A DNA stretch of 64,000 bases from the IMG/VR virus record IMGVR_UViG_3300050821_008386, positions 1 to 64,000 of that record; one strand, 5' to 3'. How positions within the stretch are numbered: the first letter of the stretch is position 1; the number at the start of each line of letters is the position of its first letter. Made by a program: the position numbers and the translations under genes. The notes beneath the pieces are model-generated. The model was not told where the DNA came from. It worked only from the letters and a program-made list of their open reading frames with translations, and did not search any database. The DNA is from a virus. Shown here one piece after another: positions 1-64,000 of this stretch.

Positions 1-92
1 GACGGGCTGTGCGTTGCTCACGGAATACGATTGGAACGCGATGCTAGACGTTTAGCCAAAAACCTCATCCAGCGCGCACGGGAGGCGACACG

Positions 93-383
93 ATGAGTGA
101 GTATGAGTTTCATCACCTAGGGTGCGGATGCGGGTGCAATGATTACCTTCGCAACCCGAAAGAGTCCGAGATCGCACGGCAAGAGAAGGCGATCAGGAAG
201 CTGGAAGAATGTAATGAGTATTTAATGGGGCGGGTCTTAGAGAACAATCATCTGATCACCGAACTGGCCACCTACCTTGAAGGAAAACGCCGGGAACGCT
301 ATGACGGCAATGCCTGGATTTCCACTCTAGACGAAGAAGGTGAGGAGCTACTGAAACGCGCACGGGAGGCGATCAACCCATGA
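93..383 (+). CDS. Small phage protein, LITEL/RAREA family
   Basis: ATGA overlaps, GGAGG upstream, C-terminal motifs shared with neighbours. Confidence 0.8.
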   Translation: MSEYEFHHLGCGCGCNDYLRNPKESEIARQEKAIRKLEECNEYLMGRVLENNHLITELATYLEGKRRERYDGNAWISTLDEEGEELLKRAREAINP

Positions 384-565
384 TTCGCTTCATCCGTCGC
401 GCTCTTATCCGATGGTGGAATACTCACCCTATCTGTCGCCGCTACTTCATCAATGGCACTGAAGTCACAGAAGCCGAATGGTATGCCAATGGCGGCCTTG
501 AGGCTGAGGAAGAACTCAATGAGGCAATCAAGGAACTCCAACGTGCACGGGAGGCGACACGATGA
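380..565 (+). CDS. Small phage protein ending RAREATR
   Basis: ATGA overlaps at both ends. Confidence 0.75.
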   Translation: MIRFIRRALIRWWNTHPICRRYFINGTEVTEAEWYANGGLEAEEELNEAIKELQRAREATR

Positions 566-822
566 GGCTACCGGATGACCACCCAATAGTGCTGGAACTG
601 AACAGAGTACATAAGGACGCTAACGCAATAATATTAGCGCGAGACGCCGAGATCGCATGCCTGAAATCCGAAATCGAAGACTGGAAAGAGAATGAGCGCA
701 GGGCCATCCTGCTGATCACTGAACTGGCGGACTGGTTGGAAGACCAGATTGAGCACATGGGACCTGACTTCAAAAAAGCAGAGCAATTGATCCAACGCGC
801 ACGGGAGGCACTAAATGAGTGA
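562..822 (+). CDS. Small phage protein, LITEL/RAREA family
   Basis: DAEIACLK, LITELAD and QRAREA motifs; paralog of 19564..19842. Confidence 0.8.
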   Translation: MRLPDDHPIVLELNRVHKDANAIILARDAEIACLKSEIEDWKENERRAILLITELADWLEDQIEHMGPDFKKAEQLIQRAREALNE

Positions 823-979
823 GACGATTCAAACCGGAGAAATAACGCTAGAAGACCTGCAGTCGGCAGTCGAGTTAGCGTTTAAAGCTGGGTATCGCGG
901 TGGAAAAACCACTCTTTCAGAACATGAAGCGTGGGAATTCTTTTTGAAACAAGTCCCCGAAATCAGGAGGAAAGCATGA
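815..979 (+). CDS. 54-aa hypothetical protein (MSETIQTGEI...), not in ORF track
   Basis: Manual translation; GGAGG upstream; stop overlaps ATG at 976. Confidence 0.7.
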   Translation: MSETIQTGEITLEDLQSAVELAFKAGYRGGKTTLSEHEAWEFFLKQVPEIRRKA

Positions 980-1167
980 GTGAAGAAAGCATGTTGAGCT
1001 ACGCGCAATCTCAGCAACTGGCTGAACGCGACAAGTTTTTTATCAAGTACGGCATCGCTCTTGGACTAGCCGCCAGCGTTACACCGGAACTAGCCGACGA
1101 TTCCAGGATCGATCAGGTTTACCAGAACAGGCTGAGACTGAACAAGAAAAACGGGATCAGGTTATGA
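976..1167 (+). CDS. Hypothetical protein
   Basis: AGGAGG upstream; ATGA overlaps at both ends. Confidence 0.65.
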   Translation: MSEESMLSYAQSQQLAERDKFFIKYGIALGLAASVTPELADDSRIDQVYQNRLRLNKKNGIRL

Positions 1168-1568
1168 GCAGATCCGGGTACATCGACGATTACGATGATG
1201 ACTTTCTGGCCCTGTACAGGTGGCGGGGTCAGGTGGCGAGCGCTATTCGCGGTAAACGCGGACAAAAGCTGTTAAAAGATTTGCTGTCCGCTTTGGATGC
1301 CATGCCTGAAAAAGTTCTGATAGCTAATGAGTTGGAGGCGAACGATGGCGGCGTCTGTGCTCTGGGCGCAGTCGGAAAAGCGCGCGGTATCGACATGACA
1401 GGCGTCGATCCTCAAGAATTCGAGGTAGTGGCACCTCTATTCGATATCGCAGAACCGTTAGCCAGAGAAATCGCTTACGAAAACGATGAATGCGGCACGT
1501 ATCGTGAAACGCCAGAGCAAAGGTTCGTGCGGGTTCGAAAATGGGTCGTCTCCCAGATCAAAGAATGA
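1164..1568 (+). CDS. Conserved phage hypothetical protein (MSRSGY..WRGQVASAIRGKRGQ type)
   Basis: Recognisable phage family N-terminus; translationally coupled. Confidence 0.8.
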   Translation: MSRSGYIDDYDDDFLALYRWRGQVASAIRGKRGQKLLKDLLSALDAMPEKVLIANELEANDGGVCALGAVGKARGIDMTGVDPQEFEVVAPLFDIAEPLAREIAYENDECGTYRETPEQRFVRVRKWVVSQIKE

Positions 1569-1786
1569 AGGCTAAAGGTCACGGCTTCAAGGTGGGCGAC
1601 TTGGTTGAGGAAAAGGGCCATTACGGCATCGTCATCCGAACCAACTCTTCCGAGATCATCGTCTATTGGCAGGATGTGGAGTGCGGGTGGGACACTGATC
1701 CGATGACCGTCCGATTCGTCGCGCATATTCCCGGCCTGAAAAACCTCGACCGCATGACCGAATCTTATCTCGCAAAGAACACATGA
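1565..1786 (+). CDS. Small SH3/KOW-like hypothetical protein
   Basis: FKVGDLV..GIV motif; ATGA overlap. Confidence 0.6.
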   Translation: MKAKGHGFKVGDLVEEKGHYGIVIRTNSSEIIVYWQDVECGWDTDPMTVRFVAHIPGLKNLDRMTESYLAKNT

Positions 1787-1950
1787 GGCTCCCAAAAGAC
1801 ATCTGGGTGATGCTTGAACGGATCGACGATTATCGGGACAGGGTGCGCCGCGGGGTGATCTCTGGCGATCGACGAACACTGTTTGCCGATCTGGCTGAAC
1901 TCTCAGAAATCTGCCGGCGACTTTATAACCGGCTGCTACCCCCGAAATGA
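1783..1950 (+). CDS. 55-aa hypothetical protein (MRLPKDIW...)
   Basis: Manual translation; ATGA overlap. Confidence 0.55.
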   Translation: MRLPKDIWVMLERIDDYRDRVRRGVISGDRRTLFADLAELSEICRRLYNRLLPPK

Positions 1951-2086
1951 AGCCATGTCGATTTTTTAAGGAAAAGCGACGTGGCTTTATTAACCATAAC
2001 ACGGAGAAAACCGTATCAGAAAACTACACACGTCTAAAGAACGTTAAACACTGAGCAGTTGTGGCAAAGTCAGAGACGAACCGGTC

Positions 2087-2284
2087 ATGGGCACTCGGGA
2101 AAAGCCCGACCACGAATTTACTTCTACCCCCGAAATGAAAACCAAACAACCGACCTTAAAACTTTGTACCGTTGCCGGATGCCCGTTACCGCATCAGGGC
2201 GGTGGGATGTGTTCCAAACATTATTATCTCGCGCACCGGGACCGGATCAACGAGCGCAAACGATTGAAGAAAGTGGCAAAATGA
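2087..2284 (+). CDS. Small C3H zinc-finger protein
   Basis: CTVAGC..GMCSKHY motif; stop overlaps next ATG. Confidence 0.6.
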   Translation: MGTREKPDHEFTSTPEMKTKQPTLKLCTVAGCPLPHQGGGMCSKHYYLAHRDRINERKRLKKVAK

Positions 2285-3015
2285 GCACCAAATGGATCGT
2301 CTTCAGCGTCGGGAGCCAGTTCGGAGGTGTCGGTAAAACCACCGCCAGCGTTCAGGTTGCGGAATATCTCCGGTCGCTCGGAATGAAGATTGCCGTGGTC
2401 GACGCTGATCAAGGCAAATGGGGGATGCCATCCAGTTTCAGTTACTTTTTTGGCGGCCAGGCGCGCCGGTTAAACATCCAGAGTCAACAAGACCTCGACG
2501 GACTCCTCGAGATGACCGCCGAAAGCGAAGCAGACGCGGTGATCTGCGATGCCCCGGCTAACGCTGGGGCGAGTTTAAGCAGTTGGTGGCATGATGTGGC
2601 TACCAAAGAGACTTTGGACGCCATTGGCCTCTCGCTCGTGGTCTTAGGATCGGTCACGCCGTTACCAGGATCGGCGCAGACGGTCTTTAAATCGATAAAT
2701 GATCTAGGCGACCGGGCCACCTATCTGATCGCCTTAAATCGAATCACGCTGCAAAGCGCCGAGGGCGATCCGAAAGAAATCTTTCCAGATTGGTTCAGTG
2801 CCGATACCTCGGGCCTCGACCTCAAAACGTTCGAGATCCCTCATGTCCAGAGTTTTGCCATGACCAAGTTTGTTGATGCCGGCAAATTGCCGTCCAAACT
2901 GAACGGCGAAGTAACCTTTCTCATCAAAAGCCGGATAGCGATCTGGACCGAACGGATCCAAGCTAATCTCGCCGCCACCGGGTTATTCGAGCGCAGTGGC
3001 AAAACTCTGAAATAA
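2281..3015 (+). CDS. ParA/MinD-family ATPase (VirC1/MobD-like)
   Basis: GGVGKTT Walker A, VVDADQG, ICDAPA; start set at ATGA overlap. Confidence 0.8.
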   Translation: MSTKWIVFSVGSQFGGVGKTTASVQVAEYLRSLGMKIAVVDADQGKWGMPSSFSYFFGGQARRLNIQSQQDLDGLLEMTAESEADAVICDAPANAGASLSSWWHDVATKETLDAIGLSLVVLGSVTPLPGSAQTVFKSINDLGDRATYLIALNRITLQSAEGDPKEIFPDWFSADTSGLDLKTFEIPHVQSFAMTKFVDAGKLPSKLNGEVTFLIKSRIAIWTERIQANLAATGLFERSGKTLK

Positions 3016-3020
3016 GCTAT

Positions 3021-3263
3021 TCACCGGGCGCGGGCGTGGTCCCGCGCTTTTCTGCTGACCTGCATCATCAAGGCCCGCGTGTTTGAACTCGGGATCTTGC
3101 ACGAGAGTCCGTCGATTTCGGCCGCGATTTCCCACAACTGGTTGCGAAGGAAGGCAACCCATTCTTCAGCGGTTTCTGGCCCTTCCTGCTCTACCGGAGG
3201 CTCAAAGCCTCCGGCGTATTCGTCCCGGTCGCTCCGGGTCTTCCACGTGTCGTAAAAGCTCAT
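3021..3263 (-). CDS. Phage hypothetical protein (YDTWKT N-terminus)
   Basis: Coupled to upstream stop. Confidence 0.6.
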   Translation of the reverse strand: MSFYDTWKTRSDRDEYAGGFEPPVEQEGPETAEEWVAFLRNQLWEIAAEIDGLSCKIPSSNTRALMMQVSRKARDHARAR

Positions 3264-4453
3264 TAGAATTGGTACCTCGCGCCGATGGTTCCCTGATTAA
3301 TCTGGAAGTCCCCATTCGCCTCGATATCCCATCCCGCATAGATCGTCCATTTAGGTGAGACGATGAAATTAGCTCCTGCGCCTGCCCAGACACCGTTTTT
3401 CCGAATCGGATCGTTGTTGTCCGAGGTGGAGAACTGGCGCTGAAACATCAATTGGCACCAAGGCTGTATCCGGCCACGGACATAAGCTACTCTTCCGCCG
3501 ATGCGGACCTGCTCGACGTTGCCACGGCCAAATCCTTCATCCACGGTCACATCATCGAATTGCCCGACCGCCACAGGCCCAAAGATGAAAGCGCCCGCGT
3601 GAAAATCGTATCCAGCACCCCCATAAAGCGTGTATTCGTTGGGACCTAGTAGCGTCCCGGCGACGCCCCACCAATGGTTTTGGTAGAACGCCGTATAGAG
3701 TCCTCCTTGCGCTACGGATAATCCGGAATGACCATTGACATAGCCTAAGCGCATGTCGGCACCCACGATCCAATGCGGGGTAACCCGGTAATCGATCCCA
3801 AACGAACCTTGATAAAGGTTGTGACCGTCACCGAAATAATCGAATCCGCCCCACATTCCCCATCGATCTAACGAATGGACTTCTGTCGGGTCAGGCGTGA
3901 TGATCTGTTTACCGTCTTTCGAATATCCGCCTTCTCCTGGCACCACCGTGGTGGTTTCAGGCGCTTCCTGCATGGCGAAATCCCGCAGATTATTGATCGC
4001 CATAGTCTGATCTTCTGGATGCAGATAATGATGATCAATCACGACCTTTGGGGTCGGAGACGGTGACGGACTCGCTACGGGTGTCGGTACAGGTGTAGGC
4101 GCCGTCCGAGGAGTCGAAACCGGAGTAGCCGCAGGTGTAGGCTTCTGCACCGGAGTGGGAGAAGCCTTTGGAGTAGGGCTAGGGGACGCCGCAGGTGTGG
4201 GTACAGGAGTTGGAATATGCGGAGTTGGAGTAGGTGTAGCACTTGGTCGAGGGGATGGTGTAGGCGTTGAATGTTGCGTCGGTGACGGACTGGGTGTCGG
4301 TCTGGGAGTTGGAGTAGGTCTAGGGGAGGGACTCGGGGTCGGTGTGCAATAAGGTGTTGGCGTCGGCGTACAATACGGTGTCGGGCACGGGCAATTGACC
4401 GGACCAGCAAAAGAGGCAGACGCAAACAGGAACAAAGGCAAAAAGAGTTTCAT
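3263..4453 (-). CDS. Outer-membrane beta-barrel protein, autotransporter-like, with Pro/Thr stalk
   Basis: Signal peptide ending ASFA, PT repeats, amphipathic strands (GIDYRVTPHWIVG), terminal YQF. Confidence 0.8.
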   Translation of the reverse strand: MKLFLPLFLFASASFAGPVNCPCPTPYCTPTPTPYCTPTPSPSPRPTPTPRPTPSPSPTQHSTPTPSPRPSATPTPTPHIPTPVPTPAASPSPTPKASPTPVQKPTPAATPVSTPRTAPTPVPTPVASPSPSPTPKVVIDHHYLHPEDQTMAINNLRDFAMQEAPETTTVVPGEGGYSKDGKQIITPDPTEVHSLDRWGMWGGFDYFGDGHNLYQGSFGIDYRVTPHWIVGADMRLGYVNGHSGLSVAQGGLYTAFYQNHWWGVAGTLLGPNEYTLYGGAGYDFHAGAFIFGPVAVGQFDDVTVDEGFGRGNVEQVRIGGRVAYVRGRIQPWCQLMFQRQFSTSDNNDPIRKNGVWAGAGANFIVSPKWTIYAGWDIEANGDFQINQGTIGARYQF

Positions 4454-4635
4454 TCGGGGCTTGTATTATATCAAATTGCAATGCTTGTCAGTAGCTTAAT
4501 GCGAACGCCAGCATCTTTTATTTCTCCTGACGTTCTCCTGACGTTCCAGTGACCGCTGGTCCGCAAGTTTCGCGGACCAGATCAGGCTAAGAATGAAGAT
4601 TCCTTCAAGGACAACGTATCCGAGAAAGAGGAGAA

Positions 4636-4857
4636 TCACTTGATCGCCCCCAGTCTTTCAAGGAGCAGGAGCAATACCTCGGACTCCCTTTTGAGTTCGT
4701 TGTATTCATCCTGAGATTGTTCGTCCGCTCTTACTTCCTCGATCAGGTCCCGGTTGTTGGAGAGGAGATTATCGATCAATGCGGAAAGCGTGGAGATTTG
4801 CTCGTCGCCCGCTTCACCTGCGTCGAATCGCAACGCACGATCTGTGGAAGCACTCAC
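4636..4857 (-). CDS. Hypothetical protein
   Basis: GTGA overlap, GGAGG upstream. Confidence 0.6.
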   Translation of the reverse strand: MSASTDRALRFDAGEAGDEQISTLSALIDNLLSNNRDLIEEVRADEQSQDEYNELKRESEVLLLLLERLGAIK

Positions 4858-5066
4858 GCGTTCACCTCCTGTCCTTCATCGAACGCTGCGGTGGTTACGA
4901 TGGCGACCGCTTTGTCTCGCGCCTCCGCTTTGCTGCCGAGGACTAGCGGATTTTCGTCAGGGCCGAACAGGGGGCTATCGCCAATCCACGGTGTCCAGTG
5001 GCACACGTCGGTGTTGGTGAAGCTAATCTTTTTGCCGAAGCAATAAATGATGTTTGGGATGCTCAT
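4854..5066 (-). CDS. Hypothetical protein
   Basis: ORF in minus-strand early operon. Confidence 0.6.
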   Translation of the reverse strand: MSIPNIIYCFGKKISFTNTDVCHWTPWIGDSPLFGPDENPLVLGSKAEARDKAVAIVTTAAFDEGQEVNA

Positions 5067-5098
5067 TATCCAGGGGAAAGGTTAAAGGTTTCGGTTTT

Positions 5099-5494
5099 TT
5101 AGACCGTGTGGAGTTTGGCGGCGACCGCAGACGCTTGGAACTTGAAGACTCGCCCATCCAACGCTTTCGCTAGGACCGGGAGTTTCGGTGAATTAGGTTT
5201 CAAACCACAGACTTTGAAGACCTGCCCGTTGGATCTGAATTCCTTGCCGAAATCTTCAGGACTCAAGCCAAACATTTCGCTGTAACGTTTGAAGTCTTCG
5301 ACCTCGCGAGTGATTGCCGTACCGTCTTCGGAAACGACCGAAAACTCGATCTTAGGATTGAATGTGTTAGAGGTGAACGATCCACCTTTGTACTTCACTT
5401 CGACGCCGTATTTGGCGCAGACATCAGCTAGTGCCGCTTCAGTTGCTTTAGCGATTTCGCGTGCGACGACTTTATCAAATGCAGTAATTTTCAT
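5099..5494 (-). CDS. Phage hypothetical protein
   Basis: Clean ORF just downstream of promoter 5527-5555. Confidence 0.75.
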   Translation of the reverse strand: MKITAFDKVVAREIAKATEAALADVCAKYGVEVKYKGGSFTSNTFNPKIEFSVVSEDGTAITREVEDFKRYSEMFGLSPEDFGKEFRSNGQVFKVCGLKPNSPKLPVLAKALDGRVFKFQASAVAAKLHTV

Positions 5495-5526
5495 TTTTAT
5501 TCGAGGGGTGTTTGGTTTACGCGTTC

Positions 5527-5555
5527 AGATTAGATCTGATATTTATTTTAGTCAA
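5527..5555 (-). promoter_or_regulatory. Sigma70-type promoter TTGACT-17-TAATCT
   Basis: One of four sharing TTG(A/G)CTAAAATAA. Confidence 0.75.
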
Positions 5556-5563
5556 GTTACAAT

Positions 5564-5812
5564 TTAAAGGGTTGAGGTGATTTCTTCCACTTGAGTGCCG
5601 TACGGTTGGATGGTCGCTAGAAAGAAGAGGCTGTCACGCAGTGTGTAGGCGTCTTTTTCCGTCATGTGAATGACGTTATGACCTTGACGAACGGTCACGT
5701 GCCGATTGCCGCGACCGGGACCGCGCGTCTCGAAACGCACGGTGATATTATTATTGGCAACAAAAAGCTCAGACACCGAAACATCTGAGCTTTTGATCTG
5801 CTTCTTTCGCAT
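5564..5812 (-). CDS. Hypothetical protein, probably leaderless
   Basis: ATG 5 nt after the -10 box. Confidence 0.65.
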   Translation of the reverse strand: MRKKQIKSSDVSVSELFVANNNITVRFETRGPGRGNRHVTVRQGHNVIHMTEKDAYTLRDSLFFLATIQPYGTQVEEITSTL

Positions 5813-5817
5813 GACTA

Positions 5818-5846
5818 AAACTAGAGCGCATCTTTATTTTAGTCAA
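5818..5846 (-). promoter_or_regulatory. Promoter TTGACT-17-TAGTTT
   Basis: Repeated promoter motif. Confidence 0.72.
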
Positions 5847-5882
5847 GCGGAAGAATACTATTATTTGCGTTTCCTCGGTGGG

Positions 5883-6080
5883 TTAAGATCCGCTTTCGCG
5901 AACTTCCCCTTCGGTTGTAATCGGGAGGCTGGGGCTTTGCTCTTCACTGCTGGTTTGGCTGTTGGTTTCATAAGAGGTGTCTTTCCGGGCTTTCCTGACC
6001 GTCAGGACAAGTCCGGTCATGCTCAAGAAAAATCCTGCCGCCGAGAGGATCAAAGCAAACACCAGTTGGTACGCATTCAT
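5883..6080 (-). CDS. Small single-pass membrane protein
   Basis: N-terminal hydrophobic helix. Confidence 0.55.
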   Translation of the reverse strand: MNAYQLVFALILSAAGFFLSMTGLVLTVRKARKDTSYETNSQTSSEEQSPSLPITTEGEVRESGS

Positions 6081-6644
6081 TCGGTTTGCTCAAATCGGCA
6101 GAGGTGGCGGCGAGTTTAGGAAATCGTTATCCGGGCCTGGCGCTGCTCGGTTTTATCCAGAATCTTGAGAAGATCTTCGGCGCGCCGTTGGCCGGGGACG
6201 CGGTCACCGTCGCCGTCCGCCGCACGGATGAGGTATTCCCGTACTTTGTACAGGAGCCGTTCGGGAACCTCGCCTTTATAAATGCTGCCGCTCCAGCCCA
6301 CCGCTGACGCGATGCACTCTCTCAGTTCTCGCTCAATCCGCTTGGCCTCTTCGCGATCCATGGCGGTCTTGAAGAAGTAGACTTCATTGTCGAAATATTC
6401 GCTGATCTCTTCGAATGTCTGTTCAGGGATTTTCACGGTTTTCTCCTTTTGATCTCCAACCGGACCACGTGGAGACATCCCGCCACTTCGAGCAGGATAT
6501 CCATCAGGTTCAAATGATTGCACTTCGGCAACCGGGTGGGGTGGATCAGAAATAACTGGAGGTTTCTCTCCCAAAGTTTCAGATCGACCGCCGAGGCGTC
6601 TTTCAGGTCCAGAAGGTTCATATGGATTCTTCCTCATTGAAACC

Positions 6645-6935
6645 TTACTCCAGAACGAACTGAAGAGCGTTAATGAATGATCCCTGCTCACGCCGCACCA
6701 CGCACCCGCGCATGGTGTTGAAGGATTTAAATAATCCGCCGCCAGCAATGATCGAGCAACGACCGGGACCGAATTTGTGAGTGGCCACCTGGACCACCTT
6801 GACCTCAACACCGTCCGAGGACATGAGTATCTTGCCTTCCCGCGTCCCACAGAAGGAGAGCGCGAGGTACGTGTGAAGGAAGTCGCGTTTCAGCGCTTCG
6901 ATCACCTCCTGATTTTCGTGTGTGATTGTTTTCAT
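6645..6935 (-). CDS. Hypothetical protein
   Basis: Downstream of promoter 6963-6991. Confidence 0.6.
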   Translation of the reverse strand: MKTITHENQEVIEALKRDFLHTYLALSFCGTREGKILMSSDGVEVKVVQVATHKFGPGRCSIIAGGGLFKSFNTMRGCVVRREQGSFINALQFVLE

Positions 6936-6962
6936 TTTTGTTCGGGGTTTTCTTCTGAAGGG

Positions 6963-6991
6963 AACGTACTCTAGGTACTTATTTTAGCCAA
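6963..6991 (-). promoter_or_regulatory. Promoter TTGGCT-17-TACGTT
   Basis: Variant of repeated promoter motif. Confidence 0.6.
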
Positions 6992-6998
6992 TTTTCTA

Positions 6999-7460
6999 TT
7001 AATCCCATTCCACCTTAAAATCTTTCTTCAGCTTGGCGCGGATCGCGGCATCGACGAACTCGCCCTGTTTACGGTCTTCGACGTGTTGCCGCACCAAACG
7101 AGCCGTGTTGATACTGACCGAATAAGGGACGCTGGTTCGTAAAAAAACGTATGGGCGCCCTCTTTCACCAGTCCGCCCATTGACGTCTTCGTTGGGGTAA
7201 AGCACTTCGTCGTTCACCACGATCTTCTCCGTGAACACGCTCAAGGGAACGTTGGTCATGGCCCGCTTAGCCGCTTCGACGTTGGTCCTGGCATTGACCG
7301 TCTTATGGAACGTCTCTCCTTTACTTCCGTGGATCGTCACCAAGAATTTCTCTCGTTTGGTCGGAGGGATGTTGTGGCCCTTGATGAACCGTTTAGGGCG
7401 ACCACGCGGATTCGGTTCCACGGCGCCGCCGCATCCGCAGGCGCAGAGTTGGTCACTCAC
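6999..7460 (-). CDS. Putative DNA-binding protein
   Basis: CACGCG..RGRPKRFIKGHN N-terminus; possible RHH-like C-terminus. Confidence 0.6.
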   Translation of the reverse strand: MSDQLCACGCGGAVEPNPRGRPKRFIKGHNIPPTKREKFLVTIHGSKGETFHKTVNARTNVEAAKRAMTNVPLSVFTEKIVVNDEVLYPNEDVNGRTGERGRPYVFLRTSVPYSVSINTARLVRQHVEDRKQGEFVDAAIRAKLKKDFKVEWD

Positions 7461-7959
7461 TTCGGTTTTCCTCCTTCGATCCTCTTAACGTTCTCATAAC
7501 ACGTCTTGCACAACCAGACTTTGACCAGCCTGTCCGCTGAGTAGTCCAGTAACTCCATTGTCTCGACGTTGTAGCATCCGTGGCAGGACTCGCACTCTTC
7601 GCTGATCAGTTCGGTCATGCAACCCCCTTCTGATATTCATCCCATGCCGACTCGCAGTCGATATCTGTAGCTATTCCGTATTCAAACCCGGCCATAAACG
7701 CTTTCTTCACTTCATAAGTGCAGTTGTGCAGAGAAATCTGAAGTTCGGCTATTTGCGCGTTCTTCTTCAGTAATAGTTCTGACAGTTCTTCGAACATGAT
7801 ATTACAGGTATCGTACCTGATATGTGAGGTTTCTGAGGATGGAGGCATTGACAAACATTTCTGTTTTGGGCTATCTAAATAGATCGGTTCTCCAAACCTT
7901 TTCGTTCAAGAAAAGGTTCCTACGCAAGTCGATACCCATTGGGGGTGAACTCGCATGGG

Positions 7960-8256
7960 TCATGGCCTGATGCTTCTAACAAAACGATCCACCGACGCCC
8001 GAGCTTCATCAGCATCCTCGATCATCTTTTCCAGTGATTGAGCGCCGCCGACCTTCCTGAACAAGGCGTACGTTTCATCCCGGCTTTCTGCCGCCAACTC
8101 AGCGCCTCTTTTGGCGAGATGGACGTTACAGGCCGATCGGTGATCCGCGATGATCCGATCCGCGAGGCACGACCAGATCTTGCGAAGTTCGTGCGGTTCC
8201 AAGTCGGTTATGTTCATACGATTGGTTGTTTGCGAGTCCATTTCGATCCATCGCAA
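7960..8256 (-). CDS. Hypothetical protein (start uncertain)
   Basis: ORF in minus-strand early operon. Confidence 0.5.
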   Translation of the reverse strand: MRWIEMDSQTTNRMNITDLEPHELRKIWSCLADRIIADHRSACNVHLAKRGAELAAESRDETYALFRKVGGAQSLEKMIEDADEARASVDRFVRSIRP

Positions 8257-8277
8257 TCTTTTCTTGGTCGGATGCCA

Positions 8278-8460
8278 TTATTCGTTCTCTTCCGTTCCTA
8301 GATGGCTGTCGTCTTGATCATCGCAAGCAGCTCGCCACGGCCCATAGCCTAAGTCTTCCAACAACTCCGCGAGAGCCGGATCTCCGAGTATTATCTTCGT
8401 GAACTGCTCTTCATTTGCGTTACTGAGACGCAGCGTCGCTGACGTAGTAGGTGTTTTCAT
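8278..8460 (-). CDS. Hypothetical protein, probably leaderless
   Basis: ATG 6 nt after the -10 box. Confidence 0.6.
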   Translation of the reverse strand: MKTPTTSATLRLSNANEEQFTKIILGDPALAELLEDLGYGPWRAACDDQDDSHLGTEENE

Positions 8461-8466
8461 GAGATA

Positions 8467-8494
8467 AACCTACCCGCGTATTTATTTTAGTCAA
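8467..8494 (-). promoter_or_regulatory. Promoter TTGACT-16-TAGGTT
   Basis: Repeated promoter motif at strand switch. Confidence 0.68.
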
Positions 8495-8588
8495 GCGACT
8501 ATTTTAAGTGAATGATGCGTGCGCTTGCATTTTCTTTCGGAAGGCATTAAGACGGGGGAAATGAGCGATTTATCTATGGATAGCCCCT

Positions 8589-8618
8589 CCGGGGTTCGAG
8601 TCCCCGGCAGATCCACTA
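8589..8618 (+). other. tRNA/tmRNA-like 3' fragment (T-arm plus acceptor strand)
   Basis: CCGGGG-TTCGAGT-CCCCGG-CAGATCC-A-CTA; no matching 5' half seen. Confidence 0.45.
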
Positions 8619-8739
8619 AAATTAAATGCCGACTCCGGCGGTGCGTGTGGTGCATGAAATGGTTCTGTACCTTCGACAAGACTGGATCCGATCGTTTCTG
8701 CTCACAGGATTGTTCTGGAAGAGCGTGGACTTGGAGATA

Positions 8740-8946
8740 ATGAGCGAAGAACTGAGAAGTGATTGTTTCGGGTACGGCGTGGTCTGCACGGTCTGTGGGC
8801 GGACCAAAGCGCCGGTTGGCAGATCGGTCCCGGTCGAACTGTGCATGTGCGATCACGATTGCGCAGGCTACGATCAGGAACCGCTTCCTTCGCACCTCTG
8901 GCCTAGAGAATCTGAGGCGGATTTCGGATATAAGGTGCCGCGATGA
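8740..8946 (+). CDS. Small Cys-rich phage protein
   Basis: CTVCGRTK, CDHDC; GGAG upstream of ATG 8740. Confidence 0.6.
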   Translation: MSEELRSDCFGYGVVCTVCGRTKAPVGRSVPVELCMCDHDCAGYDQEPLPSHLWPRESEADFGYKVPR

Positions 8947-9353
8947 GAAAGTTCGAACAGTTGAGCGACGAGGAATTGGATATTCTTGAGATCTTTCTGT
9001 GTCTTCCATGGGAATCGACTCGAAATAGAATCAGGCGTTCACTCCTAAAGGATATAGATGACGAGTACATCTTTAGGCGCGCCGGAGAAAAGGCTTTCAA
9101 TCATCTGGCAAGTAAGCGCACCAATCCCGATACATGGACCTACGATTTTGAGGAAATGGGAGGTTACGACTGCATGACTGACGCTTTCCTTATCAAGCTT
9201 AACGGATGCACGAGGGCCAAGATGGACCTGAGATTGTACGGGCAGGAAACATCATGGGAACCACGAGAGGACGACCATAACCCTAAAAAGGAGGCAGAAG
9301 AATATGCCCGACTCATCGTGGATGCTTTAAACGCGCAGAGCAGAAAGAAATAG
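8943..9353 (+). CDS. Hypothetical protein
   Basis: ATGA overlap; abuts relaxase start. Confidence 0.65.
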   Translation: MRKFEQLSDEELDILEIFLCLPWESTRNRIRRSLLKDIDDEYIFRRAGEKAFNHLASKRTNPDTWTYDFEEMGGYDCMTDAFLIKLNGCTRAKMDLRLYGQETSWEPREDDHNPKKEAEEYARLIVDALNAQSRKK

Positions 9354-12125
9354 GTGCTCTACGGTGTCCCATTCAAAGTAGGTAAAGACTACCTGTCGTA
9401 CCTCGAACGCAACCTCGAGCATGCCGGGATCTGGCAAGGATCTGCCTGCGAGAACTTTGGCCTAACGCCTGGCACTCAGATCACGCAGGAACAGTTTCAA
9501 GCAATCCGCGAGAACAGGCATCCAGTGACCGGAAAACGCCTGACCGCACGAACCAATAAAACGCATCAAATATGGAAGATCATGAAAAACAGGTGGGTCC
9601 AGAAAACTGAATCAAACAGAGTGGTGTTTTACGATTTCACCTGTTCCGCGCCTAAAACCTTTTCTATTCTCGCGCTTCCCGGCGGCAAGAAAGAGGTACT
9701 GGAATGGCACCGCAAAGCTGTCGACAAGATGCTCGTTGAAATGGAATCGGTCACCGCTCGGATCGACCGATCTAAAGGTGCCAACGTTCTGGAAACCACC
9801 GGACGATTTGCCGCGGCTCGGTTTTCCCATGATTTAAACCGGAGCGGTGAACCGGGAATTCACGATCATCTGTTGATCGTTAACGCGACGCCGGCGGATA
9901 ACGGGAAAAACTATGCCGTGATGTCCAGTGCCTGGATGGAACGGTCACGGTATCTGACTCAGGTTTATCGGGACGCACTGGCGCACGAAGCGCGTAAAGC
10001 CGGGTACGCCGTAACTTACGACGAGCATCACGCACCCCAGATTGCCGGAATCGAAGATCTGATCAGCGTTTATAGCGGTCGCTCAGCGGATGTCGCCGCT
10101 TTGATCGAGGCCGCCGAAGAAATCACCGGAACGGTTCTGGACCCGAACGAAGTCAAGAAACTGGTCGTTTGTTCGCGCGGATTGGATCTGGCCGAATTCC
10201 GCGATAAATGGCGCGTACGCAGCACGGAATTAAAAGCCGATGCATTGAACCATCCTGACCCTAAAGAACAGCGTGCGTCGATCCTGAGCGCGTTTACCCA
10301 TCTGGTGATTGATTGTTCGGATGGTGGAACGATCGAATCGACCACTGAAGCTGTCATCCAGGCGCAACGGGAGATGTTGAGTCCAGAAGATCTGGCGCGC
10401 TTAGAGAATATCCCGAAAATGCCCCCACCGGTTGGTAACCATGACCTGATGGAATCGGTCCAGTACGCTCTGGATCATTTGTTCGAACGATTGTCGGTAG
10501 TCCACGATCACAAGATCTACGCAGAAGCGGTCAGACACGCTGCGGGCACCAACGTGAACCTCGATCTGTTGAAAAAACTGGTCGATAACCATCCGCGCCT
10601 GATCCGTAAAGGAGACGAGTTTACTACTCGCGAACATATGGACCGGGAAACTCAGATTAATCTCTGGATCCAAAACGGGTACGGGCAGGGAGTCCGGTTT
10701 CAGCCGGTCAAAGATCCGCAGTTGTCGCCTGACCAGTTGCGGGCGGTTAACGAGCTCTTGGCCTGCCCAGACCAATTCAGCGCGTTGATCGGAAGGGCCG
10801 GGACTGGGAAATCGCATGCCCTGGACGGTCTGGTGCGGGTCAACATCGATAAAGGGTACCGGGCCGCGGTCATGGCACCCTCGGTTAAAGCTACCGATGT
10901 CCTGACGCATCCTGACCGTTGCACGCTCCAGATGTTTTTGACTAATCCCCATGTCCGCAAACATCTCAGGCCAATGGATCTGGTGATTCTGGATGAAGCG
11001 GGATTCTGTTCAGTCCGGCAGATGTACGATCTGATCAAACTGGTGGTGAAAAACGGCTATCGCCTTTGTCTGGTTGGCGATCCGCGACAACACACCAGCG
11101 TGGAAGCAGGCGACAGTTTTAGAATCATTCTCAACACTACCGGGATCAAACGAGAGTGGTTGGAAAAGATCGTCCGCCAACATCCTAACGCTATGAAAGG
11201 GGCGTACCTGAAAGCGGCCAAACTATTGTCACAAGCTAAAGTCACTGAAGCGTTCAGGGTGTTTGACGCTGCCGGAGCGCTACACGAACTGCACGGTCAA
11301 GGCCGAATCAACACGCTGGCGAGCCGGTACGTCGAGGAACGTGAAGCCGGGAAAAGCGTTATCTGTGTTAATTCTTCTCACGTGGAAAATGACGCCGTCA
11401 ACGATGCGGTTCGCCATCTGTTAAAAAAAAACGGATTAATCGGCGGTGAAGAACGGGTGTATGCCGCGCACCGGACATTAGGTTGGACTCTAGCGGAGAA
11501 AAAACAGTTCGGACGCCTTAAACCGGGATACATCATCGAGATCACTCGCGGCAAAGATAAAGGTAAAGCGTTCGAGGTGCGCCAGGTGCAATGTGATCGA
11601 GCGTTTGGCGTCGACGAGCATGGGGTCCGTCGCCAGTTCGATCGAGGCAACGTCGATGCGTGGGACGTTTGCCAGCGGCGAGATCTCCCGATAGCGATTG
11701 GAGACGATATTATCGCCCATTCAGGAATGAAAGGGCGCCGGGGGGATATCATTAACGGCGAACGGTTCAGAATTGCCGGGTTCACCGATTCCGGGCCGAT
11801 GTCGACTACAGGTAAACTGATCGAGACACGCAACCTCACACACGGATACGCGTCGACGAGTCACCGGAGTCAAGGGGACACAGTGGACACCGTCCTCTTC
11901 GGACTCTCCCGAACATCACTCAAATTTGCTACCGTCAAACTTGCCTATGTGGCGGCCACCCGGGGCCGGTTCAAGATCGATATCTTTGCGGAAAACAAAC
12001 ACGAACTTTGCGGAATCCAGGATAGAAGCGGCGATCGGAAAAGCGCTCTGGAATTAGTGATCCAGCGGATCAAGAGTCGGAAAACAGCCAAACAGACTGT
12101 TCAGAACGAACGAAAAGTGGCTTAG
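9354..12125 (+). CDS. mobF: MobF/TrwC-family conjugative relaxase-helicase
   Basis: N-terminal Tyr (DYLSY), GIWQG, DFTCSAPKTFS, H..R..EPGIHDH HUH motif; SF1B helicase motifs GRAGTGKS, DEAG, GDPRQH, HGYASTSHRSQG, YVAATRGR. Confidence 0.95.
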   Translation: MLYGVPFKVGKDYLSYLERNLEHAGIWQGSACENFGLTPGTQITQEQFQAIRENRHPVTGKRLTARTNKTHQIWKIMKNRWVQKTESNRVVFYDFTCSAPKTFSILALPGGKKEVLEWHRKAVDKMLVEMESVTARIDRSKGANVLETTGRFAAARFSHDLNRSGEPGIHDHLLIVNATPADNGKNYAVMSSAWMERSRYLTQVYRDALAHEARKAGYAVTYDEHHAPQIAGIEDLISVYSGRSADVAALIEAAEEITGTVLDPNEVKKLVVCSRGLDLAEFRDKWRVRSTELKADALNHPDPKEQRASILSAFTHLVIDCSDGGTIESTTEAVIQAQREMLSPEDLARLENIPKMPPPVGNHDLMESVQYALDHLFERLSVVHDHKIYAEAVRHAAGTNVNLDLLKKLVDNHPRLIRKGDEFTTREHMDRETQINLWIQNGYGQGVRFQPVKDPQLSPDQLRAVNELLACPDQFSALIGRAGTGKSHALDGLVRVNIDKGYRAAVMAPSVKATDVLTHPDRCTLQMFLTNPHVRKHLRPMDLVILDEAGFCSVRQMYDLIKLVVKNGYRLCLVGDPRQHTSVEAGDSFRIILNTTGIKREWLEKIVRQHPNAMKGAYLKAAKLLSQAKVTEAFRVFDAAGALHELHGQGRINTLASRYVEEREAGKSVICVNSSHVENDAVNDAVRHLLKKNGLIGGEERVYAAHRTLGWTLAEKKQFGRLKPGYIIEITRGKDKGKAFEVRQVQCDRAFGVDEHGVRRQFDRGNVDAWDVCQRRDLPIAIGDDIIAHSGMKGRRGDIINGERFRIAGFTDSGPMSTTGKLIETRNLTHGYASTSHRSQGDTVDTVLFGLSRTSLKFATVKLAYVAATRGRFKIDIFAENKHELCGIQDRSGDRKSALELVIQRIKSRKTAKQTVQNERKVA

Positions 12126-12135
12126 GCTACTTTTC

Positions 12136-12384
12136 ATGAACATCTTATCACTTCTTTTACTGGGTGCCCCGACATCTGCTACTCCAAACGTCGGGCCATG
12201 GATTCATTTCTTCTGGGTTTTACTGATCCTTTGCCTGATCCTCTTTGTTCTCTGGTGGGTCTGGACCAAGATCAGCGGGATGATTCCAGAACCGATCCGA
12301 ACAATCGTCATGGTTCTCGGCGTGGTGGCACTAGCGGCCATCATCATCATCTACGTCCTGATGCCGCTGATGGGAGTTTTCTAG
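12136..12384 (+). CDS. Small membrane protein with two helices
   Basis: Two strongly hydrophobic segments. Confidence 0.7.
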   Translation: MNILSLLLLGAPTSATPNVGPWIHFFWVLLILCLILFVLWWVWTKISGMIPEPIRTIVMVLGVVALAAIIIIYVLMPLMGVF

Positions 12385-13163
12385 ACGAAACAGTTACCAG
12401 AGTCGCAAGCTCTTTCAAAAAGATCTGGTTCCTGAGAGAAATTTACTTGGTCGATCGGGATACAGGATCTGTGCAACCAGAAGAAAGGATCCGTTTGTTG
12501 GATTTCTTTTTCTAGGATCGCTGCCATATGTAACTCTTCCTGGGTAATGCCAAGCCACTCATCGTCCTTCTGATTTGGGCAATCGTAACAGGCACTCCTC
12601 GGAGGAGTGGGCCAACCTATTTTTTGGCACTCAAGAATAGCTTGATGTCGGCGCATAGGAATATCGTGGATAAGGGGAAAACGAATCAACCCTTTTGTGT
12701 ATTCTTCCCCATCCATCATCGATAGCGCCCTCTTGCATTCATTAATGCTGAACCCGATCCACTTTCGGTACTGGGATCGCGTGATCCCTTTTACCTTAGA
12801 TAACCAGCGATCGACAACATGTTGTTTCCAAGACTTGGAACAAAACGCGGATAGTTTTCCGACTGACCCGATCACTTGATTAGTAAATCCGGGCATCAAG
12901 ACTGTCTCCTTGTTGTGGGAAAGCCACTGCTTTCCGTGGTCAGGAATCGATCCGTACTCTGAGTATTTAACCCTTACGATCTCCATTCCAATGGATTGGA
13001 GAGAAGGATTGACGATATCTTCAAGATATCGCCATGTACTGGACCTTTCTCTCCCAGTGTCAGCGATCACTGCGAAATCTGGTTTAGGCAGTTTGCCTTG
13101 AATAATGAGCGCGGCAATAGCACTGCTTTGCGTTCCTCCTCCGCTCGAAAAGACTTCAATCAT
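12381..13163 (-). CDS. PAPS reductase-like PP-loop protein with Cys cluster
   Basis: SSGGGTQS, IADTGRE, IGFS..E..R, PPRSACYDCP, terminal CDSGNCF. Confidence 0.8.
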   Translation of the reverse strand: MIEVFSSGGGTQSSAIAALIIQGKLPKPDFAVIADTGRERSSTWRYLEDIVNPSLQSIGMEIVRVKYSEYGSIPDHGKQWLSHNKETVLMPGFTNQVIGSVGKLSAFCSKSWKQHVVDRWLSKVKGITRSQYRKWIGFSINECKRALSMMDGEEYTKGLIRFPLIHDIPMRRHQAILECQKIGWPTPPRSACYDCPNQKDDEWLGITQEELHMAAILEKEIQQTDPFFWLHRSCIPIDQVNFSQEPDLFERACDSGNCFV

Positions 13164-13672
13164 TGTGCGCTAGTGACCGTTGGCAACAGCGTTGCGCTAC
13201 CCATGCGCAACATGGCAATCGCCAGATTGACGTTTCGGAAAAGATCGATGCCGGCAGGAGTCAGTTTAGTGGTCGGGTTACCCTGTACCAGGAGATAATG
13301 GGCGATCATGTTGTTGATGTTCATTAAAGCTGTCGCGTACAAGGCCGCCCGGTTCGCGCCCTGAAGTCCATTAGCAACCAGCGGTATCGCAACACCGGAC
13401 CCGGCTAATATAACCGCACTGGCACCGTGAGTGAAGAAGGCAGATACCGTGGCAAGCCCGATTCCGGCCGCTGCCGCTCCGTAGGTCAATGCTTCGTCGA
13501 CATCCATCCGTTTGATGATCGATCGTTCAGCGTTATCGGCCAGAACCATGATCTGGACATCGTTGTAGCTGAATGTGGTGATCACCGGGCCACGCGCCAA
13601 CTGGGTCAGGCTGGGCCCGTAACTCTGGCAGGCGCATAAGAAGAGGGATAAACTGAGAACGAGTCGTTTCAT
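13160..13672 (-). CDS. Putative lipoprotein
   Basis: MKR plus hydrophobic stretch plus LCAC lipobox. Confidence 0.65.
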   Translation of the reverse strand: MKRLVLSLSLFLCACQSYGPSLTQLARGPVITTFSYNDVQIMVLADNAERSIIKRMDVDEALTYGAAAAGIGLATVSAFFTHGASAVILAGSGVAIPLVANGLQGANRAALYATALMNINNMIAHYLLVQGNPTTKLTPAGIDLFRNVNLAIAMLRMGSATLLPTVTSAQ

Positions 13673-15306
13673 TCGGACAAAATGTTATCCACCATTTGAA
13701 TGCGTTCCGCGATCCAGCGTACGACGGGTACGGCAAAAGAATTTCCGATCGCTTTGTACCTTGGGCCATCGCAAGCAGGTTTTCCGCGGTACGGAACGTT
13801 CGTCCAGTTATCTGGTAGCCCTTGCAATCTTTCGCACTCTTTGACCGTTAATCTGCGCACCCCTGATGCCACCACCCCATGATGCCGCCTAGACCCATTG
13901 TTGGCGTCCAGAGTTGCGTGAACATCACCGGTGGTCCGCATCCCTGATTGCGAGGATTGAAAGGCTATCGCCGGATAAGATTGCCCCGGTTTACCGCCTC
14001 CAGTCTTGAGTGCTCCGACAGTGTCTCCGTCGCCTCCTTCCAGCCTAAGTTCTGCTCGACTGTTCTCGGCAAACGCCACGTAACTCCGAGAACTCCCGCC
14101 GCTGGACGCACGCACGCTCGCAGTACCTTGACTCATCTCTGGCATCGCACCGCCGTCGCGGCCTCTCAGATCGAATGCTATCAGGGTACTTTCTCTTGCT
14201 CCTCCGTGCCCATTCAGGTCACCTTTGCGGATCGTCGAGGAAACCTCTGATTCGCTCCAGAATCCTTTCCCTGATTCATTGCAGACCACCGCTTGAGGGA
14301 CAGTACGGGCCTCCAGCGTGAAGGCATTCCCGTCGTCTCTGAATCCTTTCCCATCTGGTCCAGCGTCTGCGTTCTCGCATATGGCGCGTTCCTGAATGGC
14401 TATTACCGGGATAATTGGTGTTCCTCGACCTGTTCCATCTTCACTCGCGTCAAAACCGTCTGCGCGAAGTGGATGGGTGACAAATGTCTCTGTCCCCAGA
14501 TCGATCCTGACACCGTGACCTTCCAGACATGCGGCGTTCTCGGTTTCTAAGGTGCCTGAAAAACAGGCTACAAAAGCATCCTGTCCTCTTGTGTCTCCTG
14601 TCCGTTCAAATCCTCTGCCGCTGGCTCCGATGCAAGGACTGAGGTCACGGGTGACTTGCACTCCTCCTGCGCATTCGAAGTTGGAGCTAAACCCGCCGCC
14701 TGCCGTAGTGCGCGCTCCAAGGGTTCCGGTAACGTCTTCCCTCTCTTTTCGGCTCGGCGCAAGATTCCCGAGCAGGCTTTCGCGCTCAAATAATACGGCA
14801 GCAGATGGGCGCCAGTCGGTTCCAAGATGTCCGACAACGAAGACGCGACGCCGGCGCTGTGGAACTCCGCAATATTGAGCGTCAAGGATCCGCCAGGAGA
14901 CGCTATACCCGCATTCGACCAACCCTCCGATAAAGGTTCCAAACGCCCGTCCTCCGTCAATTGACAGGATGCCGGGGACGTTCTCCCACACCAACCAGCG
15001 GGGGCGCAGACGTGCAGCCAATTTAATATACTCAAGGGCCAGGTTACCAGTCGCCGCGTCCAATCCTTGCCGCAGGCCAGCGATACTGAAGGATTGGCAG
15101 GGGGTTCCTCCGATAAGAAGGTCAATTGCGTGAGTGCCAGATTGGATGTGTCGGAAGTCGCCATAAAGCTTTACGTGAGGGTAATGATGTTTTAGAACTG
15201 CTCTGGGAAACGCGTCAATCTCGGAAAAAAACTCCGGGGTCCAGCCTAGAGAATCAAAAGCAACGCTAGCCGCCTCTATGCCGCTGCACACAGATCCGTA
15301 GATCAT
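13669..15306 (-). CDS. dcm: C5 DNA cytosine methyltransferase with long variable region
   Basis: CSGIEA, GGTPCQSFS, WENVPG, QRRRRVF, ECERLQGLP, AIGNS. Confidence 0.95.
   Translation of the reverse strand: MIYGSVCSGIEAASVAFDSLGWTPEFFSEIDAFPRAVLKHHYPHVKLYGDFRHIQSGTHAIDLLIGGTPCQSFSIAGLRQGLDAATGNLALEYIKLAARLRPRWLVWENVPGILSIDGGRAFGTFIGGLVECGYSVSWRILDAQYCGVPQRRRRVFVVGHLGTDWRPSAAVLFERESLLGNLAPSRKEREDVTGTLGARTTAGGGFSSNFECAGGVQVTRDLSPCIGASGRGFERTGDTRGQDAFVACFSGTLETENAACLEGHGVRIDLGTETFVTHPLRADGFDASEDGTGRGTPIIPVIAIQERAICENADAGPDGKGFRDDGNAFTLEARTVPQAVVCNESGKGFWSESEVSSTIRKGDLNGHGGARESTLIAFDLRGRDGGAMPEMSQGTASVRASSGGSSRSYVAFAENSRAELRLEGGDGDTVGALKTGGGKPGQSYPAIAFQSSQSGMRTTGDVHATLDANNGSRRHHGVVASGVRRLTVKECERLQGLPDNWTNVPYRGKPACDGPRYKAIGNSFAVPVVRWIAERIQMVDNILSE
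14568..15164 (-). CDS. Alternative-frame internal ORF, M.EcoHK31I beta-subunit-like
   Basis: SSLSDILE..YYLSAKACSGILRRAEKRGKTLP..L..AL motif; nested in the methylase gene. Confidence 0.7.
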   Translation of the reverse strand: MATSDTSNLALTQLTFLSEEPPANPSVSLACGKDWTRRLVTWPLSILNWLHVCAPAGWCGRTSPASCQLTEDGRLEPLSEGWSNAGIASPGGSLTLNIAEFHSAGVASSLSDILEPTGAHLLPYYLSAKACSGILRRAEKRGKTLPEPLERALRQAAGLAPTSNAQEECKSPVTSVLASEPAAEDLNGQETQEDRMLL

Positions 15307-15473
15307 GCCTGCTCTTTCGGTCGCGACATCACCTTGTTCCGGTACGCCCGGTTCTCGCGCATTTTCCGGCAGCTTTTACATTCGCTGGTCCGCCCGGTCT
15401 TTGAATGTTTATCGACCGAGAACTCTTCTTCGAGATCTTTAGGCACACCGCATTTGCTGCATATTTTGGTCAT
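15303..15473 (-). CDS. 56-aa C4 zinc-finger protein (MTKICSKCG...ECKSCRK), not in ORF track
   Basis: Manual translation; stop overlaps methylase ATG. Confidence 0.65.
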   Translation of the reverse strand: MTKICSKCGVPKDLEEEFSVDKHSKTGRTSECKSCRKMRENRAYRNKVMSRPKEQA

Positions 15474-15642
15474 CTAGTTTTTTACCCACCTTTTTGGCGT
15501 ACCTCGCGTTTGCGGCTTTCCTCCGGCAATCCATGCATTCAGTCTCCCTCTTATCCACCGTGGTTGCGCTCAGATAAAAGAGGCGCAGCGGTTTGGCCGG
15601 CGGCCCGCATTCTTTGCAGACTTTGAGTCCGTCTAATCGCAT
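15439..15642 (-). CDS. C4 zinc-finger protein
   Basis: CKEC..ECMDC. Confidence 0.55.
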   Translation of the reverse strand: MRLDGLKVCKECGPPAKPLRLFYLSATTVDKRETECMDCRRKAANARYAKKVGKKLDDQNMQQMRCA

Positions 15643-15778
15643 ATCGTTGTTTTCCGTCCTCGGTCTTGCACCATTTACAGGTGCCTGTTAAACCATCTCT
15701 AGCTTCTGGATCGTGGTAGAACTCCGCTTTTCCAGGAACTGTGCTCTTATAAAGACCGCATTTTTTGCATCGTTTCAT
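15551..15778 (-). CDS. C4 zinc-finger protein
   Basis: CKKC..EFY..DGLTGTCKWC. Confidence 0.65.
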   Translation of the reverse strand: MKRCKKCGLYKSTVPGKAEFYHDPEARDGLTGTCKWCKTEDGKQRYAIRRTQSLQRMRAAGQTAAPLLSERNHGG

Positions 15779-16122
15779 TTCGGGAATGCGTAACAGGTCA
15801 CTTTCATGAACTGGAACGGATTAATGATGAGATCCCCAACCAGTTTAACGTCGACTTGCAAGACGTCTGCGCACGTCTGTGTAACCTCCTGAAGCATCCC
15901 TTCCATTGACCTGACATTACCTTTACCGCCCCGGTAAGAGTCAGCAAAGGACCGCAAACTCTTCACTTCAAGAAATAGGTTCTGGCCTTTGTAAGTGATG
16001 ATCATCTTTGATCCTTTCTGGGGATTTCCTGTCACCGGGCATAGGTCATGGATGTAAATGACGTGTTCGTGTTCAGTAAAAGCGCACCGGGTTTCGTTCG
16101 GTTGCGATTTCAGTTCCACCAT
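15775..16122 (-). CDS. QueF-like T-fold protein
   Basis: LCPVTGNP, LEVKSL, conserved Glu in SMEG; adjacent to DpdA-like gene. Confidence 0.78.
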   Translation of the reverse strand: MVELKSQPNETRCAFTEHEHVIYIHDLCPVTGNPQKGSKMIITYKGQNLFLEVKSLRSFADSYRGGKGNVRSMEGMLQEVTQTCADVLQVDVKLVGDLIINPFQFMKVTCYAFPK

Positions 16123-16859
16123 TTTGTCATGACCTCCTGAACATGGAATACAGGATGCTCGATCAGTTTCTCGACTTTAGCGGCGTACCGCAGCGCGAGT
16201 CGCGGATCATTAGAATCAGCGTCATCAAAACCCACGCGAGTCCACGCCATGGAATCAGAACTGTGCAGAAGGGCTCGTACGGTTCCTCTCTCGATGGATT
16301 CCAGTTTCAATCCAAAACCGTGCAATCGCAGGTCGGGCCGCTCCGCTTTGATGGCTAAAAGAACGTCCTCGATAGCGTCCGGGTTCGAGTTGCGTTTACA
16401 GACTGAGCCAACTCCTACCCACGCCCCTTTCTTAAGCCAGTCGCCGTACATTCGAACGTGGCAAACGTAATCCTCTGGATGGAATCCTTGAAGAACCGGG
16501 AGAATCGGAATATCGGAAGATTCCTGAAGATAAACATAACTCAGAAGGGTTTTCTCTTGATGATGTCCGATGGTAAAACCCGTTTTGTTCAAGATAAACG
16601 GCTCACACATCCAATCCTGACAGACCGCAGCTACCATCTCGCCGAATTCCGAAAACTTGTGGATATATTCAAGGTATTGATCCTGATCGAGTACGTGTTT
16701 GCCGTGTTTAGCGATCTGGCTAAAGGCACCCGAATCCATGATCCATTTATTGACCTTAAACCCGCTTCGGCGTTTCAGCAGGGCGTTCACTGAAATCATC
16801 GCACGTTCAAAAGGCCACGCGTCCGAGGGATGATGGAGTCCGCAGTAAAACTCCTTCAT
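16110..16859 (-). CDS. dpdA: DpdA/TGT-like 7-deazaguanine DNA transglycosylase
   Basis: MDSGAFS, QDWMCEP, PVLQG, VGVGSVCKR, LHGFGLK, SSDSMAW. Confidence 0.85.
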   Translation of the reverse strand: MKEFYCGLHHPSDAWPFERAMISVNALLKRRSGFKVNKWIMDSGAFSQIAKHGKHVLDQDQYLEYIHKFSEFGEMVAAVCQDWMCEPFILNKTGFTIGHHQEKTLLSYVYLQESSDIPILPVLQGFHPEDYVCHVRMYGDWLKKGAWVGVGSVCKRNSNPDAIEDVLLAIKAERPDLRLHGFGLKLESIERGTVRALLHSSDSMAWTRVGFDDADSNDPRLALRYAAKVEKLIEHPVFHVQEVMTKWWN

Positions 16860-18232
16860 ACCACAGGGAGTTTCACGCGCCGCTTGAACCTCTTATTGGT
16901 GTGGAGAATGGCGCATTTGTGGACCGGGAGATTATCAAAATGTTGGGGGAGAACGATATGATCGTCTACCTGGGATCGGTTGGATGAACCTTTACCCCCA
17001 GAAGTGCCGTAACTTGTCCGCCAGATCCTTCTTTTACCGATTTTGGCCGCGCTCTTTTCTGCGCTCTCGAATGTCTCAGAGCGAAAGATCATCCGGTTCT
17101 GGAACTTGGTCAGGATCGTTTTCGCCACCGCTTCCCCGGTCACCGGCACTAAACTCGCCTCATCCTGCATCGCCGCTATAAACGCGCACTTGGCCGCCCG
17201 TAACGTATCGAAAAAGAAGCGGTCATTAGCCACCGTGGAATGTTGGGCTTCATCAAAAAAGAGGGTCAACAGATTCTCGTCCGCAATCTCTTTCGGGGTC
17301 ATGAATTTGCGCATGTCGTACCGGCGTTTTCCGGTATAAAAGAGGACTCCTTTCATCAGGGTGTTGATGGCCGATTTAGCTTTCGGATAAGAGGTAGGAC
17401 AAAGAACACAGATGATTTTACCTTTTTCGATTAGCCTGAAATCTACCGTATCAGGCAAGTCGCTCGCAAACACATCCGCAACTTCAGGTACTGTGGTAAA
17501 TGGTGACAAGGCATTTGATAACGATGTCCGGACGCCCCCCAACTGATCCCCCGGCTGCGACATGAACTCGTTGGGCCAATGCAAAACAATGTCTGCAACC
17601 GGTCGAGGTGAACCGTTCGGAGATTTCAAACACTGTTGGACCGCCTGCTCCATGTTGAACTCTGAACAGAGAAACTCTTTCAGGCGTTTCAAGGTCACCG
17701 GCACTTTCATGTACTCAAGCATCCTGATCCCGGCCTCGATATGGGTGATGGTCTGTTCCTGGAAGAATCCGGTATGTTTACCCATGGATTGACCGATAGA
17801 AGCGATATCGGACAGGATAGAAGCCATCACGCAGGAACCCAGATTCCCGGCTTTCAACAGGTTCATCCGTTGTTCCGGGTAAGCCCTGCGACCGTCAAAC
17901 GGAACCTCGATCAGGATCACGTCATCTTTGCGTCCGTGTTTCTGGGCGATCCGTACGAGGTTCATGTGGCTGTCCCCCTGGTTATCAAGCCAAAGGCCGC
18001 CAAAGTTCTGATCGTGCGAAAACAGTTGGTCCAACAGAGCGTTCATCGCTACCGATTTGCCGCTCCCTTGTTTTCCGGTGATCAACCACGAATGGCAGAA
18101 CTGTTCACGCGTCCATTTGAGTCCTGCCAGTTCGCAGATGACCGGTTCAGGAGGTTTAGGTTTGGGCCACGGAACGAACAGAGCGGCCCCTGACGCTGCC
18201 AGTAACCCGCCTCCGATGACTTGCTCTATCAT
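16856..18232 (-). CDS. Type IV coupling protein-like ATPase (VirD4/TraD family)
   Basis: ITGKQGSGKS Walker A, FFDEAQ Walker B, AAMQD, NRMIFR. Confidence 0.85.
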   Translation of the reverse strand: MIEQVIGGGLLAASGAALFVPWPKPKPPEPVICELAGLKWTREQFCHSWLITGKQGSGKSVAMNALLDQLFSHDQNFGGLWLDNQGDSHMNLVRIAQKHGRKDDVILIEVPFDGRRAYPEQRMNLLKAGNLGSCVMASILSDIASIGQSMGKHTGFFQEQTITHIEAGIRMLEYMKVPVTLKRLKEFLCSEFNMEQAVQQCLKSPNGSPRPVADIVLHWPNEFMSQPGDQLGGVRTSLSNALSPFTTVPEVADVFASDLPDTVDFRLIEKGKIICVLCPTSYPKAKSAINTLMKGVLFYTGKRRYDMRKFMTPKEIADENLLTLFFDEAQHSTVANDRFFFDTLRAAKCAFIAAMQDEASLVPVTGEAVAKTILTKFQNRMIFRSETFESAEKSAAKIGKRRIWRTSYGTSGGKGSSNRSQVDDHIVLPQHFDNLPVHKCAILHTNKRFKRRVKLPVV

Positions 18233-18441
18233 TGGATTATCTGAACTAGGTCATCCGGAAAGAGAGCCTGCCCGCGATCAGGTTTAGTTTCAGTTTCCGA
18301 GTAGTCGTAAAAACTTATGCTAATCCGCTCCCCGTCTCTCCAGATTTTGTCTATTCCCCAGACGGTTCCCTCGGCGTCCACAACCCTCATACCGGGCGCA
18401 AGTCTATCAACTCTTCGAAGTATCATTGACCGCTCCAGCAA
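18229..18441 (-). CDS. Hypothetical protein
   Basis: Stop overlaps coupling-protein ATG. Confidence 0.55.
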   Translation of the reverse strand: MLERSMILRRVDRLAPGMRVVDAEGTVWGIDKIWRDGERISISFYDYSETETKPDRGQALFPDDLVQIIQ

Positions 18442-18511
18442 GCTATCCCGACCGCGATAAACCCGATCAGTACGACGATGAAAACCAACGTCCAGAACAC
18501 TAGATTATGGT

Positions 18512-18847
18512 TCACTTCTTTTGTTCTCCATTGACGCTGATGTTGTCGATCCGAGGCCCGGTCGACCCTCGAACGCTGGCCGCTGACGCGTAGAAGATGC
18601 GATGTTTCATGAACTCGATCTGAACATCTTCCAGTTGATGGCCGTTGATCGTGATCTTGCAATCGCTCATCACTACCCGCAGGGTCTGGCCGTTCGAATC
18701 TGAACCGGGCCCGTGGGTGATCAATTGGGTCCGAATGAAATGATCCCACTCAAATCCGTGAACACCTTCAGAGTTGGTCTTTACCCAGAAAAAGGTAGAT
18801 GGATGCGCGTTCGTCGACACATCCTTGGCAATCTCAGAAATCGTCAC
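18512..18847 (-). CDS. Hypothetical protein
   Basis: GTGA overlap with upstream gene. Confidence 0.65.
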   Translation of the reverse strand: MTISEIAKDVSTNAHPSTFFWVKTNSEGVHGFEWDHFIRTQLITHGPGSDSNGQTLRVVMSDCKITINGHQLEDVQIEFMKHRIFYASAASVRGSTGPRIDNISVNGEQKK

Positions 18848-19239
18848 TTGGAATTTCTCCCGGCAACGAAGGCTTCCAACGTGAGCGCGTAAATGTCGCT
18901 AAAGTGCGTGGACTTCTCGTCCTCAGGATAGAACGAGACAGTCTTGCGCCATTTATCGTGGAGATCACGGACGTCCGGTTCCGGTGCGTTTTTACGCCGG
19001 ACAGTTAAGCGTTCCAGTCGAAGGTATTTCTCCAGAGTTGAATGACCGTCCCAAGGTTTCTCATAGGGAGGAAGCGCAGAGAATAGGTGCGCCTCTTCAT
19101 CGTGGTAATGCCAACTTAACTGGCCTTCGGGAGTGTCGATATAGACACAGTTGTGCGCGATTCCAGCGGGAAACAAGCTCGCCAAAAATCGAACCAATTT
19201 ATTTCGCTCGTAATATGCCGGATCAATTTCTGATCTCAT
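18844..19239 (-). CDS. WDGH-motif phage protein
   Basis: GQLSWHY..PWDGHS. Confidence 0.75.
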   Translation of the reverse strand: MRSEIDPAYYERNKLVRFLASLFPAGIAHNCVYIDTPEGQLSWHYHDEEAHLFSALPPYEKPWDGHSTLEKYLRLERLTVRRKNAPEPDVRDLHDKWRKTVSFYPEDEKSTHFSDIYALTLEAFVAGRNSK

Positions 19240-19397
19240 CGCGTCGCCTCCCGTGCGCGCTGGTTTTCCTGAACGCCTAACGCAACCAATTCGCTTCCCA
19301 GCCTAACCAGAAAGTCTCCAAGGCTTGCGTCATTGCGAATGCCTTTAGCTGCGAACTCGAATATTCTGAGCGTATCTTTGAAATCTTTCTCGCTCAT
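19236..19397 (-). CDS. 53-aa protein ending QRAREATR, not in ORF track
   Basis: Manual translation MSEKDFKDTL...; ATGA overlaps at both ends. Confidence 0.7.
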   Translation of the reverse strand: MSEKDFKDTLRIFEFAAKGIRNDASLGDFLVRLGSELVALGVQENQRAREATR

Positions 19398-19567
19398 TGT
19401 GTCGCCTCCCGGGGCGGAGCGATCAAATCGATCAACTCTTTGGTTTCAGGATCGATCGGGGTTTGCAGGCAAGCTTCGCAATACCAAAGCGCAGGGACCA
19501 TCCCTACTTCGTTAGCCCGGTACAGTGCTGGCGAACTCTGGCCGCATTTATCGCAGAACAAAGTCAT
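19394..19567 (-). CDS. Small zinc-finger protein ending REATQ
   Basis: CDKC..CEAC; start at ATGA overlap. Confidence 0.68.
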   Translation of the reverse strand: MTLFCDKCGQSSPALYRANEVGMVPALWYCEACLQTPIDPETKELIDLIAPPREATQ

Positions 19568-19842
19568 TTGGTGGCCTCCCGTGCGCGTTGAAGGAGGACA
19601 TCTATATTCTCCCAATGCGTCCGCCAGTTCTCTATGGACCCTGCCTTGAGCCTCTTTCGTCCATCCAGCGCATCACAGAGTTCGGTGATCAGCCCATTTC
19701 TCCAATGCATTCCGCCCTCAAACGAGGCGTTAGCCGCTCGGAGCGTTTCAACTAGAGCCTTCAACCGCTCGATCTCGGCGTCTTTCTCGGAACAGTATTG
19801 TTCCACGGCAAATTTACATACTGGGCAGGTGGAGTAGCTCAT
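19564..19842 (-). CDS. LITEL/RAREA family protein
   Basis: DAEIERLK, LITELCD, LLQRAREATK. Confidence 0.8.
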   Translation of the reverse strand: MSYSTCPVCKFAVEQYCSEKDAEIERLKALVETLRAANASFEGGMHWRNGLITELCDALDGRKRLKAGSIENWRTHWENIDVLLQRAREATK

Positions 19843-19868
19843 TAGAATCTAATATCCCACAAGAACGC

Positions 19869-19884
19869 ATGCTATCGCAAGCAT
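19869..19884. promoter_or_regulatory. Palindromic operator-like site ATGCTATCGCAAGCAT; related copies at 20195, 23295, 23378, 23693(rc), 25146(rc), 28757, 31048, 33265, 34279, 36663
   Basis: Recurrent, mostly intergenic, just upstream of gene starts. Confidence 0.8.
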
Positions 19885-19920
19885 TTTATTGAAGACTTAT
19901 TGTGGTCCCGTTATTAACTC

Positions 19921-20178
19921 CTATATCTTGATTCCAGTGGACTTCTTTTCGTCCTGATCGAGCATCCGGTGAAGATTGATCCGTGCGCCGGCCTGAAACA
20001 GTTTCTCTTTCAAGACCTCGATTTCCTTGAGTTCTTTGACCAGACCAGGTGCCACCAACCGGAGTTTCCTCCATACCTCGCGCTCTCTGTGAAGAAGGTC
20101 CACATCAGCGGCCACAATCGCCTTCTCCAGATTCACAGTGATCTGTTCCTGAATTTCAGGGGACGGGTGAAGATCCAT
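19921..20178 (-). CDS. Hypothetical protein
   Basis: Lies between two operator-like sites. Confidence 0.65.
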   Translation of the reverse strand: MDLHPSPEIQEQITVNLEKAIVAADVDLLHREREVWRKLRLVAPGLVKELKEIEVLKEKLFQAGARINLHRMLDQDEKKSTGIKI

Positions 20179-20212
20179 GCCCCAAAGCTATAGCATGCTA
20201 TCGCAAGCAAGG

Positions 20213-21553
20213 TCAATCGCTGTTCCAGTGCTTCTTGTGTCCGTTCTTGGCTGGAGTGAGATCACGATTGGGCGGTAGGTCCACTGGCGCGTCGGTGAAC
20301 GTGACGTACTGTCCTTCGAATGTGACCGGAAATTTCTTCCCGCGCGCGCCGTCCCGGTTCTTGTCGATGATTACGTTTCTGAAATGTTCGCTGTCGCCTT
20401 CCGGTTCGATCTTGAGAATGATATCGGCATCCTGCGAGATGGAACGCGACTCGCGCATTTTCCCGAACTCGTTTAGTTGAGAAAGCGCTATCACAGTGAC
20501 ATCAAGTTCGCCTGCCATGTTTTTCAGCTTCCGACTGATGTCCGCTACTTCTCGTTCCCGGTTATCGGTTCTTTTGGCCGTGCCAGGAGTAACCAGTTGG
20601 AGATAATCCACCACCACCAGTTCAAGGGGCTCCTTGGCGTGAATCTGCCGGCAACGCGAAACCAGTCCGTTAATGTTCATCGAAAAGGCGTCTTCCATGT
20701 GGATATGGAGTTTGCGCAACACGTCAGCCACCTGCAGCAACCGGTTCCGTTCAACCGCATCAAAAAGGCGTGTTCGCATCAGGCCCATCCGAATCTTGCC
20801 CAATTGACAGAACATCCGTAATGCCATCCTGACCGCCGACATCTCAAAACTGAACATCGCGACCGATCCACCACCAATCGCCGTATTGAGCGCTCCCTGC
20901 ATCGCCAGAGCGGTCTTACCGACGCTGACTTCGGCGCAGATGATTACGTACTCGCCGCGGCGGCATCCGCGGATCTCGTCATCGATCCCTTTGACATCGA
21001 ATAAGACGCCTTCCATCCCGTTGTTACTGGTCTTTTCCAAGAGCAGCATGGCCGAATCGATGACATCCGGCCACAGTTTCACCTTCGGCCGGATTTCGGT
21101 GACGATCTGCGTCAAGGCTACTTCGGTGATTTCCCTCAACGTTTCCTGCGTTCCATAGGACGGATCGTACATCCGCTGGATCAACGATTGGGACGCCTGG
21201 ATCGTTTTCCGGCGCAGATGTTTGTCTTTGAGGATGTTCAGGTAATGTTCCCAATTGGCGCCGGTCAGTACCACCTGCCACAGATCGTTCAGATATTCAG
21301 CGCCTCCGATTTCTTCCAGTAACTCGTTTTTTTTGAGCCAATTTTTGCAGATCACAAAATCGATCGGTTGATCTGCTTGCCGTAGCTCGATCAGCATTCG
21401 GAACACCGTCTGGTGCGCCGGGATGAAAAACAGCGCGAGACTCAACGTATCGCACCGATCGATCAGTTCAGGGAACAAGATCAAGCTGCACAAAAACGCT
21501 TTCTCCGATTCCTCACTGTGCGGAAACGTTTGATGTTCGGGGAGGTCGCTCAT
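20213..21553 (-). CDS. dnaB: Replicative DNA helicase DnaB
   Basis: PHSEESE N-domain, SVGKT, FSFEMS, VVVDYLQL, ALSQLN, ISQDAD, KNRDG. Confidence 0.96.
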   Translation of the reverse strand: MSDLPEHQTFPHSEESEKAFLCSLILFPELIDRCDTLSLALFFIPAHQTVFRMLIELRQADQPIDFVICKNWLKKNELLEEIGGAEYLNDLWQVVLTGANWEHYLNILKDKHLRRKTIQASQSLIQRMYDPSYGTQETLREITEVALTQIVTEIRPKVKLWPDVIDSAMLLLEKTSNNGMEGVLFDVKGIDDEIRGCRRGEYVIICAEVSVGKTALAMQGALNTAIGGGSVAMFSFEMSAVRMALRMFCQLGKIRMGLMRTRLFDAVERNRLLQVADVLRKLHIHMEDAFSMNINGLVSRCRQIHAKEPLELVVVDYLQLVTPGTAKRTDNREREVADISRKLKNMAGELDVTVIALSQLNEFGKMRESRSISQDADIILKIEPEGDSEHFRNVIIDKNRDGARGKKFPVTFEGQYVTFTDAPVDLPPNRDLTPAKNGHKKHWNSD

Positions 21554-22350
21554 GACGTGGATACGATTCCTGTTTTGCTTCCGCTGAATCTGTTGCCTTT
21601 GCCTTCCTTATTTTGGCTGGGAAAAATCCTCTTTGTTCTCTCCCATGAACTAGCGGTCGACCTCCAACAGGCCATTGACTTACCGTCAACTTTCCACCCG
21701 TTGCCTTCCCATTTATCCCACAACCAATAAGCGTCCTCCGTCGTAAGCCCGAGATTGCGGACAACATGTCTCTCAAGCTCTTCGAAACACGAGGTTCGAC
21801 GCTTGTCCTTTTTCGGAGTTTCAGAGGTAAGCGTCAGATCACCCGCGTTTTCGGGCAAGGTGGATGATGGGGTTTGGGGAGTAAGAGGGGAAGGAGAAGG
21901 GGATGCAAGGGGAGAGGACGGGGAGACCAGAGGGGAAGGGGAAGAAGGAGGTTCTGGTACTAGTCGGTTATAGGTACTGGTCGGTTTTATTTTAGGTACT
22001 AGTACCTCTTTCCGACTTGCTGGTTTTAGGTACTGGTCGGTTTTAGGTACTGGTACCCAACAGTGCTTGGGGTTTACGTGATAATCTGCCTTCTCTCCCC
22101 ATGATCTATCTACCCTTATGAACCCTCTAGCCTCTAGCTCCCTGATTGCTTTTATTACGGTTTCCCGGTTCATTCGGACCTTGGTGGCGATCCTTGTGAT
22201 TGGTGGCATATCCACGGTTTCTTTGGAGCACACGTGGGATAGATGGACGTAGATGCGAAAAGCAGAACAAGACAACCCAGCGTCATCGAGTTCCTCATCA
22301 ATATCGAGCTTCGCGTAGAGCCTTGCGTTGTTGTGGATTGCCGGACTCAT
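21550..22350 (-). CDS. Phage replication initiator with N-terminal wHTH
   Basis: IATKVRMNRETVIKAIRELEARGFI; internal iterons; coupled to dnaB. Confidence 0.82.
   Translation of the reverse strand: MSPAIHNNARLYAKLDIDEELDDAGLSCSAFRIYVHLSHVCSKETVDMPPITRIATKVRMNRETVIKAIRELEARGFIRVDRSWGEKADYHVNPKHCWVPVPKTDQYLKPASRKEVLVPKIKPTSTYNRLVPEPPSSPSPLVSPSSPLASPSPSPLTPQTPSSTLPENAGDLTLTSETPKKDKRRTSCFEELERHVVRNLGLTTEDAYWLWDKWEGNGWKVDGKSMACWRSTASSWERTKRIFPSQNKEGKGNRFSGSKTGIVSTS
21950..22056. repeat. Five iteron-like repeats, consensus GGTTTTAGGTACTGGTC; probable replication origin
   Basis: Direct repeats inside the initiator gene, as in lambda O. Confidence 0.78.
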
Positions 22351-22877
22351 GGTGTTCGACCCTCCAAAAATGAATGAACCGCCCGGAAGTGTTCCCCGGC
22401 AGATTCTTCCGATGCTGGCGGTTCTAAATCCGCTGTGTAAGCCTCGGTATGCTCCCCTTTTGGAAGAAGACGTATCGCACCAAATGTAAAGTCCACTCCG
22501 TCCGTTGAGAATTCTACAGTGACTCCTTCAAAGAATCCCAGTGAACGAGGCAAAATAAGCCTGTTTATCGAGACGAGTTCCCATTTTTCCCTTTCTGGAT
22601 TGTGAAGACATATCCAAGGATGAGGGCACTCTCGAATGTCTGCCCTGAAGATATTTAATTCATGTTCCTTCGCCCTTGGCTTTATCTCCACGTAAAGGTC
22701 GAATAGTGAAATATAAAAATCTGGTCTGTACTGCTGCGCGCTCCCCGGAAGGAGTTTTTCATAGACGAATTCCAAACCTTTAGAGGTCAGCATTTCCGCG
22801 AATCTCGCTTCCATTCGGGACTTGTACTGAATGCCGTTAAACAAGGTCGGAACCGCTCGAGGTACGAGGCCCGTCAT
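22347..22877 (-). CDS. PD-(D/E)xK nuclease
   Basis: YKSRMEARFA, YRPDFY, VEIKP. Confidence 0.8.
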   Translation of the reverse strand: MTGLVPRAVPTLFNGIQYKSRMEARFAEMLTSKGLEFVYEKLLPGSAQQYRPDFYISLFDLYVEIKPRAKEHELNIFRADIRECPHPWICLHNPEREKWELVSINRLILPRSLGFFEGVTVEFSTDGVDFTFGAIRLLPKGEHTEAYTADLEPPASEESAGEHFRAVHSFLEGRTP

Positions 22878-23083
22878 ACCCTGACTCCCCTCCTCAATTC
22901 CTTGGCCCGGTTTTCCAACTGAACGATCTCGTCTTCGGAGATCAGGCGCGCTCCGTGGAGATGGGTGACCTCGGGATGGTCGGCTAGTCGCTGGCGGATC
23001 GCAGCGGCAGTTTCAGAGAGAAAATCAGGTAAAAGGTCAGAGGCGCGGCTCAGACCACGGCGCGGATAGGGATCAGAAGGCAT
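22874..23083 (-). CDS. Hypothetical protein
   Basis: First gene of replication operon; ATGA overlap. Confidence 0.55.
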   Translation of the reverse strand: MPSDPYPRRGLSRASDLLPDFLSETAAAIRQRLADHPEVTHLHGARLISEDEIVQLENRAKELRRGVRV

Positions 23084-23090
23084 GAGAGTG

Positions 23091-23209
23091 AAAAAGGAAA
23101 CACCTAAGAACCGCCCGGAGGTTGGAAAGCGGCGAAACTGTCAATGGCGCTCTCCGGACGGTTCTTAGGTGTATCGACGATTTCACGATGCAGTTTCGCT
23201 TTCTTTCCA
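23091..23209 (-). promoter_or_regulatory. Structured leader: 21-bp stem, U-rich tract and an alternative pairing (attenuator-like)
   Basis: 23100-23120 pairs with 23152-23172 (1 mismatch); loop 23123-23140 is complementary to 23191-23209. Confidence 0.65.
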
Positions 23210-23396
23210 TAACGCCGTTTCCACGCGGCGAGATAAACAATGTCTGCCCTGCGGATACTACTTCGCAAGAAAAACGCTCGTTTATCTGATGCGGATGCTA
23301 TCGTAAGTACGATTTCGCGTCAAGTCACGATTTCGTTACCCGATCGGGGGACAGGGGAAAACCCCGAGTTGACCTCTATGCTATCGCACGCATACA

Positions 23397-23585
23397 TTGC
23401 GAGGCATGATGAAATTCCTTTTGTCCTGCGCCGTGCTATTCGTAAATGTCGGCTGTTTACCCCTTCGGATGGTCGGAAACGCCGATCGCCACAACTGGGC
23501 GGAAATCAATCTGGAACGCGAGAAGGCCGGATTAAAGCCACTGACATGGAACGAGTATCACTACCCCATGCATTACAGTCATTGA
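23397..23585 (+). CDS. Small putative lipoprotein
   Basis: MMKFLL..NVGC lipobox-like. Confidence 0.55.
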   Translation: MRGMMKFLLSCAVLFVNVGCLPLRMVGNADRHNWAEINLEREKAGLKPLTWNEYHYPMHYSH

Positions 23586-23741
23586 GACTCAGCCTTCCTC
23601 AGTCGGGTGACAGAGAAAAATCCACTGACGCTGACACTGACACTGACGGATTCTGACACTCACTGACATTCAGATGAGTCAGCATTCGACATATGCCTGC
23701 GATTGCATCGATCCTTTATAACGACCAATATCTCTACGTAA

Positions 23742-24146
23742 ATGAGCAGAAAAGACGTCATGAGGCACATATCCTCTATCCTGTGGGACATGGTGTACAC
23801 AAGGGACTCAGAGGAGCGACCAGATAAGGTTGACAACGTCGTATCGGAGATAGCCCGTAAAATAGGGGTAACTCCAAGAACAATTTATCGGTGGCTCAGG
23901 GGCATAAGAGGATACGCTTCAAGGCGACAGCTTAAACAGTGCCTTAGGGCATATCCTGATAAATTTTTCGATCTCAACGAGAGAGCCCACGGAAGGTCTG
24001 GCGCACCCAGCCTACCATACATATCAGATCCTTTCGGATCGGAAGTATTTAACAGAAATCTCCCCCAGGCAAATCTAGACGACTTTATTCATTGGAAGAA
24101 TCTAAGGATAGGTCCAGACGATGTTAAATTCACGATGGGTCGATGA
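23742..24146 (+). CDS. HTH DNA-binding protein
   Basis: EIARKIGVTPRTIYRWL. Confidence 0.75.
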   Translation: MSRKDVMRHISSILWDMVYTRDSEERPDKVDNVVSEIARKIGVTPRTIYRWLRGIRGYASRRQLKQCLRAYPDKFFDLNERAHGRSGAPSLPYISDPFGSEVFNRNLPQANLDDFIHWKNLRIGPDDVKFTMGR

Positions 24147-24432
24147 ATATCGCGAGGCTCGGGGAGAGCCGAGGCGCACGATCTACGATCCAGACTTTTA
24201 CGGGAGTCACCTGTCGTCGGACAAATGGGCAAACCTGCGTCGGTTGGTTTTTAGGCGATCCGGAGGACAATGCGAAGCGTGCGGACTGTCCGTCGCGACC
24301 TCGGTTCACCATTTAGTTTACGGAAATCTAGGAGATGAATTTCTGCACGAACTTCTGGCGACCTGCTCGCCGTGTCACAACAAACTGGAGAAACAAAAAC
24401 ATGAAAGAAGGCGAATACGTAGTAAGGCGTGA
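24121..24432 (+). CDS. HNH endonuclease
   Basis: CEACG..VHHLVY..CSPCH. Confidence 0.85.
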   Translation: MLNSRWVDEYREARGEPRRTIYDPDFYGSHLSSDKWANLRRLVFRRSGGQCEACGLSVATSVHHLVYGNLGDEFLHELLATCSPCHNKLEKQKHERRRIRSKA

Positions 24433-25216
24433 AGGCGGATACTGGATTCTGAGGAAGGAAGGGTCAAACGTCACCATCAAGTGTTCACGGGCCAAGGACT
24501 GGCAGAATTTTCTGGAAGCACTGGGCGAGTGAGTGGTATAGGCAGAATCACAGTCCGGGGGCTATTCCTCTCCTGATCGGGTTCGAAACCGTCAGTGATG
24601 AACCCCCGGTCAGTCTTTTTTATGGGCGAAATTGATTGGCCTGAAATAGGGTGTGTCTACCAGCTAGGCACACCCGGAAGGATACATGCTTTACGAGATC
24701 TTCGGTATCGGGCCCGGTCCTAAGTTGTGGAAAGAGTTCGAGCGAAGGAAGAACACTCATACTCTGATAGAATGGAAAAGGAAGATCGAGGAGGCGTTCC
24801 CAAGGTAAAACCTCCGTTTAACCCTCGGACCTTTGCCACGCCCTCGGATCCAGAGGTGTATGCCCGCGCTCGCGAGGCATGGCGCGAGTTCTACAAAGCC
24901 AATCCCGAGAGGTGGCGGGAGCGGTGCCGACTTGAGCACGCGACCTATGAAAACATGGTCGACCAGTACGTCCAGGAGTACGGATTCCGGCCTGACAACG
25001 ATAAACTGGAAGGATGGGAGGAGAACGGGCCACCAACCTGAAGATAACGCCAGATTCTGGTTGAAAAATGACATGACGCATCTTATCGCAATAAGCACTA
25101 ACACGATCCTGACCTTTACAAGAATCTATGGATCAAGGGTTTATTGTGTTTACGATAGCATTCGGTGTAGGATTCTTTGCTACGCTGCTAGTGGTAGCGA
25201 ATAAGCCAATCAAAAA

Positions 25217-25912
25217 ATGACTGACACTGACGGTCTGGAACAGACGCCCGAAGGTATCTGGGTGATTACCGGCGAAACCCATATCAACGGTTGGGTCCGA
25301 GAGCATAAACGACTCGATCACGACCAGTTCACAATCCCTCTGGCGACCCGTCATATACACCCCGCCACGGTAGCTATAGACGTCGGAGCCAATGTCGGCA
25401 CCCATACGGTTGCTTACCTCAACAAAGTCGGTCCCAGCGGCTCTGTGATCGCGTACGAGCCCAATCCGATCGCGGCCCGGTGTCTGCGACTCAATTGTCC
25501 GACAGCTGATATCCGCGAAATGGCTCTTGGCCTCCAAGTGGGCTTTGCCGGATTCCGGCCTTGGCTTGATAACGTCGGGATGTCGCACCTGGATAAGGAG
25601 GGCCCGATTCAGGTCGGGATAACCACGCTGGACGAAAATGTTGTGCTTGAACCCTCCGTCTCAATTTCCTTTATCAAGGTCGACGCCGAAGGCAGCGAAC
25701 CGGATATCCTGCGTGGCGGCGAAGTGCTGATTCAGGAACATCGGCCCGTGATCCTTCTTGAGGTCAATCATTGGGCACTGGCGAATCAGCGCCATACCCT
25801 CAGGGATATCACCTTCTTCATGGAGACAAACCGTTACGGGATGACGATTTTCCCGGAACGAAACAACTGGGACTCGGCGCAGTACGAACTCTTGTGCATC
25901 CCCATGACTTAG
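25217..25912 (+). CDS. FkbM-family methyltransferase
   Basis: IDVGANVG, AYEPNP, TTLD, FIKVDAEGSE. Confidence 0.92.
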   Translation: MTDTDGLEQTPEGIWVITGETHINGWVREHKRLDHDQFTIPLATRHIHPATVAIDVGANVGTHTVAYLNKVGPSGSVIAYEPNPIAARCLRLNCPTADIREMALGLQVGFAGFRPWLDNVGMSHLDKEGPIQVGITTLDENVVLEPSVSISFIKVDAEGSEPDILRGGEVLIQEHRPVILLEVNHWALANQRHTLRDITFFMETNRYGMTIFPERNNWDSAQYELLCIPMT

Positions 25913-25928
25913 AGGACCTTAGATACTT

Positions 25929-26018
25929 ATGGCTAAAGCAATGAAGAAGAAAATGGAAGAGCGCAAAGAAGACAAGAAAGAAGAAATGAAAAAGAAGATG
26001 ATGAAGAAGAAAAAATAG
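25929..26018 (+). CDS. 29-aa Lys/Met/Glu-rich peptide MAKAMKKKMEERKEDKKEEMKKKMMKKKK
   Basis: Manual translation; GAGG upstream. Confidence 0.55.
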   Translation: MAKAMKKKMEERKEDKKEEMKKKMMKKKK

Positions 26019-26106
26019 CTTTCAGATCTTCGTCTTTAGTCCGCGCCTTCGCAGGAAGCGGTCTAGTTTAGCATTTAGTGACGACGCCGTGATTTTCTCT
26101 CGGCGT

Positions 26107-26460
26107 TCAATTTTTCCGATTCTCGATTCTTGAGGTATCGGGTAGTTCTGTTTTTCCATACGGGAGCCGGTCGATGATGTGCAACTCAAAGGCTTTTCGA
26201 AGGAGGTAGGCCGCCGAGATCCGCGGTACCCGCATCATCTCTTCGATGGCAAACGCGCCGTAGACCCGTCCCCTGTGCAACGGCCCGTGCCATTCGCGGA
26301 GCGCTTCTTTTTCAGGGATAACAAACTGAATCTCGAAACTTTTAGGGCGCCAGAACGTGATGGTGACGCGCCAGTTGGCTACGTCTCTGGATATCTGGAC
26401 ACCGCAATCGACGTCAATGGACGAAATGGGCGGATGGAAGGTTTTGTCTTTTGTGTCCAA
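26107..26460 (-). CDS. Hypothetical protein
   Basis: ORF in minus-strand operon. Confidence 0.5.
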   Translation of the reverse strand: MDTKDKTFHPPISSIDVDCGVQISRDVANWRVTITFWRPKSFEIQFVIPEKEALREWHGPLHRGRVYGAFAIEEMMRVPRISAAYLLRKAFELHIIDRLPYGKTELPDTSRIENRKN

Positions 26461-26920
26461 GTACTGTCACTCCTGAGAATTCCATGATGCAGATCTGTCC
26501 GTGTTCCGCCGGCGGATCAAAGTTGATGAAGATCGTGTTAGTGCCTTCCCTGATGTTCTCCGCAGTCCAGACATCGATTACCTGAACTTTATCACCCGTT
26601 ATCGAATGTTCATTTCTTCCATGTTGCGCGTACCTGTTCCCATTCGAATCGTAAACAAGCAACTTGCCAGACGCAGGTCCAATCGGATAACCCCACTCAA
26701 CAATCACCGTGTTGATGCCTCCTGCTGCCTGCGGCGATTCCAGAGGTAAAGCGTGCGAGACTTCGCGAGTGGCTATTGAGGCGTCATAAGACTGCCTTAA
26801 CGCAGGACAAGGATCTTCGACAATTGTGCGTACCGGCGGCGCAAACCCTTTAGCCTGGCGCACCAGTTCAGCGAAAAATGGGATCGATAACGCCACCTTG
26901 AGGAACCAACGTCTATTCAT
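26414..26920 (-). CDS. Protein with twin-arginine (Tat) signal and beta-sandwich domain
   Basis: MNRRWFLK fits the RRxFLK consensus. Confidence 0.65.
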   Translation of the reverse strand: MNRRWFLKVALSIPFFAELVRQAKGFAPPVRTIVEDPCPALRQSYDASIATREVSHALPLESPQAAGGINTVIVEWGYPIGPASGKLLVYDSNGNRYAQHGRNEHSITGDKVQVIDVWTAENIREGTNTIFINFDPPAEHGQICIMEFSGVTVLGHKRQNLPSAHFVH

Positions 26921-27275
26921 AGATTATTTCGATCTCAGTCCGTTCCTGCTTTTTGGACCGGACTTTAACCTGCTCCGTTTTGAGGATGATTTTCCATGGT
27001 TCATCGCCATGTATGAGTCCAGCGTGGCGAACCCCGTCGAGCAGGTCTTTGACACTTCCGGCGAAATTATCTGGATCAAGCGGTCGGACGCGGTAGCCAG
27101 TAAAGCGGATCTCAACGCGCGAAACGCTTCCTTTTTCTCCCGCATCTGCTGCGTCCAGTGCTGCCTTTTTGTGACGTTCAGGCTTGGGGTCCGGTACCAG
27201 ACGGTGAGTTTTATCTTCATTGACTGTCAGTTGCGGATGCCTAAGAAGAATCTGTTCTAGCTCGGATTTGGTCAC
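26913..27275 (-). CDS. RusA-like Holliday junction resolvase, catalytic half
   Basis: RPLDPDNF..KDLLDGV..GLIHGD..RTEIEI. Confidence 0.78.
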   Translation of the reverse strand: MTKSELEQILLRHPQLTVNEDKTHRLVPDPKPERHKKAALDAADAGEKGSVSRVEIRFTGYRVRPLDPDNFAGSVKDLLDGVRHAGLIHGDEPWKIILKTEQVKVRSKKQERTEIEIIYE

Positions 27276-27449
27276 CTCATTTAGTTGTTCCCGGCCGTCA
27301 CCGCGTCGTCGATATCTTTCTCGGTCACGATCGCGCGCATGAGCTTAAAAGCGTCATCTTCAGGGACGTTAGTCACCAATGCAGGTGTCGTTTCCCGGTA
27401 CATCTCCGCGACGCACATGATGAAGGCCGTGTTGGCTGGCAGCATGTCT

Positions 27450-27803
27450 TCAATCTGCCGCCGGATGTTTGCTAGGTTTAAGGGTATGCTTGTTTTTGCC
27501 ATTGGTTTCGAGGTTTCCCCAACGTTTGTTTGCTGCTCGTTTTCCAGTATGACTGTTCAGGCGCCGGGGATTCATTGCGCTCATTGAACGAGCTCCTTCA
27601 CAGATTAAAACATCGTGCGCCAGTCGGTCAGATAAAAATTCCAGCGGAATTTCTTCATGACACTTCCGGCATTTAACGTCCAGGAGCGCGAGCAAACTGA
27701 TCCGGTATTTCAAAAGGCCGGGATCTTCCGCAGCCAGTTTAACCATCGGCAATCGCCGGATATTGATCGGCAAGACCGCAGAACAATGTGGGCACTTAAT
27801 CAT
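27450..27803 (-). CDS. Zinc-ribbon protein
   Basis: CPHC, CRKC. Confidence 0.6.
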   Translation of the reverse strand: MIKCPHCSAVLPINIRRLPMVKLAAEDPGLLKYRISLLALLDVKCRKCHEEIPLEFLSDRLAHDVLICEGARSMSAMNPRRLNSHTGKRAANKRWGNLETNGKNKHTLKPSKHPAAD

Positions 27804-28726
27804 TTAGGCGGTAAAGGGCGGATCTGAATCTGGAACCCGTCATGGTTAACGATTACGCTTGAACCCTCTTTGATCGCGTACAAGACGATCGGATCGAGGA
27901 ATTTGGGGTCTTTACACTTGGACTGAAACCGGCGCGCCGCAGTGAAATTAATCTTATCCTGAAGACGGAACAGCATCCGGCCTACCGGAACGAAATCTTC
28001 GTCCGGCATCCGGCCCCACATCCCCAGGTCCTCATCAATAATATTGATAAACCCGTCTCTGATAGCTTTCGAGGCTTGTTCAGGGAAAATGTTCTGTTCA
28101 GAGAACCGATCGATCCGCTCAAGAGCTTTGGCCGCGTCCGGTTGATACCTTTTCTGGATCGGCGCTTCCGCGAATACCACGTCATCCATCTCGTCGATAG
28201 GTTCGCTCGCGATGTTTTGAGGGGAATCACCGTTTCGCACGCCTTTATCGAGGAATACCCGCAAGAACTCTTCTGTCGGTGCCACTGCGCATTTCTGGGC
28301 GTGTTCGACCGCCTGAAAATAGAGCGGGGCCTGACGCGCGTGCGGCAACCGGGTAATCGCTCGCATCTGAAAAGCGTTCTCTGGGAGGGGTAAAGCGAGA
28401 TTCTTCTCTTCCCTGTACTTCTGGAGAAGTTGATAACTGATCGATTGATCAATGCGCCGGTTAGCTTCTTTGGAAAAGAAAATGAACCGATAAGATTTAG
28501 CGCCAGTCGAATCGACTAGCGGCGTATCGACGTATTCAGCGAAACTTTTAAACCCGATATCCCGATAGAGTTCGCCATCTTTAATGGCAGCCAGAACCAG
28601 TCCGGTATCGATCCGCGCCATCCACGCGTCCTGATCAGCTTTATTGATTCGGTCTTCGTAAAGTTTGAGTGTACTGGCTTTTTTACTGCCCGGTAACGCC
28701 ACCTCCCGTGTCGTGAGTGTCTTCAT
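27800..28726 (-). CDS. Phage hypothetical protein (G..L..IKDGELYR..GF.SF.EY N-terminal family)
   Basis: Long ORF downstream of operator-like site 28757. Confidence 0.7.
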   Translation of the reverse strand: MKTLTTREVALPGSKKASTLKLYEDRINKADQDAWMARIDTGLVLAAIKDGELYRDIGFKSFAEYVDTPLVDSTGAKSYRFIFFSKEANRRIDQSISYQLLQKYREEKNLALPLPENAFQMRAITRLPHARQAPLYFQAVEHAQKCAVAPTEEFLRVFLDKGVRNGDSPQNIASEPIDEMDDVVFAEAPIQKRYQPDAAKALERIDRFSEQNIFPEQASKAIRDGFINIIDEDLGMWGRMPDEDFVPVGRMLFRLQDKINFTAARRFQSKCKDPKFLDPIVLYAIKEGSSVIVNHDGFQIQIRPLPPK

Positions 28727-28791
28727 GCTTTAGTGTAATAGAAGCCATAACCTACCGTGCAATCGCAAGCACGCGCAAGGCCACAATCATT

Positions 28792-29910
28792 TTAAGACCG
28801 ATCTTTAAGCGGTATCCGCTGGAGGAAACCGGCGTGTTGTTTGACTTCAAAGAATTCCTCAAAATAGATCGCAAACCGCCGGCGTAACGCGGCCCCTTTC
28901 AATCCCCACTTTTTGGCGGCGATATCTTCGAATTTCGGGATGGAGAACTTGGTAGCGGCATCGATATCTTCCAGCGTGAATCCGAGTTCCACAACTGCAT
29001 CGATAAACTCAGATTTGTGATGGTCGGGTAAAAGTCGCTCTTTTTTTCCGGTACTGATTTGCCATCCGGGGACGTCGCCGCCCGCTTGGACTTTCTTTTG
29101 GAACGCTTCCCATACTGCGCCCAGGATATCATAAGCCACCTCTAGTTTAGCCATCATCTCCGCGGCGGCAGGGCCGGAGGGAAGTTCTGGCAGTTGATCA
29201 CCTTTTATTCGTAAAGGCAGATCCATTGCCAGTTCACGCGCTTGCGGGCACCACGCCCGCGCAGGACAAAATTTGCACCACGGGCCCGCTCGTCGCGAGG
29301 GATCCCATGTCGCCCGGTCAACAATACCCAGAATCTCAGTTTCCGCCTCCCCCATCGATCTCTGATCGTAGATCACGATCTCGGGTTGTCTGGTAGCCAG
29401 CGGTTGACTTAAAAGAACGCCGATCTCAGGCACTTGCGGGTAACGATCGTGCAGTAACACCACTTCGCTTCGCATCTGGAGATTAGCTACCGCATCTTCT
29501 TCCGCGCTGGTCCCGGTCTTGAAATTGACGTCGAGGATGCGTTCGGGCCGTACCGATACCCGGTCAGGGCGACCGGAGAAAAACGGGACCCCTTCCCGAT
29601 TGTACCACAAACGCACCTCGACCAATTGTTCCGCTTCCAGACTCTCGCGTGCCCCAAGGAATTCGCTGGCGGCCCGTACAGCGAGCTTATCGCAATCATC
29701 CCTGATCTCTTCCGCTCTCCGGCTCAGATCGACGTCGTAGCCTTCCAGTGACGCGTGGATGCGTTCTCCAAGCGTCGCGTAAACGTTAGGGATATCGAGA
29801 CTTATCCCTTTAGCGCGAAGGCTCTCGGTCAAGATCTTTGACCCAGAGCATTCACTTAACCGCCACATTTCCGAGGACGACGGCAGTCCCCTTCTGTCGT
29901 CCATGGTCAC
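28792..29910 (-). CDS. DUF2800/Cas4-like PD-(D/E)xK exonuclease, probable RecT partner
   Basis: GERIH, GRPD, NFKTG, NLQM, CKFCP..CP. Confidence 0.82.
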   Translation of the reverse strand: MTMDDRRGLPSSSEMWRLSECSGSKILTESLRAKGISLDIPNVYATLGERIHASLEGYDVDLSRRAEEIRDDCDKLAVRAASEFLGARESLEAEQLVEVRLWYNREGVPFFSGRPDRVSVRPERILDVNFKTGTSAEEDAVANLQMRSEVVLLHDRYPQVPEIGVLLSQPLATRQPEIVIYDQRSMGEAETEILGIVDRATWDPSRRAGPWCKFCPARAWCPQARELAMDLPLRIKGDQLPELPSGPAAAEMMAKLEVAYDILGAVWEAFQKKVQAGGDVPGWQISTGKKERLLPDHHKSEFIDAVVELGFTLEDIDAATKFSIPKFEDIAAKKWGLKGAALRRRFAIYFEEFFEVKQHAGFLQRIPLKDRS

Positions 29911-31037
29911 TTCGTCTCGTTAGCCGCTTTACGAAGTTTGATCACCTCGAACTCGTAGGTGCCCCAGTTCTTGATCGCGTCTTTGACGGTGGCGTACGGC
30001 AGATCTTTGATTGATTCGATGCCTTCACCCACGTCTTTCTGGAAATCGCCCAGAATGAACAGGATCTCGGCGTCAGTGACCTTTTTGACTTCCATCAGTT
30101 TCTGGAGTTTCTCGAACGATTTAGAGAACTCTTCCCCAACCTTTTTCTGTTCTTCGACCGGATCAGGTTCAGGAGCAGAAGCAGGGGCTGATGGTTCATC
30201 AGGCGGCGTCGGCTCGGAAAAGTGCCCGTTATCATCCCCCAGATCCGGTTCATCGTTTCGGGCCTTTCGGAATTCAGCGGTTCTTTGTGGCAAACTGCGG
30301 CGGCCAGTCTCACTGATCTCGATTGTGTCGTCATCCATCAGGGTGGCGCGCTGTTCGTCAGCGGTCAGGGGCAACATCTTGGCATGACGCCGAAGCGCGG
30401 TCTTGATGCACATCTGTTCGTAATCGGTCTTCCATGGACCGAAATCAGCCGCCTTGGATCGTTTACGGATTCCCTCAATTTCCCAGATCGGCATGTAGGA
30501 CATTTCCCAATCGTTGATTGCCGCGAACTTGACGAAAGAATAAGCGCCCTTGATCTCGTCGCCCTCGACATAAGCCGGTTCATGTTCGAAATAGCGGTCG
30601 GACCCTTCCCGATAGATGAACTTGTCGTGATCATAGACAATCGCCCCTTTAACCACGGCAATTGCCGGGTTGCGCCGGACGATCGTCACCAGTCCCTTGT
30701 AATCGATGATTAACTGGACTTCCTTGATGTACTGAGGTTGCCCCGGTCGCGGGTTTTTAACCTTCTTATTAAAGGGTATCAAATGCGCATGATAACCGTC
30801 AGGCTCAAGCCCCACCTCGCTCAGTCGCATCAGCGCACTGAAAAACGATGGTTGCGTGCATTCAGCCAGATCCGGTGTCCGATTGATCGCGTTCAAAGCG
30901 ATCCGAACCATCCGGTCAGCGGTGATGTACTTGCTTTTTAGTTCCGAGATAGCGAGCTTGAAATTCTCGCTCTGCAGATTGTCTCGTAACTGCTTTTTCG
31001 GGTTGATGACTGCGGGTACTTGCGCGGGAGATTCCAT
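29907..31037 (-). CDS. recT: RecT single-strand annealing protein
   Basis: GLEPD..AHLIPF, QLIIDYKGL, GPWKTDYEQMCIKTALRR..K.LP. Confidence 0.95.
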   Translation of the reverse strand: MESPAQVPAVINPKKQLRDNLQSENFKLAISELKSKYITADRMVRIALNAINRTPDLAECTQPSFFSALMRLSEVGLEPDGYHAHLIPFNKKVKNPRPGQPQYIKEVQLIIDYKGLVTIVRRNPAIAVVKGAIVYDHDKFIYREGSDRYFEHEPAYVEGDEIKGAYSFVKFAAINDWEMSYMPIWEIEGIRKRSKAADFGPWKTDYEQMCIKTALRRHAKMLPLTADEQRATLMDDDTIEISETGRRSLPQRTAEFRKARNDEPDLGDDNGHFSEPTPPDEPSAPASAPEPDPVEEQKKVGEEFSKSFEKLQKLMEVKKVTDAEILFILGDFQKDVGEGIESIKDLPYATVKDAIKNWGTYEFEVIKLRKAANETK

Positions 31038-31074
31038 GGCAAGCAGTATGCTATCGCAAGCATCCTAAAGCAAC

Positions 31075-31326
31075 CTAATTCGATATCATTTTCTCGTCCA
31101 TCAAAGCCTTTACAAAGGTCGTACCGGATTGCAGCGCTTGGGTTGCCAGGGTGTCCATTTTTTCGATGGTAGCCGATCCTATGCCGCTGCGGGCGATCAG
31201 TTGGCCATATTGAGCCATGGCGATTGATAGCTTGATCTGGTAGACGCTCTGTCCGTAGGTGTCCATGATTTCCTGTTTGGTCATTTGTATGTCAGGCGCA
31301 CTCGAAATCCATTCTCGAACGCCCAT
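31075..31326 (-). CDS. Hypothetical protein (start possibly 31284)
   Basis: Operon context. Confidence 0.55.
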   Translation of the reverse strand: MGVREWISSAPDIQMTKQEIMDTYGQSVYQIKLSIAMAQYGQLIARSGIGSATIEKMDTLATQALQSGTTFVKALMDEKMISN

Positions 31327-31619
31327 CCAGCATTATCTGTCAGAAACCGGTGACAGGCAAAACAGGTTGGACACCACAGATCTTTCTGGAGCAAAAGATC
31401 ACCTTGCCTCCCGGCCATATGATGGACCTCGGTAGCCGCCGGCGGACTGCCTAGGGTGGGGAGATTATTTTTGGCCGCGACCGCTTTATGTGGCGCGCAC
31501 AGTTTCCCCGGCATCCACTTCCGTATCTCCCTGATGTACCGTGATTCTTGGGAGGACCGTTTCGCTGTTCGTCGGCGTATTGCCATTCTTTTCAGCTTCT
31601 TGCCGCTTTTTCTCTTCAC
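31281..31619 (-). CDS. HNH-like nuclease
   Basis: ATEVHHMAGR..CFACH. Confidence 0.7.
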   Translation of the reverse strand: MKRKSGKKLKRMAIRRRTAKRSSQESRYIREIRKWMPGKLCAPHKAVAAKNNLPTLGSPPAATEVHHMAGRQGDLLLQKDLWCPTCFACHRFLTDNAGWAFENGFRVRLTYK

Positions 31620-31983
31620 TTAAAAGGTCCGGAAAATAGTCACTGGTCAATCGCCCGACAACGCCCCAGGTGATCGTGCTGATGTTCTCGATCGATACCT
31701 GAATGATCTGACTCTGGAATTGCAGGAATTGGTTGAACGATTTCTGGACCAGATCCTGTTTAAACTCTTCAGTGCTGTCGGGAGCAATCGAGTCGCGAGT
31801 CTGTTTTTCGATGGCCTCTCGTTGCTGGCCGATAACCGAAAAAGCCGAATCGAGAACCGAAGTGATGGTTGACTCGAGGACGATCGGGATGAGTTGACGG
31901 GTGAATTCGTGAGCGAGAACGCGTTGGTCTTTTAGAGAATCAGGATTCATTGGAGTGCGAGTTGGGAAAGTTTCAGGCGCCAT
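31486..31983 (-). CDS. Hypothetical protein
   Basis: Operon context. Confidence 0.55.
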   Translation of the reverse strand: MAPETFPTRTPMNPDSLKDQRVLAHEFTRQLIPIVLESTITSVLDSAFSVIGQQREAIEKQTRDSIAPDSTEEFKQDLVQKSFNQFLQFQSQIIQVSIENISTITWGVVGRLTSDYFPDLLSEEKKRQEAEKNGNTPTNSETVLPRITVHQGDTEVDAGETVRAT

Positions 31984-32288
31984 CCGCGCGGAGCGTCATG
32001 CGACCCTTCATAAGCGTAACCGTCTCCCACTACGTCGATCCGCGGGAACCGGTGTTTATTTTTGTTTGCGGACGGAGTGACAACCACCGCGACTTCATCG
32101 GAGCTATTGGGCGAAAGATAGCCTTTATAGATGATCGTCAGGGTGTTAGCCCATTTGCCGAGATCATTTTTGCCGGTGCGCTCAAATGCTTCGCACTCGA
32201 TGATCTGGCGCCCGCGTAAATGCAGATCAAGGCCGGTCGTGTTCATGGGGAGAGTCAGGCTGGAAAACGTGTAGTTGAATCGGGTCAA
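31947..32288 (-). CDS. Hypothetical protein
   Basis: Operon context. Confidence 0.5.
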   Translation of the reverse strand: MTRFNYTFSSLTLPMNTTGLDLHLRGRQIIECEAFERTGKNDLGKWANTLTIIYKGYLSPNSSDEVAVVVTPSANKNKHRFPRIDVVGDGYAYEGSHDAPRGWRLKLSQLALQ

Positions 32289-32443
32289 TCATCTTAGCGC
32301 AACCTAGTTTTGGCGTGAATTCGGAGTGAGACGCCACACGTCGATAAAATTCTATCAACGCAGCGGGATTATCGATGCAACCGCTGCGGTCATTTATTAT
32401 GTAGTCAATTCCTCGGGGCATATGCGAACGTAAGTATCCAGTC

Positions 32444-32992
32444 ATGAGTTACGGGGAGCAAGACAAAAAGGAATTGATCATCGCCGATCAGCGGTTGAAC
32501 CAGTGGCACGAGATCTGGCAAGCCCGCGTCAGCGGCAAATCCACTTACCAGATCGCTAAAGCGTTCGGCCTGACCATCGGCAACGTGAAAAACATTCTAG
32601 CCGAATGCCGCAAAGAGTTCCGGGGCGAGACGAAGAACAATGTGGAAGAAGAGATGCATTTGGATCTGGCCAGGTGCGACGAAATGCTCTCTCAATATCA
32701 ACCGGTGGCCGCCGCCATGACCGTGATGGTTCAGCGAATGAACGCGAATGGCGATGCTTTTACCGATGACGAATGGAAATATCCGCTGGCGGCCGCCAAG
32801 ATCGTTCTGGACACCATCAAATTGCGCGGAGAAATCCTCGGGTACAAAAAGGATGGGCCCGTCGAGAAAGGTCAGGATAACGATTCAATCCTCTGGATGC
32901 GCAGAGCAACAGAAGCCAAAGTGGTAAGAACCGAACCAGTCACACCTGTCAATACTCAAGACGCACCTCTGGATCTGTCTTGGCCCGAATAG
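32444..32992 (+). CDS. Probable terminase small subunit (HTH protein)
   Basis: GKSTYQIAKAFGLT HTH followed by helical LARCDEML..LRGEILG. Confidence 0.55.
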   Translation: MSYGEQDKKELIIADQRLNQWHEIWQARVSGKSTYQIAKAFGLTIGNVKNILAECRKEFRGETKNNVEEEMHLDLARCDEMLSQYQPVAAAMTVMVQRMNANGDAFTDDEWKYPLAAAKIVLDTIKLRGEILGYKKDGPVEKGQDNDSILWMRRATEAKVVRTEPVTPVNTQDAPLDLSWPE

Positions 32993-33263
32993 CGTTCTGC
33001 GAATTTTCGTAGGTCAACCAGCGACGACCGGGCAAATGCCGTTTACCCCAGCGTTCTTTCAAGATCTCCTCGGCGGTGCCAACGGGCTCGTTCTCGGCAT
33101 CCATCTGCCGGAGGAACCGGTAAAGAGCGTCACGCTGGATCTGCCCTCGTGATTCGCCTGTCCGTTCACTGAACCTGATCAACCAAAGGTCCAGTTTAGC
33201 CGGTAGATGATAATTACGCCAGAAGGTCAGCGGTGATTTGCCTGTGCGCATAGAGCTTAACAC
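32949..33263 (-). CDS. Ribbon-helix-helix (CopG-like) DNA-binding protein
   Basis: NYHLP..L...SERTGESRGQIQRDAL..FL pattern. Confidence 0.65.
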   Translation of the reverse strand: MLSSMRTGKSPLTFWRNYHLPAKLDLWLIRFSERTGESRGQIQRDALYRFLRQMDAENEPVGTAEEILKERWGKRHLPGRRWLTYENSQNAIRAKTDPEVRLEY

Positions 33264-33274
33264 TATGCTATCGT

Positions 33275-33517
33275 TTGCAGATGTTCATGCAGCGTTTTAC
33301 GGGGACCAAAGTACGGAGCATCATCATGAGGAACGGCACGAAATACAATATCGATCCACCCAAAGATGATTACCCCTTCTGGATGATCAGTTGGCATGAT
33401 AAAGCGGCTAAAACGTACAATGCCAAGCAATTCCGTTTCCGATTGGACGAGCAAGGCAGCGATCTCGGGCGAAAAGAAGCGCAAGAGTTCTTGCAGGAAC
33501 GCCGCTTAATGCGATAG
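33275..33517 (+). CDS. Hypothetical protein
   Basis: ORF divergent from RHH gene. Confidence 0.5.
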   Translation: MQMFMQRFTGTKVRSIIMRNGTKYNIDPPKDDYPFWMISWHDKAAKTYNAKQFRFRLDEQGSDLGRKEAQEFLQERRLMR

Positions 33518-33612
33518 ATGACTGCGTAATTGTTCGGGGGAACAATAAGACCGGAAGGGTGCGGCGGTTGCTCATTTTCTTACCGCGCCCTCCGGTTACC
33601 CCTCTTTAAATT

Positions 33613-33843
33613 ATGCAGGGAGACGAAACAGCAGCCCAGATCACCGTCCGAGTGCTGAGTGACAGCAGTCTGGTTCCCGATATCGCGGACTCCAATCAGA
33701 CCACTGTCCCGTCCGATCTCAGCAATCTGTACGCCCAATTTTACGCTCAATCGACCTATCTGCCCCAAAGTACGGGAATTCCCTACAGTGTTTCACTGAT
33801 TACGGGAGGTTCACTTCCCTATGATGGACAGGGTGCTTCCTGA
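33613..33843 (+). CDS. Small protein, shared C-terminal motif family
   Basis: IADS..VPSDLSNLYAQFYAQS. Confidence 0.7.
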   Translation: MQGDETAAQITVRVLSDSSLVPDIADSNQTTVPSDLSNLYAQFYAQSTYLPQSTGIPYSVSLITGGSLPYDGQGAS

Positions 33844-33862
33844 CGTGTAAATTGCACGGTAT

Positions 33863-34060
33863 ATGGACGACAGCAGCCTGCTCAATATCGCGGCCAGCGT
33901 AATTAACGTCGATACCGACCAGATCAATAGTCTTGCTCCGGGCCAGGTGCCGGCGGTCATCGCTCCGACTGCTGCCGATACCGGGACCGCTATTCCGCCG
34001 GAAATGGCGAATCTTTACGCCACCATCGTCAACCAAATCGAGAACCAAGGCAGAATCTAA
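33863..34060 (+). CDS. Small protein, shared C-terminal motif family
   Basis: IPPEMANLYATIVNQIENQGRI. Confidence 0.7.
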   Translation: MDDSSLLNIAASVINVDTDQINSLAPGQVPAVIAPTAADTGTAIPPEMANLYATIVNQIENQGRI

Positions 34061-34063
34061 AAA

Positions 34064-34279
34064 ATGGCTGATTACACGGGTCTAACCGAAACGCTGGACG
34101 TTTTATCTTTAGGGACCACGGACGGAGTCGGGCCGTTCCCAACCGGATTTACTTATACCTCGGTGCCAACCGACGCACTGGTAGCCAATATCGCGGACGC
34201 TTCAGGACTGGTTTCACCCGACATGAAGCCGTTATTCATCCAGTTCGTTGCGCAATCGTGGTATTCGTACCGGATTTAA
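34064..34279 (+). CDS. Small protein, shared C-terminal motif family
   Basis: IADAS..VSPDMKPLFIQFVAQSWYSYRI. Confidence 0.7.
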   Translation: MADYTGLTETLDVLSLGTTDGVGPFPTGFTYTSVPTDALVANIADASGLVSPDMKPLFIQFVAQSWYSYRI

Positions 34280-34354
34280 TGCGTTCGCAAGCATAAGTCC
34301 TTGGCGTTGTAAATCTTATTGGATAAGCGGAGAAATATCCGTTAAATTTATCCA

Positions 34355-34594
34355 ATGCCGGGAAACGCTGCGAACGAAACGAAATCCAATACGCCGCTAC
34401 TCACCAATAATGTGACGGCGGCGACTGGCGGAATCTCGATATCGAACGGAAACGCCATGTTAGCGTCTCCGACCGCAGCAGAACCTACCGGCACTCTTAC
34501 TCACGGTGCCCAGAACGGGAATAAAACAGATCGCGGTCTGGCTTACGTGATTCTCCAGATACTGCAACAGTCCACCTCGCTCTATCGCGTCTAA
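34355..34594 (+). CDS. Small protein, shared C-terminal motif family
   Basis: LTHGAQNGN..LQQSTSLYRV. Confidence 0.7.
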   Translation: MPGNAANETKSNTPLLTNNVTAATGGISISNGNAMLASPTAAEPTGTLTHGAQNGNKTDRGLAYVILQILQQSTSLYRV

Positions 34595-34597
34595 ATT

Positions 34598-34969
34598 ATG
34601 GCTCTTACCGCTAATCCACTCGTAAACGCTACGTCCGATCGCGGGGATATCTCCTCGATGAAACTGTTTCAGGATCTTAACGGACCCTGCAACCCGACTC
34701 CTGGCACCACCACTTCGCAGGCGTACGCGTTTAACTATATCCCGGCCACGAGCGCAAACCTGACTGCCATCAATAACCTGCTGGCGTCCGCTGGCGTTCC
34801 GAATAACGGATATACGGCACTCGTGGTTTCGCTCGGTAACCACCAGATTTTCGCTACCAAAGCGACTGGACTGCCCAGTGCAACCCTACCGTCGGGGACC
34901 ACTCCGTTTGTCTCGATCTACTTCGATGGCAACGAATTGATGTCGAGCGGCAACCTTACTTTCCCGTAA
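34598..34969 (+). CDS. Probable small structural protein
   Basis: Thr/Ala/Asn-rich composition; operon context. Confidence 0.65.
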   Translation: MALTANPLVNATSDRGDISSMKLFQDLNGPCNPTPGTTTSQAYAFNYIPATSANLTAINNLLASAGVPNNGYTALVVSLGNHQIFATKATGLPSATLPSGTTPFVSIYFDGNELMSSGNLTFP

Positions 34970-34971
34970 GG

Positions 34972-35217
34972 CTAAAGCTGCGGCGGAATGGGCCGAACTT
35001 TGGAGAACTTCTTGAAGTTCGGCTTGATATGATTGGCGTTAAATTGCCCCTTAGATGGGGCATTCAATAATCCTTGGTAAACGCTTTCAGGCACACCATC
35101 GAACACGTACTTGAAGGTGCCGCCCTTATACTGGACGTGCAACTGCTGAGTTTTAGGATCGTACCCGGCGGAATGAACTGTGCTCGATTTCGGGAACGGT
35201 ATCATCTTAGGATCCAT
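34972..35217 (-). CDS. KTSC domain protein
   Basis: SSTVHSAGYD..L.VQY..Y.F.GVP..Y..LLNAPSKG.F...IK. Confidence 0.92.
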   Translation of the reverse strand: MDPKMIPFPKSSTVHSAGYDPKTQQLHVQYKGGTFKYVFDGVPESVYQGLLNAPSKGQFNANHIKPNFKKFSKVRPIPPQL

Positions 35218-35307
35218 ATCGTTAAGCCTCTCTGACCAGATCGTGGTCGATAGTATGCCGCTTTGGGGTATCGCACTCGCGGCGGTCGTTTTGATGTTCG
35301 TCAGACG

Positions 35308-36321
35308 CTAAAGCATTCCAACGGTTGTCTGGCACCGTTCGCGAGCCATCCGTACGTACTCGGGATTTAATTCGATTCCTATACATCGTCGCCCTAATTC
35401 AATTGAGACCTTGCCGGTTGTACCCGAACCAAAGAATGGGTCGAGAACGATATCACCTAATCGCGAGCCGGCCATTACGCACGGTTTAATCAGGTCTTCA
35501 GGGAACGTAGCGAAATGAGCGTCAGGAAACGGGCAAGTGTTTACGGTCCAGACGTCACGTTTGTTGCGCATCACGGAGCACTGCTCTTCCTTTGTCATTT
35601 GATCCCATCGATCGTTAAATCCGTTGTGACGGCGACCATGGCCGCGTTGCTTATCTTGCCGCTCTTTTTCCTGTTTTTTGGACCTCCGAGTAAATCCTTG
35701 AGCATGAGGTGAATGCTGATCTCCGTTTGGTCCTGCGTAGATACCCGGTTCCTTGATTGCCTCGAAATCGTAGAAGTAACGTTCGCTCTTACTCAACAGA
35801 AAGATGAACTCGTGCGAACGGGTGGGACGGTCAGTGACCGATTCAGGCATGGGGTTTTGTTTATGCCAGACAATATCGCTTCTAAGCCACCATCCATCAG
35901 CACGAAGAGCAAAGGCCAGCATCCACGGGATGCCCACGAGATCTTTTGGCTTGAGCCCGTTGGGCGTCTCCGGTCGGAACTTTCTACTTCCATCAGCCCT
36001 TCTGTTACTGACTCCTGATAATATCCCTTCTTGTCGCAGCGAGTCACCCATGGTACCCGGTGCCGTCGAGCAAAACGAATCCCCGACGTTTACCCAAAGT
36101 GTCCCATCATTCTTCAGAACTCTCTTCACTTCTCTGAACACCTCGACCATCCTAGCGATATAGAGTTCAGGAGTTGCCTCAAGGCCCATTTGCCTCTCGT
36201 TACCGTAATCGCGTAACCCCCAGTAAGGTGGAGAAGTCACACACGTTTGAACGGTTTCAGAGGGAATGGACATGAGAAATTCCAGTGCATCTCCCTCAAG
36301 GATCGTCAGGATCTTGTCCAT
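35308..36321 (-). CDS. Beta-class N4-C/N6-A DNA methyltransferase
   Basis: VTSPPY, IVWHK.NPMPES, HFATFP, LDPFFGSGTT. Confidence 0.95.
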   Translation of the reverse strand: MDKILTILEGDALEFLMSIPSETVQTCVTSPPYWGLRDYGNERQMGLEATPELYIARMVEVFREVKRVLKNDGTLWVNVGDSFCSTAPGTMGDSLRQEGILSGVSNRRADGSRKFRPETPNGLKPKDLVGIPWMLAFALRADGWWLRSDIVWHKQNPMPESVTDRPTRSHEFIFLLSKSERYFYDFEAIKEPGIYAGPNGDQHSPHAQGFTRRSKKQEKERQDKQRGHGRRHNGFNDRWDQMTKEEQCSVMRNKRDVWTVNTCPFPDAHFATFPEDLIKPCVMAGSRLGDIVLDPFFGSGTTGKVSIELGRRCIGIELNPEYVRMARERCQTTVGML

Positions 36322-36642
36322 TTATACGCTAGGAACATTCGGCATCGGCGTCGGACGAGCGCTCGGCGGCGCGGGAATTCGCGGAGGTCCGCCAGAAGCG
36401 AGATTGTTCAGCGCGTCACTGGACTCTTTCTGCTGATTTTCAAAATTGCTTTGGGGCGTCTCCCAGTTGCCGCGAACGACGCCTGCGGTCGCTGGCTTGA
36501 ACTTGCCGGGATGCTCTCCGACACCTGCGCTATGGAGGATCGCTTTAAGGATATGATCATGCAACGCCGGGTCCTCGTTATCGTGGTTGTCCTGTGCCTG
36601 GTCGAGGTTGCCGTTAGCGTGGATATGGCTCAAGTCTCGCAT
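36322..36642 (-). CDS. Hypothetical protein
   Basis: Start placed downstream of operator-like site 36663. Confidence 0.55.
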   Translation of the reverse strand: MRDLSHIHANGNLDQAQDNHDNEDPALHDHILKAILHSAGVGEHPGKFKPATAGVVRGNWETPQSNFENQQKESSDALNNLASGGPPRIPAPPSARPTPMPNVPSV

Positions 36643-36945
36643 AGTAGAAGAAAACCTACCACATGCTATCGCAAGCATCAAGCCTGCTCTTGCCCATCAA
36701 CGGGTCTTTTTATTATATTATCCCCATGACTTGCTGGATGGCTTTCTCGATGACTTGCCAACCGACGTTGCCTGACTATTACGCGGTCGAGTGCAATTCG
36801 GGGTTTGTCTCACTCTCTTACTGGGACGGCGACAGCTTTGATCTGCACGGAGTGACTTACTGGTCCAACGTCCCGTCCGGGCCGATCTCATCTGCGCCAA
36901 CGTCTCCATAGCGAGGGGGATACAACTCGTGGTAACGTTTAAAGA

Positions 36946-38136
36946 ATGCCAGATGACAGAGTAGGGTTCTCCACCCATTTCGATCAGATTGGCGGATCAC
37001 CTTACTGGGCGTCCAGAATCGTGATGCCGCTGATCCAGGCAAGCGGCGTTCAATACGTCCGAGACGATTGGAATTGGAGTTTGGGCGAAGTAACTCCGGG
37101 CGTTTACACGATGAACGCCTCTAAACTGGATTGGCTGCAGGTAGCGGCGGAATACGGCCTTAAAGTGGTTGCTATCCTGAACCCTAACCTGAACAAGATT
37201 TACGCTGATCCATACGATCCGACTGCGGCCGCCAACTATTGCGCGTGGTTGATGGGGCAAGTGGGTTCGATGATCGATACGATCGAGGTCACTAACGAGC
37301 CCAACAACTATTACGCCGGAGTCGAAGGATCCAACTGGGAAGCGATGCTGGTCACTTTGACCGACACCATCTATCACGCGGTTAAAGCGGTCAGCCCGAA
37401 CACGCGAATCATCAGTTACGGCGGACAGGGAGCGCAGGTACTGAGCATGCTGGGGATGGGGTCGCCTTATCTGGACGGTGTCGTGTACCATCCATACGAC
37501 GCCGGCGACAATGTGCCTGAACACGTTTATGAACCTCCCTTTACGAGTTACGTGCCTTGGGTCCAAGCGGTGCGAGCGGCCACCGGCGTCCCGATCTGGG
37601 AGACTGAACGCAACGGATCCGGGGGTGGCGAATTCTATTTTAACGTCTGGAACAGTCGCCGGTTCCTTTTGAGTTACGGACTGGGGATCGAACACAGTTT
37701 CCTGTACGATTTTACCGACACGTCCAATCAATCGGTGATGGATAATAATTACGGCAAACGACAGGCGTATTACGCTATGCAAGCCGTGATGAACGCAATG
37801 AACGGTGTCACGACTACCGGAGTCGGGGTGACCCTGACACCGGGCCAGAGCAATTTCGATCTGACCGACTTTTATTCGTACGTTTACGCGGGACCGTCCA
37901 AGACCGTGGCAGCGGTCTGGTTAGGGAATCACGCGCCGAACGCCCCGCCGTTACCGGGATCAGGGACGGTCACTTTCACGGTCTTAAACTCGCTCACCAG
38001 CGCGTCAGTGATTGTCGATATTGTTAAAGGGATCACCGTCCCGTTAACTTCCTACAACATCTCTCTAGTCGGAACCCAACTGAGCGTGTTCGCGTTCCCG
38101 ATCACGGACCATCCGCAAATGATCATCGTCCAATAA
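36946..38136 (+). CDS. Clan GH-A glycoside hydrolase (GH5/GH39-like)
   Basis: VRDDWNW, EVTNEP acid/base, YHPY, PIWETE nucleophile. Confidence 0.85.
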   Translation: MPDDRVGFSTHFDQIGGSPYWASRIVMPLIQASGVQYVRDDWNWSLGEVTPGVYTMNASKLDWLQVAAEYGLKVVAILNPNLNKIYADPYDPTAAANYCAWLMGQVGSMIDTIEVTNEPNNYYAGVEGSNWEAMLVTLTDTIYHAVKAVSPNTRIISYGGQGAQVLSMLGMGSPYLDGVVYHPYDAGDNVPEHVYEPPFTSYVPWVQAVRAATGVPIWETERNGSGGGEFYFNVWNSRRFLLSYGLGIEHSFLYDFTDTSNQSVMDNNYGKRQAYYAMQAVMNAMNGVTTTGVGVTLTPGQSNFDLTDFYSYVYAGPSKTVAAVWLGNHAPNAPPLPGSGTVTFTVLNSLTSASVIVDIVKGITVPLTSYNISLVGTQLSVFAFPITDHPQMIIVQ

Positions 38137-38137
38137 G

Positions 38138-40918
38138 ATGGCCTTAAACTTCGTCGCGGCATCCTCTCAATGCATTTTCCTGACTACCGCCAACAGTCAG
38201 CCTGCGTCATCGGCGGAAATCCAGAAATGGCCAGCGACATTCGCTTGCTGGTTTAACGCCGCAACAATCGGAACGCCGCCAGCGACCAATACCTTGATGG
38301 CTCTGGATTGTACCGTGGTCCAGACCAATAACCGGTGGCTGATGCGGCTTACCGGGAACGTGCCGTCGATCCTCACCAGTACTTCAGGCGGATTTCTGGC
38401 GACTCCATCGACCGGGACCGTATCGACCTCGACCTGGACGCATCTGGCAATGACAATCACCTCGGCTACCTCCAGGACAATCTATCTGAACGGAGTGGCA
38501 ACCTCTGATCTGGTCAGTACGATCAGTTTCCCGATCGGACAGAACAACATTTGTATCGGCGCGGATTTCAACGCGACAACCACCGCAGCGAACTTTTTTA
38601 ACGGTTCGATCGCCTTCCCGGCAATCTGGAATACGGCGCTTTCCCAGTCCGACATCAACACCCTCTACAATTCGGGGTCCGGCAACGATCCGCGGATTGT
38701 CGAACCGGACAATCTTCTGACCTTGATGCTGTTCGCGCCGACGAACACTTATCAGGACAACATCAATCTCAACATCTGGACGCCACAAGGAGGTCCCACC
38801 CAAGTCGCTGATCCGTTTGTGGTGGGAGTGTCTCCTCCCGTAATGGATGTCCCGATCCCGACTCTGGTTACCGCAACAACCGCTACCCTCAACGGGACAA
38901 TCATTTTTACGCGCGGTGCCACGCCAACAGTCGAAGGATTCAATTACGGGACCACCACCGGGTACGGGACTAACGTTTCCAATACCGGAACATTCGCGCC
39001 GGGTGCCTACTCGATAGGCATCACTGGCCTGACACCCAGCACGATTTATCATTTCAGAGCGTTTGCCACCAACAGCGCCGGGACCGGAGTCAGTATCGAC
39101 GGATATTTCACAACTCTGGGCACCGGGTTGCCGCCGGGAACGCCTGCACCGTTTTTCGAGAAACTCGGCTATTCCTGCAACTTCGATCAACAAGGCGCTT
39201 CCCCGAACTGGAATCCGCCCAAAGTGATGCCGCTAATCGCCGCCTCAGGGGCCATGTGGATACGCGACACGGTCAACTGGAGCGTGTTTGAACCGACCGA
39301 AGGGGTTTATGCCTTGGACGGCGTTAAATCGGTCTGGATGGCGTTAATCCACACGCTGGGGATGAAATTCTGCGGACTGATCCAGTATCCACCCAGATTT
39401 TACGGGAACGTCTCGATTAACCCGAACGAAAACTGGCCCCTGATTCCGTGCGCCAATTTCTGTGCCTGGTTAGCGTCGACCGGACTCTGTGACGTGATCG
39501 AGCTCGTCAACGAAGCTAATAACGTCACTCAATTCCAAGGACCGCCGAATAACGGGTCGAACGCCAACATGGACGCGCTGGTCGCCATGACCGTCGCTGC
39601 ACGTGCGGCAATCCGGGCCGCCGGCTACACCACGCCAGTCATCGGTCTGGATGAACAAGGGAGCGAAGTGCTCTACATGGCCTCGCCAAATCCGCTGATC
39701 GATGGCGTCGTCTATCATCCGTACGATCTGAACGATTCCACGCCCGAACACACGTACGAGCCGCCCTACCCGGATTACGTGACCTGGGTCTGGACCGTTC
39801 AGTGGAGCACCACGATACCCATCTGGGAAACCGAATTTAACGGCGATAACAACACCAAATTGTATGGCGAACACGCCATGGCATTATGGCTAGCGCGCCG
39901 ATACCTGCTGGCATGGTGGTTGGGGATCGGGCACACCTTCATCTATAATTTCACCGATATCCCGCTCCAGAGTCTGGTCGACTACAACTACAATCCGCGA
40001 CAGCAATATTGGGTCACGCAACGGACATTGTTAGCCTTGGAAAACGTTAATACGACCGGGCAATACGTCACGGTGACCAACGCCACGTTCGATACGACCA
40101 ATATCCGCAGCACGGTATTCTGCAGCAGCACGAGCACGGTTGCCAGTGTCTGGGTCGGCAACAATAATACCGGATACGCCGGTGGCGTGTTTCAGCCTTC
40201 AGGTACAGCCACGATTTCGTTCCGGTGCATCAACACGCACGTCACCGATTCGGTAGTGGACTCGATGACGGGCCAGTATCTTCCCCTTTCCACTTATTCT
40301 CCGTCCTTGGTTGGTAAGGTGATGACTCTGACTAATTACCCGATCAGCGACACGCCCCAATACATCACGGTGACCGGGGCAAGTCAGTCCTCGCCACCTT
40401 TGGTCGCGACTTACATCGTCTTGAATATCCAGATGACGTTCGTTCAGTTGACCGGTGGAATTACCTTCGATGGCGGTGCCGCATCAACGTTGACCGGGTT
40501 TAATTACGGGCCCACGACCGCGTACGGATCGACTGTCGAAACCGCGCAGGTGGTCGATACCGGAAGTTTCAGCCAAACCGTTTCCTCTCTTCAGCCTGGC
40601 ACCACCTACCACTTTCAGGCGTTCGCGACCAACGCTAACGGCACAGGGACTTCGGATGACGCGACGTTTACGACCTTGGTCAGTCCTCCGCCGCCACCGC
40701 CTTCTGGTGGTGGTCAGGAAAATCCAGAAGAATTGTCTACGTACGACATCCTGCTTCAGAGCATCATCCGAGAAGATAAAGAGCAGATCATCGAGAACCT
40801 CGACGGAGGCCCGAATCCGTTGACCAACGGTGCGCAGCAAGGCAATACGGTGCCGGAAGATATGCAGTATCAGTACCTGAAAGCGTTCAAGCAGGGCGAC
40901 AAAAAGTACCGGATCTAG
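38138..40918 (+). CDS. Multidomain LamG-FN3-GH-A-FN3 protein, probable virion appendage
   Basis: WTHLA..IYLNG..FNGSI..IWNTALS (LamG); two YHF.AFATN (FN3); ELVNE and PIWETE (GH). Confidence 0.85.
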   Translation: MALNFVAASSQCIFLTTANSQPASSAEIQKWPATFACWFNAATIGTPPATNTLMALDCTVVQTNNRWLMRLTGNVPSILTSTSGGFLATPSTGTVSTSTWTHLAMTITSATSRTIYLNGVATSDLVSTISFPIGQNNICIGADFNATTTAANFFNGSIAFPAIWNTALSQSDINTLYNSGSGNDPRIVEPDNLLTLMLFAPTNTYQDNINLNIWTPQGGPTQVADPFVVGVSPPVMDVPIPTLVTATTATLNGTIIFTRGATPTVEGFNYGTTTGYGTNVSNTGTFAPGAYSIGITGLTPSTIYHFRAFATNSAGTGVSIDGYFTTLGTGLPPGTPAPFFEKLGYSCNFDQQGASPNWNPPKVMPLIAASGAMWIRDTVNWSVFEPTEGVYALDGVKSVWMALIHTLGMKFCGLIQYPPRFYGNVSINPNENWPLIPCANFCAWLASTGLCDVIELVNEANNVTQFQGPPNNGSNANMDALVAMTVAARAAIRAAGYTTPVIGLDEQGSEVLYMASPNPLIDGVVYHPYDLNDSTPEHTYEPPYPDYVTWVWTVQWSTTIPIWETEFNGDNNTKLYGEHAMALWLARRYLLAWWLGIGHTFIYNFTDIPLQSLVDYNYNPRQQYWVTQRTLLALENVNTTGQYVTVTNATFDTTNIRSTVFCSSTSTVASVWVGNNNTGYAGGVFQPSGTATISFRCINTHVTDSVVDSMTGQYLPLSTYSPSLVGKVMTLTNYPISDTPQYITVTGASQSSPPLVATYIVLNIQMTFVQLTGGITFDGGAASTLTGFNYGPTTAYGSTVETAQVVDTGSFSQTVSSLQPGTTYHFQAFATNANGTGTSDDATFTTLVSPPPPPPSGGGQENPEELSTYDILLQSIIREDKEQIIENLDGGPNPLTNGAQQGNTVPEDMQYQYLKAFKQGDKKYRI

Positions 40919-43900
40919 ACGCCAGCGAGTGCCGGAAGTCTCTTCTTCTTGGGAAGTTTAGGAACCTTGGGAGCGGCTGGAGCCGGTTTTCCGGGATGTT
41001 CCAACTGCTGCTTAACTAGCGCGTACGCTCCGTCGAGATAGTCACTGGTATGACTGCCCTTCTTGGCCGCGCCCGCTTCCTTGTATAGCTGTTGTTCGAC
41101 AAACCACAAAACGGCCTGAGCGTCCGCCATGTGCATATCGATACCTGCGCTCTTTAAGTTCTTGAGTACCTTCTCCATTATCTCCCGGTATAAGGGCCGT
41201 TCAGCCTGAGTCGGGGCGTCGTCAGTGAAGTGAAGGTTTTCTTTGATGTTTTTGGCGAGATAAGTGGTTGGGGTACGTTTTTCTACCGGATAAGATCTTT
41301 TCGTGCCGTCTGGATCAGTTGCCGGTCTAGCCGCTTCTTTGTCGGTGTTCTTCGCCCATGAATCCAACTCCGGCATCTCGCGGATAGCTTGCGCGCGAGT
41401 CATGTCCTCGTGATTCTGGATCGCGTCGATCTCATCCAGAATCTTGGCTTTCTGTTCATCGGGCATCTCGACTTCACCGCTTCGGATGCTTCGCCCTAAC
41501 TCGCCAACCTGCGATTTGAACGCGGTCGGGCTGAACCTAAACATACCGCCCGTCATCCGGTTCATGGTGCGCTTAAACCACATATCCATGACCAGCGCAT
41601 CGAAGTGTTTGCCAAGCGCCGAATAGAACTGGCCGATCTTAGGCCCGAGCGAGAGCGCAGCGTAGGTCGGGTGATCCGGTGCTTCGCCGCTGATATCCAA
41701 TCCGTAATCCCGCATCTGGCGGACAGTCATCTTCTTATCCAGAAGATCTTCAAGACCTTGCGCCCCCAATTTATCTTTCAGGGCGTTGAGCTTTTGAAAG
41801 CTCGAAATCATGGCCTTAATCTTTACGCCGCCACCGACAAAGTCTTTCGGGTCAGTCGGAAGTTCACCGTGATCTTTCCAGTATTGGTAGGCGTGATAAG
41901 CAGTTTCGGCGTTGTTATAGACGTTCTGACCGTTGGATGTCACCGCTAGTCCAAGGCGGTACATCATCCGGTTCTCGCGATTAGCGTCGATGGACGGGTC
42001 CAGATGTTGAGCGACGTATTTGACTGCTTCATCTGGGATCTTGTCGTACCAATCAAGGCCCGAAGCGTCTCCAGACAACCGTTTCATCACGTCGTAGGTC
42101 GCTGCACGCGCCATCTGGTTGCGCACCTTGGGATCGTTCAAGTCGAGTTTCCCGTTCTTGCTCTCGATCCAGTCTCCTAAGTTCTCGACTTTCCAGTTCA
42201 GTTTACCTTTCGGCAACTGGCCTTTGGAATATTCGGCAGACATCCGCGGAGGCTTGTTGTTCTCAAGCCATTCTTTCGCCTTTTGTTGTGCGTAAGCGAG
42301 TTTGGCTACCCGATCATCGGTATCGATCAACTTGGAGCGCATTTCCGCCGGCATCTTCTCAGGAGGCAGGAAAGCGACCGAGTGGTCCGTGTTGCTGTCC
42401 AAGGGACCGTGCCCGTTGACGGCAACTTTCTCATCTGGAGGCTCCGTGTTCTGAAGAGGTGGCGAAGGAGCGGACTCACTAGGCGTCTCTTCCCGTTCAG
42501 AAGGTTGAGCGGTCGTCGCAGGAGGGGTCCGGTAGCGGACCATCTCGTCGCCTGACGTGGTACCGTCGTAATCGCTGGTTTCTCGGACGTTGTTACCGTT
42601 CGCGCCTTTGGTCACCCTATCCGCTGGCATGAAGTTCACGTTCCCACTCCCTGGACTGAACGTTCCGCGGTTGCCCGTTGCTGATTTCACACTCTTTGGA
42701 TCGAAGGCAATGACGTGAGTGGTATCGTGAGTGAGTCCCGGCATCCCTTCCTGATAGTCGTCCCCGCCCCATTTCTCGAACGGTTCGTGGTCAATTATGC
42801 CATCGTGCCCCATCGCACGGAGAACTTCAGCGGCAACCGCGCCAGAGGAATGCTGGAAACCATCGTCCTCGAGCAATTGATGCATAGCGCGACTATTCCG
42901 CATCTTATCAATGATATTTCCTGCGTACGTGTGGTCACCGGGTTTTAAATGACGCAGCGTCTGGTCCAACATATCTTGCTCGCCACCAAGACCGTGCTTG
43001 TCGTAAACGTCCCTCACTGCCTGCCTGTAGTCGTTTAGATCAGAGGTGTTCCATCGCGTCGGATTAAGACCTCCGATCTCGACAGGTTGCTTGAGCGACG
43101 CATACAAGGGTTGAATGGAAGCATGTCCGCCATGCTCTCTGCCTTCGTATTCCCGACCTTCCCCCGTATAATTCGCGCTGGCGTCCTCTGGATTGTTGGA
43201 CATGTATATGCCGCGACCCCAATCCGCACTCGTGTTACCTAATCTGGGATCGTGAGTATCGTAATCCTGCGTGGTCCCGTGGTAGAGCCTCAGAGGTTTA
43301 CCATCCTGATCCGTCACTTTTGAGCCTTTAAACCACTCCTTGAAATCATGCGATTGCACCTGCGGATTCTCCGGGTGATCCACTATCCGTTCAGACGGCA
43401 TGAACGCTGGACTTTTCAGTTCGCGATTGTAGCGGATATCCTCGGATGAAAGTTCCTGCTTATTTCCGCGTGGACGCACTTTGATCTCGTTCATTGCGTC
43501 CCGAAGGCTAAGGAACCTGCCGCCGTCTGTGGTGTATCCAGCGACGAGGTCCCTTGTGCCCAGCGCGGGATTATCCTTGAGTGCCTTCCCCTCCGCGAAC
43601 TTATGGATGTTCCCTGTGTAGATCTTCCCGTCAGGCGTCCTGACAGCAGGGTCTTTAATCTTTTCAGGGGCATCACCTATGTGGTCACCCGGCATGAACG
43701 CCGCTGATCTAGGCTCAGATTGCGATGCCTCTGGACCGCTTCCTAGTAAGGGTCCGCGAGTTTTTGGGGATATGTACCTAGATATCTTCGTTGTAATCGG
43801 TTTTTCTCCCAAATACCGCCATGTTTTAGCTCCCTCGGGGTAACTGTCGGTAAACTTTACCCAATTATATTTTTTGGCGAGCGCATCCCTCAAGTCGCTG

Positions 43901-46900
43901 TCACTATCCAGTGCATGATGGATCTGATCGAATCCTCTTCCCATCCACTCATCGCTTTTAGCGTCAGGGGATATCCTGTCCTCTGGATCTTCTATGCCCT
44001 GATTATGAATGTCAGCATAAACGGAAGACAATCGCCTCCAACTGGGATCGCCTGACACGTCAAGAACCCTGTCTTTATCTACAGGAACAGTCGCCTCATA
44101 AAGATTAGGTCCGCCGAATCCCGGATTTTTAGTATAGGCTTTAGCGTGCTCCCTAGATTCAGAAAAGTGTGCTCCAGTGCGTGCCTCGCTATCCCTAGAA
44201 GCGCGAAATAACCTTACGGTGTCCCGATCATCACCCGGCATGAACTGAGCGCTTGGACGCTCCGGTAATGGTCCGCGAGTTTTTGGGAGGTTCTTAAGGT
44301 CTTCAGACGCCAATTGAGGCGCATTTCCTTTTTCCCTAGCCAGGGATGATGCCTTGATTTGGTTATTTCGTTTGGCAAGTTCCCATCCGGGACTTCCCTG
44401 AGTGACGAAGTTTCCGGTAGTCGTGAGGTAACCAGTTTCAATTTCGTGACCGCCAAGATGTTCGTTGTACTGGCTGATGGGTTCTCCCGAATCTCTGGCG
44501 TTGTCTATAGCTTCGCCATGCCAAGATCCGGAGTGAATTACTCCGTTTATCCTGACGGCAGGAGACTGAATCCTCTCCCGTTCCCCTCCCGGTCCTTCGA
44601 CCACGTCACCCGGCATAAACATGCTCATCTGCCCCGACTCCTGATCGCTCGGCGTCGCCTTCTTCGGTTCCACCGCTTTCTGCTCTTCGCCAGTCAGGCG
44701 GAACGGTTCGTTCCCGAAATCAAAGTCCCGATGTTTGGCGTTCTCGGTCGTTCCCTTGGTCAACCACGCTTCCCTTGCTTTTCGAACCTCGTTAGGTTCC
44801 TCGCCCGCGCTTTCTGCTGGCATAAACGCTACGCCTCCTCCATTCCTGAGGTTTGAATGTTCCTCCTCCAGTCCGTGAATCCGGGTGGCGAGTTCGTCCC
44901 ATTTCTTGTCCTCCTCGGGATTCGTAGTGTCGAGTTTAGCCTGTTGTTTCTCCAGATTTGCGCGCAGATGTTCATTTTTCTTAAGCCTGTCTCCAAGCGT
45001 AAGGGTATCAGAACCGGATGCTGGCGCAAGCATTCCTGACCCGCGTTCTTCGGAAGGTTTGCCAGCGCGTTCCGCCTCGGTTTCACCCGGCATGAATCCG
45101 GCTTTTACAATTCCTGACGGAGGGTAACCGCCTTCTTTCAATGCGCGCGCAATCGCTTCGTGGCCGGGATGAATCTGCTCAGACGCGTCTTCGCCGCTGG
45201 GCAGAATATCAATCGTGTTATCTGCTAAAAGTCGTTCATAACCCGAATGAAGCGTTTCTTTAGTCCAACCGGGCGTTTCTGCTTCGATCTTGGCGTGAAG
45301 CGGATTGGTTAAACCCTCTCTGATGCCGCTGGATTTGATTTCCGGTATCTGATGCTTGCCCAGTTCTGAAAGCGCGTCTCCGGCAGCGTTGATGAGCTCG
45401 CCGGGGTCTTCGTACGGCACCTCGGAGGTCTGGCTAACCTTGGCGTTGAGTTTGTCGGGATGTTCCGCTGAAGCGCTGAACAATTTCTCGCTCGTGATCC
45501 CGTAATTCTTTTTCAGGTACGCTTTGGAATCTTTATCGAGCGCTTTCCATGCTTCATGGAGATCCGCGATTTCGCCTTTGGGATAACTCATTCCGCCGGC
45601 GGATGTGGCGAGTTGATTATTCCGTTTGGCGGTCGGGAGGCCCCCGTGTTTCTGGATGGCCTGTAAAACCTCGAACTTGTGCGCTTGGCCTTCCAATTCA
45701 GCGTCACGTTTTGCTTCCGCTTCATCGATCTGTTGGGACCGCCCTTGCGCGATCGCTTTAGAAACCTCTTTCGGGTTTTTTGTTTCACCTGAAACATAAC
45801 CCTCGTTCCCTAACGCTAAGGCACGAGCCTGTCCGCTTGGCGTTCCCGGGTCCATCATGTCCTTGCCACTTAATCCCGCGCCTTTACCTTGCACGGCCAG
45901 ATTCCAGAAATCCGCTTTCGATTTCGCTTTTACAGGGTCGTTGCCAAACGTGTACGGTTCGAATCCGGGGGATTCCACTGGCAGATTAGCGCCTTCGGTA
46001 GGGGTTAATTTCGCGCTGCCGTCACCTTTCCATCCGTTGGAAATGTTATGGAGATACCCGCGCATGTCCTCTTCATCTACCGGATCGCCTGCTGGACCGG
46101 ATTTATAAGGTGATTCCGGACCTAATCTGTGAGCGATTTGCTGGGCGTTCGATGCGACCTTGTCTGGTGATATCCCGCCGTAGTAGAGAGAGTTCGGCGC
46201 GCCTTCTTTCCCCAGAGAGACGCCGACGTAACTTGGAACAATATTCTTTCCGGCTTGCTGACCGGGTGCTGTTCCTTCTGCTCTGGCATGTGCTCCGGAT
46301 TCTATTTGGGCTTCTTGCCGCTGCGCTGCTGTCGCCAATCCCTTGGCTTTTTGGGGCGCTGAGTTGTAGTCGATCCAAAGGTCTTGTCCCTCCGGAATCG
46401 CGTTTTGAATCGCTTTGATAACGAACTGCGATTTCTGGTTGGTCCCGTTTAGTAACCATTGATGAAACGGATCAATGGGATCGAAATATTTGCCGGTTAA
46501 TAGTCCGCTTGCCGGATCGTATTTAACCCGCTGATCGTCCGGCGCCAGGCTTGCCGCATGTTGTTCGCCAACCGTCTGTAAAACCTGTTTCTGGATCGCT
46601 GCGGTGTACGCTTCATCGCTCTGGCGTTCGCCTTGCACCACTTGTTCGTGCGCCCGGTCTTCAGCTTCCTGAATAGATTGCGCGGTAACAGGTTCGGAAG
46701 ATTTCGCCGCCGGTTCTGCGCCTTCCGTTGCTCCTTTGGCGGTTGCAGGTCCCTGAGTACCTTTTGGCGGTTCGGTTCCTGTCGCGTGTTCAACCACCTG
46801 TTCGCCGAAATCGACCGGACCCACAGGTTGTTGACCCGGAACCAAAGGTCCACGTTGCCCGTTGGAACCGATGCCGAACTGCGCCATGTACCGCGCATTG

Positions 46901-49900
46901 GATTCTATCTGCGCTGCAGATACGCCGGGATCAGGCGCGTGATTCGGGTCATAGACATCGATATAATTGGCGGCCACATGATGGTGTTTGCCGTCCATAT
47001 CGAAATCGCTCGGAGCGGTATCGTCCCACCGATAGGTTTTCCCGTCTTCCCCAATGAACTCTTCGCCGCTCGGCGCGCCGTTGATAGGATGCAATCCTCG
47101 AGCTCTTGCGCCTTCTAACGTTAGTCCGGCGCTATAACCCGGAATCATGCTGCCGGGTTTCTGGACATGCGCTCCGGCACCCACGCCGCGAAGACTGTTA
47201 TGATCCCAACTGTAATCGCCGGGATACCCGAATGCTCCGATGTTAGCGTGACCATGCGGTGCCATCGGTACAGGCGCTTCGCCTTTCATGGCGCGATGAA
47301 CTTGGCGTTGCGCCGTGCCAGGCTTAACCCCTTGTTGTCTCAGATGCTTCTGGACGCGTGCGGTTCCGGTCGTGGTTTCGGGAGTTTCCTGCGGTTCTTT
47401 CGGTTCAGGAGTCGTTTCCCCTGTGGGCGTCTCGGTCTTCTGTTGTTGTTGCTGCTCGGTCGTTTCTGGCGCGCCAGCTATGCTTCCTGTTGTCGGCGGT
47501 TGCGGTACGTTTGTCCCCGGAGGCACTGGGAGGTGGCCTGCATGCGGTTGCGGAGTCGGAGGTACCGGCCCCTGCGGTACAGGCGTGGGCGTTACCGGGC
47601 CTTGCGGGGTTCCAGTCGGTGGAATCGGTATTCCGCCGGAAGATTTAGGTTCTTCAGGCGTTCCGGTTTTAGGTGAAGTCGTCTCGGGTTCGGCAGCTTT
47701 CGTCTCACCTTTTGGCGTTTCCGTCTCAGCAGGAGGCGGTGTCGTCTCAGATTTCTTCGGAGGTTCTGACTCCTGTTTAGGTGTCTCCTTTGGTTGCTCG
47801 GGAGTAGGTGTCGGTCCGGAGGTGACTTTCCCCTCTTTAGGTATTTTACCGACGAGTTCGTTTACCTCGGGATAAGTCAGTCCACGATACCAGTTGCCTT
47901 TCCCATCGTTAAAATCGTACAGATCACCCGCTTTATTGAGTCCCGCGCTTCGCGGTTCAATTGGTCCTTTCTCAGGTTTAATGGTCTTGCCTGAACTTAG
48001 CGAAACATCAGGAGGAAGTTCGGCGTTCTTAGCGTTGACTGCGTTCCGTATCGCCTCAACCGCGTTCGTGGCGTCGTTCTGGACGTGTTTTTCCGCTTCC
48101 TCCGGGGTAAACCCTTTCTCGGACATCAACGCCTGCTTAGCGATATCCGCAGGCGTTTCTTTCGCCGGTTTACCTGCCTGACGTTCAGCGGTTTTCTTGT
48201 CTCTCAGCGCGTCGACTGCATTTTTAACGACCTCTTCCCACGTCTCGCCGGCGGTGGTTTGCGCCGCTTTCTTAGCGTCTGCCGCTGACCATCCAACGCC
48301 GCGCAAGCCTTTGATAACATCCGCTGGATTGACGTTAGGACCGGGACGTTGGGCTTTCGGTGGCGGTTGAGGAGCCTGGGTCGCGTTCTCTGGGGCGGGA
48401 GTGCCGCTTGTCGGTTGCGGAGCGGGTCCCCCACCGCCGCCTCCAGTGCTGGTCGAGGCTCCCTTTGTCCGATTGGGTTGATTGAACAGGTCTGGACCTT
48501 GATTCGGTCTGGCGTTCGGATTAGGTCGATCCAAAACCGGTGGTGCACCCGCGCCTTGTCCCAGATTCCTTCGAAGCGTATCCCTGACCAGCGGTTCAAG
48601 AACCATGGCCGCCTGAATGGATTGTCTCAATCCCAGAACCGTATTGGACCGCGTGGTCGTGGGATTAAAACCCATGTCATCCAGAACGCGCCAGAAGGCT
48701 TGCTGGGTCTGATGGAACATGGTCGGGTCACGGGTCAGATCTCTGATACTTCCGCCTTTAAGGAGTCCTGATAACGCTTCGGTCGCCATCTCCCTCTGCA
48801 TATCTTCCTTGGTCATTCCGCGGAGGCCCGGGACGAATTGCCCCGTCCCGTTATTGATCTCGGTCTGACTCGGCAACTGGTCGTAGGTGGCGCTCTGTTG
48901 ACCTAACGTTGCCCGACTGGTGTAATCGGAGGTGAAATCGTTGGGGTCATTTGTCCGACTGAACGCTTGGAAGAAAGTCGATAGATCTTGCGGATTACCC
49001 AACTCCATCCGCGAGATGATCGGGTGCGCCAGTTCATGATGAAACGCGTCATCGAAAGCGTCTGCGCGGACCAGTACCCGCGCCTGATTCTGACCTGGAT
49101 TGGGGTCAATGGCGACTCCGCGCGAGTTCATTACCGGATCGTTCATCCAACCTAAGTTCTGCATCCGTTCCATCTCTGCGGCGTACGGTTTCGGATTGAG
49201 AACGTAAATCTCGCTCATCCCGTTCGCTTGAGTTCTGGTCTGATTGATCAGATGCTTTTGCGCGTTGGAAAACATCGGTTTCCCGGTCGCTGGATCGAGG
49301 GAATTGAGCGCTTGTTCGTGCGCTTCATCGAGAGCTTTATTGGTCCCGTACGGCGTCGGCGGATCTGCCGGTTTACGGCTTTGCCCCCAATTGGTGTCGG
49401 TAATGAACGCTGAATCAGCTAACCGATTTTGAGCAATCGCCGCAGCGTCAGGGACGGCGTGACTCAAGAGGCCCAGGCTCGTCCCCATCCCTAAAAGTGA
49501 ACCAATATCCTGCGGAGTTTTGGCTCCCAAAAGCGCAGGCGTCATACCCATCATCCCTTCACCTGCCCGCTGCATTCCGGTAACGAGGATCTGTTTAGCC
49601 GCGCTCCGGGTTGCCAGAAGGTTTTCGGAATTGTCTGCGGCAAGTCGCATCGCGTCCGCAGCGTGTGAGGCCAAAAACGATGTCGCTTTAGAAATGTTTC
49701 CGGCACCGCCCGCAATCAGGTCCACGCCGTAATCGACTAGCGGCATCTTGAACATCCCGGCGGCGACAGCGGCCAATGGGCCGGGTATCCCGAGAGTTTG
49801 TCCGATATAATGGCCTGCGATAGCTTTGGTCGCGGTCCCCACGAGGCCTTTGGCGATCTTGGTCGCAACCGGCGGCATCTGGAAATCGTGCATGTTCTGT

Positions 49901-51582
49901 GCCATGTTTTCCAGACCGCCCGCAATACTCCTTTGGGTAGCTTGTACCGAAGAATTAAGGACTGAAGTAATCCCGGCCGCTTCCGCTAACCGTCCCACTA
50001 ACCCCAGTCCGACCATTCCTTCCCCGAGATTAGCGGTAGCCGCAGTATCCTGAATGGCTTTCAGGGGTATCGGAAACCCTTTAGCGGCGTATCCTTCGGG
50101 AGTGTCTACGGTGCGTCCCGCAAACGCGTTAAGCATCTGCTGAGTGCCCTGCCCAACGTATCCCTCGCTTCTGGCCGCGTGCAGCCCCGATTGCATCCGG
50201 TCTGTATACAGTTGCGCGGCCATCTGTTTGGGATCCATATCCATGTAGCTTTTATCGCTACGGATCGGCGCGCCGCGGCTAGCCATGATCGCTTGAAAAC
50301 GCGGGTCGATATAACCGATCTCAGGACCGCCCAAAAGTTTTAAAACGGCGTTTGGCGCGGTGGAACTTAATCCGATTAAATGGCTGATCGAGTTTTCCGC
50401 CCATTCAGTGAATTGCGCGGTTCCTTCTTCAGTACCGGCAACCAGAGCGCGTTCGGCGCGTTCCCGGTTGAGGTCGGTCACGGTCTGATGCTCGAGGTTG
50501 ACTGGAGAAGTTTTGTCGTTGTCGTACTTGGGCTGGACAGGTGCCGTTCCACCCGCTTCTTTCGGGGCGAGCGCGGCGCTGATCCCTTCCGCTTCAGCCT
50601 GGCTCGCGTTCGGCGCTTCAGGAACGCCGGGAACGGCATTAGAAGGTGCCACGATATTCCCGATGTTGGCTGCCGCGCCGAAAAGTTGGCCCGGTATTTC
50701 GACCGGCGAATGAATAAAAGCGTCACGCCACGAACTTAAAACGCCGCCTAACCAGTTAATGGCGTTCTTGGCGTCTTGAACTGTTTTCTGCCAATCAGCC
50801 TGAAACTGTTCAGCGTCCGTCTCGGATTTAAGTCCACCAGACGCATCCATTTGATCCTTCATCTGGGCGTGAAGAATCATTGCTTGCGCGGTCTGGAAAT
50901 CGTCGATCTGATGGTGAGCAAATGCTTGAGCGATCTTGTCAGGATTGCCGTCATAAGGCTTGATCGCGTCATCAAGGCGTTGTTGTTCCTGCGCTTGCTG
51001 GAATTCTGGGCCTTGATTGAGATCTTTCCCGTACGGACTGCTTTCAGGTTGGGTCGCTAATTCAGGAGGCGGGAACCCTTTCTGCTGGGTCGGTTGCGCT
51101 GCGGCGATTTCAGGAGGCGGAAACCCACCTTTAGGCGGTGGCGGAAGCGGGTCCGGCGGTGGATCTGGCGGGGTAATGGTCTGAGGCGCGCCCGCTAACG
51201 AATTCTGGATGACCGCCTTATTCTCGTCATCCGTCAACGCCATCGGGTTATTAGCCTGCGCGTTAAGACTCTGTTGAGTGGGATTAAGATGATCCTCGGG
51301 ATTATCCGGCGCGAGCGGTGTCGGAGTGGGGGCGAGGAGCGAACTTACCCCATCTTCAGGGGACATCGGCGGTTGAGTCGGCGTAACCGTGGTGGGCGAC
51401 GGTTGCGGTTGCGGAGGAGGAATCGGGGGCGCGCCTGCCGCCTTGAGTTCAGGCGGATGGAACGGGATGATGTTGGAGGCCGAAGTCGCCGCTTGTCCTG
51501 CCGCTTTGAGTTCGGGCGGTTGAACCGAAGGAGTAGCCTCTGCGTCGGGTAGTGATGCGCTTGGCGCGCTGGCAGGAGGCAT
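40915..51582 (-). CDS. Giant 3555-aa polyvalent internal virion/ejection protein
   Basis: HHELAH zincin motif; 3D-like domain; ART-like YHGT..GRGIYMS..GHDGII; C-terminal GPKIGQFY..VMDMW; last gene of structural operon. Confidence 0.82.
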   Translation of the reverse strand: MPPASAPSASLPDAEATPSVQPPELKAAGQAATSASNIIPFHPPELKAAGAPPIPPPQPQPSPTTVTPTQPPMSPEDGVSSLLAPTPTPLAPDNPEDHLNPTQQSLNAQANNPMALTDDENKAVIQNSLAGAPQTITPPDPPPDPLPPPPKGGFPPPEIAAAQPTQQKGFPPPELATQPESSPYGKDLNQGPEFQQAQEQQRLDDAIKPYDGNPDKIAQAFAHHQIDDFQTAQAMILHAQMKDQMDASGGLKSETDAEQFQADWQKTVQDAKNAINWLGGVLSSWRDAFIHSPVEIPGQLFGAAANIGNIVAPSNAVPGVPEAPNASQAEAEGISAALAPKEAGGTAPVQPKYDNDKTSPVNLEHQTVTDLNRERAERALVAGTEEGTAQFTEWAENSISHLIGLSSTAPNAVLKLLGGPEIGYIDPRFQAIMASRGAPIRSDKSYMDMDPKQMAAQLYTDRMQSGLHAARSEGYVGQGTQQMLNAFAGRTVDTPEGYAAKGFPIPLKAIQDTAATANLGEGMVGLGLVGRLAEAAGITSVLNSSVQATQRSIAGGLENMAQNMHDFQMPPVATKIAKGLVGTATKAIAGHYIGQTLGIPGPLAAVAAGMFKMPLVDYGVDLIAGGAGNISKATSFLASHAADAMRLAADNSENLLATRSAAKQILVTGMQRAGEGMMGMTPALLGAKTPQDIGSLLGMGTSLGLLSHAVPDAAAIAQNRLADSAFITDTNWGQSRKPADPPTPYGTNKALDEAHEQALNSLDPATGKPMFSNAQKHLINQTRTQANGMSEIYVLNPKPYAAEMERMQNLGWMNDPVMNSRGVAIDPNPGQNQARVLVRADAFDDAFHHELAHPIISRMELGNPQDLSTFFQAFSRTNDPNDFTSDYTSRATLGQQSATYDQLPSQTEINNGTGQFVPGLRGMTKEDMQREMATEALSGLLKGGSIRDLTRDPTMFHQTQQAFWRVLDDMGFNPTTTRSNTVLGLRQSIQAAMVLEPLVRDTLRRNLGQGAGAPPVLDRPNPNARPNQGPDLFNQPNRTKGASTSTGGGGGGPAPQPTSGTPAPENATQAPQPPPKAQRPGPNVNPADVIKGLRGVGWSAADAKKAAQTTAGETWEEVVKNAVDALRDKKTAERQAGKPAKETPADIAKQALMSEKGFTPEEAEKHVQNDATNAVEAIRNAVNAKNAELPPDVSLSSGKTIKPEKGPIEPRSAGLNKAGDLYDFNDGKGNWYRGLTYPEVNELVGKIPKEGKVTSGPTPTPEQPKETPKQESEPPKKSETTPPPAETETPKGETKAAEPETTSPKTGTPEEPKSSGGIPIPPTGTPQGPVTPTPVPQGPVPPTPQPHAGHLPVPPGTNVPQPPTTGSIAGAPETTEQQQQQKTETPTGETTPEPKEPQETPETTTGTARVQKHLRQQGVKPGTAQRQVHRAMKGEAPVPMAPHGHANIGAFGYPGDYSWDHNSLRGVGAGAHVQKPGSMIPGYSAGLTLEGARARGLHPINGAPSGEEFIGEDGKTYRWDDTAPSDFDMDGKHHHVAANYIDVYDPNHAPDPGVSAAQIESNARYMAQFGIGSNGQRGPLVPGQQPVGPVDFGEQVVEHATGTEPPKGTQGPATAKGATEGAEPAAKSSEPVTAQSIQEAEDRAHEQVVQGERQSDEAYTAAIQKQVLQTVGEQHAASLAPDDQRVKYDPASGLLTGKYFDPIDPFHQWLLNGTNQKSQFVIKAIQNAIPEGQDLWIDYNSAPQKAKGLATAAQRQEAQIESGAHARAEGTAPGQQAGKNIVPSYVGVSLGKEGAPNSLYYGGISPDKVASNAQQIAHRLGPESPYKSGPAGDPVDEEDMRGYLHNISNGWKGDGSAKLTPTEGANLPVESPGFEPYTFGNDPVKAKSKADFWNLAVQGKGAGLSGKDMMDPGTPSGQARALALGNEGYVSGETKNPKEVSKAIAQGRSQQIDEAEAKRDAELEGQAHKFEVLQAIQKHGGLPTAKRNNQLATSAGGMSYPKGEIADLHEAWKALDKDSKAYLKKNYGITSEKLFSASAEHPDKLNAKVSQTSEVPYEDPGELINAAGDALSELGKHQIPEIKSSGIREGLTNPLHAKIEAETPGWTKETLHSGYERLLADNTIDILPSGEDASEQIHPGHEAIARALKEGGYPPSGIVKAGFMPGETEAERAGKPSEERGSGMLAPASGSDTLTLGDRLKKNEHLRANLEKQQAKLDTTNPEEDKKWDELATRIHGLEEEHSNLRNGGGVAFMPAESAGEEPNEVRKAREAWLTKGTTENAKHRDFDFGNEPFRLTGEEQKAVEPKKATPSDQESGQMSMFMPGDVVEGPGGERERIQSPAVRINGVIHSGSWHGEAIDNARDSGEPISQYNEHLGGHEIETGYLTTTGNFVTQGSPGWELAKRNNQIKASSLAREKGNAPQLASEDLKNLPKTRGPLPERPSAQFMPGDDRDTVRLFRASRDSEARTGAHFSESREHAKAYTKNPGFGGPNLYEATVPVDKDRVLDVSGDPSWRRLSSVYADIHNQGIEDPEDRISPDAKSDEWMGRGFDQIHHALDSDSDLRDALAKKYNWVKFTDSYPEGAKTWRYLGEKPITTKISRYISPKTRGPLLGSGPEASQSEPRSAAFMPGDHIGDAPEKIKDPAVRTPDGKIYTGNIHKFAEGKALKDNPALGTRDLVAGYTTDGGRFLSLRDAMNEIKVRPRGNKQELSSEDIRYNRELKSPAFMPSERIVDHPENPQVQSHDFKEWFKGSKVTDQDGKPLRLYHGTTQDYDTHDPRLGNTSADWGRGIYMSNNPEDASANYTGEGREYEGREHGGHASIQPLYASLKQPVEIGGLNPTRWNTSDLNDYRQAVRDVYDKHGLGGEQDMLDQTLRHLKPGDHTYAGNIIDKMRNSRAMHQLLEDDGFQHSSGAVAAEVLRAMGHDGIIDHEPFEKWGGDDYQEGMPGLTHDTTHVIAFDPKSVKSATGNRGTFSPGSGNVNFMPADRVTKGANGNNVRETSDYDGTTSGDEMVRYRTPPATTAQPSEREETPSESAPSPPLQNTEPPDEKVAVNGHGPLDSNTDHSVAFLPPEKMPAEMRSKLIDTDDRVAKLAYAQQKAKEWLENNKPPRMSAEYSKGQLPKGKLNWKVENLGDWIESKNGKLDLNDPKVRNQMARAATYDVMKRLSGDASGLDWYDKIPDEAVKYVAQHLDPSIDANRENRMMYRLGLAVTSNGQNVYNNAETAYHAYQYWKDHGELPTDPKDFVGGGVKIKAMISSFQKLNALKDKLGAQGLEDLLDKKMTVRQMRDYGLDISGEAPDHPTYAALSLGPKIGQFYSALGKHFDALVMDMWFKRTMNRMTGGMFRFSPTAFKSQVGELGRSIRSGEVEMPDEQKAKILDEIDAIQNHEDMTRAQAIREMPELDSWAKNTDKEAARPATDPDGTKRSYPVEKRTPTTYLAKNIKENLHFTDDAPTQAERPLYREIMEKVLKNLKSAGIDMHMADAQAVLWFVEQQLYKEAGAAKKGSHTSDYLDGAYALVKQQLEHPGKPAPAAPKVPKLPKKKRLPALAGV

Positions 51583-51674
51583 AAGATTAACTGTAATGGA
51601 AACGACTCTCGGGCGCTACTTTGACTTTTATGCAAAAGGCGCGACTTTTATCCATGGTTAACTTCCTTCCTGGC

Positions 51675-51932
51675 ATGAATCCTGAAGAGGAAAAGCGCCA
51701 TGCTGAACGGGCGAAGTGCCGTCATCACGACGTGATTCTGACTCCTCTGGAAAAAGCAGTCTGGGGATGGTTCGGTGCCGCGCTTGTCACCGCAGTAGCG
51801 CTCGGAATCGGGTTGATGCTGGTTCTTTTGATCGTTCCGGCCACCATGGGCGCGTTGTCAGGATTAGGTGTTCACGCCCTATTAGTCCTGATTGTCGTGC
51901 TCCTGCTGGTTTCCGCGCTCGGTCGCCGCTAA
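51675..51932 (+). CDS. Small two-helix membrane protein, antisense to the virion operon
   Basis: Hydrophobic helices; fills the gap between structural genes; start uncertain. Confidence 0.65.
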   Translation: MNPEEEKRHAERAKCRHHDVILTPLEKAVWGWFGAALVTAVALGIGLMLVLLIVPATMGALSGLGVHALLVLIVVLLLVSALGRR

Positions 51933-54250
51933 TAACCGGGCAGTTTCGTCACCGCTGGATAACCTTCGGACTGATATTTCGCCCCGACAGGCACCCGGTC
52001 GTAATCGGCTCGACTCTTGACCGGGAAAGGGAATTGATTGCCACCGGGCGCGTTGTCGCCGTCCGTGATCATGTTGGCTTTATACTGCGCGGTTGCCGGA
52101 ATCCTTTGGCGGTTAGCGATCATGTGATCCAACTGGACCTGCATGTTCTGACCTAGATATTTTAGGTTATTCTGAACCAGTTGCGGAAGGCGCGGACTAT
52201 CAAAACTGCCAATCAAGGATTCAACGCCTTGGGTTCCTTGCGCGTCAGCGGGAAGTCGTCCGGCAATAGCGGCGCCTGTTTGCGCTCGCATCGCCATATC
52301 GAGTTTCTGGTAAGCCTGATGCATTTCATCTACGCGCGGATCGCCGTCGCCAAGGTCAACGGCACCGCCTGTTGCTGCTTTGACGGCAGGTCCGAGATGG
52401 CTCATCAAGTTGGATTTACCCGCACTGTAGAGGTTGCGGATGCTTTCAGCAGCCGGATCGCCGGCGGTCTTATATTTGTCGATCAACCCTAAAAGATTGT
52501 TACTGGCGTCGATCACGTTTTCTTTAGCGGCCAAAGAATCGGTTTGCGCTTGGTTCACGGGCCAATCTTCAAGCGCTTGCGCTTGCTTGTAAGCGGCAAT
52601 CTTCGCTGGGCGACTCAAGGACTGCCAGTTGCCAGATACGGTCCCGGCTTTCATGCTGGCGTCCATCATCTCCTGATCTTCGTGTTGACCAATCGCGTTA
52701 TCGATCTCGCTCTCTTTGCCGTTCGCGTACACCCGCGTCTCGTGGTACGGCGTCTGGTTTCTGACTTGATAGAAATTCCCTTGTCCGTCGAGGTAGCCCG
52801 GAACCGCTTTACCAGCAACCCTGGCGACAATCTGGGTGCTCGGACGGAGGGGGTTTCCTTGCGCATCTGTTCCGTCTGGAGACGTCTCGGCGGGGCCAAC
52901 GACGTTGTATTGGTTGGCCGCTAGAGCCTTCCCAATCAGGTCAGGTGGAACGCCGCCGAACGCTTGAGCGACAGCTTGAGACGACACTGGCCTCACGCCC
53001 GGATAGTTCGGGTCGGTATTATTAGATGGACGCTCAACAGGAAATCCGCCCGGACCAAGTTGCTGTCCAGAAGATTGCGCTTGTTGGCCGGGATTAGGAT
53101 TGACCATCTGCGCTCTTGGGACCGGTGGCGTGTACGGACTGGGTTGACCAGGAGTTCGCGGAGGCGCTTGCGGAGCCGCTTTAGTCCCGGCCCATGGCGC
53201 GCCTCCAGCACTCAGCACGTCCTGAGTCGACAGTTGGCCTTGCGCTAATCTGGTTGCCAGATCCTGATTCTGTTGATCGTCAGTCTGATCAATCTCACCT
53301 GCGGGCGAAGACGCCAAGGGTGCCGCTGCCGCAAGTCCTGCGGTTGCTACAGCGTTTTTGGGTGATTCCGCTGGTCCTTCTGGGGCGGATGGAGCACTCG
53401 GAACGGGTTTACCCATCGCCGGGTTATTGGTCGCGGCCGCTAAACCGGGGAGATAAGTTGCCGCCCATGTCTTATCGACCGGTTGCATCGGCACCCCATC
53501 CGTATGGTGAATCATGATGCGGTTAGTCGGTTGACCTTGCGCATCAAATTCAGCGTTCCATCCCGTCGCTTTATCCGTGATGTGCTGCTTGTAGGCTTTG
53601 TAAATGTCAGCGCCAGCGGGTAACGATGTCGCCGTAGCGGCGTTCGCGGCATCGGTTATAGTCGGTACTTGCTGGGTCTGATGCGCTGGTTCCTGCTGAT
53701 TTGCGGGCGTAATAGGCCCGACCGGCGCAGTATTGGATTGGGTATTGTTCTGGGGATTATCGGGAGGCGGGGTAGGTGGTGGAGCAGCAAAGCCCTGCCC
53801 TCCTGGATTTAAATCCTGCTGTTTAACGCCACCAAACGGGACAGGATAAGAGGGAACGCCAACGTTTGTCCCTTGGATATTAGTCTGGTACTGGAGACTG
53901 TTATCCTGCGGATTCTGGTTAACGTCATTCTGAATCCCTTTCAGGCGTTCTTGCGCGAGATTCTGTTCCTGCATCTCGGTCTGGATCTTCTGCGCTTCCA
54001 GAGGGAGCTGTTGCGCCTGACGATACGCTCCGGCAATGTTGCCGGGAAGGTTCGCGAGTGTTTGACCTACGGACGCACCCCAGTTAGGCACCCGCAGTTC
54101 AGGAGGCGTCGGAGGACGATCAGCGGATGCCAGTGATCCTAGTAGACTTGCTTCGCTCTGGACCAGTTGCGGTGCCGCGAGGACCGCTGGCGCATTGTAA
54201 GGCTGCTCGTATGTGAAGAACTGGACTAGACCCTTTGGAGTGTGCTTCAT
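51929..54250 (-). CDS. Probable internal virion (ejection) protein
   Basis: Pro/Gln/Ala-rich; position before giant protein; terminal DYDRVPVGAKY motif. Confidence 0.65.
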   Translation of the reverse strand: MKHTPKGLVQFFTYEQPYNAPAVLAAPQLVQSEASLLGSLASADRPPTPPELRVPNWGASVGQTLANLPGNIAGAYRQAQQLPLEAQKIQTEMQEQNLAQERLKGIQNDVNQNPQDNSLQYQTNIQGTNVGVPSYPVPFGGVKQQDLNPGGQGFAAPPPTPPPDNPQNNTQSNTAPVGPITPANQQEPAHQTQQVPTITDAANAATATSLPAGADIYKAYKQHITDKATGWNAEFDAQGQPTNRIMIHHTDGVPMQPVDKTWAATYLPGLAAATNNPAMGKPVPSAPSAPEGPAESPKNAVATAGLAAAAPLASSPAGEIDQTDDQQNQDLATRLAQGQLSTQDVLSAGGAPWAGTKAAPQAPPRTPGQPSPYTPPVPRAQMVNPNPGQQAQSSGQQLGPGGFPVERPSNNTDPNYPGVRPVSSQAVAQAFGGVPPDLIGKALAANQYNVVGPAETSPDGTDAQGNPLRPSTQIVARVAGKAVPGYLDGQGNFYQVRNQTPYHETRVYANGKESEIDNAIGQHEDQEMMDASMKAGTVSGNWQSLSRPAKIAAYKQAQALEDWPVNQAQTDSLAAKENVIDASNNLLGLIDKYKTAGDPAAESIRNLYSAGKSNLMSHLGPAVKAATGGAVDLGDGDPRVDEMHQAYQKLDMAMRAQTGAAIAGRLPADAQGTQGVESLIGSFDSPRLPQLVQNNLKYLGQNMQVQLDHMIANRQRIPATAQYKANMITDGDNAPGGNQFPFPVKSRADYDRVPVGAKYQSEGYPAVTKLPGY

Positions 54251-55410
54251 GATACGGTCGGAGGCTTAAACTGGCTTAAAGGTACGCCGTTCGGCATTGA
54301 CGGGACGCCGGGAACGCCCGGAGTGAACATTTTGCCGATACTGGAAATTAAAGCGCCCACCGAACTTCCGATTCCGGCAGCTTGCTGTTGTCCGGTAAGA
54401 CCGTTGCCGCTGACCGATCCTACGGTAGGGGTACCGTCTGCTCCTGCGGTATACCCGCTGGCGTCGAGTCCGCCATTGGCGTAATTGGCTCCGCCCGCAC
54501 CCAGAGCAGGCGCGTTCACTGCTCCGCTCACAGGCGCGGCATCCACGCTTCCGAGATCCTGGGTGGTTCCACCCGGCGTCTGGTACTGCGCGGCTTGCGC
54601 CATTGATATTTGCGGAGTCTGGTTGGATTGATACTTCCGCATGATCGGGGCAATGGAATTGAGCAACGATTGACTCGAAGATCCAGCTTGTGACGGAACG
54701 CCCATCTGGCCGATTGATGCTGTCAGGCTGGGATTAGAGAGAGCTTGCGCTGCGTTAGCGCCGATCATGTCAGTGACCGCTTGCGGATTATTGGCCGGGA
54801 CCGTGGTTGGCGTCGACGGAAGCGCCGTTGGCGTCATGGGTATGACAGGAACATTGGCTTGAGTCGCCTGCGGATTGTACGTCGCGGTGGGGGGCGTTGG
54901 CGGGGGCGATTGAGTTGGGCTAGGCGTCTTAGGTGTCAGAGTCGAGTTAGCGTTAGACGCCGTTGATTGATAGTTCTGGAGAAGTTGTTCGGCCTGCGTG
55001 ACCAGCGGGCTCTCGAATGACGCGCCGTTCAGGATTCCGTTAGGTTGATTGATCCATGCGCGAATGGTGCCCGGTTCAGGAGATCCACCACTGCCATACT
55101 GGTTATTCACCGATTCATCGTACGAACCGCCTTGCGAGGGAGCGCTTCCGCCTGTCCATCCAAGAGTCGAAGGGTTGCCTTGCGCATCGTAGACGGTTCT
55201 TCCCTGATTTTGACTGAACCAGTTCTGGAGAGATTCATCGCTCTCGTCGGCGGACGGGATCGTGTTGGTGACGTTGTTCGCCGGCCCGTTATATTTCCCG
55301 CCATTCGCCGCTGGAGAATTTCCCGGTGACTGGTTCTGGGTTTTCATGGCGTTGATCAATAAGGACAGCATCTGTGCCAAAGACGCTGGATCTGTTGTGG
55401 TAGCCGCCAT
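54247..55410 (-). CDS. Probable internal virion protein, low complexity
   Basis: Position in operon; ATGA overlap. Confidence 0.6.
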   Translation of the reverse strand: MAATTTDPASLAQMLSLLINAMKTQNQSPGNSPAANGGKYNGPANNVTNTIPSADESDESLQNWFSQNQGRTVYDAQGNPSTLGWTGGSAPSQGGSYDESVNNQYGSGGSPEPGTIRAWINQPNGILNGASFESPLVTQAEQLLQNYQSTASNANSTLTPKTPSPTQSPPPTPPTATYNPQATQANVPVIPMTPTALPSTPTTVPANNPQAVTDMIGANAAQALSNPSLTASIGQMGVPSQAGSSSQSLLNSIAPIMRKYQSNQTPQISMAQAAQYQTPGGTTQDLGSVDAAPVSGAVNAPALGAGGANYANGGLDASGYTAGADGTPTVGSVSGNGLTGQQQAAGIGSSVGALISSIGKMFTPGVPGVPSMPNGVPLSQFKPPTVS

Positions 55411-55420
55411 GACCTATAAT

Positions 55421-56713
55421 TTAGCCTTCCGGTCCCTTTCTTGCGAGAGCCAATCTGGAGAGACAAACCCTCAGTTCAGCCACACTGCTGATCCCTGTTT
55501 CCCGCAAATAATTATCGAGCGTTCCGGCGATCTCTAATCCGGTCGCTTCCAGATGTTCCTGAAACATCCCTTGCAGGTTTTCGGTGAAATCGATTCCAAC
55601 CGTATCGGTGTTTTCCCGGTCGACAATGATCCGTTCAGCGTCCGCGCAATCGTCCAACCACATCTGGAGTTGGTTATGGGTCCGCATGTAATCCAGGATC
55701 GTCTGGGTCTGCCGTCGGAACATGCAGGTCGTGATATAAGTCTCGTGCAGTTTCCTGATCCGAGCGTTCTGGATGGTCATCACCTCGAAATTGGCCGGCG
55801 TCATCGCGTTAGCGTTGAGCCAGTCCAGATACTGATCCCAAACCACCAACCGATTGCGCGCACAGAACGTTGACCATTCGTACTCGATATCTTCTTTGGT
55901 CACCGCAACATGGAGGATGTCCGCCAGAATCACCGCTAACGCCCGGTTTTTCGAATCCCAACAGATCTGGTTATATTGCGGGCAATTGAGGGTGATATAG
56001 GAATCGACGTGCTGCATCGTGATCGTCGCTCCCGCATGCTCCACTCTCCGTTCCCTCTCTAACATGGCGTTAAAAAGCATCGTCATGTAGGTCAGGTCAG
56101 GCCGTTTATCCGTGCAATAATCCAGGGTCAGGAAATTCGATAAAAGATGAAGAGCGTCTTCCCGTTTCTGATCAAAAACGTAACGCGAATCGGGACTGGT
56201 CAGGCGTTCGGTATAATGTTTGCCCTGTTCAGTCTTAAAGATTTCCCCGGCTTCTTCCGGCGTAATTTCCTCACTTTCAATCAACCGAAGGAGGCCAGCG
56301 CGGAGATTGACCAGAGGGCAAGTGTCGCAAACGTAGTTTCCTGAAGGCGTCTGATGATAAATCACCGCTACTTCGTCATCTGCGTCGATTACCCCTTCGT
56401 GATACCACTCGAAGATCTTCCCAGAACCGATCATCACACCCACATCTGCTAATTCAGATGCCCGCAGGGCTCCCATGGACGATGAACCGTAAACCTTGAT
56501 CCCTTTTAGTGCCGCCCAGCTTAATTCCTTATGCCAGACGGGCAATTTAGAATCGAAAACACCATCAATCAGCAGGATATGGGTCGGGTTATACTTCGGG
56601 ACGTCCGAAATGATGTCAGCATGACTGGCTGGAGGGAGGAAAACAGCGTCGGGAACGATCTCTTTAGCGAATCCAACGTCTAATGAGGGCCCGAGATAAA
56701 CCAAAACTTTCAC
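55421..56713 (-). CDS. tfuA: TfuA-like protein with C-terminal extension
   Basis: VYLGPSL, LIDGVF, VWHKEL, GSSSMGALRASEL, GSGKIFEWY..G.I..DDEVAV. Confidence 0.95.
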   Translation of the reverse strand: MKVLVYLGPSLDVGFAKEIVPDAVFLPPASHADIISDVPKYNPTHILLIDGVFDSKLPVWHKELSWAALKGIKVYGSSSMGALRASELADVGVMIGSGKIFEWYHEGVIDADDEVAVIYHQTPSGNYVCDTCPLVNLRAGLLRLIESEEITPEEAGEIFKTEQGKHYTERLTSPDSRYVFDQKREDALHLLSNFLTLDYCTDKRPDLTYMTMLFNAMLERERRVEHAGATITMQHVDSYITLNCPQYNQICWDSKNRALAVILADILHVAVTKEDIEYEWSTFCARNRLVVWDQYLDWLNANAMTPANFEVMTIQNARIRKLHETYITTCMFRRQTQTILDYMRTHNQLQMWLDDCADAERIIVDRENTDTVGIDFTENLQGMFQEHLEATGLEIAGTLDNYLRETGISSVAELRVCLSRLALARKGPEG

Positions 56714-57930
56714 GCGTGCTCCTTAATTGACGCGAGTTTGTTGTGGACGTGAAGTTTGCATCGTTCATCCGGTTGCCAGAATTCCCAAATAGGACTGCAA
56801 AGTGATGGGGAGATCGCTCGAACAATGGTGAACGCCGGTTCTTTGGATTCGTAGAGGATTTTCGAGTAACATTCCGAAACCCCTCGTTGCCGGATTCGGT
56901 TAGAAAGAATTTCCCATTCTTCAGTGATTGAATCGAACTCCGGACGCGGGAATTCAGACGCCAAACGTGATAACGGCACCGCTTGATACATCTCAAGGAG
57001 TTGCCGGGAATCGATGTTCTTAGTCAGCATGAACCGGCGCCGGAACAGGTCGTCACGCGCTGAACCGATGTAAGCGACACGCGCCTGGCACGCTTCAGTG
57101 ATCGCCCTGCGCATCGCGGTCGAAGAATTAAGCGAACATCCGTACCCGGAAAAGATGCCGGGAGAGCGCGAACTCGGATCGATCACGGTGCATCCGAACA
57201 CCGGGACCTGCATATCGTTGGAAAGATCGAAGAGAAACGGGTAAACCCCTGCCCGCGCTAGTGCTTCCAGACAAAACTCGATTTCTTCGGTCAACGGACA
57301 ATCGAAACTGACTCGGTCAGGCCAGATATCGGTTTGTTCACGCAAATATTCGCTGGTAGCCCATCCATCACGTTCCACCAGTTCGTAGACCGCTTGCAGA
57401 AGAGCGTCTTCATAATTGATTCCGGCCGCCAGACCGTTGGACGAACTCTGGAAATAATGAAAAGGCGGTATGACCCGGTGCGTCAGCCAGATCATGTCGC
57501 TCGGAACGAGGATCTCGCCTTCCCTGAAAACGTCTGTAACTATCTCCCATGGAATTGGAGTCGAAGAATAAACTGGTGCTCCGCGTGCCAGAGGGAATAA
57601 ATCTGTCCCTAGAACGGATGGAAAGACAGAGATCGCTCGCGCCGGTTCGAGGTAAAACCAAGGGACATTGGCGTGCGGCTTCTCGCCGGCCCAGAGCTCG
57701 ACGCCTTCCAGGATCGCACCCGCTTTCGCGGCGATCTTGGAAAGACCTTTTCCTGCGCTTACCGTTATCACTTCGCCGCCCGGACGCGATACGGTGTAAA
57801 CCGGTAGTCCGATGGTATCAAGGCCCGTGATATCCGAAGCGCGCGTCAGTCCGTACTCCATCAATCGCGAATAGGGTAACGCGCATATCTCGCGTGCTAG
57901 CTCCTCGCGGACGTGTTCCCGGTCGATCAT
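56710..57930 (-). CDS. ycaO: YcaO-family enzyme, TfuA-associated thioamide-forming type
   Basis: TR..DITGLDTIGLPV, GKG..A..GAILE..E, SSNGLAAG..ELVERD, GYGC..RAITEACQAR; start set at ATGA overlap 57927-57930. Confidence 0.95.
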   Translation of the reverse strand: MIDREHVREELAREICALPYSRLMEYGLTRASDITGLDTIGLPVYTVSRPGGEVITVSAGKGLSKIAAKAGAILEGVELWAGEKPHANVPWFYLEPARAISVFPSVLGTDLFPLARGAPVYSSTPIPWEIVTDVFREGEILVPSDMIWLTHRVIPPFHYFQSSSNGLAAGINYEDALLQAVYELVERDGWATSEYLREQTDIWPDRVSFDCPLTEEIEFCLEALARAGVYPFLFDLSNDMQVPVFGCTVIDPSSRSPGIFSGYGCSLNSSTAMRRAITEACQARVAYIGSARDDLFRRRFMLTKNIDSRQLLEMYQAVPLSRLASEFPRPEFDSITEEWEILSNRIRQRGVSECYSKILYESKEPAFTIVRAISPSLCSPIWEFWQPDERCKLHVHNKLASIKEHA

Positions 57931-59570
57931 GCCGCCAGTGGCAACGACGGAAGGTTTGCGCATCGGACGCCGTACCGGAACCGGATAACGTTGCGATTGC
58001 GTTCCAGAACTTCGTCCATGAACTCTCGGATATTGGCGATCACTTCAGGATCCACGTCTTCCCGGTTAGCGAACGTCTCGCTGTATCTGAGGTAAAGGCC
58101 TTTGAGCCAACCGGGCGCGTTGAAATAAAGCCAGAGACGGAACAAACGCCATTCAGGATTGTTCGCGCCATAGACTTTTCTTGCGACGTGACACGACATG
58201 GCGAAAGCCACTCCGACTGCTACCGCGCTTGCTGCGCCTGCGCCGCCTGAGATCATGTTGCCGCTCGATTGAGCTTGCGCACTGGCGTTTTGCGCGGCGA
58301 TCTGGGTGTTGTACTGCGCGCCCTGAACTTTGGTCGAGTACAGGTACTGCATCATGTTGTTTAGCCCTGCAGTGTTCGATAAACTGATGTTGGCAGCGTC
58401 CGACCCTTGTAACCCGAACGAGCGCGGTTGAAACATCGAAGAAGCCAGACCGAAACTTGCGTTGGCGTTCTGTGCAGCGCTATTGATGATCCCCTGACCG
58501 CCTTGCATAGCGTTTGACCCGGCACTTTCCAGTCCGGTCCCGGCGCCGATCATGCTTGTTCCGGCGTTAGTAACCCCTGTTCCCGCCCCAATCATGCCGC
58601 TTCCGGCATTGATGACACCGGTCCCTGCGCCGATTACGCCGCTGCCCGCGCCGATCATCCCGGTACCGGCATTAGCAACATTGGTTCCCGCTCCGGCAAG
58701 AGTCGCCGCTGCCCCTGCTTGGCCGGTAGTAAGTCCCATCCCGGTCTGTTGCAGCGCTTGCCCCTGCTGGCGCTGCGTATTGACCCAGTTTTCCGCGCCG
58801 ACACCGAGATTTCTTCCCACAGCGGCCTGCCCAGCTTCCCCACCTAATCCTGCGGCACCTCCAAGCGCAGATGCCGCACTGCTTAGTCCGCTTCGCATCA
58901 GTTCTTGTTGGACTACCGGATCAATCGCCTGATTGCCCGAGATGAGGTTCTGGCCCAGCGTGATGTCAGGTTGACCTACTCCTTGCGCTCCGGCAGCAAG
59001 AGTCGCCGCGGGCGCGAGAAATTGGCCTGATTGCCCCGCAAGATTCTGGCCTGCGCCGATGATGTTCTGTCCTGTACCGATGATGCCCTGCCCCCAGCCT
59101 GCGATGTTCTGGCCTTGGCCGATGATGCCTTGACCTGTTCCTGCGAGATTTTGACCTTGCCCAACGATATTGGAACCCGAAGTCAGCATTCCTTGGCCTG
59201 CGTTACTTAAACTGTTTCCGGCAGCGATCGATTGTGGCGTCTGGGTACCCAGCAAGTTGGTCAAGTACCCCTGATACTGCTGCTGTGCCTGAATCATTTG
59301 CGGATAACGCGCCGCGAAATCGGCGTCGCTCATCGCATAGTTCAGTTGATTGGCCATGATCGCCTGGCCTTCAGGAGTGTTAACGCCAGCAGCGCCAGCA
59401 GCCCCTAATCCCGAAGCATTCAGAACGCCGCTCATACTGCTGGAACCAGGAGATGGGGTCTGGTTTTGCAGTGCGCTAATGTATTGGTCTGCGCCGATAC
59501 CCGCGCTCGGAGTGAACGAAGGAGCGCCCGCCGGGGCGCTATAGCTTGGGATCTGAGGTGCACTGCCCAT
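57927..59570 (-). CDS. Gly-repeat probable ejection/pilot protein with C-terminal C.VAR.VYG..W..FR domain
   Basis: 7-residue Gly repeats; position after tail genes. Confidence 0.7.
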   Translation of the reverse strand: MGSAPQIPSYSAPAGAPSFTPSAGIGADQYISALQNQTPSPGSSSMSGVLNASGLGAAGAAGVNTPEGQAIMANQLNYAMSDADFAARYPQMIQAQQQYQGYLTNLLGTQTPQSIAAGNSLSNAGQGMLTSGSNIVGQGQNLAGTGQGIIGQGQNIAGWGQGIIGTGQNIIGAGQNLAGQSGQFLAPAATLAAGAQGVGQPDITLGQNLISGNQAIDPVVQQELMRSGLSSAASALGGAAGLGGEAGQAAVGRNLGVGAENWVNTQRQQGQALQQTGMGLTTGQAGAAATLAGAGTNVANAGTGMIGAGSGVIGAGTGVINAGSGMIGAGTGVTNAGTSMIGAGTGLESAGSNAMQGGQGIINSAAQNANASFGLASSMFQPRSFGLQGSDAANISLSNTAGLNNMMQYLYSTKVQGAQYNTQIAAQNASAQAQSSGNMISGGAGAASAVAVGVAFAMSCHVARKVYGANNPEWRLFRLWLYFNAPGWLKGLYLRYSETFANREDVDPEVIANIREFMDEVLERNRNVIRFRYGVRCANLPSLPLAA

Positions 59571-59585
59571 TTAGAAAATATCCTT

Positions 59586-59939
59586 TCAATCTGAGATCAC
59601 GTAAACGTCTTTATCGAAGGGTCTTAACCCGATCTTTGAATACATGCGTGCGTCCACTCCTGGTGGCATAGCAATCAGCGGGTCGCCGTGCATCGCCTTG
59701 ATCCGGTCCAGCCATTTCTTAGTCAGGATATAGAATTGGCGCGGAGAAATTGACGGTTGCACCGCCGGGTAAGCCACCATCTGCTGATGCATGTGGCAGT
59801 AAGTCACCAGTCGCCCGTCCAGATGCCCTACCCAGATCGGGAAAAGTCTGCTCACCTCGTGCCCGAACGTTGCCGCGAACTCATCGAGATTATGCGCCCT
59901 CAATTGCTTCTCGTTTTCGATCTTGGTGAACGTGATCAT
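59586..59939 (-). CDS. Small tail-operon protein, possibly GNAT-fold
   Basis: Start at ATGA overlap; MYSKIGL resembles GNAT C-terminal motif; slot typical of podovirus acetyltransferase-like genes. Confidence 0.55.
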   Translation of the reverse strand: MITFTKIENEKQLRAHNLDEFAATFGHEVSRLFPIWVGHLDGRLVTYCHMHQQMVAYPAVQPSISPRQFYILTKKWLDRIKAMHGDPLIAMPPGVDARMYSKIGLRPFDKDVYVISD

Positions 59940-61462
59940 AACTCGGCGTTTGCGGTATACTGAAACCGGATGGCGTTGGAAGGAGACGTCCACGAACCGG
60001 CGGTGCTGATCAGGTCGAACCCGCTTTCATTCAGTGTCTGAGTGGTAGTGATGCTCCCTACCGTGACACCTTGAGACTGGGAATAGACCCCCCCTGACCT
60101 TCCGTCAGACCCCAGCACGGTCCATGTTACTAAATTGGGTGTCGTGCGCATCTTGACCGGGAAACGGCACACTCCCCATGCTTGCGTAGCGGCCAGGGCG
60201 ATAAAGGCGAGTTCTCCTAGAGATGAGGCGCCGCTGGTAAAGGTGATTGTTGAACCGGAACTATTCGTTCCAATCAGAGCGGCACTCAACGTGACGGTAG
60301 TCGGAGATACCGCAGACACTGTCACGCCGGCGGAAATATTGGTTCCAAACACTGGCATCCCGACAGCCACTGCCGCGATTCCGGGTGCGGTCGTGGAAGC
60401 GAAACTTAAAACGGTCGCACCCACGAGAACTGTTGTGTTGGTCACCAGGTTGAATGCCACCGGGTAAACGCTCATCGGATGCGATTTAGCCCAGTACCTC
60501 TGGCACCGCCTTAAATCTTCGTCGAATGGGACGAACTTGAAGTAGTTGGAGATAGGGGACGGTTCGTGTTGAACCAGAGTGATATCAAGGGTGTTGCCAA
60601 TCGTCGCGAACAGATTGGTCTGATTCGCCGTTCCGAGCTGGTTCTCGGAATTCCAGATATTCGGCAGATCCTGATAATCTGATCCGTTGGTCGCACTGAC
60701 CGAAATTACGTAGCAAGAATCAGTGTTCACTGTCCCCCAGTTGCCGGTCGAGGTGGGCATCGCCGGGATAGTCGGGAAAGTAAAATACTGAGGGACCGAG
60801 GGCGTGGTGATGACGCATTCCATCACGTACGACCACGTCTGGTCCGCATCTCTGATAGCGACACAATAAGTCCCGGCAAGAGAAGATTGGAGCACGATGG
60901 AAAGCGACGTTTCGTTATCAAAGAGGGGCCGGGAAAAGCCGCGTTCGATTCTCTGGGTAACGACGAAATATTCTCCGGCGGCGATCGTCAATTGAGCGGT
61001 GGTCACCGTCATCCGTAACGCCATCTGGGTATCAGGGTATTGAGAGGTTCCCGGAAAATTGACTACCTGCTGAGTGACTGTCGCCGCCCCGCCTCCTGTC
61101 ATATTACTGGTAACCACCCATCTGTCAGCGGTATAAACGGCCTGAGTGGTCCCGATATTCGGGAACGTGACGTTCCTCTGCCAGATCTGCATGTTGGCAT
61201 TGATGACCGAGTTATAAATCGGACTCGAAGTGATCGGCAGATATTCGGATTGCGCGGTGTTCCACGCCCACCATTGTCCATCGTTAAACCACGGTCCCAC
61301 ATTACTGGGCGGCGTTGATCCGCCGGTTTGCCCTAAAAGGAAATTAGCGGTGATCGACGCCTGGAGATTGGCCACCAGCAATTGGCCGTACTGATTGGCA
61401 TCCAAGGATTGGCCTGTAGGGATGGGTGCCAGAGAGAAGATGATGGGAATCGTGGTAGCCAT
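59936..61462 (-). CDS. Tail fibre/appendage protein
   Basis: INANMQIWQR..YTADRW..EDLRRCQRY..FPVKMRTTP. Confidence 0.8.
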   Translation of the reverse strand: MATTIPIIFSLAPIPTGQSLDANQYGQLLVANLQASITANFLLGQTGGSTPPSNVGPWFNDGQWWAWNTAQSEYLPITSSPIYNSVINANMQIWQRNVTFPNIGTTQAVYTADRWVVTSNMTGGGAATVTQQVVNFPGTSQYPDTQMALRMTVTTAQLTIAAGEYFVVTQRIERGFSRPLFDNETSLSIVLQSSLAGTYCVAIRDADQTWSYVMECVITTPSVPQYFTFPTIPAMPTSTGNWGTVNTDSCYVISVSATNGSDYQDLPNIWNSENQLGTANQTNLFATIGNTLDITLVQHEPSPISNYFKFVPFDEDLRRCQRYWAKSHPMSVYPVAFNLVTNTTVLVGATVLSFASTTAPGIAAVAVGMPVFGTNISAGVTVSAVSPTTVTLSAALIGTNSSGSTITFTSGASSLGELAFIALAATQAWGVCRFPVKMRTTPNLVTWTVLGSDGRSGGVYSQSQGVTVGSITTTQTLNESGFDLISTAGSWTSPSNAIRFQYTANAEL

Positions 61463-61485
61463 ATCAGGTATACATTAGTAGTGAC

Positions 61486-62400
61486 CTACGTTTTTATAAT
61501 TTTAGTCATAACTAAGCTTGGTTGAATGTTGTTATGGCCCGTGCCGCCTCCTGCCGCATTATTTGTTGCGGTAGCGTTTTCTATGGCGGCAAAGCCAGCG
61601 GCGATTGCCGCGTGCCCTTCCGCGATCGAGGCAAAGCCCGTGTTAATTCCGATACCTGTACCGCTGGGATTGGTCGCGGCACTCCCGGATTGGAAGGTAC
61701 TGCCTCCAGCGAGACTGCTGCCGGGGGCAGAAAGGACCGCGTTAACATAGCCGTGAACATGCCCTGGGTCAGTGATGCCGTGAGCGTGCCCGTTATCAGA
61801 ATGGAAGTGACCAGAGTCAGAATGCAAATGGCCCGCGTCAGCGTGCGCGTGAGCGTTTTGAGTGTGATTGTGACTTGCCAGTTCGCTTACGGCTAGGACG
61901 TGATTTTCTTCCCCTACCTTCTGGCCGATCGTTCTCGCTGTCAGGCCCGATCCGGCACCGGTACCTAGCCCAACCCTGCCTCGAGCGTCGGGTACAGCGA
62001 AAGTGGAACTGCCATCACCCGCGCCGTAGCTTGTCCCGATGACCGAAAACAGTCCAGCCATAGCCCCTGTGCGCAGATAAAGAGAACCGTCACAAAGAAC
62101 GAATCCTGTCGGAGCAACTATCCCGCCGAAATCGATGATTGAACCTGTTGGGAAACTGGAGGTTAAACTCTGCGGAATATATTGTTGGCTGCCCGGATCC
62201 CAGTAGTACCAGACGCCGTTATTGAACCAAGGACCAATGTCGGCGGTGGGCGCTGAACCGCCGATTTGTCCCGTCAAAAACTGGCCTGAGATGTAGGCTT
62301 GCAGGTTCGAAACCAGAATCTGGGCATATTGGTTGGCGTCCAAACTTTGTCCGGTAGGAATTGGCGCACAAGAAAAAGTGATGGGAAACTGGAGAGCCAT
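61486..62400 (-). CDS. Tail collar domain protein (short fibre)
   Basis: PTGSII.FGG..APTGFVLCDG..LFSVIGT.YG.GDG..TFAVPD.RGR; HxH repeats; HNNIQP. Confidence 0.9.
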   Translation of the reverse strand: MALQFPITFSCAPIPTGQSLDANQYAQILVSNLQAYISGQFLTGQIGGSAPTADIGPWFNNGVWYYWDPGSQQYIPQSLTSSFPTGSIIDFGGIVAPTGFVLCDGSLYLRTGAMAGLFSVIGTSYGAGDGSSTFAVPDARGRVGLGTGAGSGLTARTIGQKVGEENHVLAVSELASHNHTQNAHAHADAGHLHSDSGHFHSDNGHAHGITDPGHVHGYVNAVLSAPGSSLAGGSTFQSGSAATNPSGTGIGINTGFASIAEGHAAIAAGFAAIENATATNNAAGGGTGHNNIQPSLVMTKIIKT

Positions 62401-62402
62401 AT

Positions 62403-63221
62403 TTAGACGTTCAACGGCGACGGGCCGTACGGTACAAAGACAAAATTAGGATTGTTGGTCAACGAATCGTAGATGTCTTCCGGTATCCGGTTCTGGTACG
62501 CCTCCTGAAATTGAGTGGGATTAACGGTTGCGGTAATCAGGTTAAAAGTGATTGGAGGACCGGGCGCTACATTGGCTTGAAAAGCCCAGATTGCTGCAGC
62601 CCAGATAGCGGATGCGCCACCGCCCTGAGTAGCTGTGAACCCGATGGAACCGACAGAGGATTGTTCGATCCAGAATGTGGCGACGTTCAACCGGATCTGA
62701 GCGCTGGGAGCCCATCCGGTTGCTGGTACCAGCGTGGTCAGGGTATAGCCCACCATGGCAAAGATCAGGTCATCGCCATTGGTAGTGGTGATTGATCCTG
62801 AATTGATCGGTGTCGATCCAGTGCTAGGGCCAGATGTTCCGGCGCTTTGACCGTCCAGAAGCGGTACCGGAACATTCCAACCGTTAGCAGAAGCGAATTC
62901 TTCAACGCCGACACTGGCGTTAGTGACGCTTTGGTTATAAGTGACTGTCACTGTCACCGAGGTAGTGAATCCAACGACACAATATTGTAACCAGAAATCC
63001 TGATTCACGCCCGAATGGAACGGGACCGAGGCAATCGAGTAAACGTTTCCGGCGTTGTCTGTCACCGTGGGTGTCACCGAGATGGGACCGGTCGTGCTGT
63101 CCGCAAACGTGCCGGAAACAATCAAGAGATCGCCTTCAACCGATTGACCGTTCAAGATCACCTGTTGACTGGTAACAGCAGCAGTAGTCCCCGGATTTGT
63201 TGCTGACTGGACCTGGTTCAT
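62403..63221 (-). CDS. Beta-rich structural protein
   Basis: Start at ATGA overlap; two GDLLI/DDLIF repeats. Confidence 0.7.
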   Translation of the reverse strand: MNQVQSATNPGTTAAVTSQQVILNGQSVEGDLLIVSGTFADSTTGPISVTPTVTDNAGNVYSIASVPFHSGVNQDFWLQYCVVGFTTSVTVTVTYNQSVTNASVGVEEFASANGWNVPVPLLDGQSAGTSGPSTGSTPINSGSITTTNGDDLIFAMVGYTLTTLVPATGWAPSAQIRLNVATFWIEQSSVGSIGFTATQGGGASAIWAAAIWAFQANVAPGPPITFNLITATVNPTQFQEAYQNRIPEDIYDSLTNNPNFVFVPYGPSPLNV

Positions 63222-64000
63222 TCGGCGTCCAAAACGATGTGAGGTGTTCCCGATTCGTTGACCGGCGTGTAACCGACCGAAGGCGTGGAATAGGGACGGT
63301 AAAAGAGTTTTACTACCCGGACGGCCATGTTGCCAGTCCATTCCAGAAGGACCTGAAAAGCGCGATCGATCAGTTCATTGGTGCCCACCTCGATGAAATG
63401 ATACGAGTTCGGACTGGGAGCGATTGTTACCTCGGTAGAACGCGCATAACGGTTCTGGCCTCGATAACTCTGGATCTCGGTGGTTTCCTGACCGGGAAAC
63501 ACGTAATAGATCGTCATCATGGCCGGGTTAAAGAACGGCCCAACGTCTGCCCGGAAGGTCGAAGTCGACAGATGCTGGTAAAGACCGGCCGCGCCGCCGA
63601 TGGAGAACGTCAAGGTGGCTTCTCCGCTCAATTGTGTGATCAGGACCTCGACAAAACAGGCTTGAAAAGTTTCGTCATTGATCGTCCGCCACATCCGGGT
63701 TTCCATCTTGGATCGTACCGGTGTCGCATTATCGTCTAACGCGATGTTTTGGAAATTCTCCCAGATCGAGATCGGATATTTGTTTCCTGAACTTAAGACG
63801 TACCCATTGGAATAACTGAGTTCGTAATTATGTTCGACACCGTTATAAATCAGGGTGGCGTACTGAACCGGATAGGTGCCTGTCCAGACACCTGTCCAGC
63901 ATGCGCCCAAAGAATTGTTTAGTTTCGGGGCGATCCCGCCGTCCATGATCCAGGTGTGCCGATTGTATTGGGAGGCGTGCGGGACACTGATCATCAGAAC
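63218..64000 (-). CDS. Probable tail tubular/DNA-stabilisation protein, C-terminal part (runs off window)
   Basis: Open frame to window edge; beta-rich; position upstream of fibres. Confidence 0.55.
   Translation of the reverse strand, partial: VLMISVPHASQYNRHTWIMDGGIAPKLNNSLGACWTGVWTGTYPVQYATLIYNGVEHNYELSYSNGYVLSSGNKYPISIWENFQNIALDDNATPVRSKMETRMWRTINDETFQACFVEVLITQLSGEATLTFSIGGAAGLYQHLSTSTFRADVGPFFNPAMMTIYYVFPGQETTEIQSYRGQNRYARSTEVTIAPSPNSYHFIEVGTNELIDRAFQVLLEWTGNMAVRVVKLFYRPYSTPSVGYTPVNESGTPHIVLDAE

What the first reader, a model, noticed from the sequence alone, without database searches (positions are those of the whole stretch)
2281..18232. A virion-encoding phage carrying dispersed conjugative mobilisation genes (MobF relaxase, coupling ATPase, ParA/VirC1-like)
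Seen: a full relaxase-helicase (9354-12125, +), a VirD4/TraD-like ATPase (16856-18232, -) and a ParA-like ATPase (2281-3015, +), each separately stitched into phage operons by abutting or overlapping start-stop codons, not as one inserted block. No mating-pair (VirB4 etc.) genes in the window. Known: relaxase plus coupling protein is the minimal set for mobilisation by a helper T4SS. Inference: a mobilisable phage or phage-plasmid with two transfer routes, or domesticated enzymes used for rolling-circle replication, integration or fertility interference.
Basis: partly seen in the sequence, partly recalled or inferred. Interest (0 to 1): 0.85.

Follow-up and report, generated by a model that had tools for sequence, protein, structure and literature searches.

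The report
Soil phage with own conjugation machinery
An uncultured 132-kb soil phage carries an intact-looking relaxase and coupling ATPase scattered among its early genes, plus a type IV secretion operon outside this window, so it may spread both as virus particles and by bacterial mating.

Summary
9354-12125(+) is a MobF/TrwC relaxase-helicase with its catalytic motifs intact. 16856-18232(-) is a type IV coupling protein by Pfam, by a profile search against PDB and by a structure model. 2281-3015(+) is a degenerate ParA-like ATPase. Each overlaps or abuts its neighbours' start or stop codons.

"No mating-pair genes" holds only for the window. The same 131,760-bp virus record has a VirB-type operon at 105-116.6 kb: a VirB4 supported by profile searches, a VirB10-like protein supported by a lead only, and pilin/VirB3/6/8/9-like membrane topologies.

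The record is also a real tailed phage. It has an HK97-fold capsid protein, a terminase, a portal candidate and tail fibres, and is kin to ~74-kb IMG/VR phages, of which 0 of 5 tested carry these genes.

In cellular islands the three genes form one compact module.

A 16-bp promoter motif and uniform composition tie the modules together.

Best reading: a candidate self-transmissible, conjugative phage. Function is untested. A 2025 review says none is known. Unchecked notes of this scan report similar phages on other DNA.

The parts
2087..2284 (+). 65-aa ORF whose stop overlaps the ParA-like start (ATGA)
   Evidence: no Pfam family at E<=0.05
2281..3015 (+). ParA/MinD-superfamily P-loop ATPase (TraL/VirC1-like position in the MOB trio). 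The signature lysine of the deviant Walker A is lost: SQFGGVGKT here against NGKGGVGKS in relatives.
8515..8530 (.). Palindromic variant (3 mismatches) of the 16-bp promoter-associated motif, in the divergent intergenic region upstream of the relaxase operon
8626..8946 (+). 106-aa Cys-rich ORF, probable first gene of the relaxase operon; its stop overlaps the next start
   Evidence: no family
8943..9353 (+). 136-aa ORF abutting the relaxase start. Candidate relaxosome accessory protein (inference only).
   Evidence: (no family)
9354..12125 (+). MobF (TrwC/TraI-type) relaxase fused to an SF1B helicase. Y13 and Y16, D94, H159/H170/H172, and helicase Walker A/B are all conserved.
12136..12384 (+). 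82-aa protein with two predicted transmembrane segments, directly downstream of the relaxase
13669..15306 (-). C5 cytosine DNA methyltransferase, same strand block as the coupling protein
   Evidence: DNA_methylase E 2.7e-52
15775..16122 (-). QueF-like small protein (weak), downstream of DpdA
   Evidence: QueF E 0.013, below cut-off
16110..16859 (-). DpdA (7-deazaguanine DNA-modification transglycosylase); its start codon overlaps the coupling protein's stop
   Evidence: (E 1.1e-34)
16856..18232 (-). Type IV coupling protein (VirD4/TrwB/TraD class), compact, with one N-terminal hydrophobic helix
18229..18441 (-). 70-aa ORF whose stop overlaps the coupling-protein start
19869..19884 (.). Exact copy of the 16-bp motif ATGCTATCGCAAGCAT, upstream of the minus-strand gene block that contains the coupling protein
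20195..20210 (.). 1-mismatch copy of the motif, directly beside TTGACC on the minus strand. Candidate promoter of the block 20178 to 12381 (inference).
20213..21553 (-). DnaB-type replicative helicase
   Evidence: DnaB_C E 1.3e-50
23742..24146 (+). Cro/CI-type HTH_3 protein flanked by motif copies at 23295, 23378 and 23693. Candidate regulator of the motif (inference).
29907..31037 (-). RecT recombinase; an exact motif copy lies at 31048-31063, just upstream of its start
40915..51582 (-). 3555-aa polyvalent protein with an ART-PolyVal domain
   Evidence: E 4.5e-19
59936..61462 (-). Tail fibre protein
   Evidence: phrog_4492 E 3.2e-25

Best explanation
The window is the first half of one uncultured soil tailed-phage genome: 131,760 bp, CheckV completeness 91 %, no integrase found. 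This genome has taken up a whole conjugation gene set, kept it over a long time and rewired it.

In the window:
- A MobF relaxase-helicase would nick a still unmapped oriT and pilot the single strand.
- A compact type IV coupling protein would hand the relaxase-DNA complex to the secretion channel.
- A degenerate ParA/TraL-like ATPase may position the relaxosome.

Outside the window, at genome 105-116.6 kb, lies the channel itself: a VirB-type operon with pilin-like, VirB3-like, VirB4, VirB6-like and VirB8/9/10-like genes.

The coupling protein is translationally coupled to DpdA and lies in one strand block with a C5 methylase. DNA leaving by either route would therefore be modified against restriction.

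Shown here: gene identities, intact motifs, one contig, co-occurrence in relatives, a shared promoter motif, and uniform composition.

Inferred: that the set works, that it moves the phage genome itself from cell to cell during a non-lytic episomal phase, and that this gives the phage a second transmission route.
For: (1) Gene identities.
- Relaxase: Pfam TrwC 5.2e-53 and AAA_30 4e-36. It aligns to the solved TrwC relaxase domain at E 1.5e-22, across the His triad.
- In a 12-sequence alignment Y13, D94, H159, H170, H172 and the helicase Walker A/B and later motifs are invariant.
- Coupling protein: two Pfam T4CP domains over cut-off. A profile of 19 homologues hits only T4CPs in PDB: DotL 5.6e-7, TrwB 7.5e-5.
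- Its AF2 model (pLDDT 70.3) has T4CPs as best Foldseek hits: DotL 8.3e-8, TrwB 1.5e-7, Cag-beta 1.4e-6. VirB4 and HerA come only at >=3.6e-4.

(2) Own T4SS.
- The 886-aa ORF at 105720-108380 scores TraC-F 5.3e-18, CD1110 VirB4-like 1.9e-10 and VirB4_CagE 2e-9.
- 34 of 40 aligned family members match PF19044 and 2 match TraC_F_IV.
- The family profile hits solved VirB4 (4ag5, 8e-15) and TrwK (3.3e-7).
- The flanking ORFs have the expected order and membrane topology.
- The 400-aa ORF's nearest Atlas clusters are TrbI/VirB10: 27 of 30 hits, score 0.96, TM 0.57.

(3) Real phage.
- Terminase: phrog_2 1.1e-12, with 121 homologues.
- 45 IMG/VR loci share the terminase. Of these, 38 also share the 830-aa portal candidate and 20 the 413-aa protein.
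- That 413-aa protein models as an HK97-fold capsid protein: VIA-align Z 10.6, rmsd 5.8 over 211 residues, to the N4 capsid, and the other top rows are capsids or encapsulins.
- Tail fibre and tail collar PHROGs hits.

(4) Not a one-off.
- The best relatives of relaxase (72 %), coupling protein (74 %) and terminase (83 %) each lie on a contig of exactly 102,662 bp.
- Coupling protein (47 %) and terminase (50 %) each lie on a 187,258-bp contig.
- VirB4 (52 %) and terminase (54 %) each have a longest contig of 189,251 bp.

(5) The trio is a conserved module. In 28 metagenome loci found with the coupling protein, the only G000 ORFs with matches were ParA-like (11 loci), relaxase (8), the coupling protein, a reverse-strand ORF overlapping the coupling-protein gene (2 loci), and VirB4 (1). 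Seven loci hold all three within about 8 kb.

(6) Integration into the phage.
- The motif ATGCTATCGCAAGCAT occurs 19 times at <=3 mismatches, against about 0.9 expected.
- Copies lie before the coupling-protein block, RecT, the VirB6-like gene and late/early junctions.
- Tetranucleotide correlation among six genome segments is 0.82-0.93, against 0.46-0.77 to other contigs.

(7) Conjugation genes are a gain on a phage backbone. 0 of 5 ~74-kb kin phages (4 rated 100 % complete) have the relaxase, coupling protein or VirB4.

(8) No integrase: PF00589 and PF00239 found 0 matches, with positive controls ringing. This fits an episomal state.
Against: - No function was tested and no oriT was found.
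- No laid contig bridges the T4SS-terminase junction. Logan contigs of 4 soil runs are short and 2-5x deep.
- Apart from VirB4, no T4SS part reaches any HMM threshold. The TrbI Pfam model finds nothing at E<=0.1, so VirB10 rests on a language-model and structure lead. VirB9 is a weak lead: CagX on 13 % of the best cluster, and only 4 of the ten best hits agree.
- There is no VirB11: PF00437 hits only the coupling protein's P-loop. A ClpB-D2-like AAA+ closes the operon instead.
- The relaxase and its 72 % relative lack 7 residues between the two tyrosines.
- The coupling protein has one marginal N-terminal helix rather than the usual two.
- The ParA-like protein has lost the signature lysine.
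- No CI-type S24 repressor, partition partner or plasmid Rep was found. A lysogenic or carrier phase, which conjugation would need, is therefore unproven.
- The record is 'linear', without terminal repeats.
Confidence: 0.5

Rival explanations
1. Domesticated parts. The phage keeps the relaxase, coupling protein and T4SS for a purpose other than moving its own genome. Possible purposes: the relaxase-helicase starts rolling-circle replication; the T4SS delivers proteins (for example the polyvalent protein) or DNA into neighbours or the medium; or the set interferes with resident conjugative elements.
For: - The genes are split over phage operons and co-regulated with replication and recombination genes such as RecT and DnaB.
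- The ParA-like ATPase is degenerate.
- The coupling protein is compact, with one weak anchor helix.
- There is no VirB11, and an unusual ClpB-like ATPase is present.
- A 3555-aa polyvalent protein is present.
- A preprint reads relaxases in filamentous 'phage-plasmids' as replication enzymes (10.1101/2025.11.07.687105, passages seen).
Against: - The full trio plus VirB4 is kept in the pattern that defines conjugative transfer.
- Catalytic and ATPase motifs are all intact.
- Replication alone needs neither a coupling protein nor an envelope-spanning channel.
- The phage has its own DnaB and an initiator-like HTH protein.
Confidence: 0.22
2. Mobilisable only. The relaxase and coupling protein work, but the phage's T4SS-like operon is incomplete or serves adhesion or a pilus function, so transfer depends on a helper element's channel.
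For: - Only VirB4 is firmly identified.
- VirB11 is absent.
- Other channel parts are unrecognised by HMMs.
- 13 of 19 other IMG/VR records with a MobF relaxase also have a coupling protein, yet only 2 of 19 have this VirB4 type. Relaxase plus coupling protein without a channel is therefore the commoner state.
Against: - The operon has the gene order, sizes and topologies of a complete VirB2-VirB10 set and a VirB10-like protein.
- A relative of 52 % identity keeps VirB4 together with the terminase.
- The VirB6-like gene's promoter shares the motif with the coupling-protein block.
Confidence: 0.16
3. Artefact or recent cointegrate: a chimeric assembly, or a recent fusion of a conjugative plasmid with a phage (like E. 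coli p1002-1), or a conjugative plasmid carrying a defective prophage.
For: - It is a metagenome assembly and the record is linear without terminal repeats.
- No bridging contig was seen.
- Fusion-type 'conjugative phage-plasmids' exist in the literature (10.1101/2025.03.14.643293, passages seen).
- IMG/VR holds conjugative elements filed as viruses: G014 and G017 have relaxase, coupling protein and VirB4 but no phrog_2 terminase.
Against: - The modules are interleaved, not two blocks: MOB genes at 2-18 kb among DnaB, DpdA and methylase; virion genes at 41-104 kb; T4SS at 105-116.6 kb; terminase and portal at 118-125 kb.
- The motif is shared across modules.
- Composition is uniform.
- Three other contigs of different sizes repeat the combination.
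- The nearest non-phage homologues are only 25-37 % identical, so the acquisition is old.
- In 4 soil runs both the T4SS and terminase parts are covered at similar low depth.
Confidence: 0.1

Closest known systems
IncW plasmid R388 transfer system (TrwC relaxase-helicase, TrwB coupling protein, TrwK/VirB4 and the VirB-type channel)
   Same: - Same relaxase family and two-domain build; the relaxase aligns to solved TrwC at 1.5e-22.
- The coupling-protein fold is nearest TrwB and DotL.
- The VirB4 profile hits TrwK.
- VirB2-to-VirB10-like gene order.
   Different: - Carried by a tailed phage, with genes dispersed over more than 100 kb of map instead of two plasmid regions.
- Identity is about 11-16 % at structure level.
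- No VirB11; a ClpB-like AAA+ is present instead.
- The two catalytic tyrosines are 3 residues apart, after a 7-residue deletion.
- The coupling protein has one N-terminal helix.
Compact relaxase / ParA-like / coupling-protein modules on metagenomic cellular islands
   Same: Homologous trio: relaxase 28-30 %, coupling protein 34-37 %, ParA-like 21-23 % identity. All three lie within about 8 kb in 7 of 28 loci.
   Different: - There the trio is one block, next to cellular and toxin-antitoxin genes: GalK, GalT, a symporter, HipA, Fic.
- There the ParA-like protein keeps KGGVGKS.
- In the phage the three genes sit 6-7 kb apart in three operons, and the ParA-like protein has lost the lysine.
Phage-plasmids such as P1 and N15
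   Same: A tailed phage with plasmid-type genes and no integrase. It would need an episomal phase.
   Different: [quoted passage not shown] Here no plasmid Rep or working partition pair was identified, and no lysogeny was shown.
E. coli p1002-1, called a 'conjugative phage-plasmid' (SegMantX preprint 10.1101/2025.03.14.643293; passages seen)
   Same: One replicon with both phage and conjugation genes.
   Different: p1002-1 is described as a fusion of two recognisable replicons from closely related E. coli. Here the genes are interleaved, compositionally uniform, co-regulated, deeply diverged from any plasmid copy, and repeated in diverged relatives.
~74-kb uncultured phage family in IMG/VR (loci L036-L080)
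   Same: Shared terminase (31-46 %), portal candidate (about 42 %), capsid protein (up to 66 %) and about 10 further proteins.
   Different: 0 of 5 whole records tested carry the relaxase, coupling protein or VirB4. In L040 the capsid gene lies about 4.3 kb downstream of the terminase. In this genome the two are about 28 kb apart on opposite strands, with the T4SS operon between them.
Agrobacterium VirD2/VirC1/VirD4 and gonococcal-island ParA-dependent DNA secretion (recalled, not searched)
   Same: A ParA-like ATPase works beside a relaxase and a coupling protein.
   Different: The VirC1 model scores only E 0.037. The relaxase families differ. The comparison rests on recall.

Membership tests
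MobF (TrwC/TraI) relaxase | Pfam TrwC relaxase domain over the gathering score | tested here: met
   180.9 bits against cut-off 25, residues 15-255
MobF (TrwC/TraI) relaxase | Histidine triad (H...HxH) and activating Asp of the HUH fold | tested here: met
   H159, H170, H172 and D94 are invariant in 12 of 12 aligned sequences. They align to the TrwC triad in 1omh.
MobF (TrwC/TraI) relaxase | Two N-terminal catalytic tyrosines | tested here: met
   Y13 is invariant and Y16 nearly invariant. The spacing is atypical: 7 residues are missing between them in this protein and its 72 % relative.
MobF (TrwC/TraI) relaxase | C-terminal SF1B helicase with intact ATPase motifs | tested here: met
   AAA_30 4e-36. 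Walker A G480-K486, D547/E548 and later motifs are invariant.
MobF (TrwC/TraI) relaxase | Site-specific nicking at a cognate oriT | not testable with these tools
   No oriT found. Inverted repeats near the operon are unremarkable.
Type IV coupling protein (VirD4/TrwB/TraD) | T4CP Pfam domains over their cut-offs | tested here: met
   TrwB_AAD_bind 46.6 bits (cut-off 20.5) and TraG-D_C 36.8 bits (cut-off 22). The six-frame search agrees.
Type IV coupling protein (VirD4/TrwB/TraD) | Walker A and Walker B conserved | tested here: met
   G53, G56, G58, K59 and D327/Q330 are invariant in 19 of 19 sequences
Type IV coupling protein (VirD4/TrwB/TraD) | Fold nearest to solved T4CPs rather than VirB4, FtsK or HerA | tested here: met
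   Foldseek: DotL 8.3e-8, TrwB 1.5e-7, Cag-beta 1.4e-6; VirB4 and HerA >=3.6e-4. Model pLDDT 70.3; the C-terminal 120 residues are poorly modelled.
Type IV coupling protein (VirD4/TrwB/TraD) | N-terminal membrane anchor (usually two helices) | tested here: inconclusive
   One helix, residues 2-19 in the model. The hydropathy scan found no segment at threshold 1.6.
ParA/MinD-type ATPase (VirC1/TraL-like accessory) | Deviant Walker A with signature lysine (KGGxxK[ST]) | tested here: not met
   SQFGGVGKT in this protein; NGKGGVGKS in 13 of 13 relatives next to coupling proteins
ParA/MinD-type ATPase (VirC1/TraL-like accessory) | Family model over cut-off along the whole protein | tested here: not met
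   Pfam matches cover residues 8-45 only. NCBIfam ParA_partition 32 bits (cut-off 180), TraL 29 bits (cut-off 360), VirC1 E 0.037.
ParA/MinD-type ATPase (VirC1/TraL-like accessory) | Linked to relaxase and coupling protein in relatives | tested here: met
   The ParA-like ORF lies upstream of the coupling protein in 13 loci; the trio is complete in 7 of 28 loci
Self-transmissible conjugative element (relaxase + T4CP + VirB4 + channel genes) | VirB4-family ATPase on the same replicon | tested here: met
   TraC-F 5.3e-18 and CD1110 1.9e-10, all below the curated equivalog cut-offs. Family: 34 of 40 members match PF19044. Profile against PDB: VirB4 8e-15, TrwK 3.3e-7. PF03135 gave no hit on the protein.
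Self-transmissible conjugative element (relaxase + T4CP + VirB4 + channel genes) | MPF-specific channel genes (pilin, VirB3, VirB6, VirB8-10) | tested here: inconclusive
   Order, size and topology fit. VirB10 is supported by an Atlas lead only, and the TrbI HMM finds nothing. VirB9 is a weak lead. No HMM hit for the rest. CONJscan itself was not available.
Self-transmissible conjugative element (relaxase + T4CP + VirB4 + channel genes) | VirB11-type traffic ATPase (present in many, not all, MPF types) | tested here: not met
   PF00437 hits only the coupling protein's P-loop at 5e-4. A ClpB-D2-like AAA+ ends the operon.
Self-transmissible conjugative element (relaxase + T4CP + VirB4 + channel genes) | Actual transfer by mating | not testable with these tools
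   Needs an experiment
Tailed phage (Caudoviricetes) | HK97-fold major capsid protein | tested here: met
   413-aa protein at genome 88212-89453. The AF2 model is weak (pLDDT 54.9). Foldseek found no hit at <=1e-3, but the top rows are phage capsids. VIA-align gives Z 10.6 to the N4 capsid, with capsids and encapsulins throughout the top rows.
Tailed phage (Caudoviricetes) | Large terminase | tested here: met
   phrog_2 1.1e-12. No Pfam family. Homologues found in 45 IMG/VR loci.
Tailed phage (Caudoviricetes) | Portal and tail genes | tested here: inconclusive
   The 830-aa portal candidate rests only on conservation and position: it matched in 38 of the 46 loci searched, and no family was found. 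Tail fibre and collar PHROGs hits at 3.2e-25 and 3.6e-28.
Phage-plasmid | Plasmid replication and partition functions, no integrase, episomal prophage | tested here: inconclusive
   No tyrosine or serine recombinase. The ParA-like protein is degenerate. No Rep, ParB or S24 repressor was recognised. The episomal state cannot be tested here.

The most novel reading that the evidence does not exclude
A whole lineage of large soil phages (about 100-190 kb) are true dual-route elements: tailed viruses that are also self-transmissible conjugative replicons. Their relaxase, coupling protein and T4SS have been split up and placed under the phage's own early-gene switch. An infected or carrier cell would then pass modified phage DNA directly to neighbours by mating, as well as releasing virions.
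Probability: 0.35. Interest if true: 0.92.

Novelty: new variant of a known kind. Interest (0 to 1): 0.8.

Why it matters
Phages and conjugative elements are treated as the two separate engines of horizontal gene transfer, with different host ranges, costs and defences. [quoted passage not shown]

A phage lineage that keeps a full mating apparatus under its own regulation would blur that division. It would widen the possible host range of a virus beyond its receptor, and it would matter for how virus/plasmid classifiers and defence-system studies read such contigs.

It also offers a compact, testable set for asking how a relaxosome is recruited when its genes are unlinked: relaxase operon, coupling protein and one T4SS operon.

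Tried and rejected
**Searches that found nothing**
- GenBank phages: tblastn of the relaxase against 50,697 records gave 1 partial hit (17 % coverage). Megablast of 40915-62400 gave none.
- IMG/VR scans with the relaxase alone and with the coupling-protein alignment found no relative.
- PHROGs gave nothing for the coupling protein, and only helicase families for the relaxase.
- Pfam, PHROGs and NCBIfam gave nothing for most T4SS and virion ORFs.
- phmmer of VirB4 alone against PDB: 0 hits. The family profile was needed.
- TIGR00929 six-frame control: all 14 control genomes ring at E<=0.01. That weak hit alone is not evidence.
- PF03135 on 19 relaxase-bearing IMG/VR records: 0 of 19. G000's own VirB4 does not match that model either, so this says little.
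- PF12846 hits there fall on coupling-protein genes.
- Other terminase families than phrog_2 were not tried on those records.
- GTDB genome scan with the terminase alignment: 1 distant locus (31 %) in a MAG titled uncultured Paraperlucidibaca sp.. No host was assigned.

**Weak or uninformative tests**
- Promoter/terminator consensus scan of 1500-21000: 7 promoter-like and 19 terminator-like sites, both at or below the shuffle means. No information.
- Inverted repeats upstream of the relaxase: nothing oriT-like stood out.
- The tRNA-like stretch at 8567-8613 was not called by ARAGORN, and its Rfam E-value is 0.64.
- Reads: only short Logan contigs. No listed piece bridges the T4SS-terminase gap and no joints were seen. 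Loose ends at about 12.05 and 13.2-13.6 kb of L003 come with contigs that are only partly alike.
- Seven runs, all labelled soil metagenome, hold some words. Only X1 holds more than half and may be the source sample.
- Atlas taxa (Verrucomicrobiota, Acidobacteriota) are leads only.

**Literature**
- Searches.
- Passages read: PMC12282955, 10.1101/2025.03.14.643293, 10.64898/2025.12.20.690322 and 10.1101/2025.11.07.687105.
- Supplementary Table 3 of 10.64898/2025.12.20.690322 lists 'potential phage-plasmid genomes'. It could not be seen and may hold similar elements.
- 'Conjugative prophage' Phi1207.3 appeared only in a search listing and was not read.

**Not used**

Full report
**What the window is.** The window is bases 1-64000 of a single 131,760-bp contig. 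The genome tool labels it an IMG/VR virus record, linear, with CheckV completeness 91 %. No terminal repeat was found.

**The three genes.**
- ORF 9354-12125(+), 923 aa, has a TrwC relaxase domain (E 5.2e-53, 180.9 bits against cut-off 25) and an AAA_30 helicase domain (4e-36).
- It aligns to the solved TrwC relaxase domain (1omh, E 1.5e-22) across the histidine triad.
- I aligned it with 11 homologues of 27-72 % identity. Y13, D94, H159, H170, H172 and the helicase Walker A, Walker B and later motifs are invariant, and Y16 is nearly so.
- This protein and its closest relative lack 7 residues between the two tyrosines and carry a 17-residue insertion after residue 78.
- ORF 16856-18232(-), 458 aa, has TrwB_AAD_bind and TraG-D_C over their cut-offs.
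- Its 19-member family keeps Walker A and B. The family profile finds only coupling proteins in PDB: DotL 5.6e-7, TrwB 7.5e-5.
- An AF2 model (pLDDT 70.3, pTM 0.69) is closest to DotL, TrwB and Cag-beta (8.3e-8 to 1.4e-6). VirB4 and HerA come only at 3.6e-4 or worse. It has one N-terminal helix (residues 2-19).
- ORF 2281-3015(+), 244 aa, is a ParA/MinD-superfamily P-loop protein, matched only over its first ~45 residues by Pfam. NCBIfam ParA_partition (7e-8) and IncP TraL (6e-7) match weakly, and VirC1 scores 0.037.
- Its Walker A reads SQFGGVGKT, while 13 of 13 relatives read NGKGGVGKS. It has therefore lost the lysine that defines the deviant Walker A.

**Stitching.**
- ATGA overlaps occur at 2281, at 18232 and at 16859 (coupling-protein stop over DpdA start).
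- A TAG stop lies directly before the relaxase GTG.
- The coupling protein thus sits in one minus-strand block with DpdA (1.1e-34), a weak QueF-like ORF (0.013), a C5 methylase (2.7e-52) and small ORFs, downstream of DnaB.

**The missing channel is in the other half of the genome.** Notes from the scan's other windows pointed to a T4SS at about 105-116 kb, and I tested this.
- The 886-aa ORF at 105720-108380 scores TraC-F 5.3e-18, CD1110 VirB4-like 1.9e-10 and VirB4_CagE 2e-9. All are far below the curated equivalog cut-offs. Pfam P-loop_TraG lies just under its threshold.
- An exhaustive HMMER search found 436 relatives.
- Of 40 that I aligned, 34 match PF19044 and 2 match TraC_F_IV.
- The profile hits solved VirB4 (4ag5, 8e-15) and TrwK (3.3e-7).
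- Around it lie, in order:
  - a 107-aa two-TM pilin-like ORF
  - a 124-aa two-TM VirB3-like ORF overlapping VirB4
  - a lipoprotein
  - a 401-aa secreted protein
  - a 319-aa polytopic VirB6-like protein
  - a 212-aa VirB8-sized protein
  - a 325-aa secreted protein
  - a 400-aa N-anchored protein
  - a second lipoprotein
- The 400-aa protein's nearest Atlas clusters are TrbI/VirB10 (27 of 30 hits, score 0.96, TM 0.57). The TrbI HMM itself finds nothing.
- The 325-aa protein gives only weak CagX, DUF4138 and TraK leads.
- There is no VirB11. A ClpB-D2-like AAA+ (AAA_2, 7.6e-33) closes the operon.

**Is it a phage?**
- The 617-aa ORF at 117909-119762 matches phrog_2 large terminase (1.1e-12) and has 121 homologues; 3 of these carry intein domains.
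- A scan of IMG/VR with a terminase alignment found 45 loci at 31-46 % identity, mostly on contigs of 66-78 kb.
- tblastn of all G000 ORFs against these loci and the one GTDB locus (46 loci) shows a shared core. It comprises the terminase, an 830-aa portal candidate (38 loci, about 42 %), a 413-aa protein (20 loci, up to 66 %), a 216-aa protein (36 loci) and about ten more.
- None of relaxase, coupling protein, ParA-like or VirB4 is shared, apart from one helicase-domain hit in L047.
- With an 11-sequence alignment the 413-aa protein gave a weak AF2 model (pLDDT 54.9). Foldseek found no hit at <=1e-3, but the list is phage capsids (N4 2e-3). The VIA-align second look gives Z 10.6 (rmsd 5.8, 211 aligned) to the N4 capsid, with HK97-fold capsids and encapsulins throughout the top rows.
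- Tail fibre and collar domains score 3.2e-25 and 3.6e-28 in PHROGs.
- The 3555-aa protein holds an ART-PolyVal domain.
- The record therefore encodes a virion.

**Are the two gene sets really together?**
- (a) Relatives.
  - The best hits of relaxase (72 %), coupling protein (74 %) and terminase (83 %) each lie on a contig of 102,662 bp.
  - Coupling protein (47 %) and terminase (50 %) each lie on one of 187,258 bp.
  - VirB4 (52 %) and terminase (54 %) each have a longest contig of 189,251 bp.
  - This is inference from identical lengths.
- (b) Five ~74-kb kin phages (4 rated 100 % complete, one with terminal repeats) have none of the three conjugation proteins: 0 of 5 each. The set marks the large-genome branch.
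- (c) Interleaving: MOB genes at 2-18 kb, virion genes at 41-104 kb, T4SS at 105-116.6 kb, terminase and portal at 118-125 kb.
- (d) A 16-bp motif, first noted by another window's reader, is real.
  - The loose pattern has 8 exact matches against 0.44 expected.
  - The consensus ATGCTATCGCAAGCAT has 4, 4, 3 and 8 sites at 0, 1, 2 and 3 mismatches, against 0, 0, 0.1 and 0.77 expected.
  - Copies lie beside TTGAC-type -35 boxes before the coupling-protein block (19869, 20195), before RecT (31048), before the VirB6-like gene (110756), at 128-130.6 kb, and around a Cro/CI-type HTH_3 gene (23295, 23378, 23693).
  - A 3-mismatch palindromic variant lies in the divergent region before the relaxase operon (8515).
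- (e) Tetranucleotide usage correlates at 0.82-0.93 among six segments, including MOB, T4SS and virion parts. Against other contigs the values are 0.46-0.77.
- (f) Logan contigs of four soil-metagenome runs cover 30, 24, 20 and 17 of 30 bins of 104-124 kb at similar low depth, with perfect short pieces in both the T4SS and terminase parts. None bridges the junction.

**Where the trio comes from.**
- A metagenome scan with the coupling-protein alignment gave 28 loci.
- The only G000 ORFs with matches there are the ParA-like protein (11 loci), the relaxase (8), the coupling protein, a reverse-strand ORF overlapping the coupling-protein gene (2 loci) and, in L024, VirB4 (27 % over 880 residues).
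- In 7 loci all three lie within about 8 kb, arranged as relaxase(-), ParA-like(+), coupling protein(+).
- In L009 the flanks are cellular or island genes: Fic, HipA, GalT, GalK, a symporter and a GNAT.
- The trio is thus an established transfer module of cellular mobile elements. The phage copies are 21-37 % identical to these and 44-74 % identical to the copies of the phage branch, which argues for an old capture.

**How unusual is it?**
- A scan of IMG/VR with the relaxase alignment found 19 other records with MobF-type relaxases at 23-34 % identity.
- Of these, 13 have a coupling protein, 8 a phrog_2 terminase and 2 this VirB4 type.
- The two with VirB4 lack the terminase hit. Among the 20 records, only G000 has all four.
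- Several records combine relaxase, coupling protein and terminase, for example the 15-kb fragment behind L089. Mobilisable prophage-like records are therefore not rare in that collection.
- Literature:
  - One preprint calls an E. coli fusion plasmid a 'conjugative phage-plasmid'.
  - Another reports T4SS, traC and traD domains as 'sporadic' in putative phage-plasmids.
  - A third mentions such hybrids, with details in a supplement I could not see.
- This scan's own unchecked notes describe tailed phages with built-in conjugation sets on at least three other genomes, of monoderm or actinobacterial type. The present case is a diderm VirB/MobF version with dispersed genes.

**Mechanism and caveats.**
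- The most likely reading (0.5) is a phage that can also move by mating. The relaxase nicks an unmapped oriT. The coupling protein, made together with DpdA, docks the complex on the phage's own VirB-type channel. The DNA carries 7-deazaguanine and 5-methylcytosine marks.
- No integrase was found, which fits an episomal phase.
- Against this reading:
  - no lysogeny functions beyond one HTH_3 protein
  - a degenerate ParA-like protein
  - a single weak anchor on the coupling protein
  - no VirB11
  - channel parts unrecognised by HMMs
  - no oriT
  - no functional data
- Rivals are domestication for replication or delivery (0.22), helper-dependent mobilisation (0.16) and chimera or recent cointegrate (0.10).

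Noticed in passing
window 8567-8613: A tRNA-like stretch (T-arm plus acceptor 3' half) lies in the divergent intergenic region upstream of the relaxase operon. ARAGORN calls no tRNA, and the best Rfam match (a tRNA-like family) has E 0.64. It could be an att-site remnant or a tRNA-like element. No integrase is present in the record.
   Followed up: partly
window 19869, 20195, 23295, 23378, 23693, 31048, 34279, 36663; genome 110756, 128252, 130590: The 16-bp motif ATGCTATCGCAAGCAT is strongly over-represented: 19 sites at <=3 mismatches against about 0.9 expected. It sits next to TTGAC-type -35 boxes. Three copies flank the only HTH_3 (Cro/CI-type) gene, 23742-24146, which is its candidate regulator.
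   Followed up: partly
window 12381-16859 (-): A DNA-modification block is coupled to the coupling protein: DpdA, a weak QueF-like ORF (E 0.013) and a C5 methylase. A 260-aa ORF (12381-13163) begins with an SGGG-type PP-loop-like motif but matches no Pfam family.
   Followed up: partly
window 3263-4453 (-): A 396-aa secreted protein with a long Pro/Thr-rich linker and a C-terminal beta-barrel-like end (weak Autotransporter and OMP_b-brl hits; the last residue is F). It points to a diderm host. A 3-mismatch motif copy lies at 4499, before its start.
   Followed up: no
window 40915-51582 (-): A 3555-aa polyvalent protein with an ART-PolyVal domain (E 4.5e-19). Such proteins are described in both phages and conjugative elements (recalled).
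   Followed up: no
L003:11721-12599 (genome 115721-116599): A single-domain ClpB-D2-like AAA+ ATPase (AAA_2, 7.6e-33) closes the T4SS operon, where a VirB11 might be expected. No VirB11 is found anywhere in the record.
   Followed up: partly
L003:6310-6744 (genome 110310-110744): A 144-aa ORF inside the T4SS operon has weak DUF1064 and DUF790 hits (E 0.038 and 0.016). It may be a phage-type nuclease embedded among channel genes.
   Followed up: no
L089 (IMG/VR record of 14,992 bp) and L095, L097: Other IMG/VR records place a coupling protein and a MobF relaxase side by side at the contig start. L089 and L095 also have a phrog_2 terminase hit about 10-18 kb away; L097 has none. This would be a different, possibly mobilisable, phage-like lineage.
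   Followed up: no
proteins P0166, P0174, P0181 (terminase relatives): Three terminase homologues of about 950 aa carry Hint/LAGLIDADG intein domains.
   Followed up: no
window 27800-31037 (-): A RecT recombinase (9.1e-33) sits next to a DUF2800/PD-(D/E)XK nuclease (8.8e-13), a phage-type recombination pair. A weak endonuclease-I-like ORF lies at 22347-22877.
   Followed up: no
genome 88212-89453 versus 117909-125370: In the kin phage locus L040 the capsid gene lies about 4.3 kb downstream of the terminase, on the same strand. Here the capsid gene is about 28 kb away on the opposite strand, with the T4SS operon in between.
   Followed up: partly

What the first reader, a model, noticed from the sequence alone, without database searches (positions are those of the whole stretch)
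54247..59570. Phage-encoded YcaO-TfuA thioamidation pair embedded in the virion ejection-protein operon
Seen: intact ycaO and tfuA, coupled by ATGA (57927-57930) and GTGA (56710-56713) overlaps, between the Gly-repeat 547-aa gene and the 387-aa and 773-aa probable internal virion genes. No separate precursor peptide, protease, transporter or ThiS gene lies nearby. Known: YcaO plus TfuA install backbone thioamides in thioamitides and on a Gly of methyl-coenzyme M reductase, using sulfide or thiocarboxylated ThiS. Inference: the phage thioamidates its own virion or ejected proteins (protease resistance, conformational control, or evasion of protein-sensing defences), or a host protein. I do not know of a described phage structural operon with this system.
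Basis: partly seen in the sequence, partly recalled or inferred. Interest (0 to 1): 0.95.

Follow-up and report, generated by a model that had tools for sequence, protein, structure and literature searches.

The report
Phage YcaO-TfuA backbone thioamidation pair
An uncultured 131-kb soil phage carries, inside its late virion-gene operon, an intact pair of enzymes that in cells swap a backbone oxygen for sulfur in proteins; its most likely but unproven target is the alanine-rich tail of the phage protein encoded just upstream.

Summary
ycaO (56710-57930) and a long tfuA (55421-56713) are intact and are start/stop-coupled to the 547-aa gene upstream and the 387- and 773-aa genes downstream. They lie on the minus strand between tail-fibre genes and a 3555-aa polyvalent protein. 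The pair is a fixed feature of a phage clade, not a chimera. Among distinct related loci, 32 of 32 with enough downstream sequence have tfuA. Of 30 with enough upstream sequence, 29 have the same upstream gene family. Contigs from other soil studies bridge the junctions.

The Gly heptads are variable insertions. The conserved feature is a run of 14-35 small, Ala-rich residues that either ends the upstream protein or precedes a Cys-led C-terminal domain. Bacterial YcaO + long-TfuA clusters carry Nif11-leader peptides with similar Ala/Gly/Thr/Val cores. The Cys-domain protein family is much wider than YcaO, so the enzyme pair looks like an add-on.

The target, the chemistry and virion packaging are all inferred. 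I found no paper on a phage YcaO-TfuA. This scan has already followed up the same kind of finding on other phage genomes. This window is a separate, larger-genome lineage.

The parts
59936..62400 (-). Two tail-fibre-type genes (508 aa at 59936-61462; 304 aa with a tail collar domain at 61486-62400) at the head of the local gene chain
   Evidence: PHROGs phrog_4492 tail fiber E 3.2e-25; Pfam Collar PF07484 E 4.3e-17; PHROGs tail families
59586..59993 (-). 135-aa protein of unknown function, conserved directly upstream of the 547-aa gene family
   Evidence: BLASTP relatives in 18 of 27 IMG/VR loci at the same position; alignment; no Pfam, PHROGs or NCBIfam hit
57927..59570 (-). 547-aa Gly/Gln/Ala-rich protein (P0001), the candidate substrate. 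It has a conserved N-terminal and central core, two variable Gly-heptad blocks, an Ala-rich run and a Cys-led C-terminal domain
   Evidence: Translation; family alignment; relatives directly upstream of ycaO in 29 of 30 assessable loci
58194..58256 (-). Codons for residues 439-459 of P0001: a 21-residue run of small residues (Ala/Gly/Ser/Val-rich). Proposed thioamidation site or membrane segment
   Evidence: comparison of YcaO-linked and unlinked tails; resemblance to the cores of bacterial Nif11-leader peptides next to YcaO + long TfuA
57930..58193 (-). Codons for residues 460-547 of P0001: a Cys-led basic C-terminal domain (C-x2-A-R ... G ... W-x2-F-R)
   Evidence: Alignment; the motif occurs in at least 120 viral contigs and in gp25 of Puniceispirillum phage HMO-2011
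56710..57930 (-). ycaO (406 aa from the ATG at 57930; an upstream ATG at 57963 would give 417 aa)
   Evidence: PF02624 E 1.9e-50; best NCBIfam TIGR03266, 136.8 bits, below its cut-off; best solved relative MJ1094, 6pe3/6peu, E 3.5e-22; 61-member viral clade with support 0.97
55421..56713 (-). Long tfuA (430 aa). The TfuA domain is about residues 1-195 (56129-56713). An extra helical C-terminal domain covers residues 196-430 (55424-56128)
   Evidence: PF07812; AF2 model pLDDT 81.8, N-terminal part matches TfuA 6xp8 at Foldseek E 2.6e-12, TMt 0.78; C-domain model pLDDT 84.4 with weak SurA/PrsA-like matches, Z 5.0-7.2; the domain is found almost only in 440-480-aa TfuA proteins
54247..55410 (-). 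387-aa low-complexity (Pro/Gln/Ser/Thr/Gly-rich) protein, start/stop-coupled to the next gene
   Evidence: no family hit; no BLASTP relative in the 27 loci
51929..54250 (-). 773-aa low-complexity protein with a helical C-terminal part
   Evidence: no family hit
40915..51582 (-). 3555-aa giant protein with an ART-PolyVal ADP-ribosyltransferase domain (residues 2758-2975, about 42658-43311), the type predicted to be packaged and injected
   Evidence: PF18760 E 4.5e-19, 70 bits against a cut-off of 31.2; weak similarity to the giant last gene in 6 related loci; passages of Iyer et al. 2017, PMC5512222

Best explanation
The phage encodes a working YcaO ATP-dependent amide-activating enzyme and a long TfuA partner. 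They are translated together with late, virion-module genes. YcaO most likely phosphorylates backbone amide oxygens in a phage protein, and sulfide replaces the oxygen to give thioamides. TfuA would supply that sulfide by hydrolysing a host thiocarboxylated ThiS-type carrier, because the phage has no carrier of its own. The most likely substrate is the 547-aa protein encoded immediately upstream, at its 21-residue Ala-rich small-residue run (residues 439-459) just before the Cys-led C-terminal domain. The extra helical C-terminal domain of the long TfuA may hold that unfolded hydrophobic segment. Shown: gene integrity, family membership, coupling and conserved synteny. Inferred: the chemistry, the sulfur source, the target, and that the target is a virion or ejected protein.
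For: Enzymes:
- YcaO has a full-length PF02624 match and TfuA a PF07812 match.
- The best NCBIfam matches for both are the McrA-glycine thioamidation models.
- The two ExxE/ExxER motifs (E86/E89, E194/E197-R198-D199) are invariant in 25 of 25 clade members and align to identical residues of MJ1094.
- The TfuA N-terminal part superposes on solved TfuA 6xp8.

Selection:
- The viral YcaO clade has 61 sequences, down to 30% identity, with support 0.97.
- Among 41 distinct loci with at least 35% identity, tfuA follows ycaO in 32 of 32 with at least 1300 nt downstream, and it is the long form in 30 of those 32.

Link to the upstream gene:
- In 27 of 30 loci with at least 900 nt upstream, the adjacent upstream ORF ends in a run of small residues, followed by the stop codon or by the Cys domain.
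- In 2 more (L018, L161) the same gene is present, with an HNH endonuclease ORF inserted between it and ycaO. One locus (L198) lacks it.
- The arrangement also holds in divergent lineages with different surrounding genes (L025, L029, L031).

Parallel in bacteria:
- Bacterial YcaO + long-TfuA loci L077, L081, L084 and L086, and metagenome locus L217, carry Nif11-type leader peptides whose cores follow a GG motif. Four of the five cores are Ala/Gly/Thr/Val-rich (L081's is not).
- Three Azospirillum loci and L088 carry a ThiS/MoaD-like ORF ending in GG.

Specificity:
- The 25 residues before the Cys are Ala 0.37, Gly 0.16, small residues 0.95 in 32 distinct YcaO-linked proteins.
- The same measure is Ala 0.17, Gly 0.24, small residues 0.78 in 52 Cys-domain proteins with no ycaO within at least 1500 nt downstream.

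Sulfur: a passage of Rice et al. 2026 (PMC13063428) states that thioamide-forming YcaOs outside sulfide-rich habitats tend to use a ThiS-like thiocarboxylate and the TfuA hydrolase.

Not a chimera: contigs from coded runs of different studies bridge the 547/ycaO, ycaO/tfuA, 135/547 and 387/773 junctions.
Against: There is no mass-spectrometric, expression or virion data. No listed run is on record as RNA.

Adjacency may only reflect a fixed slot in the operon. The Cys-domain protein family is far wider than YcaO: 52 of 57 assessable loci have no ycaO next to it, and the cultured phage HMO-2011 has the protein without the enzymes.

The small-residue run could simply be a transmembrane helix.

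The Ala enrichment comes from related sequences, so the Mann-Whitney p of 3e-13 (run on the first, run-based set of segments) is not an independent-sample probability.

The phage protein has no Nif11 leader, so recognition would have to differ from the bacterial clusters.

Both enzymes score far below the McrA equivalog cut-offs, so the chemistry is inferred from family membership, not orthology.

The SurA-like matches of the TfuA C-domain have Z under 8, a range the tool calls common for helical models.
Confidence: 0.45

Rival explanations
1. The pair thioamidates another phage protein made from the same operon, such as the low-complexity 387- or 773-aa proteins, the 3555-aa giant protein or a capsid or tail protein. 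The upstream gene is only a positional neighbour.
For: The pair is also start/stop-coupled, or nearly so, to the downstream genes. Medium, large and giant proteins follow tfuA in nearly all related loci. E. coli YcaO recognises the folded tertiary structure of a whole protein, uL16, rather than a short peptide (abstract and passage of PMC13063428).
Against: The 387- and 773-aa proteins have no BLASTP relatives in the 27 related loci at E 1e-5, so no conserved site is visible. The upstream family is the only neighbour kept across the divergent lineages L025, L029 and L031.
Confidence: 0.2
2. The pair modifies a host protein during late infection, or after being packaged and injected. This would be host takeover or counter-defence, analogous to uL16 thioamidation by cellular YcaO.
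For: Cellular YcaOs modify essential host machines: McrA, and uL16 (PMC13063428, abstract). The operon ends in a polyvalent protein with an ART domain, a class predicted to act on host targets after injection (PMC5512222 passages).
Against: The strict adjacency to one phage gene family in 29 of 30 loci is not explained. The enzymes are distant from the uL16-type model (NF040716, 23.3 bits against a cut-off of 700). The host is unknown.
Confidence: 0.12
3. The C-terminal part of the upstream protein is a precursor. After thioamidation it is cleaved to release a small hydrophobic thioamidated peptide, a phage-made RiPP that acts on membranes or on competitors.
For: In L009, L025, L026 and L028, and in the further loci L187 and L191, the protein ends right after the small-residue run, like a RiPP core at a C-terminus. 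Bacterial relatives use true leader-core precursors.
Against: There is no protease, transporter or immunity gene. Most phage versions carry a further 64-96-residue domain after the run. The protein has a conserved 200-residue core unlike any leader.
Confidence: 0.1
4. The YcaO performs other chemistry (azoline or amidine formation at the invariant Cys or elsewhere), or the pair has no present function.
For: The Cys that follows the run is invariant in the 12 aligned C-terminal domains, and YcaO enzymes of other classes cyclodehydrate Cys. Scores are below every equivalog cut-off.
Against: In all characterised cases I know of (recalled), TfuA partners go with thioamide formation. Six loci lack the Cys-led domain but keep both enzymes (L009, L025, L026, L028, L187, L191). 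Conservation at 30% identity with intact motifs argues against decay.
Confidence: 0.05

Closest known systems
Archaeal YcaO-TfuA that forms thioglycine in methyl-coenzyme M reductase McrA (TIGR03266 / NF033432; MJ1094 structures 6pe3/6peu; TfuA structure 6xp8)
   Same: The same two families sit side by side. These are the best NCBIfam models for both proteins, the best solved sequence relative of YcaO and the best fold match of TfuA. The target there is a full-size protein rather than a small peptide.
   Different: Scores are far below the equivalog cut-offs (136.8 against 365; 137.8 against 235.2). There is no McrA. The TfuA carries an extra 235-residue domain. The host is a virus, and the genes lie in a virion-gene operon.
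Uncharacterised bacterial clusters of YcaO + long (about 450-aa) TfuA with Nif11-leader precursor peptides (seen here in Ca. Magnetominusculus, Nostoc and Actinomycetota loci L077, L081, L084, L086)
   Same: The long TfuA architecture is alignable over the whole length at 30-34% identity. ycaO lies directly upstream of tfuA. The gene just upstream of the enzymes encodes a stretch of Ala/Gly/Thr/Val small residues.
   Different: The bacterial substrates are 83-108-aa leader-core peptides with a GG cleavage motif, and some clusters carry a ThiS-like gene. The phage has a 547-aa protein with no Nif11 leader and no carrier gene. I saw no experimental work on these bacterial clusters.
E. coli YcaO thioamidation of ribosomal protein uL16 (Rice et al. 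2026, PMC13063428)
   Same: A YcaO puts a thioamide into a folded cellular protein rather than a RiPP. The substrate was found by structure-prediction screening, the approach suggested here.
   Different: That system has no TfuA (passage). The window's YcaO scores 23.3 bits against a cut-off of 700 for that family.
Thioamitide and other thioamidated RiPP gene clusters (Malit et al. 2021, PMC8120280)
   Same: An adjacent YcaO-TfuA pair is the hallmark.
   Different: The window has no short precursor, tailoring, protease or transporter genes. That survey's main text does not contain the words phage, viral or virus.
gp25 of Puniceispirillum phage HMO-2011 and the wider viral family with the Cys-led C-terminal domain
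   Same: The same C-terminal domain (53.8% identity to a family member). The same operon slot: after the tail-fibre genes and before small, medium and large proteins at the end of the structural module.
   Different: No ycaO or tfuA follows. The residues before the Cys are Gly-richer and less uniformly small. The protein is annotated only as hypothetical.

Membership tests
YcaO superfamily (PF02624) | Full-length YcaO ATP-binding domain | tested here: met
   E 1.9e-50, 172.5 bits against a cut-off of 25.7, profile positions 1-324 of 325
YcaO superfamily (PF02624) | Conserved acidic motifs of the nucleotide/Mg site (their role is recalled from the literature, not taken from a call) | tested here: met
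   E86, E89, E194, E197, R198 and D199 are invariant in 25 of 25 clade members and align with identical residues of MJ1094
TfuA (PF07812) | TfuA domain and fold | tested here: met
   E 1.1e-34, 119.2 bits against a cut-off of 30; Foldseek match to 6xp8 at E 2.6e-12, TMt 0.78, 30% identity
McrA-glycine thioamidation equivalogs (TIGR03266, NF033432) | Score above the curated equivalog cut-off | tested here: not met
   136.8 against 365 bits and 137.8 against 235.2 bits
McrA-glycine thioamidation equivalogs (TIGR03266, NF033432) | The McrA substrate is present in the genome | not tested
   No search for McrA was run. The record is a 131-kb virus.
Thioamidated RiPP cluster (thioamitide type) | Separate short precursor peptide gene beside YcaO-TfuA | tested here: not met
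   Intergenic gaps of at most 15 nt between 54247 and 59993; no Nif11 leader in the record
Thioamidated RiPP cluster (thioamitide type) | Tailoring, protease or export genes in the cluster | tested here: not met
   The neighbours have no Pfam, PHROGs or NCBIfam hits of that kind
Bacterial YcaO + long TfuA + Nif11-precursor clusters | TfuA with the roughly 235-residue helical C-terminal domain | tested here: met
   tblastn of the A2 profile's first sequence covers residues 1 to about 425 in 17 bacterial loci. The C-domain profile finds 693 representatives, mostly 440-480 aa with the domain at about 220-450.
Bacterial YcaO + long TfuA + Nif11-precursor clusters | Nif11-type leader on the substrate | tested here: not met
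   PF07862 finds nothing in the record at E 0.1
Bacterial YcaO + long TfuA + Nif11-precursor clusters | Ala/Gly/Thr/Val-rich small-residue segment encoded just upstream of the enzymes | tested here: met
   P0001 residues 439-459; bacterial cores
uL16-modifying YcaO (NF040716) | Score above the equivalog cut-off; no TfuA partner | tested here: not met
   23.3 against 700 bits; a TfuA partner is present
Phage polyvalent proteins (Iyer et al. 2017) | Giant late-operon protein with an enzymatic effector domain of that set | tested here: met
   ART-PolyVal PF18760, 70 bits against a cut-off of 31.2, in the 3555-aa protein
Phage polyvalent proteins (Iyer et al. 2017) | Two or more disparate recognised domains in one polypeptide | tested here: inconclusive
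   Only one domain passes its cut-off; about 3300 residues are unassigned
Known podovirus internal/ejection proteins (T7 gp14-16, P22 gp7/20/16 types) | Sequence homology of the 547-, 387- or 773-aa proteins to such families | tested here: not met
   0 PHROGs and 0 Pfam families; no PDB sequence match for the A4 profile; only a 0.75 Atlas lead to P22_gp7, flagged as often chance
Known podovirus internal/ejection proteins (T7 gp14-16, P22 gp7/20/16 types) | Position after the tail genes, at the end of the structural module, in ascending size | tested here: met
   the same layout in HMO-2011
   The NCBIfam scan of P0001 lists 0 families at E 0.01. I did not confirm that such a model is in the library.

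The most novel reading that the evidence does not exclude
A whole clade of soil phages post-translationally installs backbone thioamides in the Ala-rich hydrophobic segment of one of its own late proteins, one placed with the internal/ejection genes. That would be the first thioamidated viral protein. The long TfuA would use a chaperone-like domain to present the segment. Sulfur-for-oxygen substitution would tune helix hydrogen bonding, membrane insertion or protease resistance of a protein that acts at the host envelope during DNA delivery.
Probability: 0.35. Interest if true: 0.85.

Novelty: new variant of a known kind. Interest (0 to 1): 0.72.

Why it matters
Backbone thioamides are among the rarest protein modifications. 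As far as I read or recall, only McrA, ribosomal protein uL16 and a few peptide natural products carry them. A virus that keeps the machinery in its virion-gene operon would add a third biological setting and a new class of viral auxiliary function.

It would also give a tractable pairing of substrate and enzyme for a long-TfuA subfamily whose bacterial members are uncharacterised. It would raise the question of what a thioamide does for a protein that probably meets the host envelope.

The test is simple: three genes in E. coli, followed by MS/MS.

Tried and rejected
1. Complex prediction with YcaO + TfuA + P0001 residues 400-547 gave no verdict. The score was 0.00 in two runs and the controls were not folded. 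This is no evidence either way.

2. INPHARED phages: blastn of the 5.3-kb stretch and tblastn of YcaO found nothing in 50,697 records. Records near the window may be left out.

3. The search for related loci with the single YcaO protein found nothing in viral contigs. The alignment-based scans worked.

4. The metagenome scan with the window's own subclade alignment returned 80 loci, none above 40% identity. I therefore could not read the gene context of the closest relatives (P0004-P0025, on contigs up to 189 kb).

6. PHROGs, Pfam and NCBIfam gave nothing for the 135-, 547-, 387-, 773-, 413-, 614- and 634-aa proteins. They also gave nothing for 10 Cys-domain proteins of other phages.

7. PDB sequence searches with the 413-aa protein, A3 and A4 gave only chance-level rows at E 0.18 or more. 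I cannot name the capsid, portal or ejection proteins.

8. Foldseek on the TfuA C-domain gave no match at E 0.001. VIA-align gave Z of at most 7.2, which I treat as a lead only.

9. No RNA holder is listed for the stretch. Parts of the stretch have no laid contigs in X2-X4.

10. Liu et al. 2021 on TfuA is not held. I saw it only as a reference-list entry of PMC13063428, and what I say about TfuA residues or kinetics is recalled. Supplements were not opened.

11. Rejected: Gly heptads as the conserved target. They are absent from the 210-290-aa homologues.

12. Rejected: assembly chimera.

13. The tree is FastTree, midpoint-rooted. With that root the viral clade is sister to all 84 other sequences, so I name no donor lineage.

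Full report
WHAT IS THERE

The window is the first 64 kb of a 131,760-bp IMG/VR virus record. It is classed linear, with CheckV completeness 91%.

A run of minus-strand genes reads in this order:
- two tail-fibre-type genes (59936-61462; 61486-62400 with a tail collar domain);
- a 135-aa gene (59586-59993);
- a 547-aa Gly/Gln/Ala-rich gene (57927-59570);
- ycaO (56710-57930);
- tfuA (55421-56713);
- a 387-aa gene (54247-55410);
- a 773-aa gene (51929-54250);
- after a 346-nt gap, a 3555-aa gene (40915-51582) with an ART-PolyVal ADP-ribosyltransferase domain.

I read the junctions directly:
- ATGA at 57927-57930;
- GTGA at 56710-56713, preceded by AAGGAG;
- a 10-nt spacer between tfuA and the 387-aa gene;
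- ATGA at 54247-54250.

The ATG at 57930, rather than the one at 57963, agrees with the start of the clade consensus.

THE ENZYMES

YcaO matches PF02624 over 324 of 325 profile positions (E 1.9e-50). TfuA matches PF07812 (E 1.1e-34).

In NCBIfam the best models are the two McrA-glycine thioamidation equivalogs. Both scores are far under their cut-offs: 136.8 against 365 bits and 137.8 against 235.2 bits. The uL16/S12-type YcaO model scores 23.3 against 700.

The best solved relative of YcaO by sequence is MJ1094 (6pe3/6peu, E 3.5e-22). In that alignment the acidic motifs that are invariant in the phage clade are identical.

TfuA is 430 aa, about twice the usual length. An AlphaFold2 model (pLDDT 81.8) superposes its first 200 or so residues on the solved M. 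acetivorans TfuA (6xp8; Foldseek E 2.6e-12, TMt 0.78) and leaves an all-helical C-terminal half unmatched.

I folded that half alone with phage and bacterial homologues (pLDDT 84.4, pTM 0.73). Six of the nine best VIA-align rows, and several top Foldseek rows, are SurA, PEB4/Cj1289 and PrsA-type chaperone/foldase proteins, and a seventh is trigger factor. Examples are 3rgc_B (Z 7.2, 81 aligned) and 2pv3_B (Z 6.5, rmsd 2.8, 93 aligned). All have Z under 8 and no Foldseek E reaches 0.001. The Atlas structure search also pointed to Rotamase/SurA_N clusters, at TM 0.42 or less. I treat a peptide-holding role as a lead only.

A profile of this domain finds 693 representative proteins (166 at E 1e-30 or better). 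In the 150 listed, the domain nearly always lies at about 220-450 of a 440-480-aa protein. It is therefore an accessory domain specific to TfuA.

CONSERVATION

A search of 5.8 billion clustered proteins gave about 45 metagenomic YcaOs at 36-77% identity. After these the E-value jumps from about 1e-69 to 1e-42, where the cellular YcaOs begin.

An alignment-based scan of IMG/VR gave 27 loci, on contigs mostly of 19-77 kb. BLASTP of the record's ORFs against these loci shows a shared gene order:
- a 413-aa protein (about 73% identical, probably the capsid protein, not verified);
- about 620-aa and about 610-aa proteins;
- fibre and collar genes;
- the 135-aa family;
- the Gly/Gln-rich family;
- ycaO;
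- long tfuA;
- proteins of 530-830 aa and about 880 aa;
- a giant protein.

Scans with the 614-aa family and with the Gly/Gln-rich family returned the same contigs, or contigs that end before the ycaO position. They gave no counter-example.

Adding 80 metagenome loci and removing duplicate YcaOs left 85 distinct loci out of 107 examined.
- 41 have at least 35% identity to the window's YcaO.
- tfuA follows ycaO in 32 of the 32 with at least 1300 nt downstream. It is the long form in 30 of those 32.
- Of the 30 with at least 900 nt upstream, 27 have an adjacent upstream ORF ending in the small-residue run.
- 2 more (L018, L161) have the same gene with an HNH endonuclease ORF inserted before ycaO.
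- 1 (L198, with a short TfuA) lacks it.

Of the 44 loci below 35% identity, 10 of the 29 assessable ones show the upstream feature and 7 of the 30 assessable ones have a long TfuA. The rest look like cellular contexts.

In a FastTree of 145 YcaOs the viral sequences form one clade of 61 (support 0.97). The window belongs to a subclade of 23 (support 0.998). For none of its other members could I fetch a locus.

IS THE ASSEMBLY REAL?

Logan contigs of four coded soil-metagenome runs from four studies lie on 54000-60000.
- X1 covers 30 of 30 bins. It may be the source sample.
- X2 covers 28 of 30 bins and carries 0-17 other letters per listed piece (6 to 17 in five of the eight listed pieces, none in three), so it is a related strain.
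- X1 and X2 pieces bridge the ycaO/tfuA junction.
- X1 and X3 pieces bridge the 547/ycaO junction.
- X1 and X2 pieces bridge the 135/547 junction.
- An X2 piece bridges the 387/773 junction.
- The listed pieces do not bridge the tfuA/387 spacer. 21 pieces were not shown.

Together with the synteny, this excludes a chimera at ycaO.

THE UPSTREAM PROTEIN

Homologues of 210-290 aa lack them.

The conserved parts are:
- a Pro-rich N-terminus;
- a Y-x-L-S-D-x-D-F-x2-R-Y-P motif;
- an A-R-N-L-G motif;
- a P-R-x-F-G-L-x-G motif;
- a final run of 14-35 small residues.

In the window this run is residues 439-459. The run either ends the protein (L009, L025, L026, L028, and further L187 and L191) or is followed at once by Cys and a basic domain of 64-96 residues.

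That Cys-led domain is not special to these phages. Of the 80 loci fetched:
- 5 have ycaO;
- 52 have at least 1500 nt downstream and no ycaO.

The one cultured example found among 50,697 records is gp25 of Puniceispirillum phage HMO-2011. It lies after the tail-fibre genes and before proteins of 164, 502 and 1128 aa, without ycaO or tfuA.

So the upstream protein is a widespread and unannotated phage component. PHROGs gave 0 hits for 10 family members. In one clade, ycaO-tfuA were added directly behind it.

The 25 residues before the Cys differ between the two groups:
- 32 distinct YcaO-linked proteins: Ala 0.37, Gly 0.16, small residues 0.95. One of these 32 is a spurious pattern match.
- 52 unlinked proteins: Ala 0.17, Gly 0.24, small residues 0.78.

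The sequences are related, so this is a description, not a test of independent samples.

BACTERIAL PARALLEL

Earlier follow-up notes of this scan gave this lead, and I tested it. A scan of one genome per species with the TfuA alignment gave 591 TfuA relatives. The best 17 are long forms covering the whole query at 27-34% identity, in Ca. Magnetominusculus, Nostoc, Symploca, Azospirillum, Streptomyces, Actinomycetota, Parachlamydiales and others.

In L077, L081, L084 and L086, and in metagenome locus L217, ORFs of 83-108 aa lie upstream of ycaO + long tfuA: directly upstream in L077, L084 and L217, about 0.8 kb upstream in L081, and beyond an opposite-strand ORF in L086. They have a Nif11-type leader, a GG motif and a short core. 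The core is Ala/Gly/Thr/Val-rich in four of the five (L081's is not). Three Azospirillum loci and L088 carry a ThiS/MoaD-like ORF ending in GG.

The phage record itself has no ThiS, ThiF or Nif11 match. A passage of Rice et al. 2026 states that thioamide-forming YcaOs outside sulfide-rich habitats tend to use a ThiS-type thiocarboxylate and the TfuA hydrolase. The phage would therefore depend on the host carrier or on free sulfide.

MECHANISM AND CONFIDENCE

I commit to this reading: late in infection the operon yields the 547-aa protein, YcaO and long TfuA together. YcaO activates backbone amides in the Ala-rich run, and host-derived sulfide released by TfuA converts them to thioamides. The TfuA C-domain may present the segment.

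What is shown is family membership, motif conservation, coupling and synteny. The chemistry, the sulfur source, the target and any virion location are inferred.

The label 'ejection-protein operon' rests on three things only:
- gene position;
- the HMO-2011 analogy;
- the ART-PolyVal giant protein, of a class that Iyer et al. 2017 predict to be packaged and injected (passages).

I give 0.45 to the stated target. The rivals are in their own section.

COMPARISON AND NOVELTY

The system works like the archaeal McrA YcaO-TfuA pair and like the uncharacterised bacterial long-TfuA clusters. It fails the equivalog tests for the former and lacks the leader peptide of the latter.

Full-text searches gave no description of a phage-encoded pair:
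- 'YcaO, TfuA, phage': 2 papers, neither about a phage-encoded pair judging by title and abstract.
- 'TfuA, thioamide, virus': I scanned the listing of 25 of 420 papers.
- 'YcaO, bacteriophage': I scanned the listing of 25 of 38 papers.
- The main text of the 2021 global TfuA survey has no occurrence of phage, viral or virus.

This scan has already followed up the same kind of finding on at least eight other phage genomes of about 74 kb, with similar conclusions. What this window adds is a separate YcaO subclade in a 131-kb record that also carries a TrwC relaxase, an upstream protein enlarged by Gly heptads, and an ART-bearing giant protein.

I rate it a new variant of a known kind, with interest 0.72.

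Noticed in passing
window 9354-12125 (+); also record positions beyond the window at about 105-117 kb: The 923-aa ORF has a TrwC relaxase domain (PF08751, E 1.5e-55 at 9396-10121). Other first-reader notes report a VirD4-like ATPase and a T4SS-like operon in the same virus record. A VirB4 search with PF03135 found nothing. A phage record with conjugation genes deserves its own follow-up.
   Followed up: partly
record 66974-88212 (loci L002 and L003): Compared with the relatives of about 74 kb, this record has an extra block of about 21 kb between the 634-aa gene and the 413-aa (probable capsid) gene. The block holds 2347-, 1346-, 771- (weak tail J / fn3 hits) and 686-aa proteins and an endolysin.
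   Followed up: partly
L018 9505-10044 and L161 6643-7194: An ORF of about 180 aa with an HNH-endonuclease-like Cys/His motif is inserted exactly between the Cys-domain gene and ycaO in two related phages. It is probably a homing endonuclease.
   Followed up: no
L237-L316 (IMG/VR) and NC_021864.1 22504-24624: The Cys-led C-terminal domain (C-W-x-A-R ... Y-G ... W-x2-F-R, 64-86 residues to the C-terminus) ends proteins of 87-1949 aa in at least 120 viral contigs and in gp25 of Puniceispirillum phage HMO-2011. It has no PHROGs family, and it looks like an undescribed, widespread phage domain.
   Followed up: partly
L077, L081, L084, L086, L217; L080, L082, L085, L088: Bacterial YcaO + long-TfuA clusters have Nif11-leader peptides with hydrophobic small-residue cores. 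In Azospirillum and a Parachlamydiales MAG they also have ThiS/MoaD-like ORFs ending in GG. This looks like an uncharacterised thioamidated RiPP class.
   Followed up: partly
L009 11190-11447 and L019 11226-11531: Two related phages carry a small ORF (85 and 101 aa) with CxxC...CxxC zinc-ribbon-like spacing between ycaO and tfuA.
   Followed up: no
window 59586-59993 (-): The 135-aa protein has relatives at the same position in 18 of 27 loci, with conserved F-P-[IV], Y-P-A-[LV]-H-P and G-[ND]-P motifs and no family assignment. It might belong functionally with the module.
   Followed up: partly
window 54617 and 54100-55100: The related strain in coded run X2 differs from the window by many substitutions and a 6-nt insertion inside the 387-aa low-complexity gene. 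This fits with fast evolution of that gene.
   Followed up: no
window 40915-51582 (-): Only about 220 of the 3555 residues of the giant protein are assigned (ART-PolyVal). Another first-reader note reports repeated FMP(G/A/S) linkers. The rest is unexplored.
   Followed up: no

Follow-up and report, generated by a model that had tools for sequence, protein, structure and literature searches.

A putative internal virion protein encoded directly ahead of YcaO and TfuA in a podovirus-like phage is a candidate for backbone thioamidation

Besides thioamides, YcaO enzymes form azolines from Cys. In archaea, a YcaO-TfuA pair acts on a full-size protein and is responsible for the thioglycine of methyl-coenzyme M reductase, and one report describes the thioamidation of the whole protein McrA by YcaO enzymes (PMC5589413). 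The YcaO of E. coli thioamidates the ribosomal protein uL16, so that here the backbone change is made on a folded cellular protein and not on a small peptide; according to that study, in which YcaO was also co-folded with the proteins of E. coli, the enzyme works without TfuA, its substrate gene is not adjacent, and a TfuA partner marks the thioamide-forming YcaOs (PMC13063428). Thioamitides and thiovarsolins combine a YcaO-TfuA pair with an adjacent substrate gene (PMC10125368, PMC6511847), and the first of these describes a thioamitide core that is Ala/Val-rich and ends in Cys (PMC10125368). Within a literature search of partial coverage, no paper was found on a phage YcaO or TfuA, nor on a thioamide in virions.

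The viral DNA analysed here is a stretch of 64,000 nucleotides (positions 1 to 64,000 of the IMG/VR record IMGVR_UViG_3300050821_008386), hereafter the window. It carries a YcaO-TfuA pair directly behind a gene, termed X, whose product has the features of an internal virion or ejection-type protein (Table 1). Judging from comparative sequence analysis, we give about an even chance that the backbone of X is thioamidated by the YcaO-TfuA enzymes translated together with it. As X always stands directly before YcaO-TfuA, we regard it as the leading candidate for a phage structural protein modified with sulfur; no such protein has been described before.

Table 1. Features of the X-YcaO-TfuA region of the window
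Feature	Residues	Position	Strand	Description	Basis
Gene X		57927..59570	minus	547 aa, ATG start	ORF call
Gly heptad block 1 of X	137-185	59016..59162	minus		repeat analysis, translation
Conserved central motif of X	about 206-262	58785..58955	minus	DPxVQQELMRSGLSSAASALGG...AGQAAVGRNLG	alignment
Gly heptad block 2 of X	300-355	58506..58673	minus		translation
Pre-Cys stretch of X	441-459	58194..58250	minus	Ala/Val-rich, uncharged, ends Met-Ser	Kyte-Doolittle maximum 1.64
C-terminal domain of X	460-535	57966..58193	minus	Cys-led, helical	pLDDT 80-91
YcaO		56710..57930	minus	406 aa from ATG at 57930; longest ORF start 57963	PF02624
TfuA		55421..56713	minus	conserved C-terminal extension, about 250 aa	PF07812, E 1.1e-34
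GNAT-like protein		59586..59939	minus	small, 117 aa from ATG at 59939; directly upstream of X	

The YcaO matches PF02624 with an E value of 1.9e-50 over profile positions 1-324 of 325, i.e., a full-length YcaO domain, and scores 111.5 bits against TIGR00702, above the cut-off of 75.65 bits. Its best NCBIfam model is TIGR03266 (136.8 bits, under the 365-bit cut-off), a SagD-type model ranks third among its family matches, and its closest solved structure is 6pe3 (MJ1094; E 3.5e-22). The TfuA reaches 137.8 bits against NF033432, under the 235.2-bit cut-off, and resembles the M. acetivorans TfuA 6xp8 by sequence as well as by fold (E 4.3e-13, TM 0.78 on the target). The best-scoring models for the phage enzymes are those of the archaeal McrA type (TIGR03266 and NF033432, with 6pe3 and 6xp8 as structures), although the equivalog level of these McrA-glycine thioamidation models is not reached by the phage pair. 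These matches establish the predicted proteins as YcaO-TfuA enzymes of the thioamidation type. Compared with its archaeal counterpart, the phage TfuA is longer by a conserved region of about 250 aa that aligns across 17 phages; in the fold search, this extension had no PDB match and the N-terminal TfuA domain alone was matched.

The three genes are tightly packed. The stop codon of X (TGA, 57929-57927) overlaps the ATG of YcaO (57930-57928) in an ATGA, a 4-nt overlap (GTGA) joins YcaO to TfuA, and these junctions leave no space for a separate small precursor gene. The arrangement differs from the archaeal system in that the candidate substrate is a virion-type protein encoded immediately upstream and that no ThiS-type sulfur carrier was found encoded in the phage. 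It also differs from E. coli YcaO and uL16 in having both a TfuA and a neighbouring candidate substrate (PMC13063428). Apart from tail-fibre genes and the GNAT-like gene, the neighbours of X in the window encode proteins without a family match; there is no protease, exporter or thioamitide tailoring gene, and family scans of the neighbourhood found no E1-like or dehydrogenase partner for YcaO. BLAST gave no relatives in the other loci for the 387-aa and 773-aa proteins encoded after TfuA.

X is rich in Gly (16.5%), Ala (16.1%) and Gln (9.3%) and has no family match in Pfam, PHROGs or NCBIfam scans; a search recovered 13 homologs, and two homolog alignments were built, one of them with 36 sequences. 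Two Gly heptad blocks, an Ala/Val-rich stretch before a Cys and a compact Cys-led domain had been read from the letters in the first-pass annotation, and all of them are confirmed in this ORF. Block 1 contains the heptads GQGQNLA GTGQGII GQGQNIA GWGQGII GTGQNII GAGQNLA, and block 2 reads GTGMIGA GSGVIGA GTGVINA GSGMIGA GTGVTNA and continues. The Gly periodicity of X exceeds chance: shuffled sequences give 14.5 +/- 3.2 Gly-Gly coincidences, whereas X has 34 at lag 7 and 37 at lag 14, and neither count was matched in any of 5000 shuffles. At the DNA level, block 1 alone scores as a tandem repeat, a diverged one of 21/42 nt with 65-75% matches; because of this divergence, the heptads are regarded as old repeats and not as recent duplications. 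Insertions and deletions change the length of block 1 among the homologs, and block 2 is missing in several of them. The central motif has invariant columns at Q221, Q222, G228, G237, G247 and G256 in the 36-sequence alignment. Further along, GGAGAASAVAVGVAFAMSC covers residues 442-460 (about 58191-58247) and closes with Ser-Cys460, the Cys that opens the C-terminal domain with the pattern CHVARKVYG..W..FR.WL..LY, in which C460, R478 and Y493 are invariant across the alignments; the Cys is present in 36/36 X proteins. Apart from this domain, the AF2 model of X is made of low-confidence helices, and a fold search with the whole model returned generic long-helix matches only (Z about 5).

The Cys-led domain extends far beyond this phage. 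Using a degenerate DNA pattern that did not include the Cys, we gathered 80 phage loci in which a hydrophobic stretch is followed by C-W-V-A-R-x-x-Y-G ... W-x-x-F-R-x-W ... Y within the last 62-85 residues, and the Cys was invariant in 80/80. The window copy, opening with C-H-V-A-R-K-V-Y-G, fits this pattern, and the alignment of 83 sequences that includes it has invariant C, R, G, F, R, W and Y. The module profile is matched by at least 1870 protein clusters (at 50% identity), with the module at the end of the protein. Copies are also found in bacterial genomes, and Planctomycetota proteins carry them internally after Gly-rich linkers too; among isolate phages, Puniceispirillum phage HMO-2011 alone has the module. 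The NCBIfam model NF041770 (CFI-box-CTERM), which describes a Cys-led C-terminal domain of about 70 aa as found in X, matches 67 of the 83 relatives at E<=1 (best 3.6e-5), against 3/83 for the next family, and one match spans the full profile (positions 1-69). All these matches lie under the 40-bit cut-off, and the window copy has none at E<=10, which suggests that the module is distantly related to CFI-box-CTERM without belonging to it; no paper on CFI-box-CTERM was found in the literature partially covered. The Cys-led module represents a large family without a Pfam model, linking phage internal proteins, Planctomycetota proteins and CFI-box-CTERM. No YcaO was found near 78 of the 80 sampled phage loci, 60 of these 78 having at least 3 kb of sequence downstream. 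The C-terminal domain had been proposed to act as a recognition or processing element; with a module so widespread in YcaO-less phages, HMO-2011 and bacteria, and distantly related to CFI-box-CTERM, it is not a YcaO-specific element of this kind.

X belongs to a large phage family, and most of its sequence can be aligned with relatives from YcaO-less loci. Members often begin with Met-Gly and have a long, low-complexity helical body and the C-terminal module, in which an uncharged hydrophobic stretch precedes the invariant Cys that opens a small four-helix domain. The gene stands after tail genes and before a giant protein, both in the window and in 12/12 YcaO-less loci examined of the 78, and the giant downstream proteins have a phrog_21376 region in common. 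HMO-2011 gp25 is placed likewise, with tail-fibre genes on one side and large proteins encoded downstream, and shares the C-terminal module with X (39% identity over residues 460-533), but the phage record contains no YcaO, and gp25 differs from X in lacking Gly heptads and in having a Gly/Leu/Ile-rich pre-Cys stretch that ends in Lys-Phe-Cys. By opening a post-tail block that ends in a giant protein, X recalls T7 gp14-16 and P22 gp7, gp20 and gp16, and its low-complexity helical body and hydrophobic segment are reminiscent of the internal core or ejection proteins of T7- and P22-like podoviruses. Pfam and PHROG scans gave no sequence or profile match between X and the T7 and P22 ejection proteins; an ESM Atlas lead to P22_gp7 was carried by 13% of one cluster (score 0.85). 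X would be the first protein of an internal virion (ejection-type) gene block in a podovirus-like phage. As a fallback, the first-pass annotation allowed for the Ala-rich stretch being an ordinary membrane-inserting helix in an ejection protein, a reading that suits the wider family well.

The association of X with YcaO-TfuA is tight and strict. YcaO lies immediately downstream in 5/5 IMG/VR relatives of X and, among 36 further X loci, is the next gene in all 33 that have at least 300 nt after X; counting distinct X tails, it comes next in 23/23. In most pairs, X and YcaO overlap by 4-20 nt. Conversely, 16/16 phage YcaO loci have a directly upstream gene that matches the X profile. These loci have diverged, with identities of about 25-35% for X and 31-39% for YcaO. 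Two carriers, L151 and L152, are more divergent still: they have a short TfuA, only the C-terminal part in common with X, and pre-Cys stretches that end in ...AASS-C and ...AALS-C, and yet YcaO lies directly behind the carrier gene in both. In BLAST searches, L151 shares the C-terminal domain alone, with X and with YcaO-less carriers alike, and the YcaO of L152 used as a query matched only itself. Searches gave no cultured representative of the YcaO-linked phages, and a search of species-representative genomes, limited by its pattern, returned no relatives of X.

Gene adjacency alone is weak evidence of a substrate role, because structural operons of phages conserve their gene order in any case. 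It is conceivable, although we consider it rather unlikely, that X is an ordinary unmodified internal virion or ejection protein, and that YcaO-TfuA acts on another virion protein or a host protein, or is itself packaged cargo. The pair would then adjoin X through a single ancestral insertion, its place being kept by the conserved order of structural operons. The family, its module and its gene position all exist without YcaO in the 78 sampled loci and in HMO-2011, which is in line with this explanation. As a rule, moreover, the known protein substrates McrA and uL16 are not encoded beside the operon partner of the modifying enzyme, as is described for uL16 in PMC13063428. What speaks for modification of X instead is that no loss or relocation of the enzymes is seen in the 33/33 and 16/16 loci at roughly 30% identity, that the ATGA coupling is kept, and that even the divergent carriers L151 and L152 retain the arrangement.

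A further argument against an unmodified X comes from sequence features of X that co-occur with the enzymes. At least three successive Gly heptads, searched as (G.G....)x3, are found in 23 of 36 YcaO-linked proteins and in 0 of 78 unlinked ones, the other 13 linked family members lacking them. The 20 residues before the Cys are composed of 40.7% Ala, 10.6% Thr and 9.4% Val, with no charged residues, in 27 linked proteins, against 26% Gly, 17% Ala and 10% Leu in 75 unlinked ones, and the residue just before the Cys is Ser or Thr in 20/27 linked versus 3/75 unlinked proteins. The first-pass annotation had named the same repeats and segment in orthologs from YcaO-less phages as evidence against itself; this comparison came out in its favour, the unlinked relatives having no heptads and a pre-Cys stretch of different composition. 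In the C-module tree, however, all linked proteins group together (a single change, support 98/71), L151 and L152 sitting on long branches that call for caution. Because the linked proteins form one clade, the correlation between these features and YcaO may go back to a single event in one lineage, and the p-values of the pre-Cys comparison are uncorrected for relatedness; the single clade is in line with an unmodified X. The proposal that X is a YcaO substrate gains from the strict linkage and the tracking features, while the parts of it that invoked the C-terminal domain and a likeness to a peptide core are not supported.

In the preferred reading, the YcaO-TfuA pair would have been inserted directly behind X in one branch of the family and would be translated with it. 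With ATP, YcaO would activate at least one backbone amide in X; sulfide equivalents would come from a host ThiS-like thiocarboxylate and be delivered by TfuA; and sulfur would replace the backbone oxygen, yielding a thioamide ahead of the packing of X into the virion. Within X, the Ala/Val/Thr-rich stretch immediately preceding [Ser/Thr]-Cys460 is the most likely place for this, and the Gly heptads come second. Such thioamides would probably make a segment stiffer or resistant to proteases, or change the hydrogen bonding of a membrane-active segment. The substrate role of X, the modification site and the benefit are all points that we infer. A two-chain prediction of YcaO with X residues 425-547 scored 0.00 in both runs and gives no answer either way.

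It is improbable that the site of YcaO action is the [Ser/Thr]-Cys460 junction itself, where, in place of scattered thioamides, a thiazoline or a single thioamide would control cleavage or attachment at the Cys. Such a role would fit the invariance of the Cys in 80/80 modules and 36/36 X proteins, the preference for Ser or Thr before it in linked proteins, and the internal Planctomycetota modules, which follow Gly-rich linkers as a processing site might; YcaO enzymes also form azolines from Cys, and a SagD-type model is the third-best match. Against this, no E1-like or dehydrogenase partner is present, cleavage of the module is hypothetical, and PMC13063428 associates a TfuA partner with thioamide-forming YcaOs and not with cyclodehydratases.

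Very improbable, finally, is the idea that X contains an embedded RiPP-like core that is set free as a small peptide of the thioamitide kind, the C-terminal domain being the element recognised by YcaO-TfuA: AVAVGVAFAMSC does resemble, in composition only, the thioviridamide-type core given in PMC10125368, but the C-terminal domain is common where no YcaO exists, protease, exporter and thioamitide tailoring genes are missing from the neighbourhood, and X, a 547-aa member of a structural family alignable with YcaO-less relatives, has an internal Cys opening a folded domain with 87 residues after it, unlike a short leader-core precursor that ends at Cys.

If X is thioamidated by YcaO-TfuA, it would be the third kind of protein so modified, after McrA and uL16, and the first in a virus, as well as the first whose gene stands as a "precursor" ahead of its enzymes. 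We put slightly below even the chance that this phage clade applies RiPP-type chemistry to its own structural protein, with thioamides in the membrane-active segment of an ejection protein; phages would then harden or tune ejection proteins with a chemistry so far tied to natural-product pathways. The locus would also provide a natural substrate-enzyme pair, and because X and the enzymes are encoded side by side, substrate recognition and the role of the extended TfuA are directly testable in E. coli.

The GNAT-like gene accompanies X as well. Its tblastn matches lie directly upstream of X in 34 loci, and an HMM of the protein matched 16 ORFs in X-type loci but none in the 78 YcaO-less loci or in L151 and L152. 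In ESM Atlas, the protein falls with GNAT clusters both by features (0.97) and by structure (TM 0.62), and this GNAT-like enzyme could add a second modification.

In every locus with at least 300 nt of sequence after X, the candidate YcaO-TfuA substrate of this phage, the next gene encodes YcaO (33/33; 36 loci in all). The same linkage counted by distinct X tails is 23/23, a figure given because some contigs were reached twice, via IMG/VR and JGI. The protein collection contains 13 homologs of X, and the X alignment recovered five IMG/VR relatives, all with YcaO directly after X and a long TfuA next wherever the contig extends far enough; a metagenome scan contributed 20 further X loci. In the reverse search from the phage YcaO, the upstream neighbour matches the X profile in 16/16 loci, and TfuA comes next in 15, i.e., all those whose contig extends there. 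X and YcaO overlap by 4-20 nt in most pairs, and no full-length member of the X subfamily was seen without YcaO. Two divergent YcaO-carrying loci, L151 and L152, preserve the carrier-YcaO-TfuA order, with upstream proteins that resemble X in the last ~110 residues only and short TfuAs of 188 and 209 aa.

The phage YcaO and TfuA are of the thioamidation type. The top NCBIfam model for YcaO (PF02624, E 1.9e-50) is McrA-glycine thioamidation TIGR03266 (136.8 bits) and that for TfuA (PF07812, E 1.1e-34) is NF033432 (137.8 bits), both under the equivalog cut-off. Among solved structures, the closest to YcaO is MJ1094 (6pe3) and the closest to TfuA is that of M. acetivorans (6xp8). The X stop TGA (57929-57927) overlaps an in-frame YcaO ATG (57930-57928), which gives a 406-aa YcaO, the length found in relatives; a 4-nt overlap also joins YcaO to TfuA. 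In TfuA, a conserved ~250-aa helical extension (residues ~205-430, window 55421-56100, minus strand) aligns across 17 X-type phages; L151 and L152, with their short TfuAs, lack it, and a PDB fold search gave it no match. No ThiS gene was found when looked for in the phage.

The heptad blocks, pre-Cys segment and Cys-led domain claimed by the first-pass annotation were all located in X, whose composition includes 16.5% Gly, 16.1% Ala and 9.3% Gln. The domain beginning CHVARKVYG comes after GGAGAASAVAVGVAFAMSC. The 7-residue Gly periodicity far exceeds chance: Gly-Gly coincidences number 34 (lag 7) and 37 (lag 14) versus 14.5 +/- 3.2 in shuffles, and 0/5000 shuffles reach either count. In the nucleotide sequence, repetition shows up in block 1 alone, as a diverged 21/42-nt repeat. 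Scans of X against Pfam, PHROG and NCBIfam gave no match, and the ESM Atlas returned clusters of hypothetical viral proteins plus a weak lead to P22_gp7. The AlphaFold2 model (19-sequence alignment; mean pLDDT 49.8) consists of low-confidence helices, the sole confident part being a four-helix domain at residues ~455-535 (pLDDT 80-91).

Coordinates of X, its segments, neighbouring genes and bacterial module proteins
Feature	Position	Strand	Details
X	57927-59570	minus	547-aa ORF
Gly heptad block 1 of X	59016-59162	minus	residues 137-185
Gly heptad block 2 of X	58506-58673	minus	residues 300-355
Pre-Cys stretch of X, GGAGAASAVAVGVAFAMSC			residues 442-460
Small GNAT-like gene directly upstream of X	59586-59939	minus	ESM Atlas
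Tail-fibre gene	59936-61462	minus	phrog_4492
Tail collar gene	61486-62400	minus	Collar domain
3555-aa giant ORF closing the block	40915-51582	minus	
Bacterial module proteins, examples	L175:1702-6495; L211:4845-9713		loci L173-L250 (genome contigs)

The Cys-led C-terminal module, in which an invariant Cys (Cys460 in X) opens the small helical domain, is general and not confined to YcaO phages. The gp25 protein of Puniceispirillum phage HMO-2011 ends in the same module, FCWVAREVYG coming after a hydrophobic stretch, and the HMO-2011 record contains no YcaO. A DNA pattern for W-V-A-R-x-x-Y-G-x5-W-x-x-F-R-x-W occurs in at least 120 IMG/VR stretches, of which 80 loci were analysed, one with its ORF cut by the contig end. 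The motif lies within the last 62-85 residues wherever the tail is complete, in complete ORFs of 310-1949 aa, and is preceded in 80/80 loci by a Cys, though this residue is absent from the search pattern. YcaO/TfuA is present in only 2/80, both contigs already known as X loci; in 60 of the 78 YcaO-less loci, the downstream sequence runs for 3 kb or more. A profile built from 83 modules matches 1870 clusters (50% identity, E<=1e-3), with the module at or near the C-terminal end among the 150 matches listed. In its top match, the 702-aa P0016 (E 3.0e-58), the two matched stretches are a duplicated module. Likeness to CFI-box-CTERM (NF041770) is weak but consistent: 67/83 modules match at E<=1 (best 3.6e-5), yet every match falls below the 40-bit cut-off and X's own copy is unmatched. 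In bacterial genomes, at least 135 stretches match the pattern, mainly from Planctomycetota and Verrucomicrobiota assemblies, with YcaO/TfuA nearby in 0/78 loci. The module is often found twice per large protein, internally and C-terminally, each time after poly-Gly/Met runs, and a pure C-terminal sorting signal is hard to reconcile with the internal copies.

X is a member of this broad phage family, and its profile alignment to many YcaO-less carriers extends well past the module (e.g., profile positions 6-479 for L026, 1-478 for L022). In 12/12 loci examined, the YcaO-less carrier sits after virion/tail genes and is followed by further structural-size proteins, including a giant one (900-2400 aa) in 10. 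In podoviruses, the position after the tail genes is that of internal core/ejection proteins, and by position and composition only, the X family would be of this type. The virus record spans 131,760 bp, the window being its first 64 kb, and the minus-strand order is tail collar/tail-fibre, small gene, X, YcaO, TfuA, and proteins of 387, 773 and 3555 aa, the last with a phrog_21376 region common to the giants after YcaO-less carriers in L039 and L043. Residues 1673-1897 of this ORF also match a >1040-aa protein in L005. A second tail-collar-type gene (G000:C1:120520-121368, plus strand), matching the same PHROG tail families as the first, lies ~60 kb away on the opposite strand, and a DNA methyltransferase gene (35308-36321, minus strand; phrog_67, E 1.7e-72) belongs to the window's non-structural part.

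YcaO-less orthologs with the same repeats and segment, which the first-pass annotation regarded as evidence against a YcaO substrate, were not found: (G.G....)x3 heptads occur in 23/36 linked proteins versus 0/78 YcaO-less ones, and the pre-Cys composition differs in a comparison whose p-values ignore relatedness. The heptads and the Ala-rich pre-Cys stretch are confined to linked proteins. The 20 residues before the Cys hold 40.7% Ala, 16.5% Gly, 10.7% Ser, 10.6% Thr and 9.4% Val in linked proteins (27 distinct), with no charged residue, versus 26% Gly, 17% Ala and 10.3% Leu in YcaO-less proteins (75 distinct). Ser/Thr precedes the Cys in 20/27 versus 3/75, and action of YcaO at the Ser-Cys bond itself is a minor alternative. 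In a tree of the 83 modules, whose alignment takes in the pre-Cys stretch, the 10 linked rows group together (support 98/71), L151 and L152 being on long branches; the association of these features with YcaO may therefore be a single historical event.

We propose, as the most likely reading and with about an even chance of being right, that X is an internal virion/ejection-type protein thioamidated by YcaO-TfuA. Protein thioamidation has precedents in McrA (PMC5589413) and uL16 (PMC13063428). The favoured candidate site is the Ala-rich stretch before Cys460, because its composition changed as the enzymes arrived and because the L151 and L152 proteins share nothing but their C-terminal part with X; the Gly heptads are a second candidate. 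The main alternative, rather less probable, is that the enzymes act elsewhere and that their adjacency to X is inherited gene order. Release of a RiPP-like peptide from X is a minor reading; a thioviridamide-type core is given in PMC10125368, and the pre-Cys stretch is like it in composition. The earlier interpretation holds in part: X stands as a candidate substrate linked to YcaO, but the Cys-led domain is general and present without YcaO. A literature search of partial coverage found no published work on phage YcaO-TfuA.

The GNAT-like protein may act on X as a second modifying enzyme. It resembles a viral GNAT cluster in the ESM Atlas (0.97 by features, TM 0.62), and its gene, whose likely start is an ATG at 59939 overlapping the tail-fibre stop (ATGA), keeps its position before X in X-type loci; none was detected in the 78 YcaO-less loci, L151 or L152. 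X starts Met-Gly (window 59565-59570), as do 34 of the 69 complete YcaO-less carriers, and in X and the carriers of L017-L096 a Gly run or Ser-x-Pro often comes next. In X-type phages, where the N-terminal Gly is conserved, the carrier gene adjoins the GNAT-like gene.
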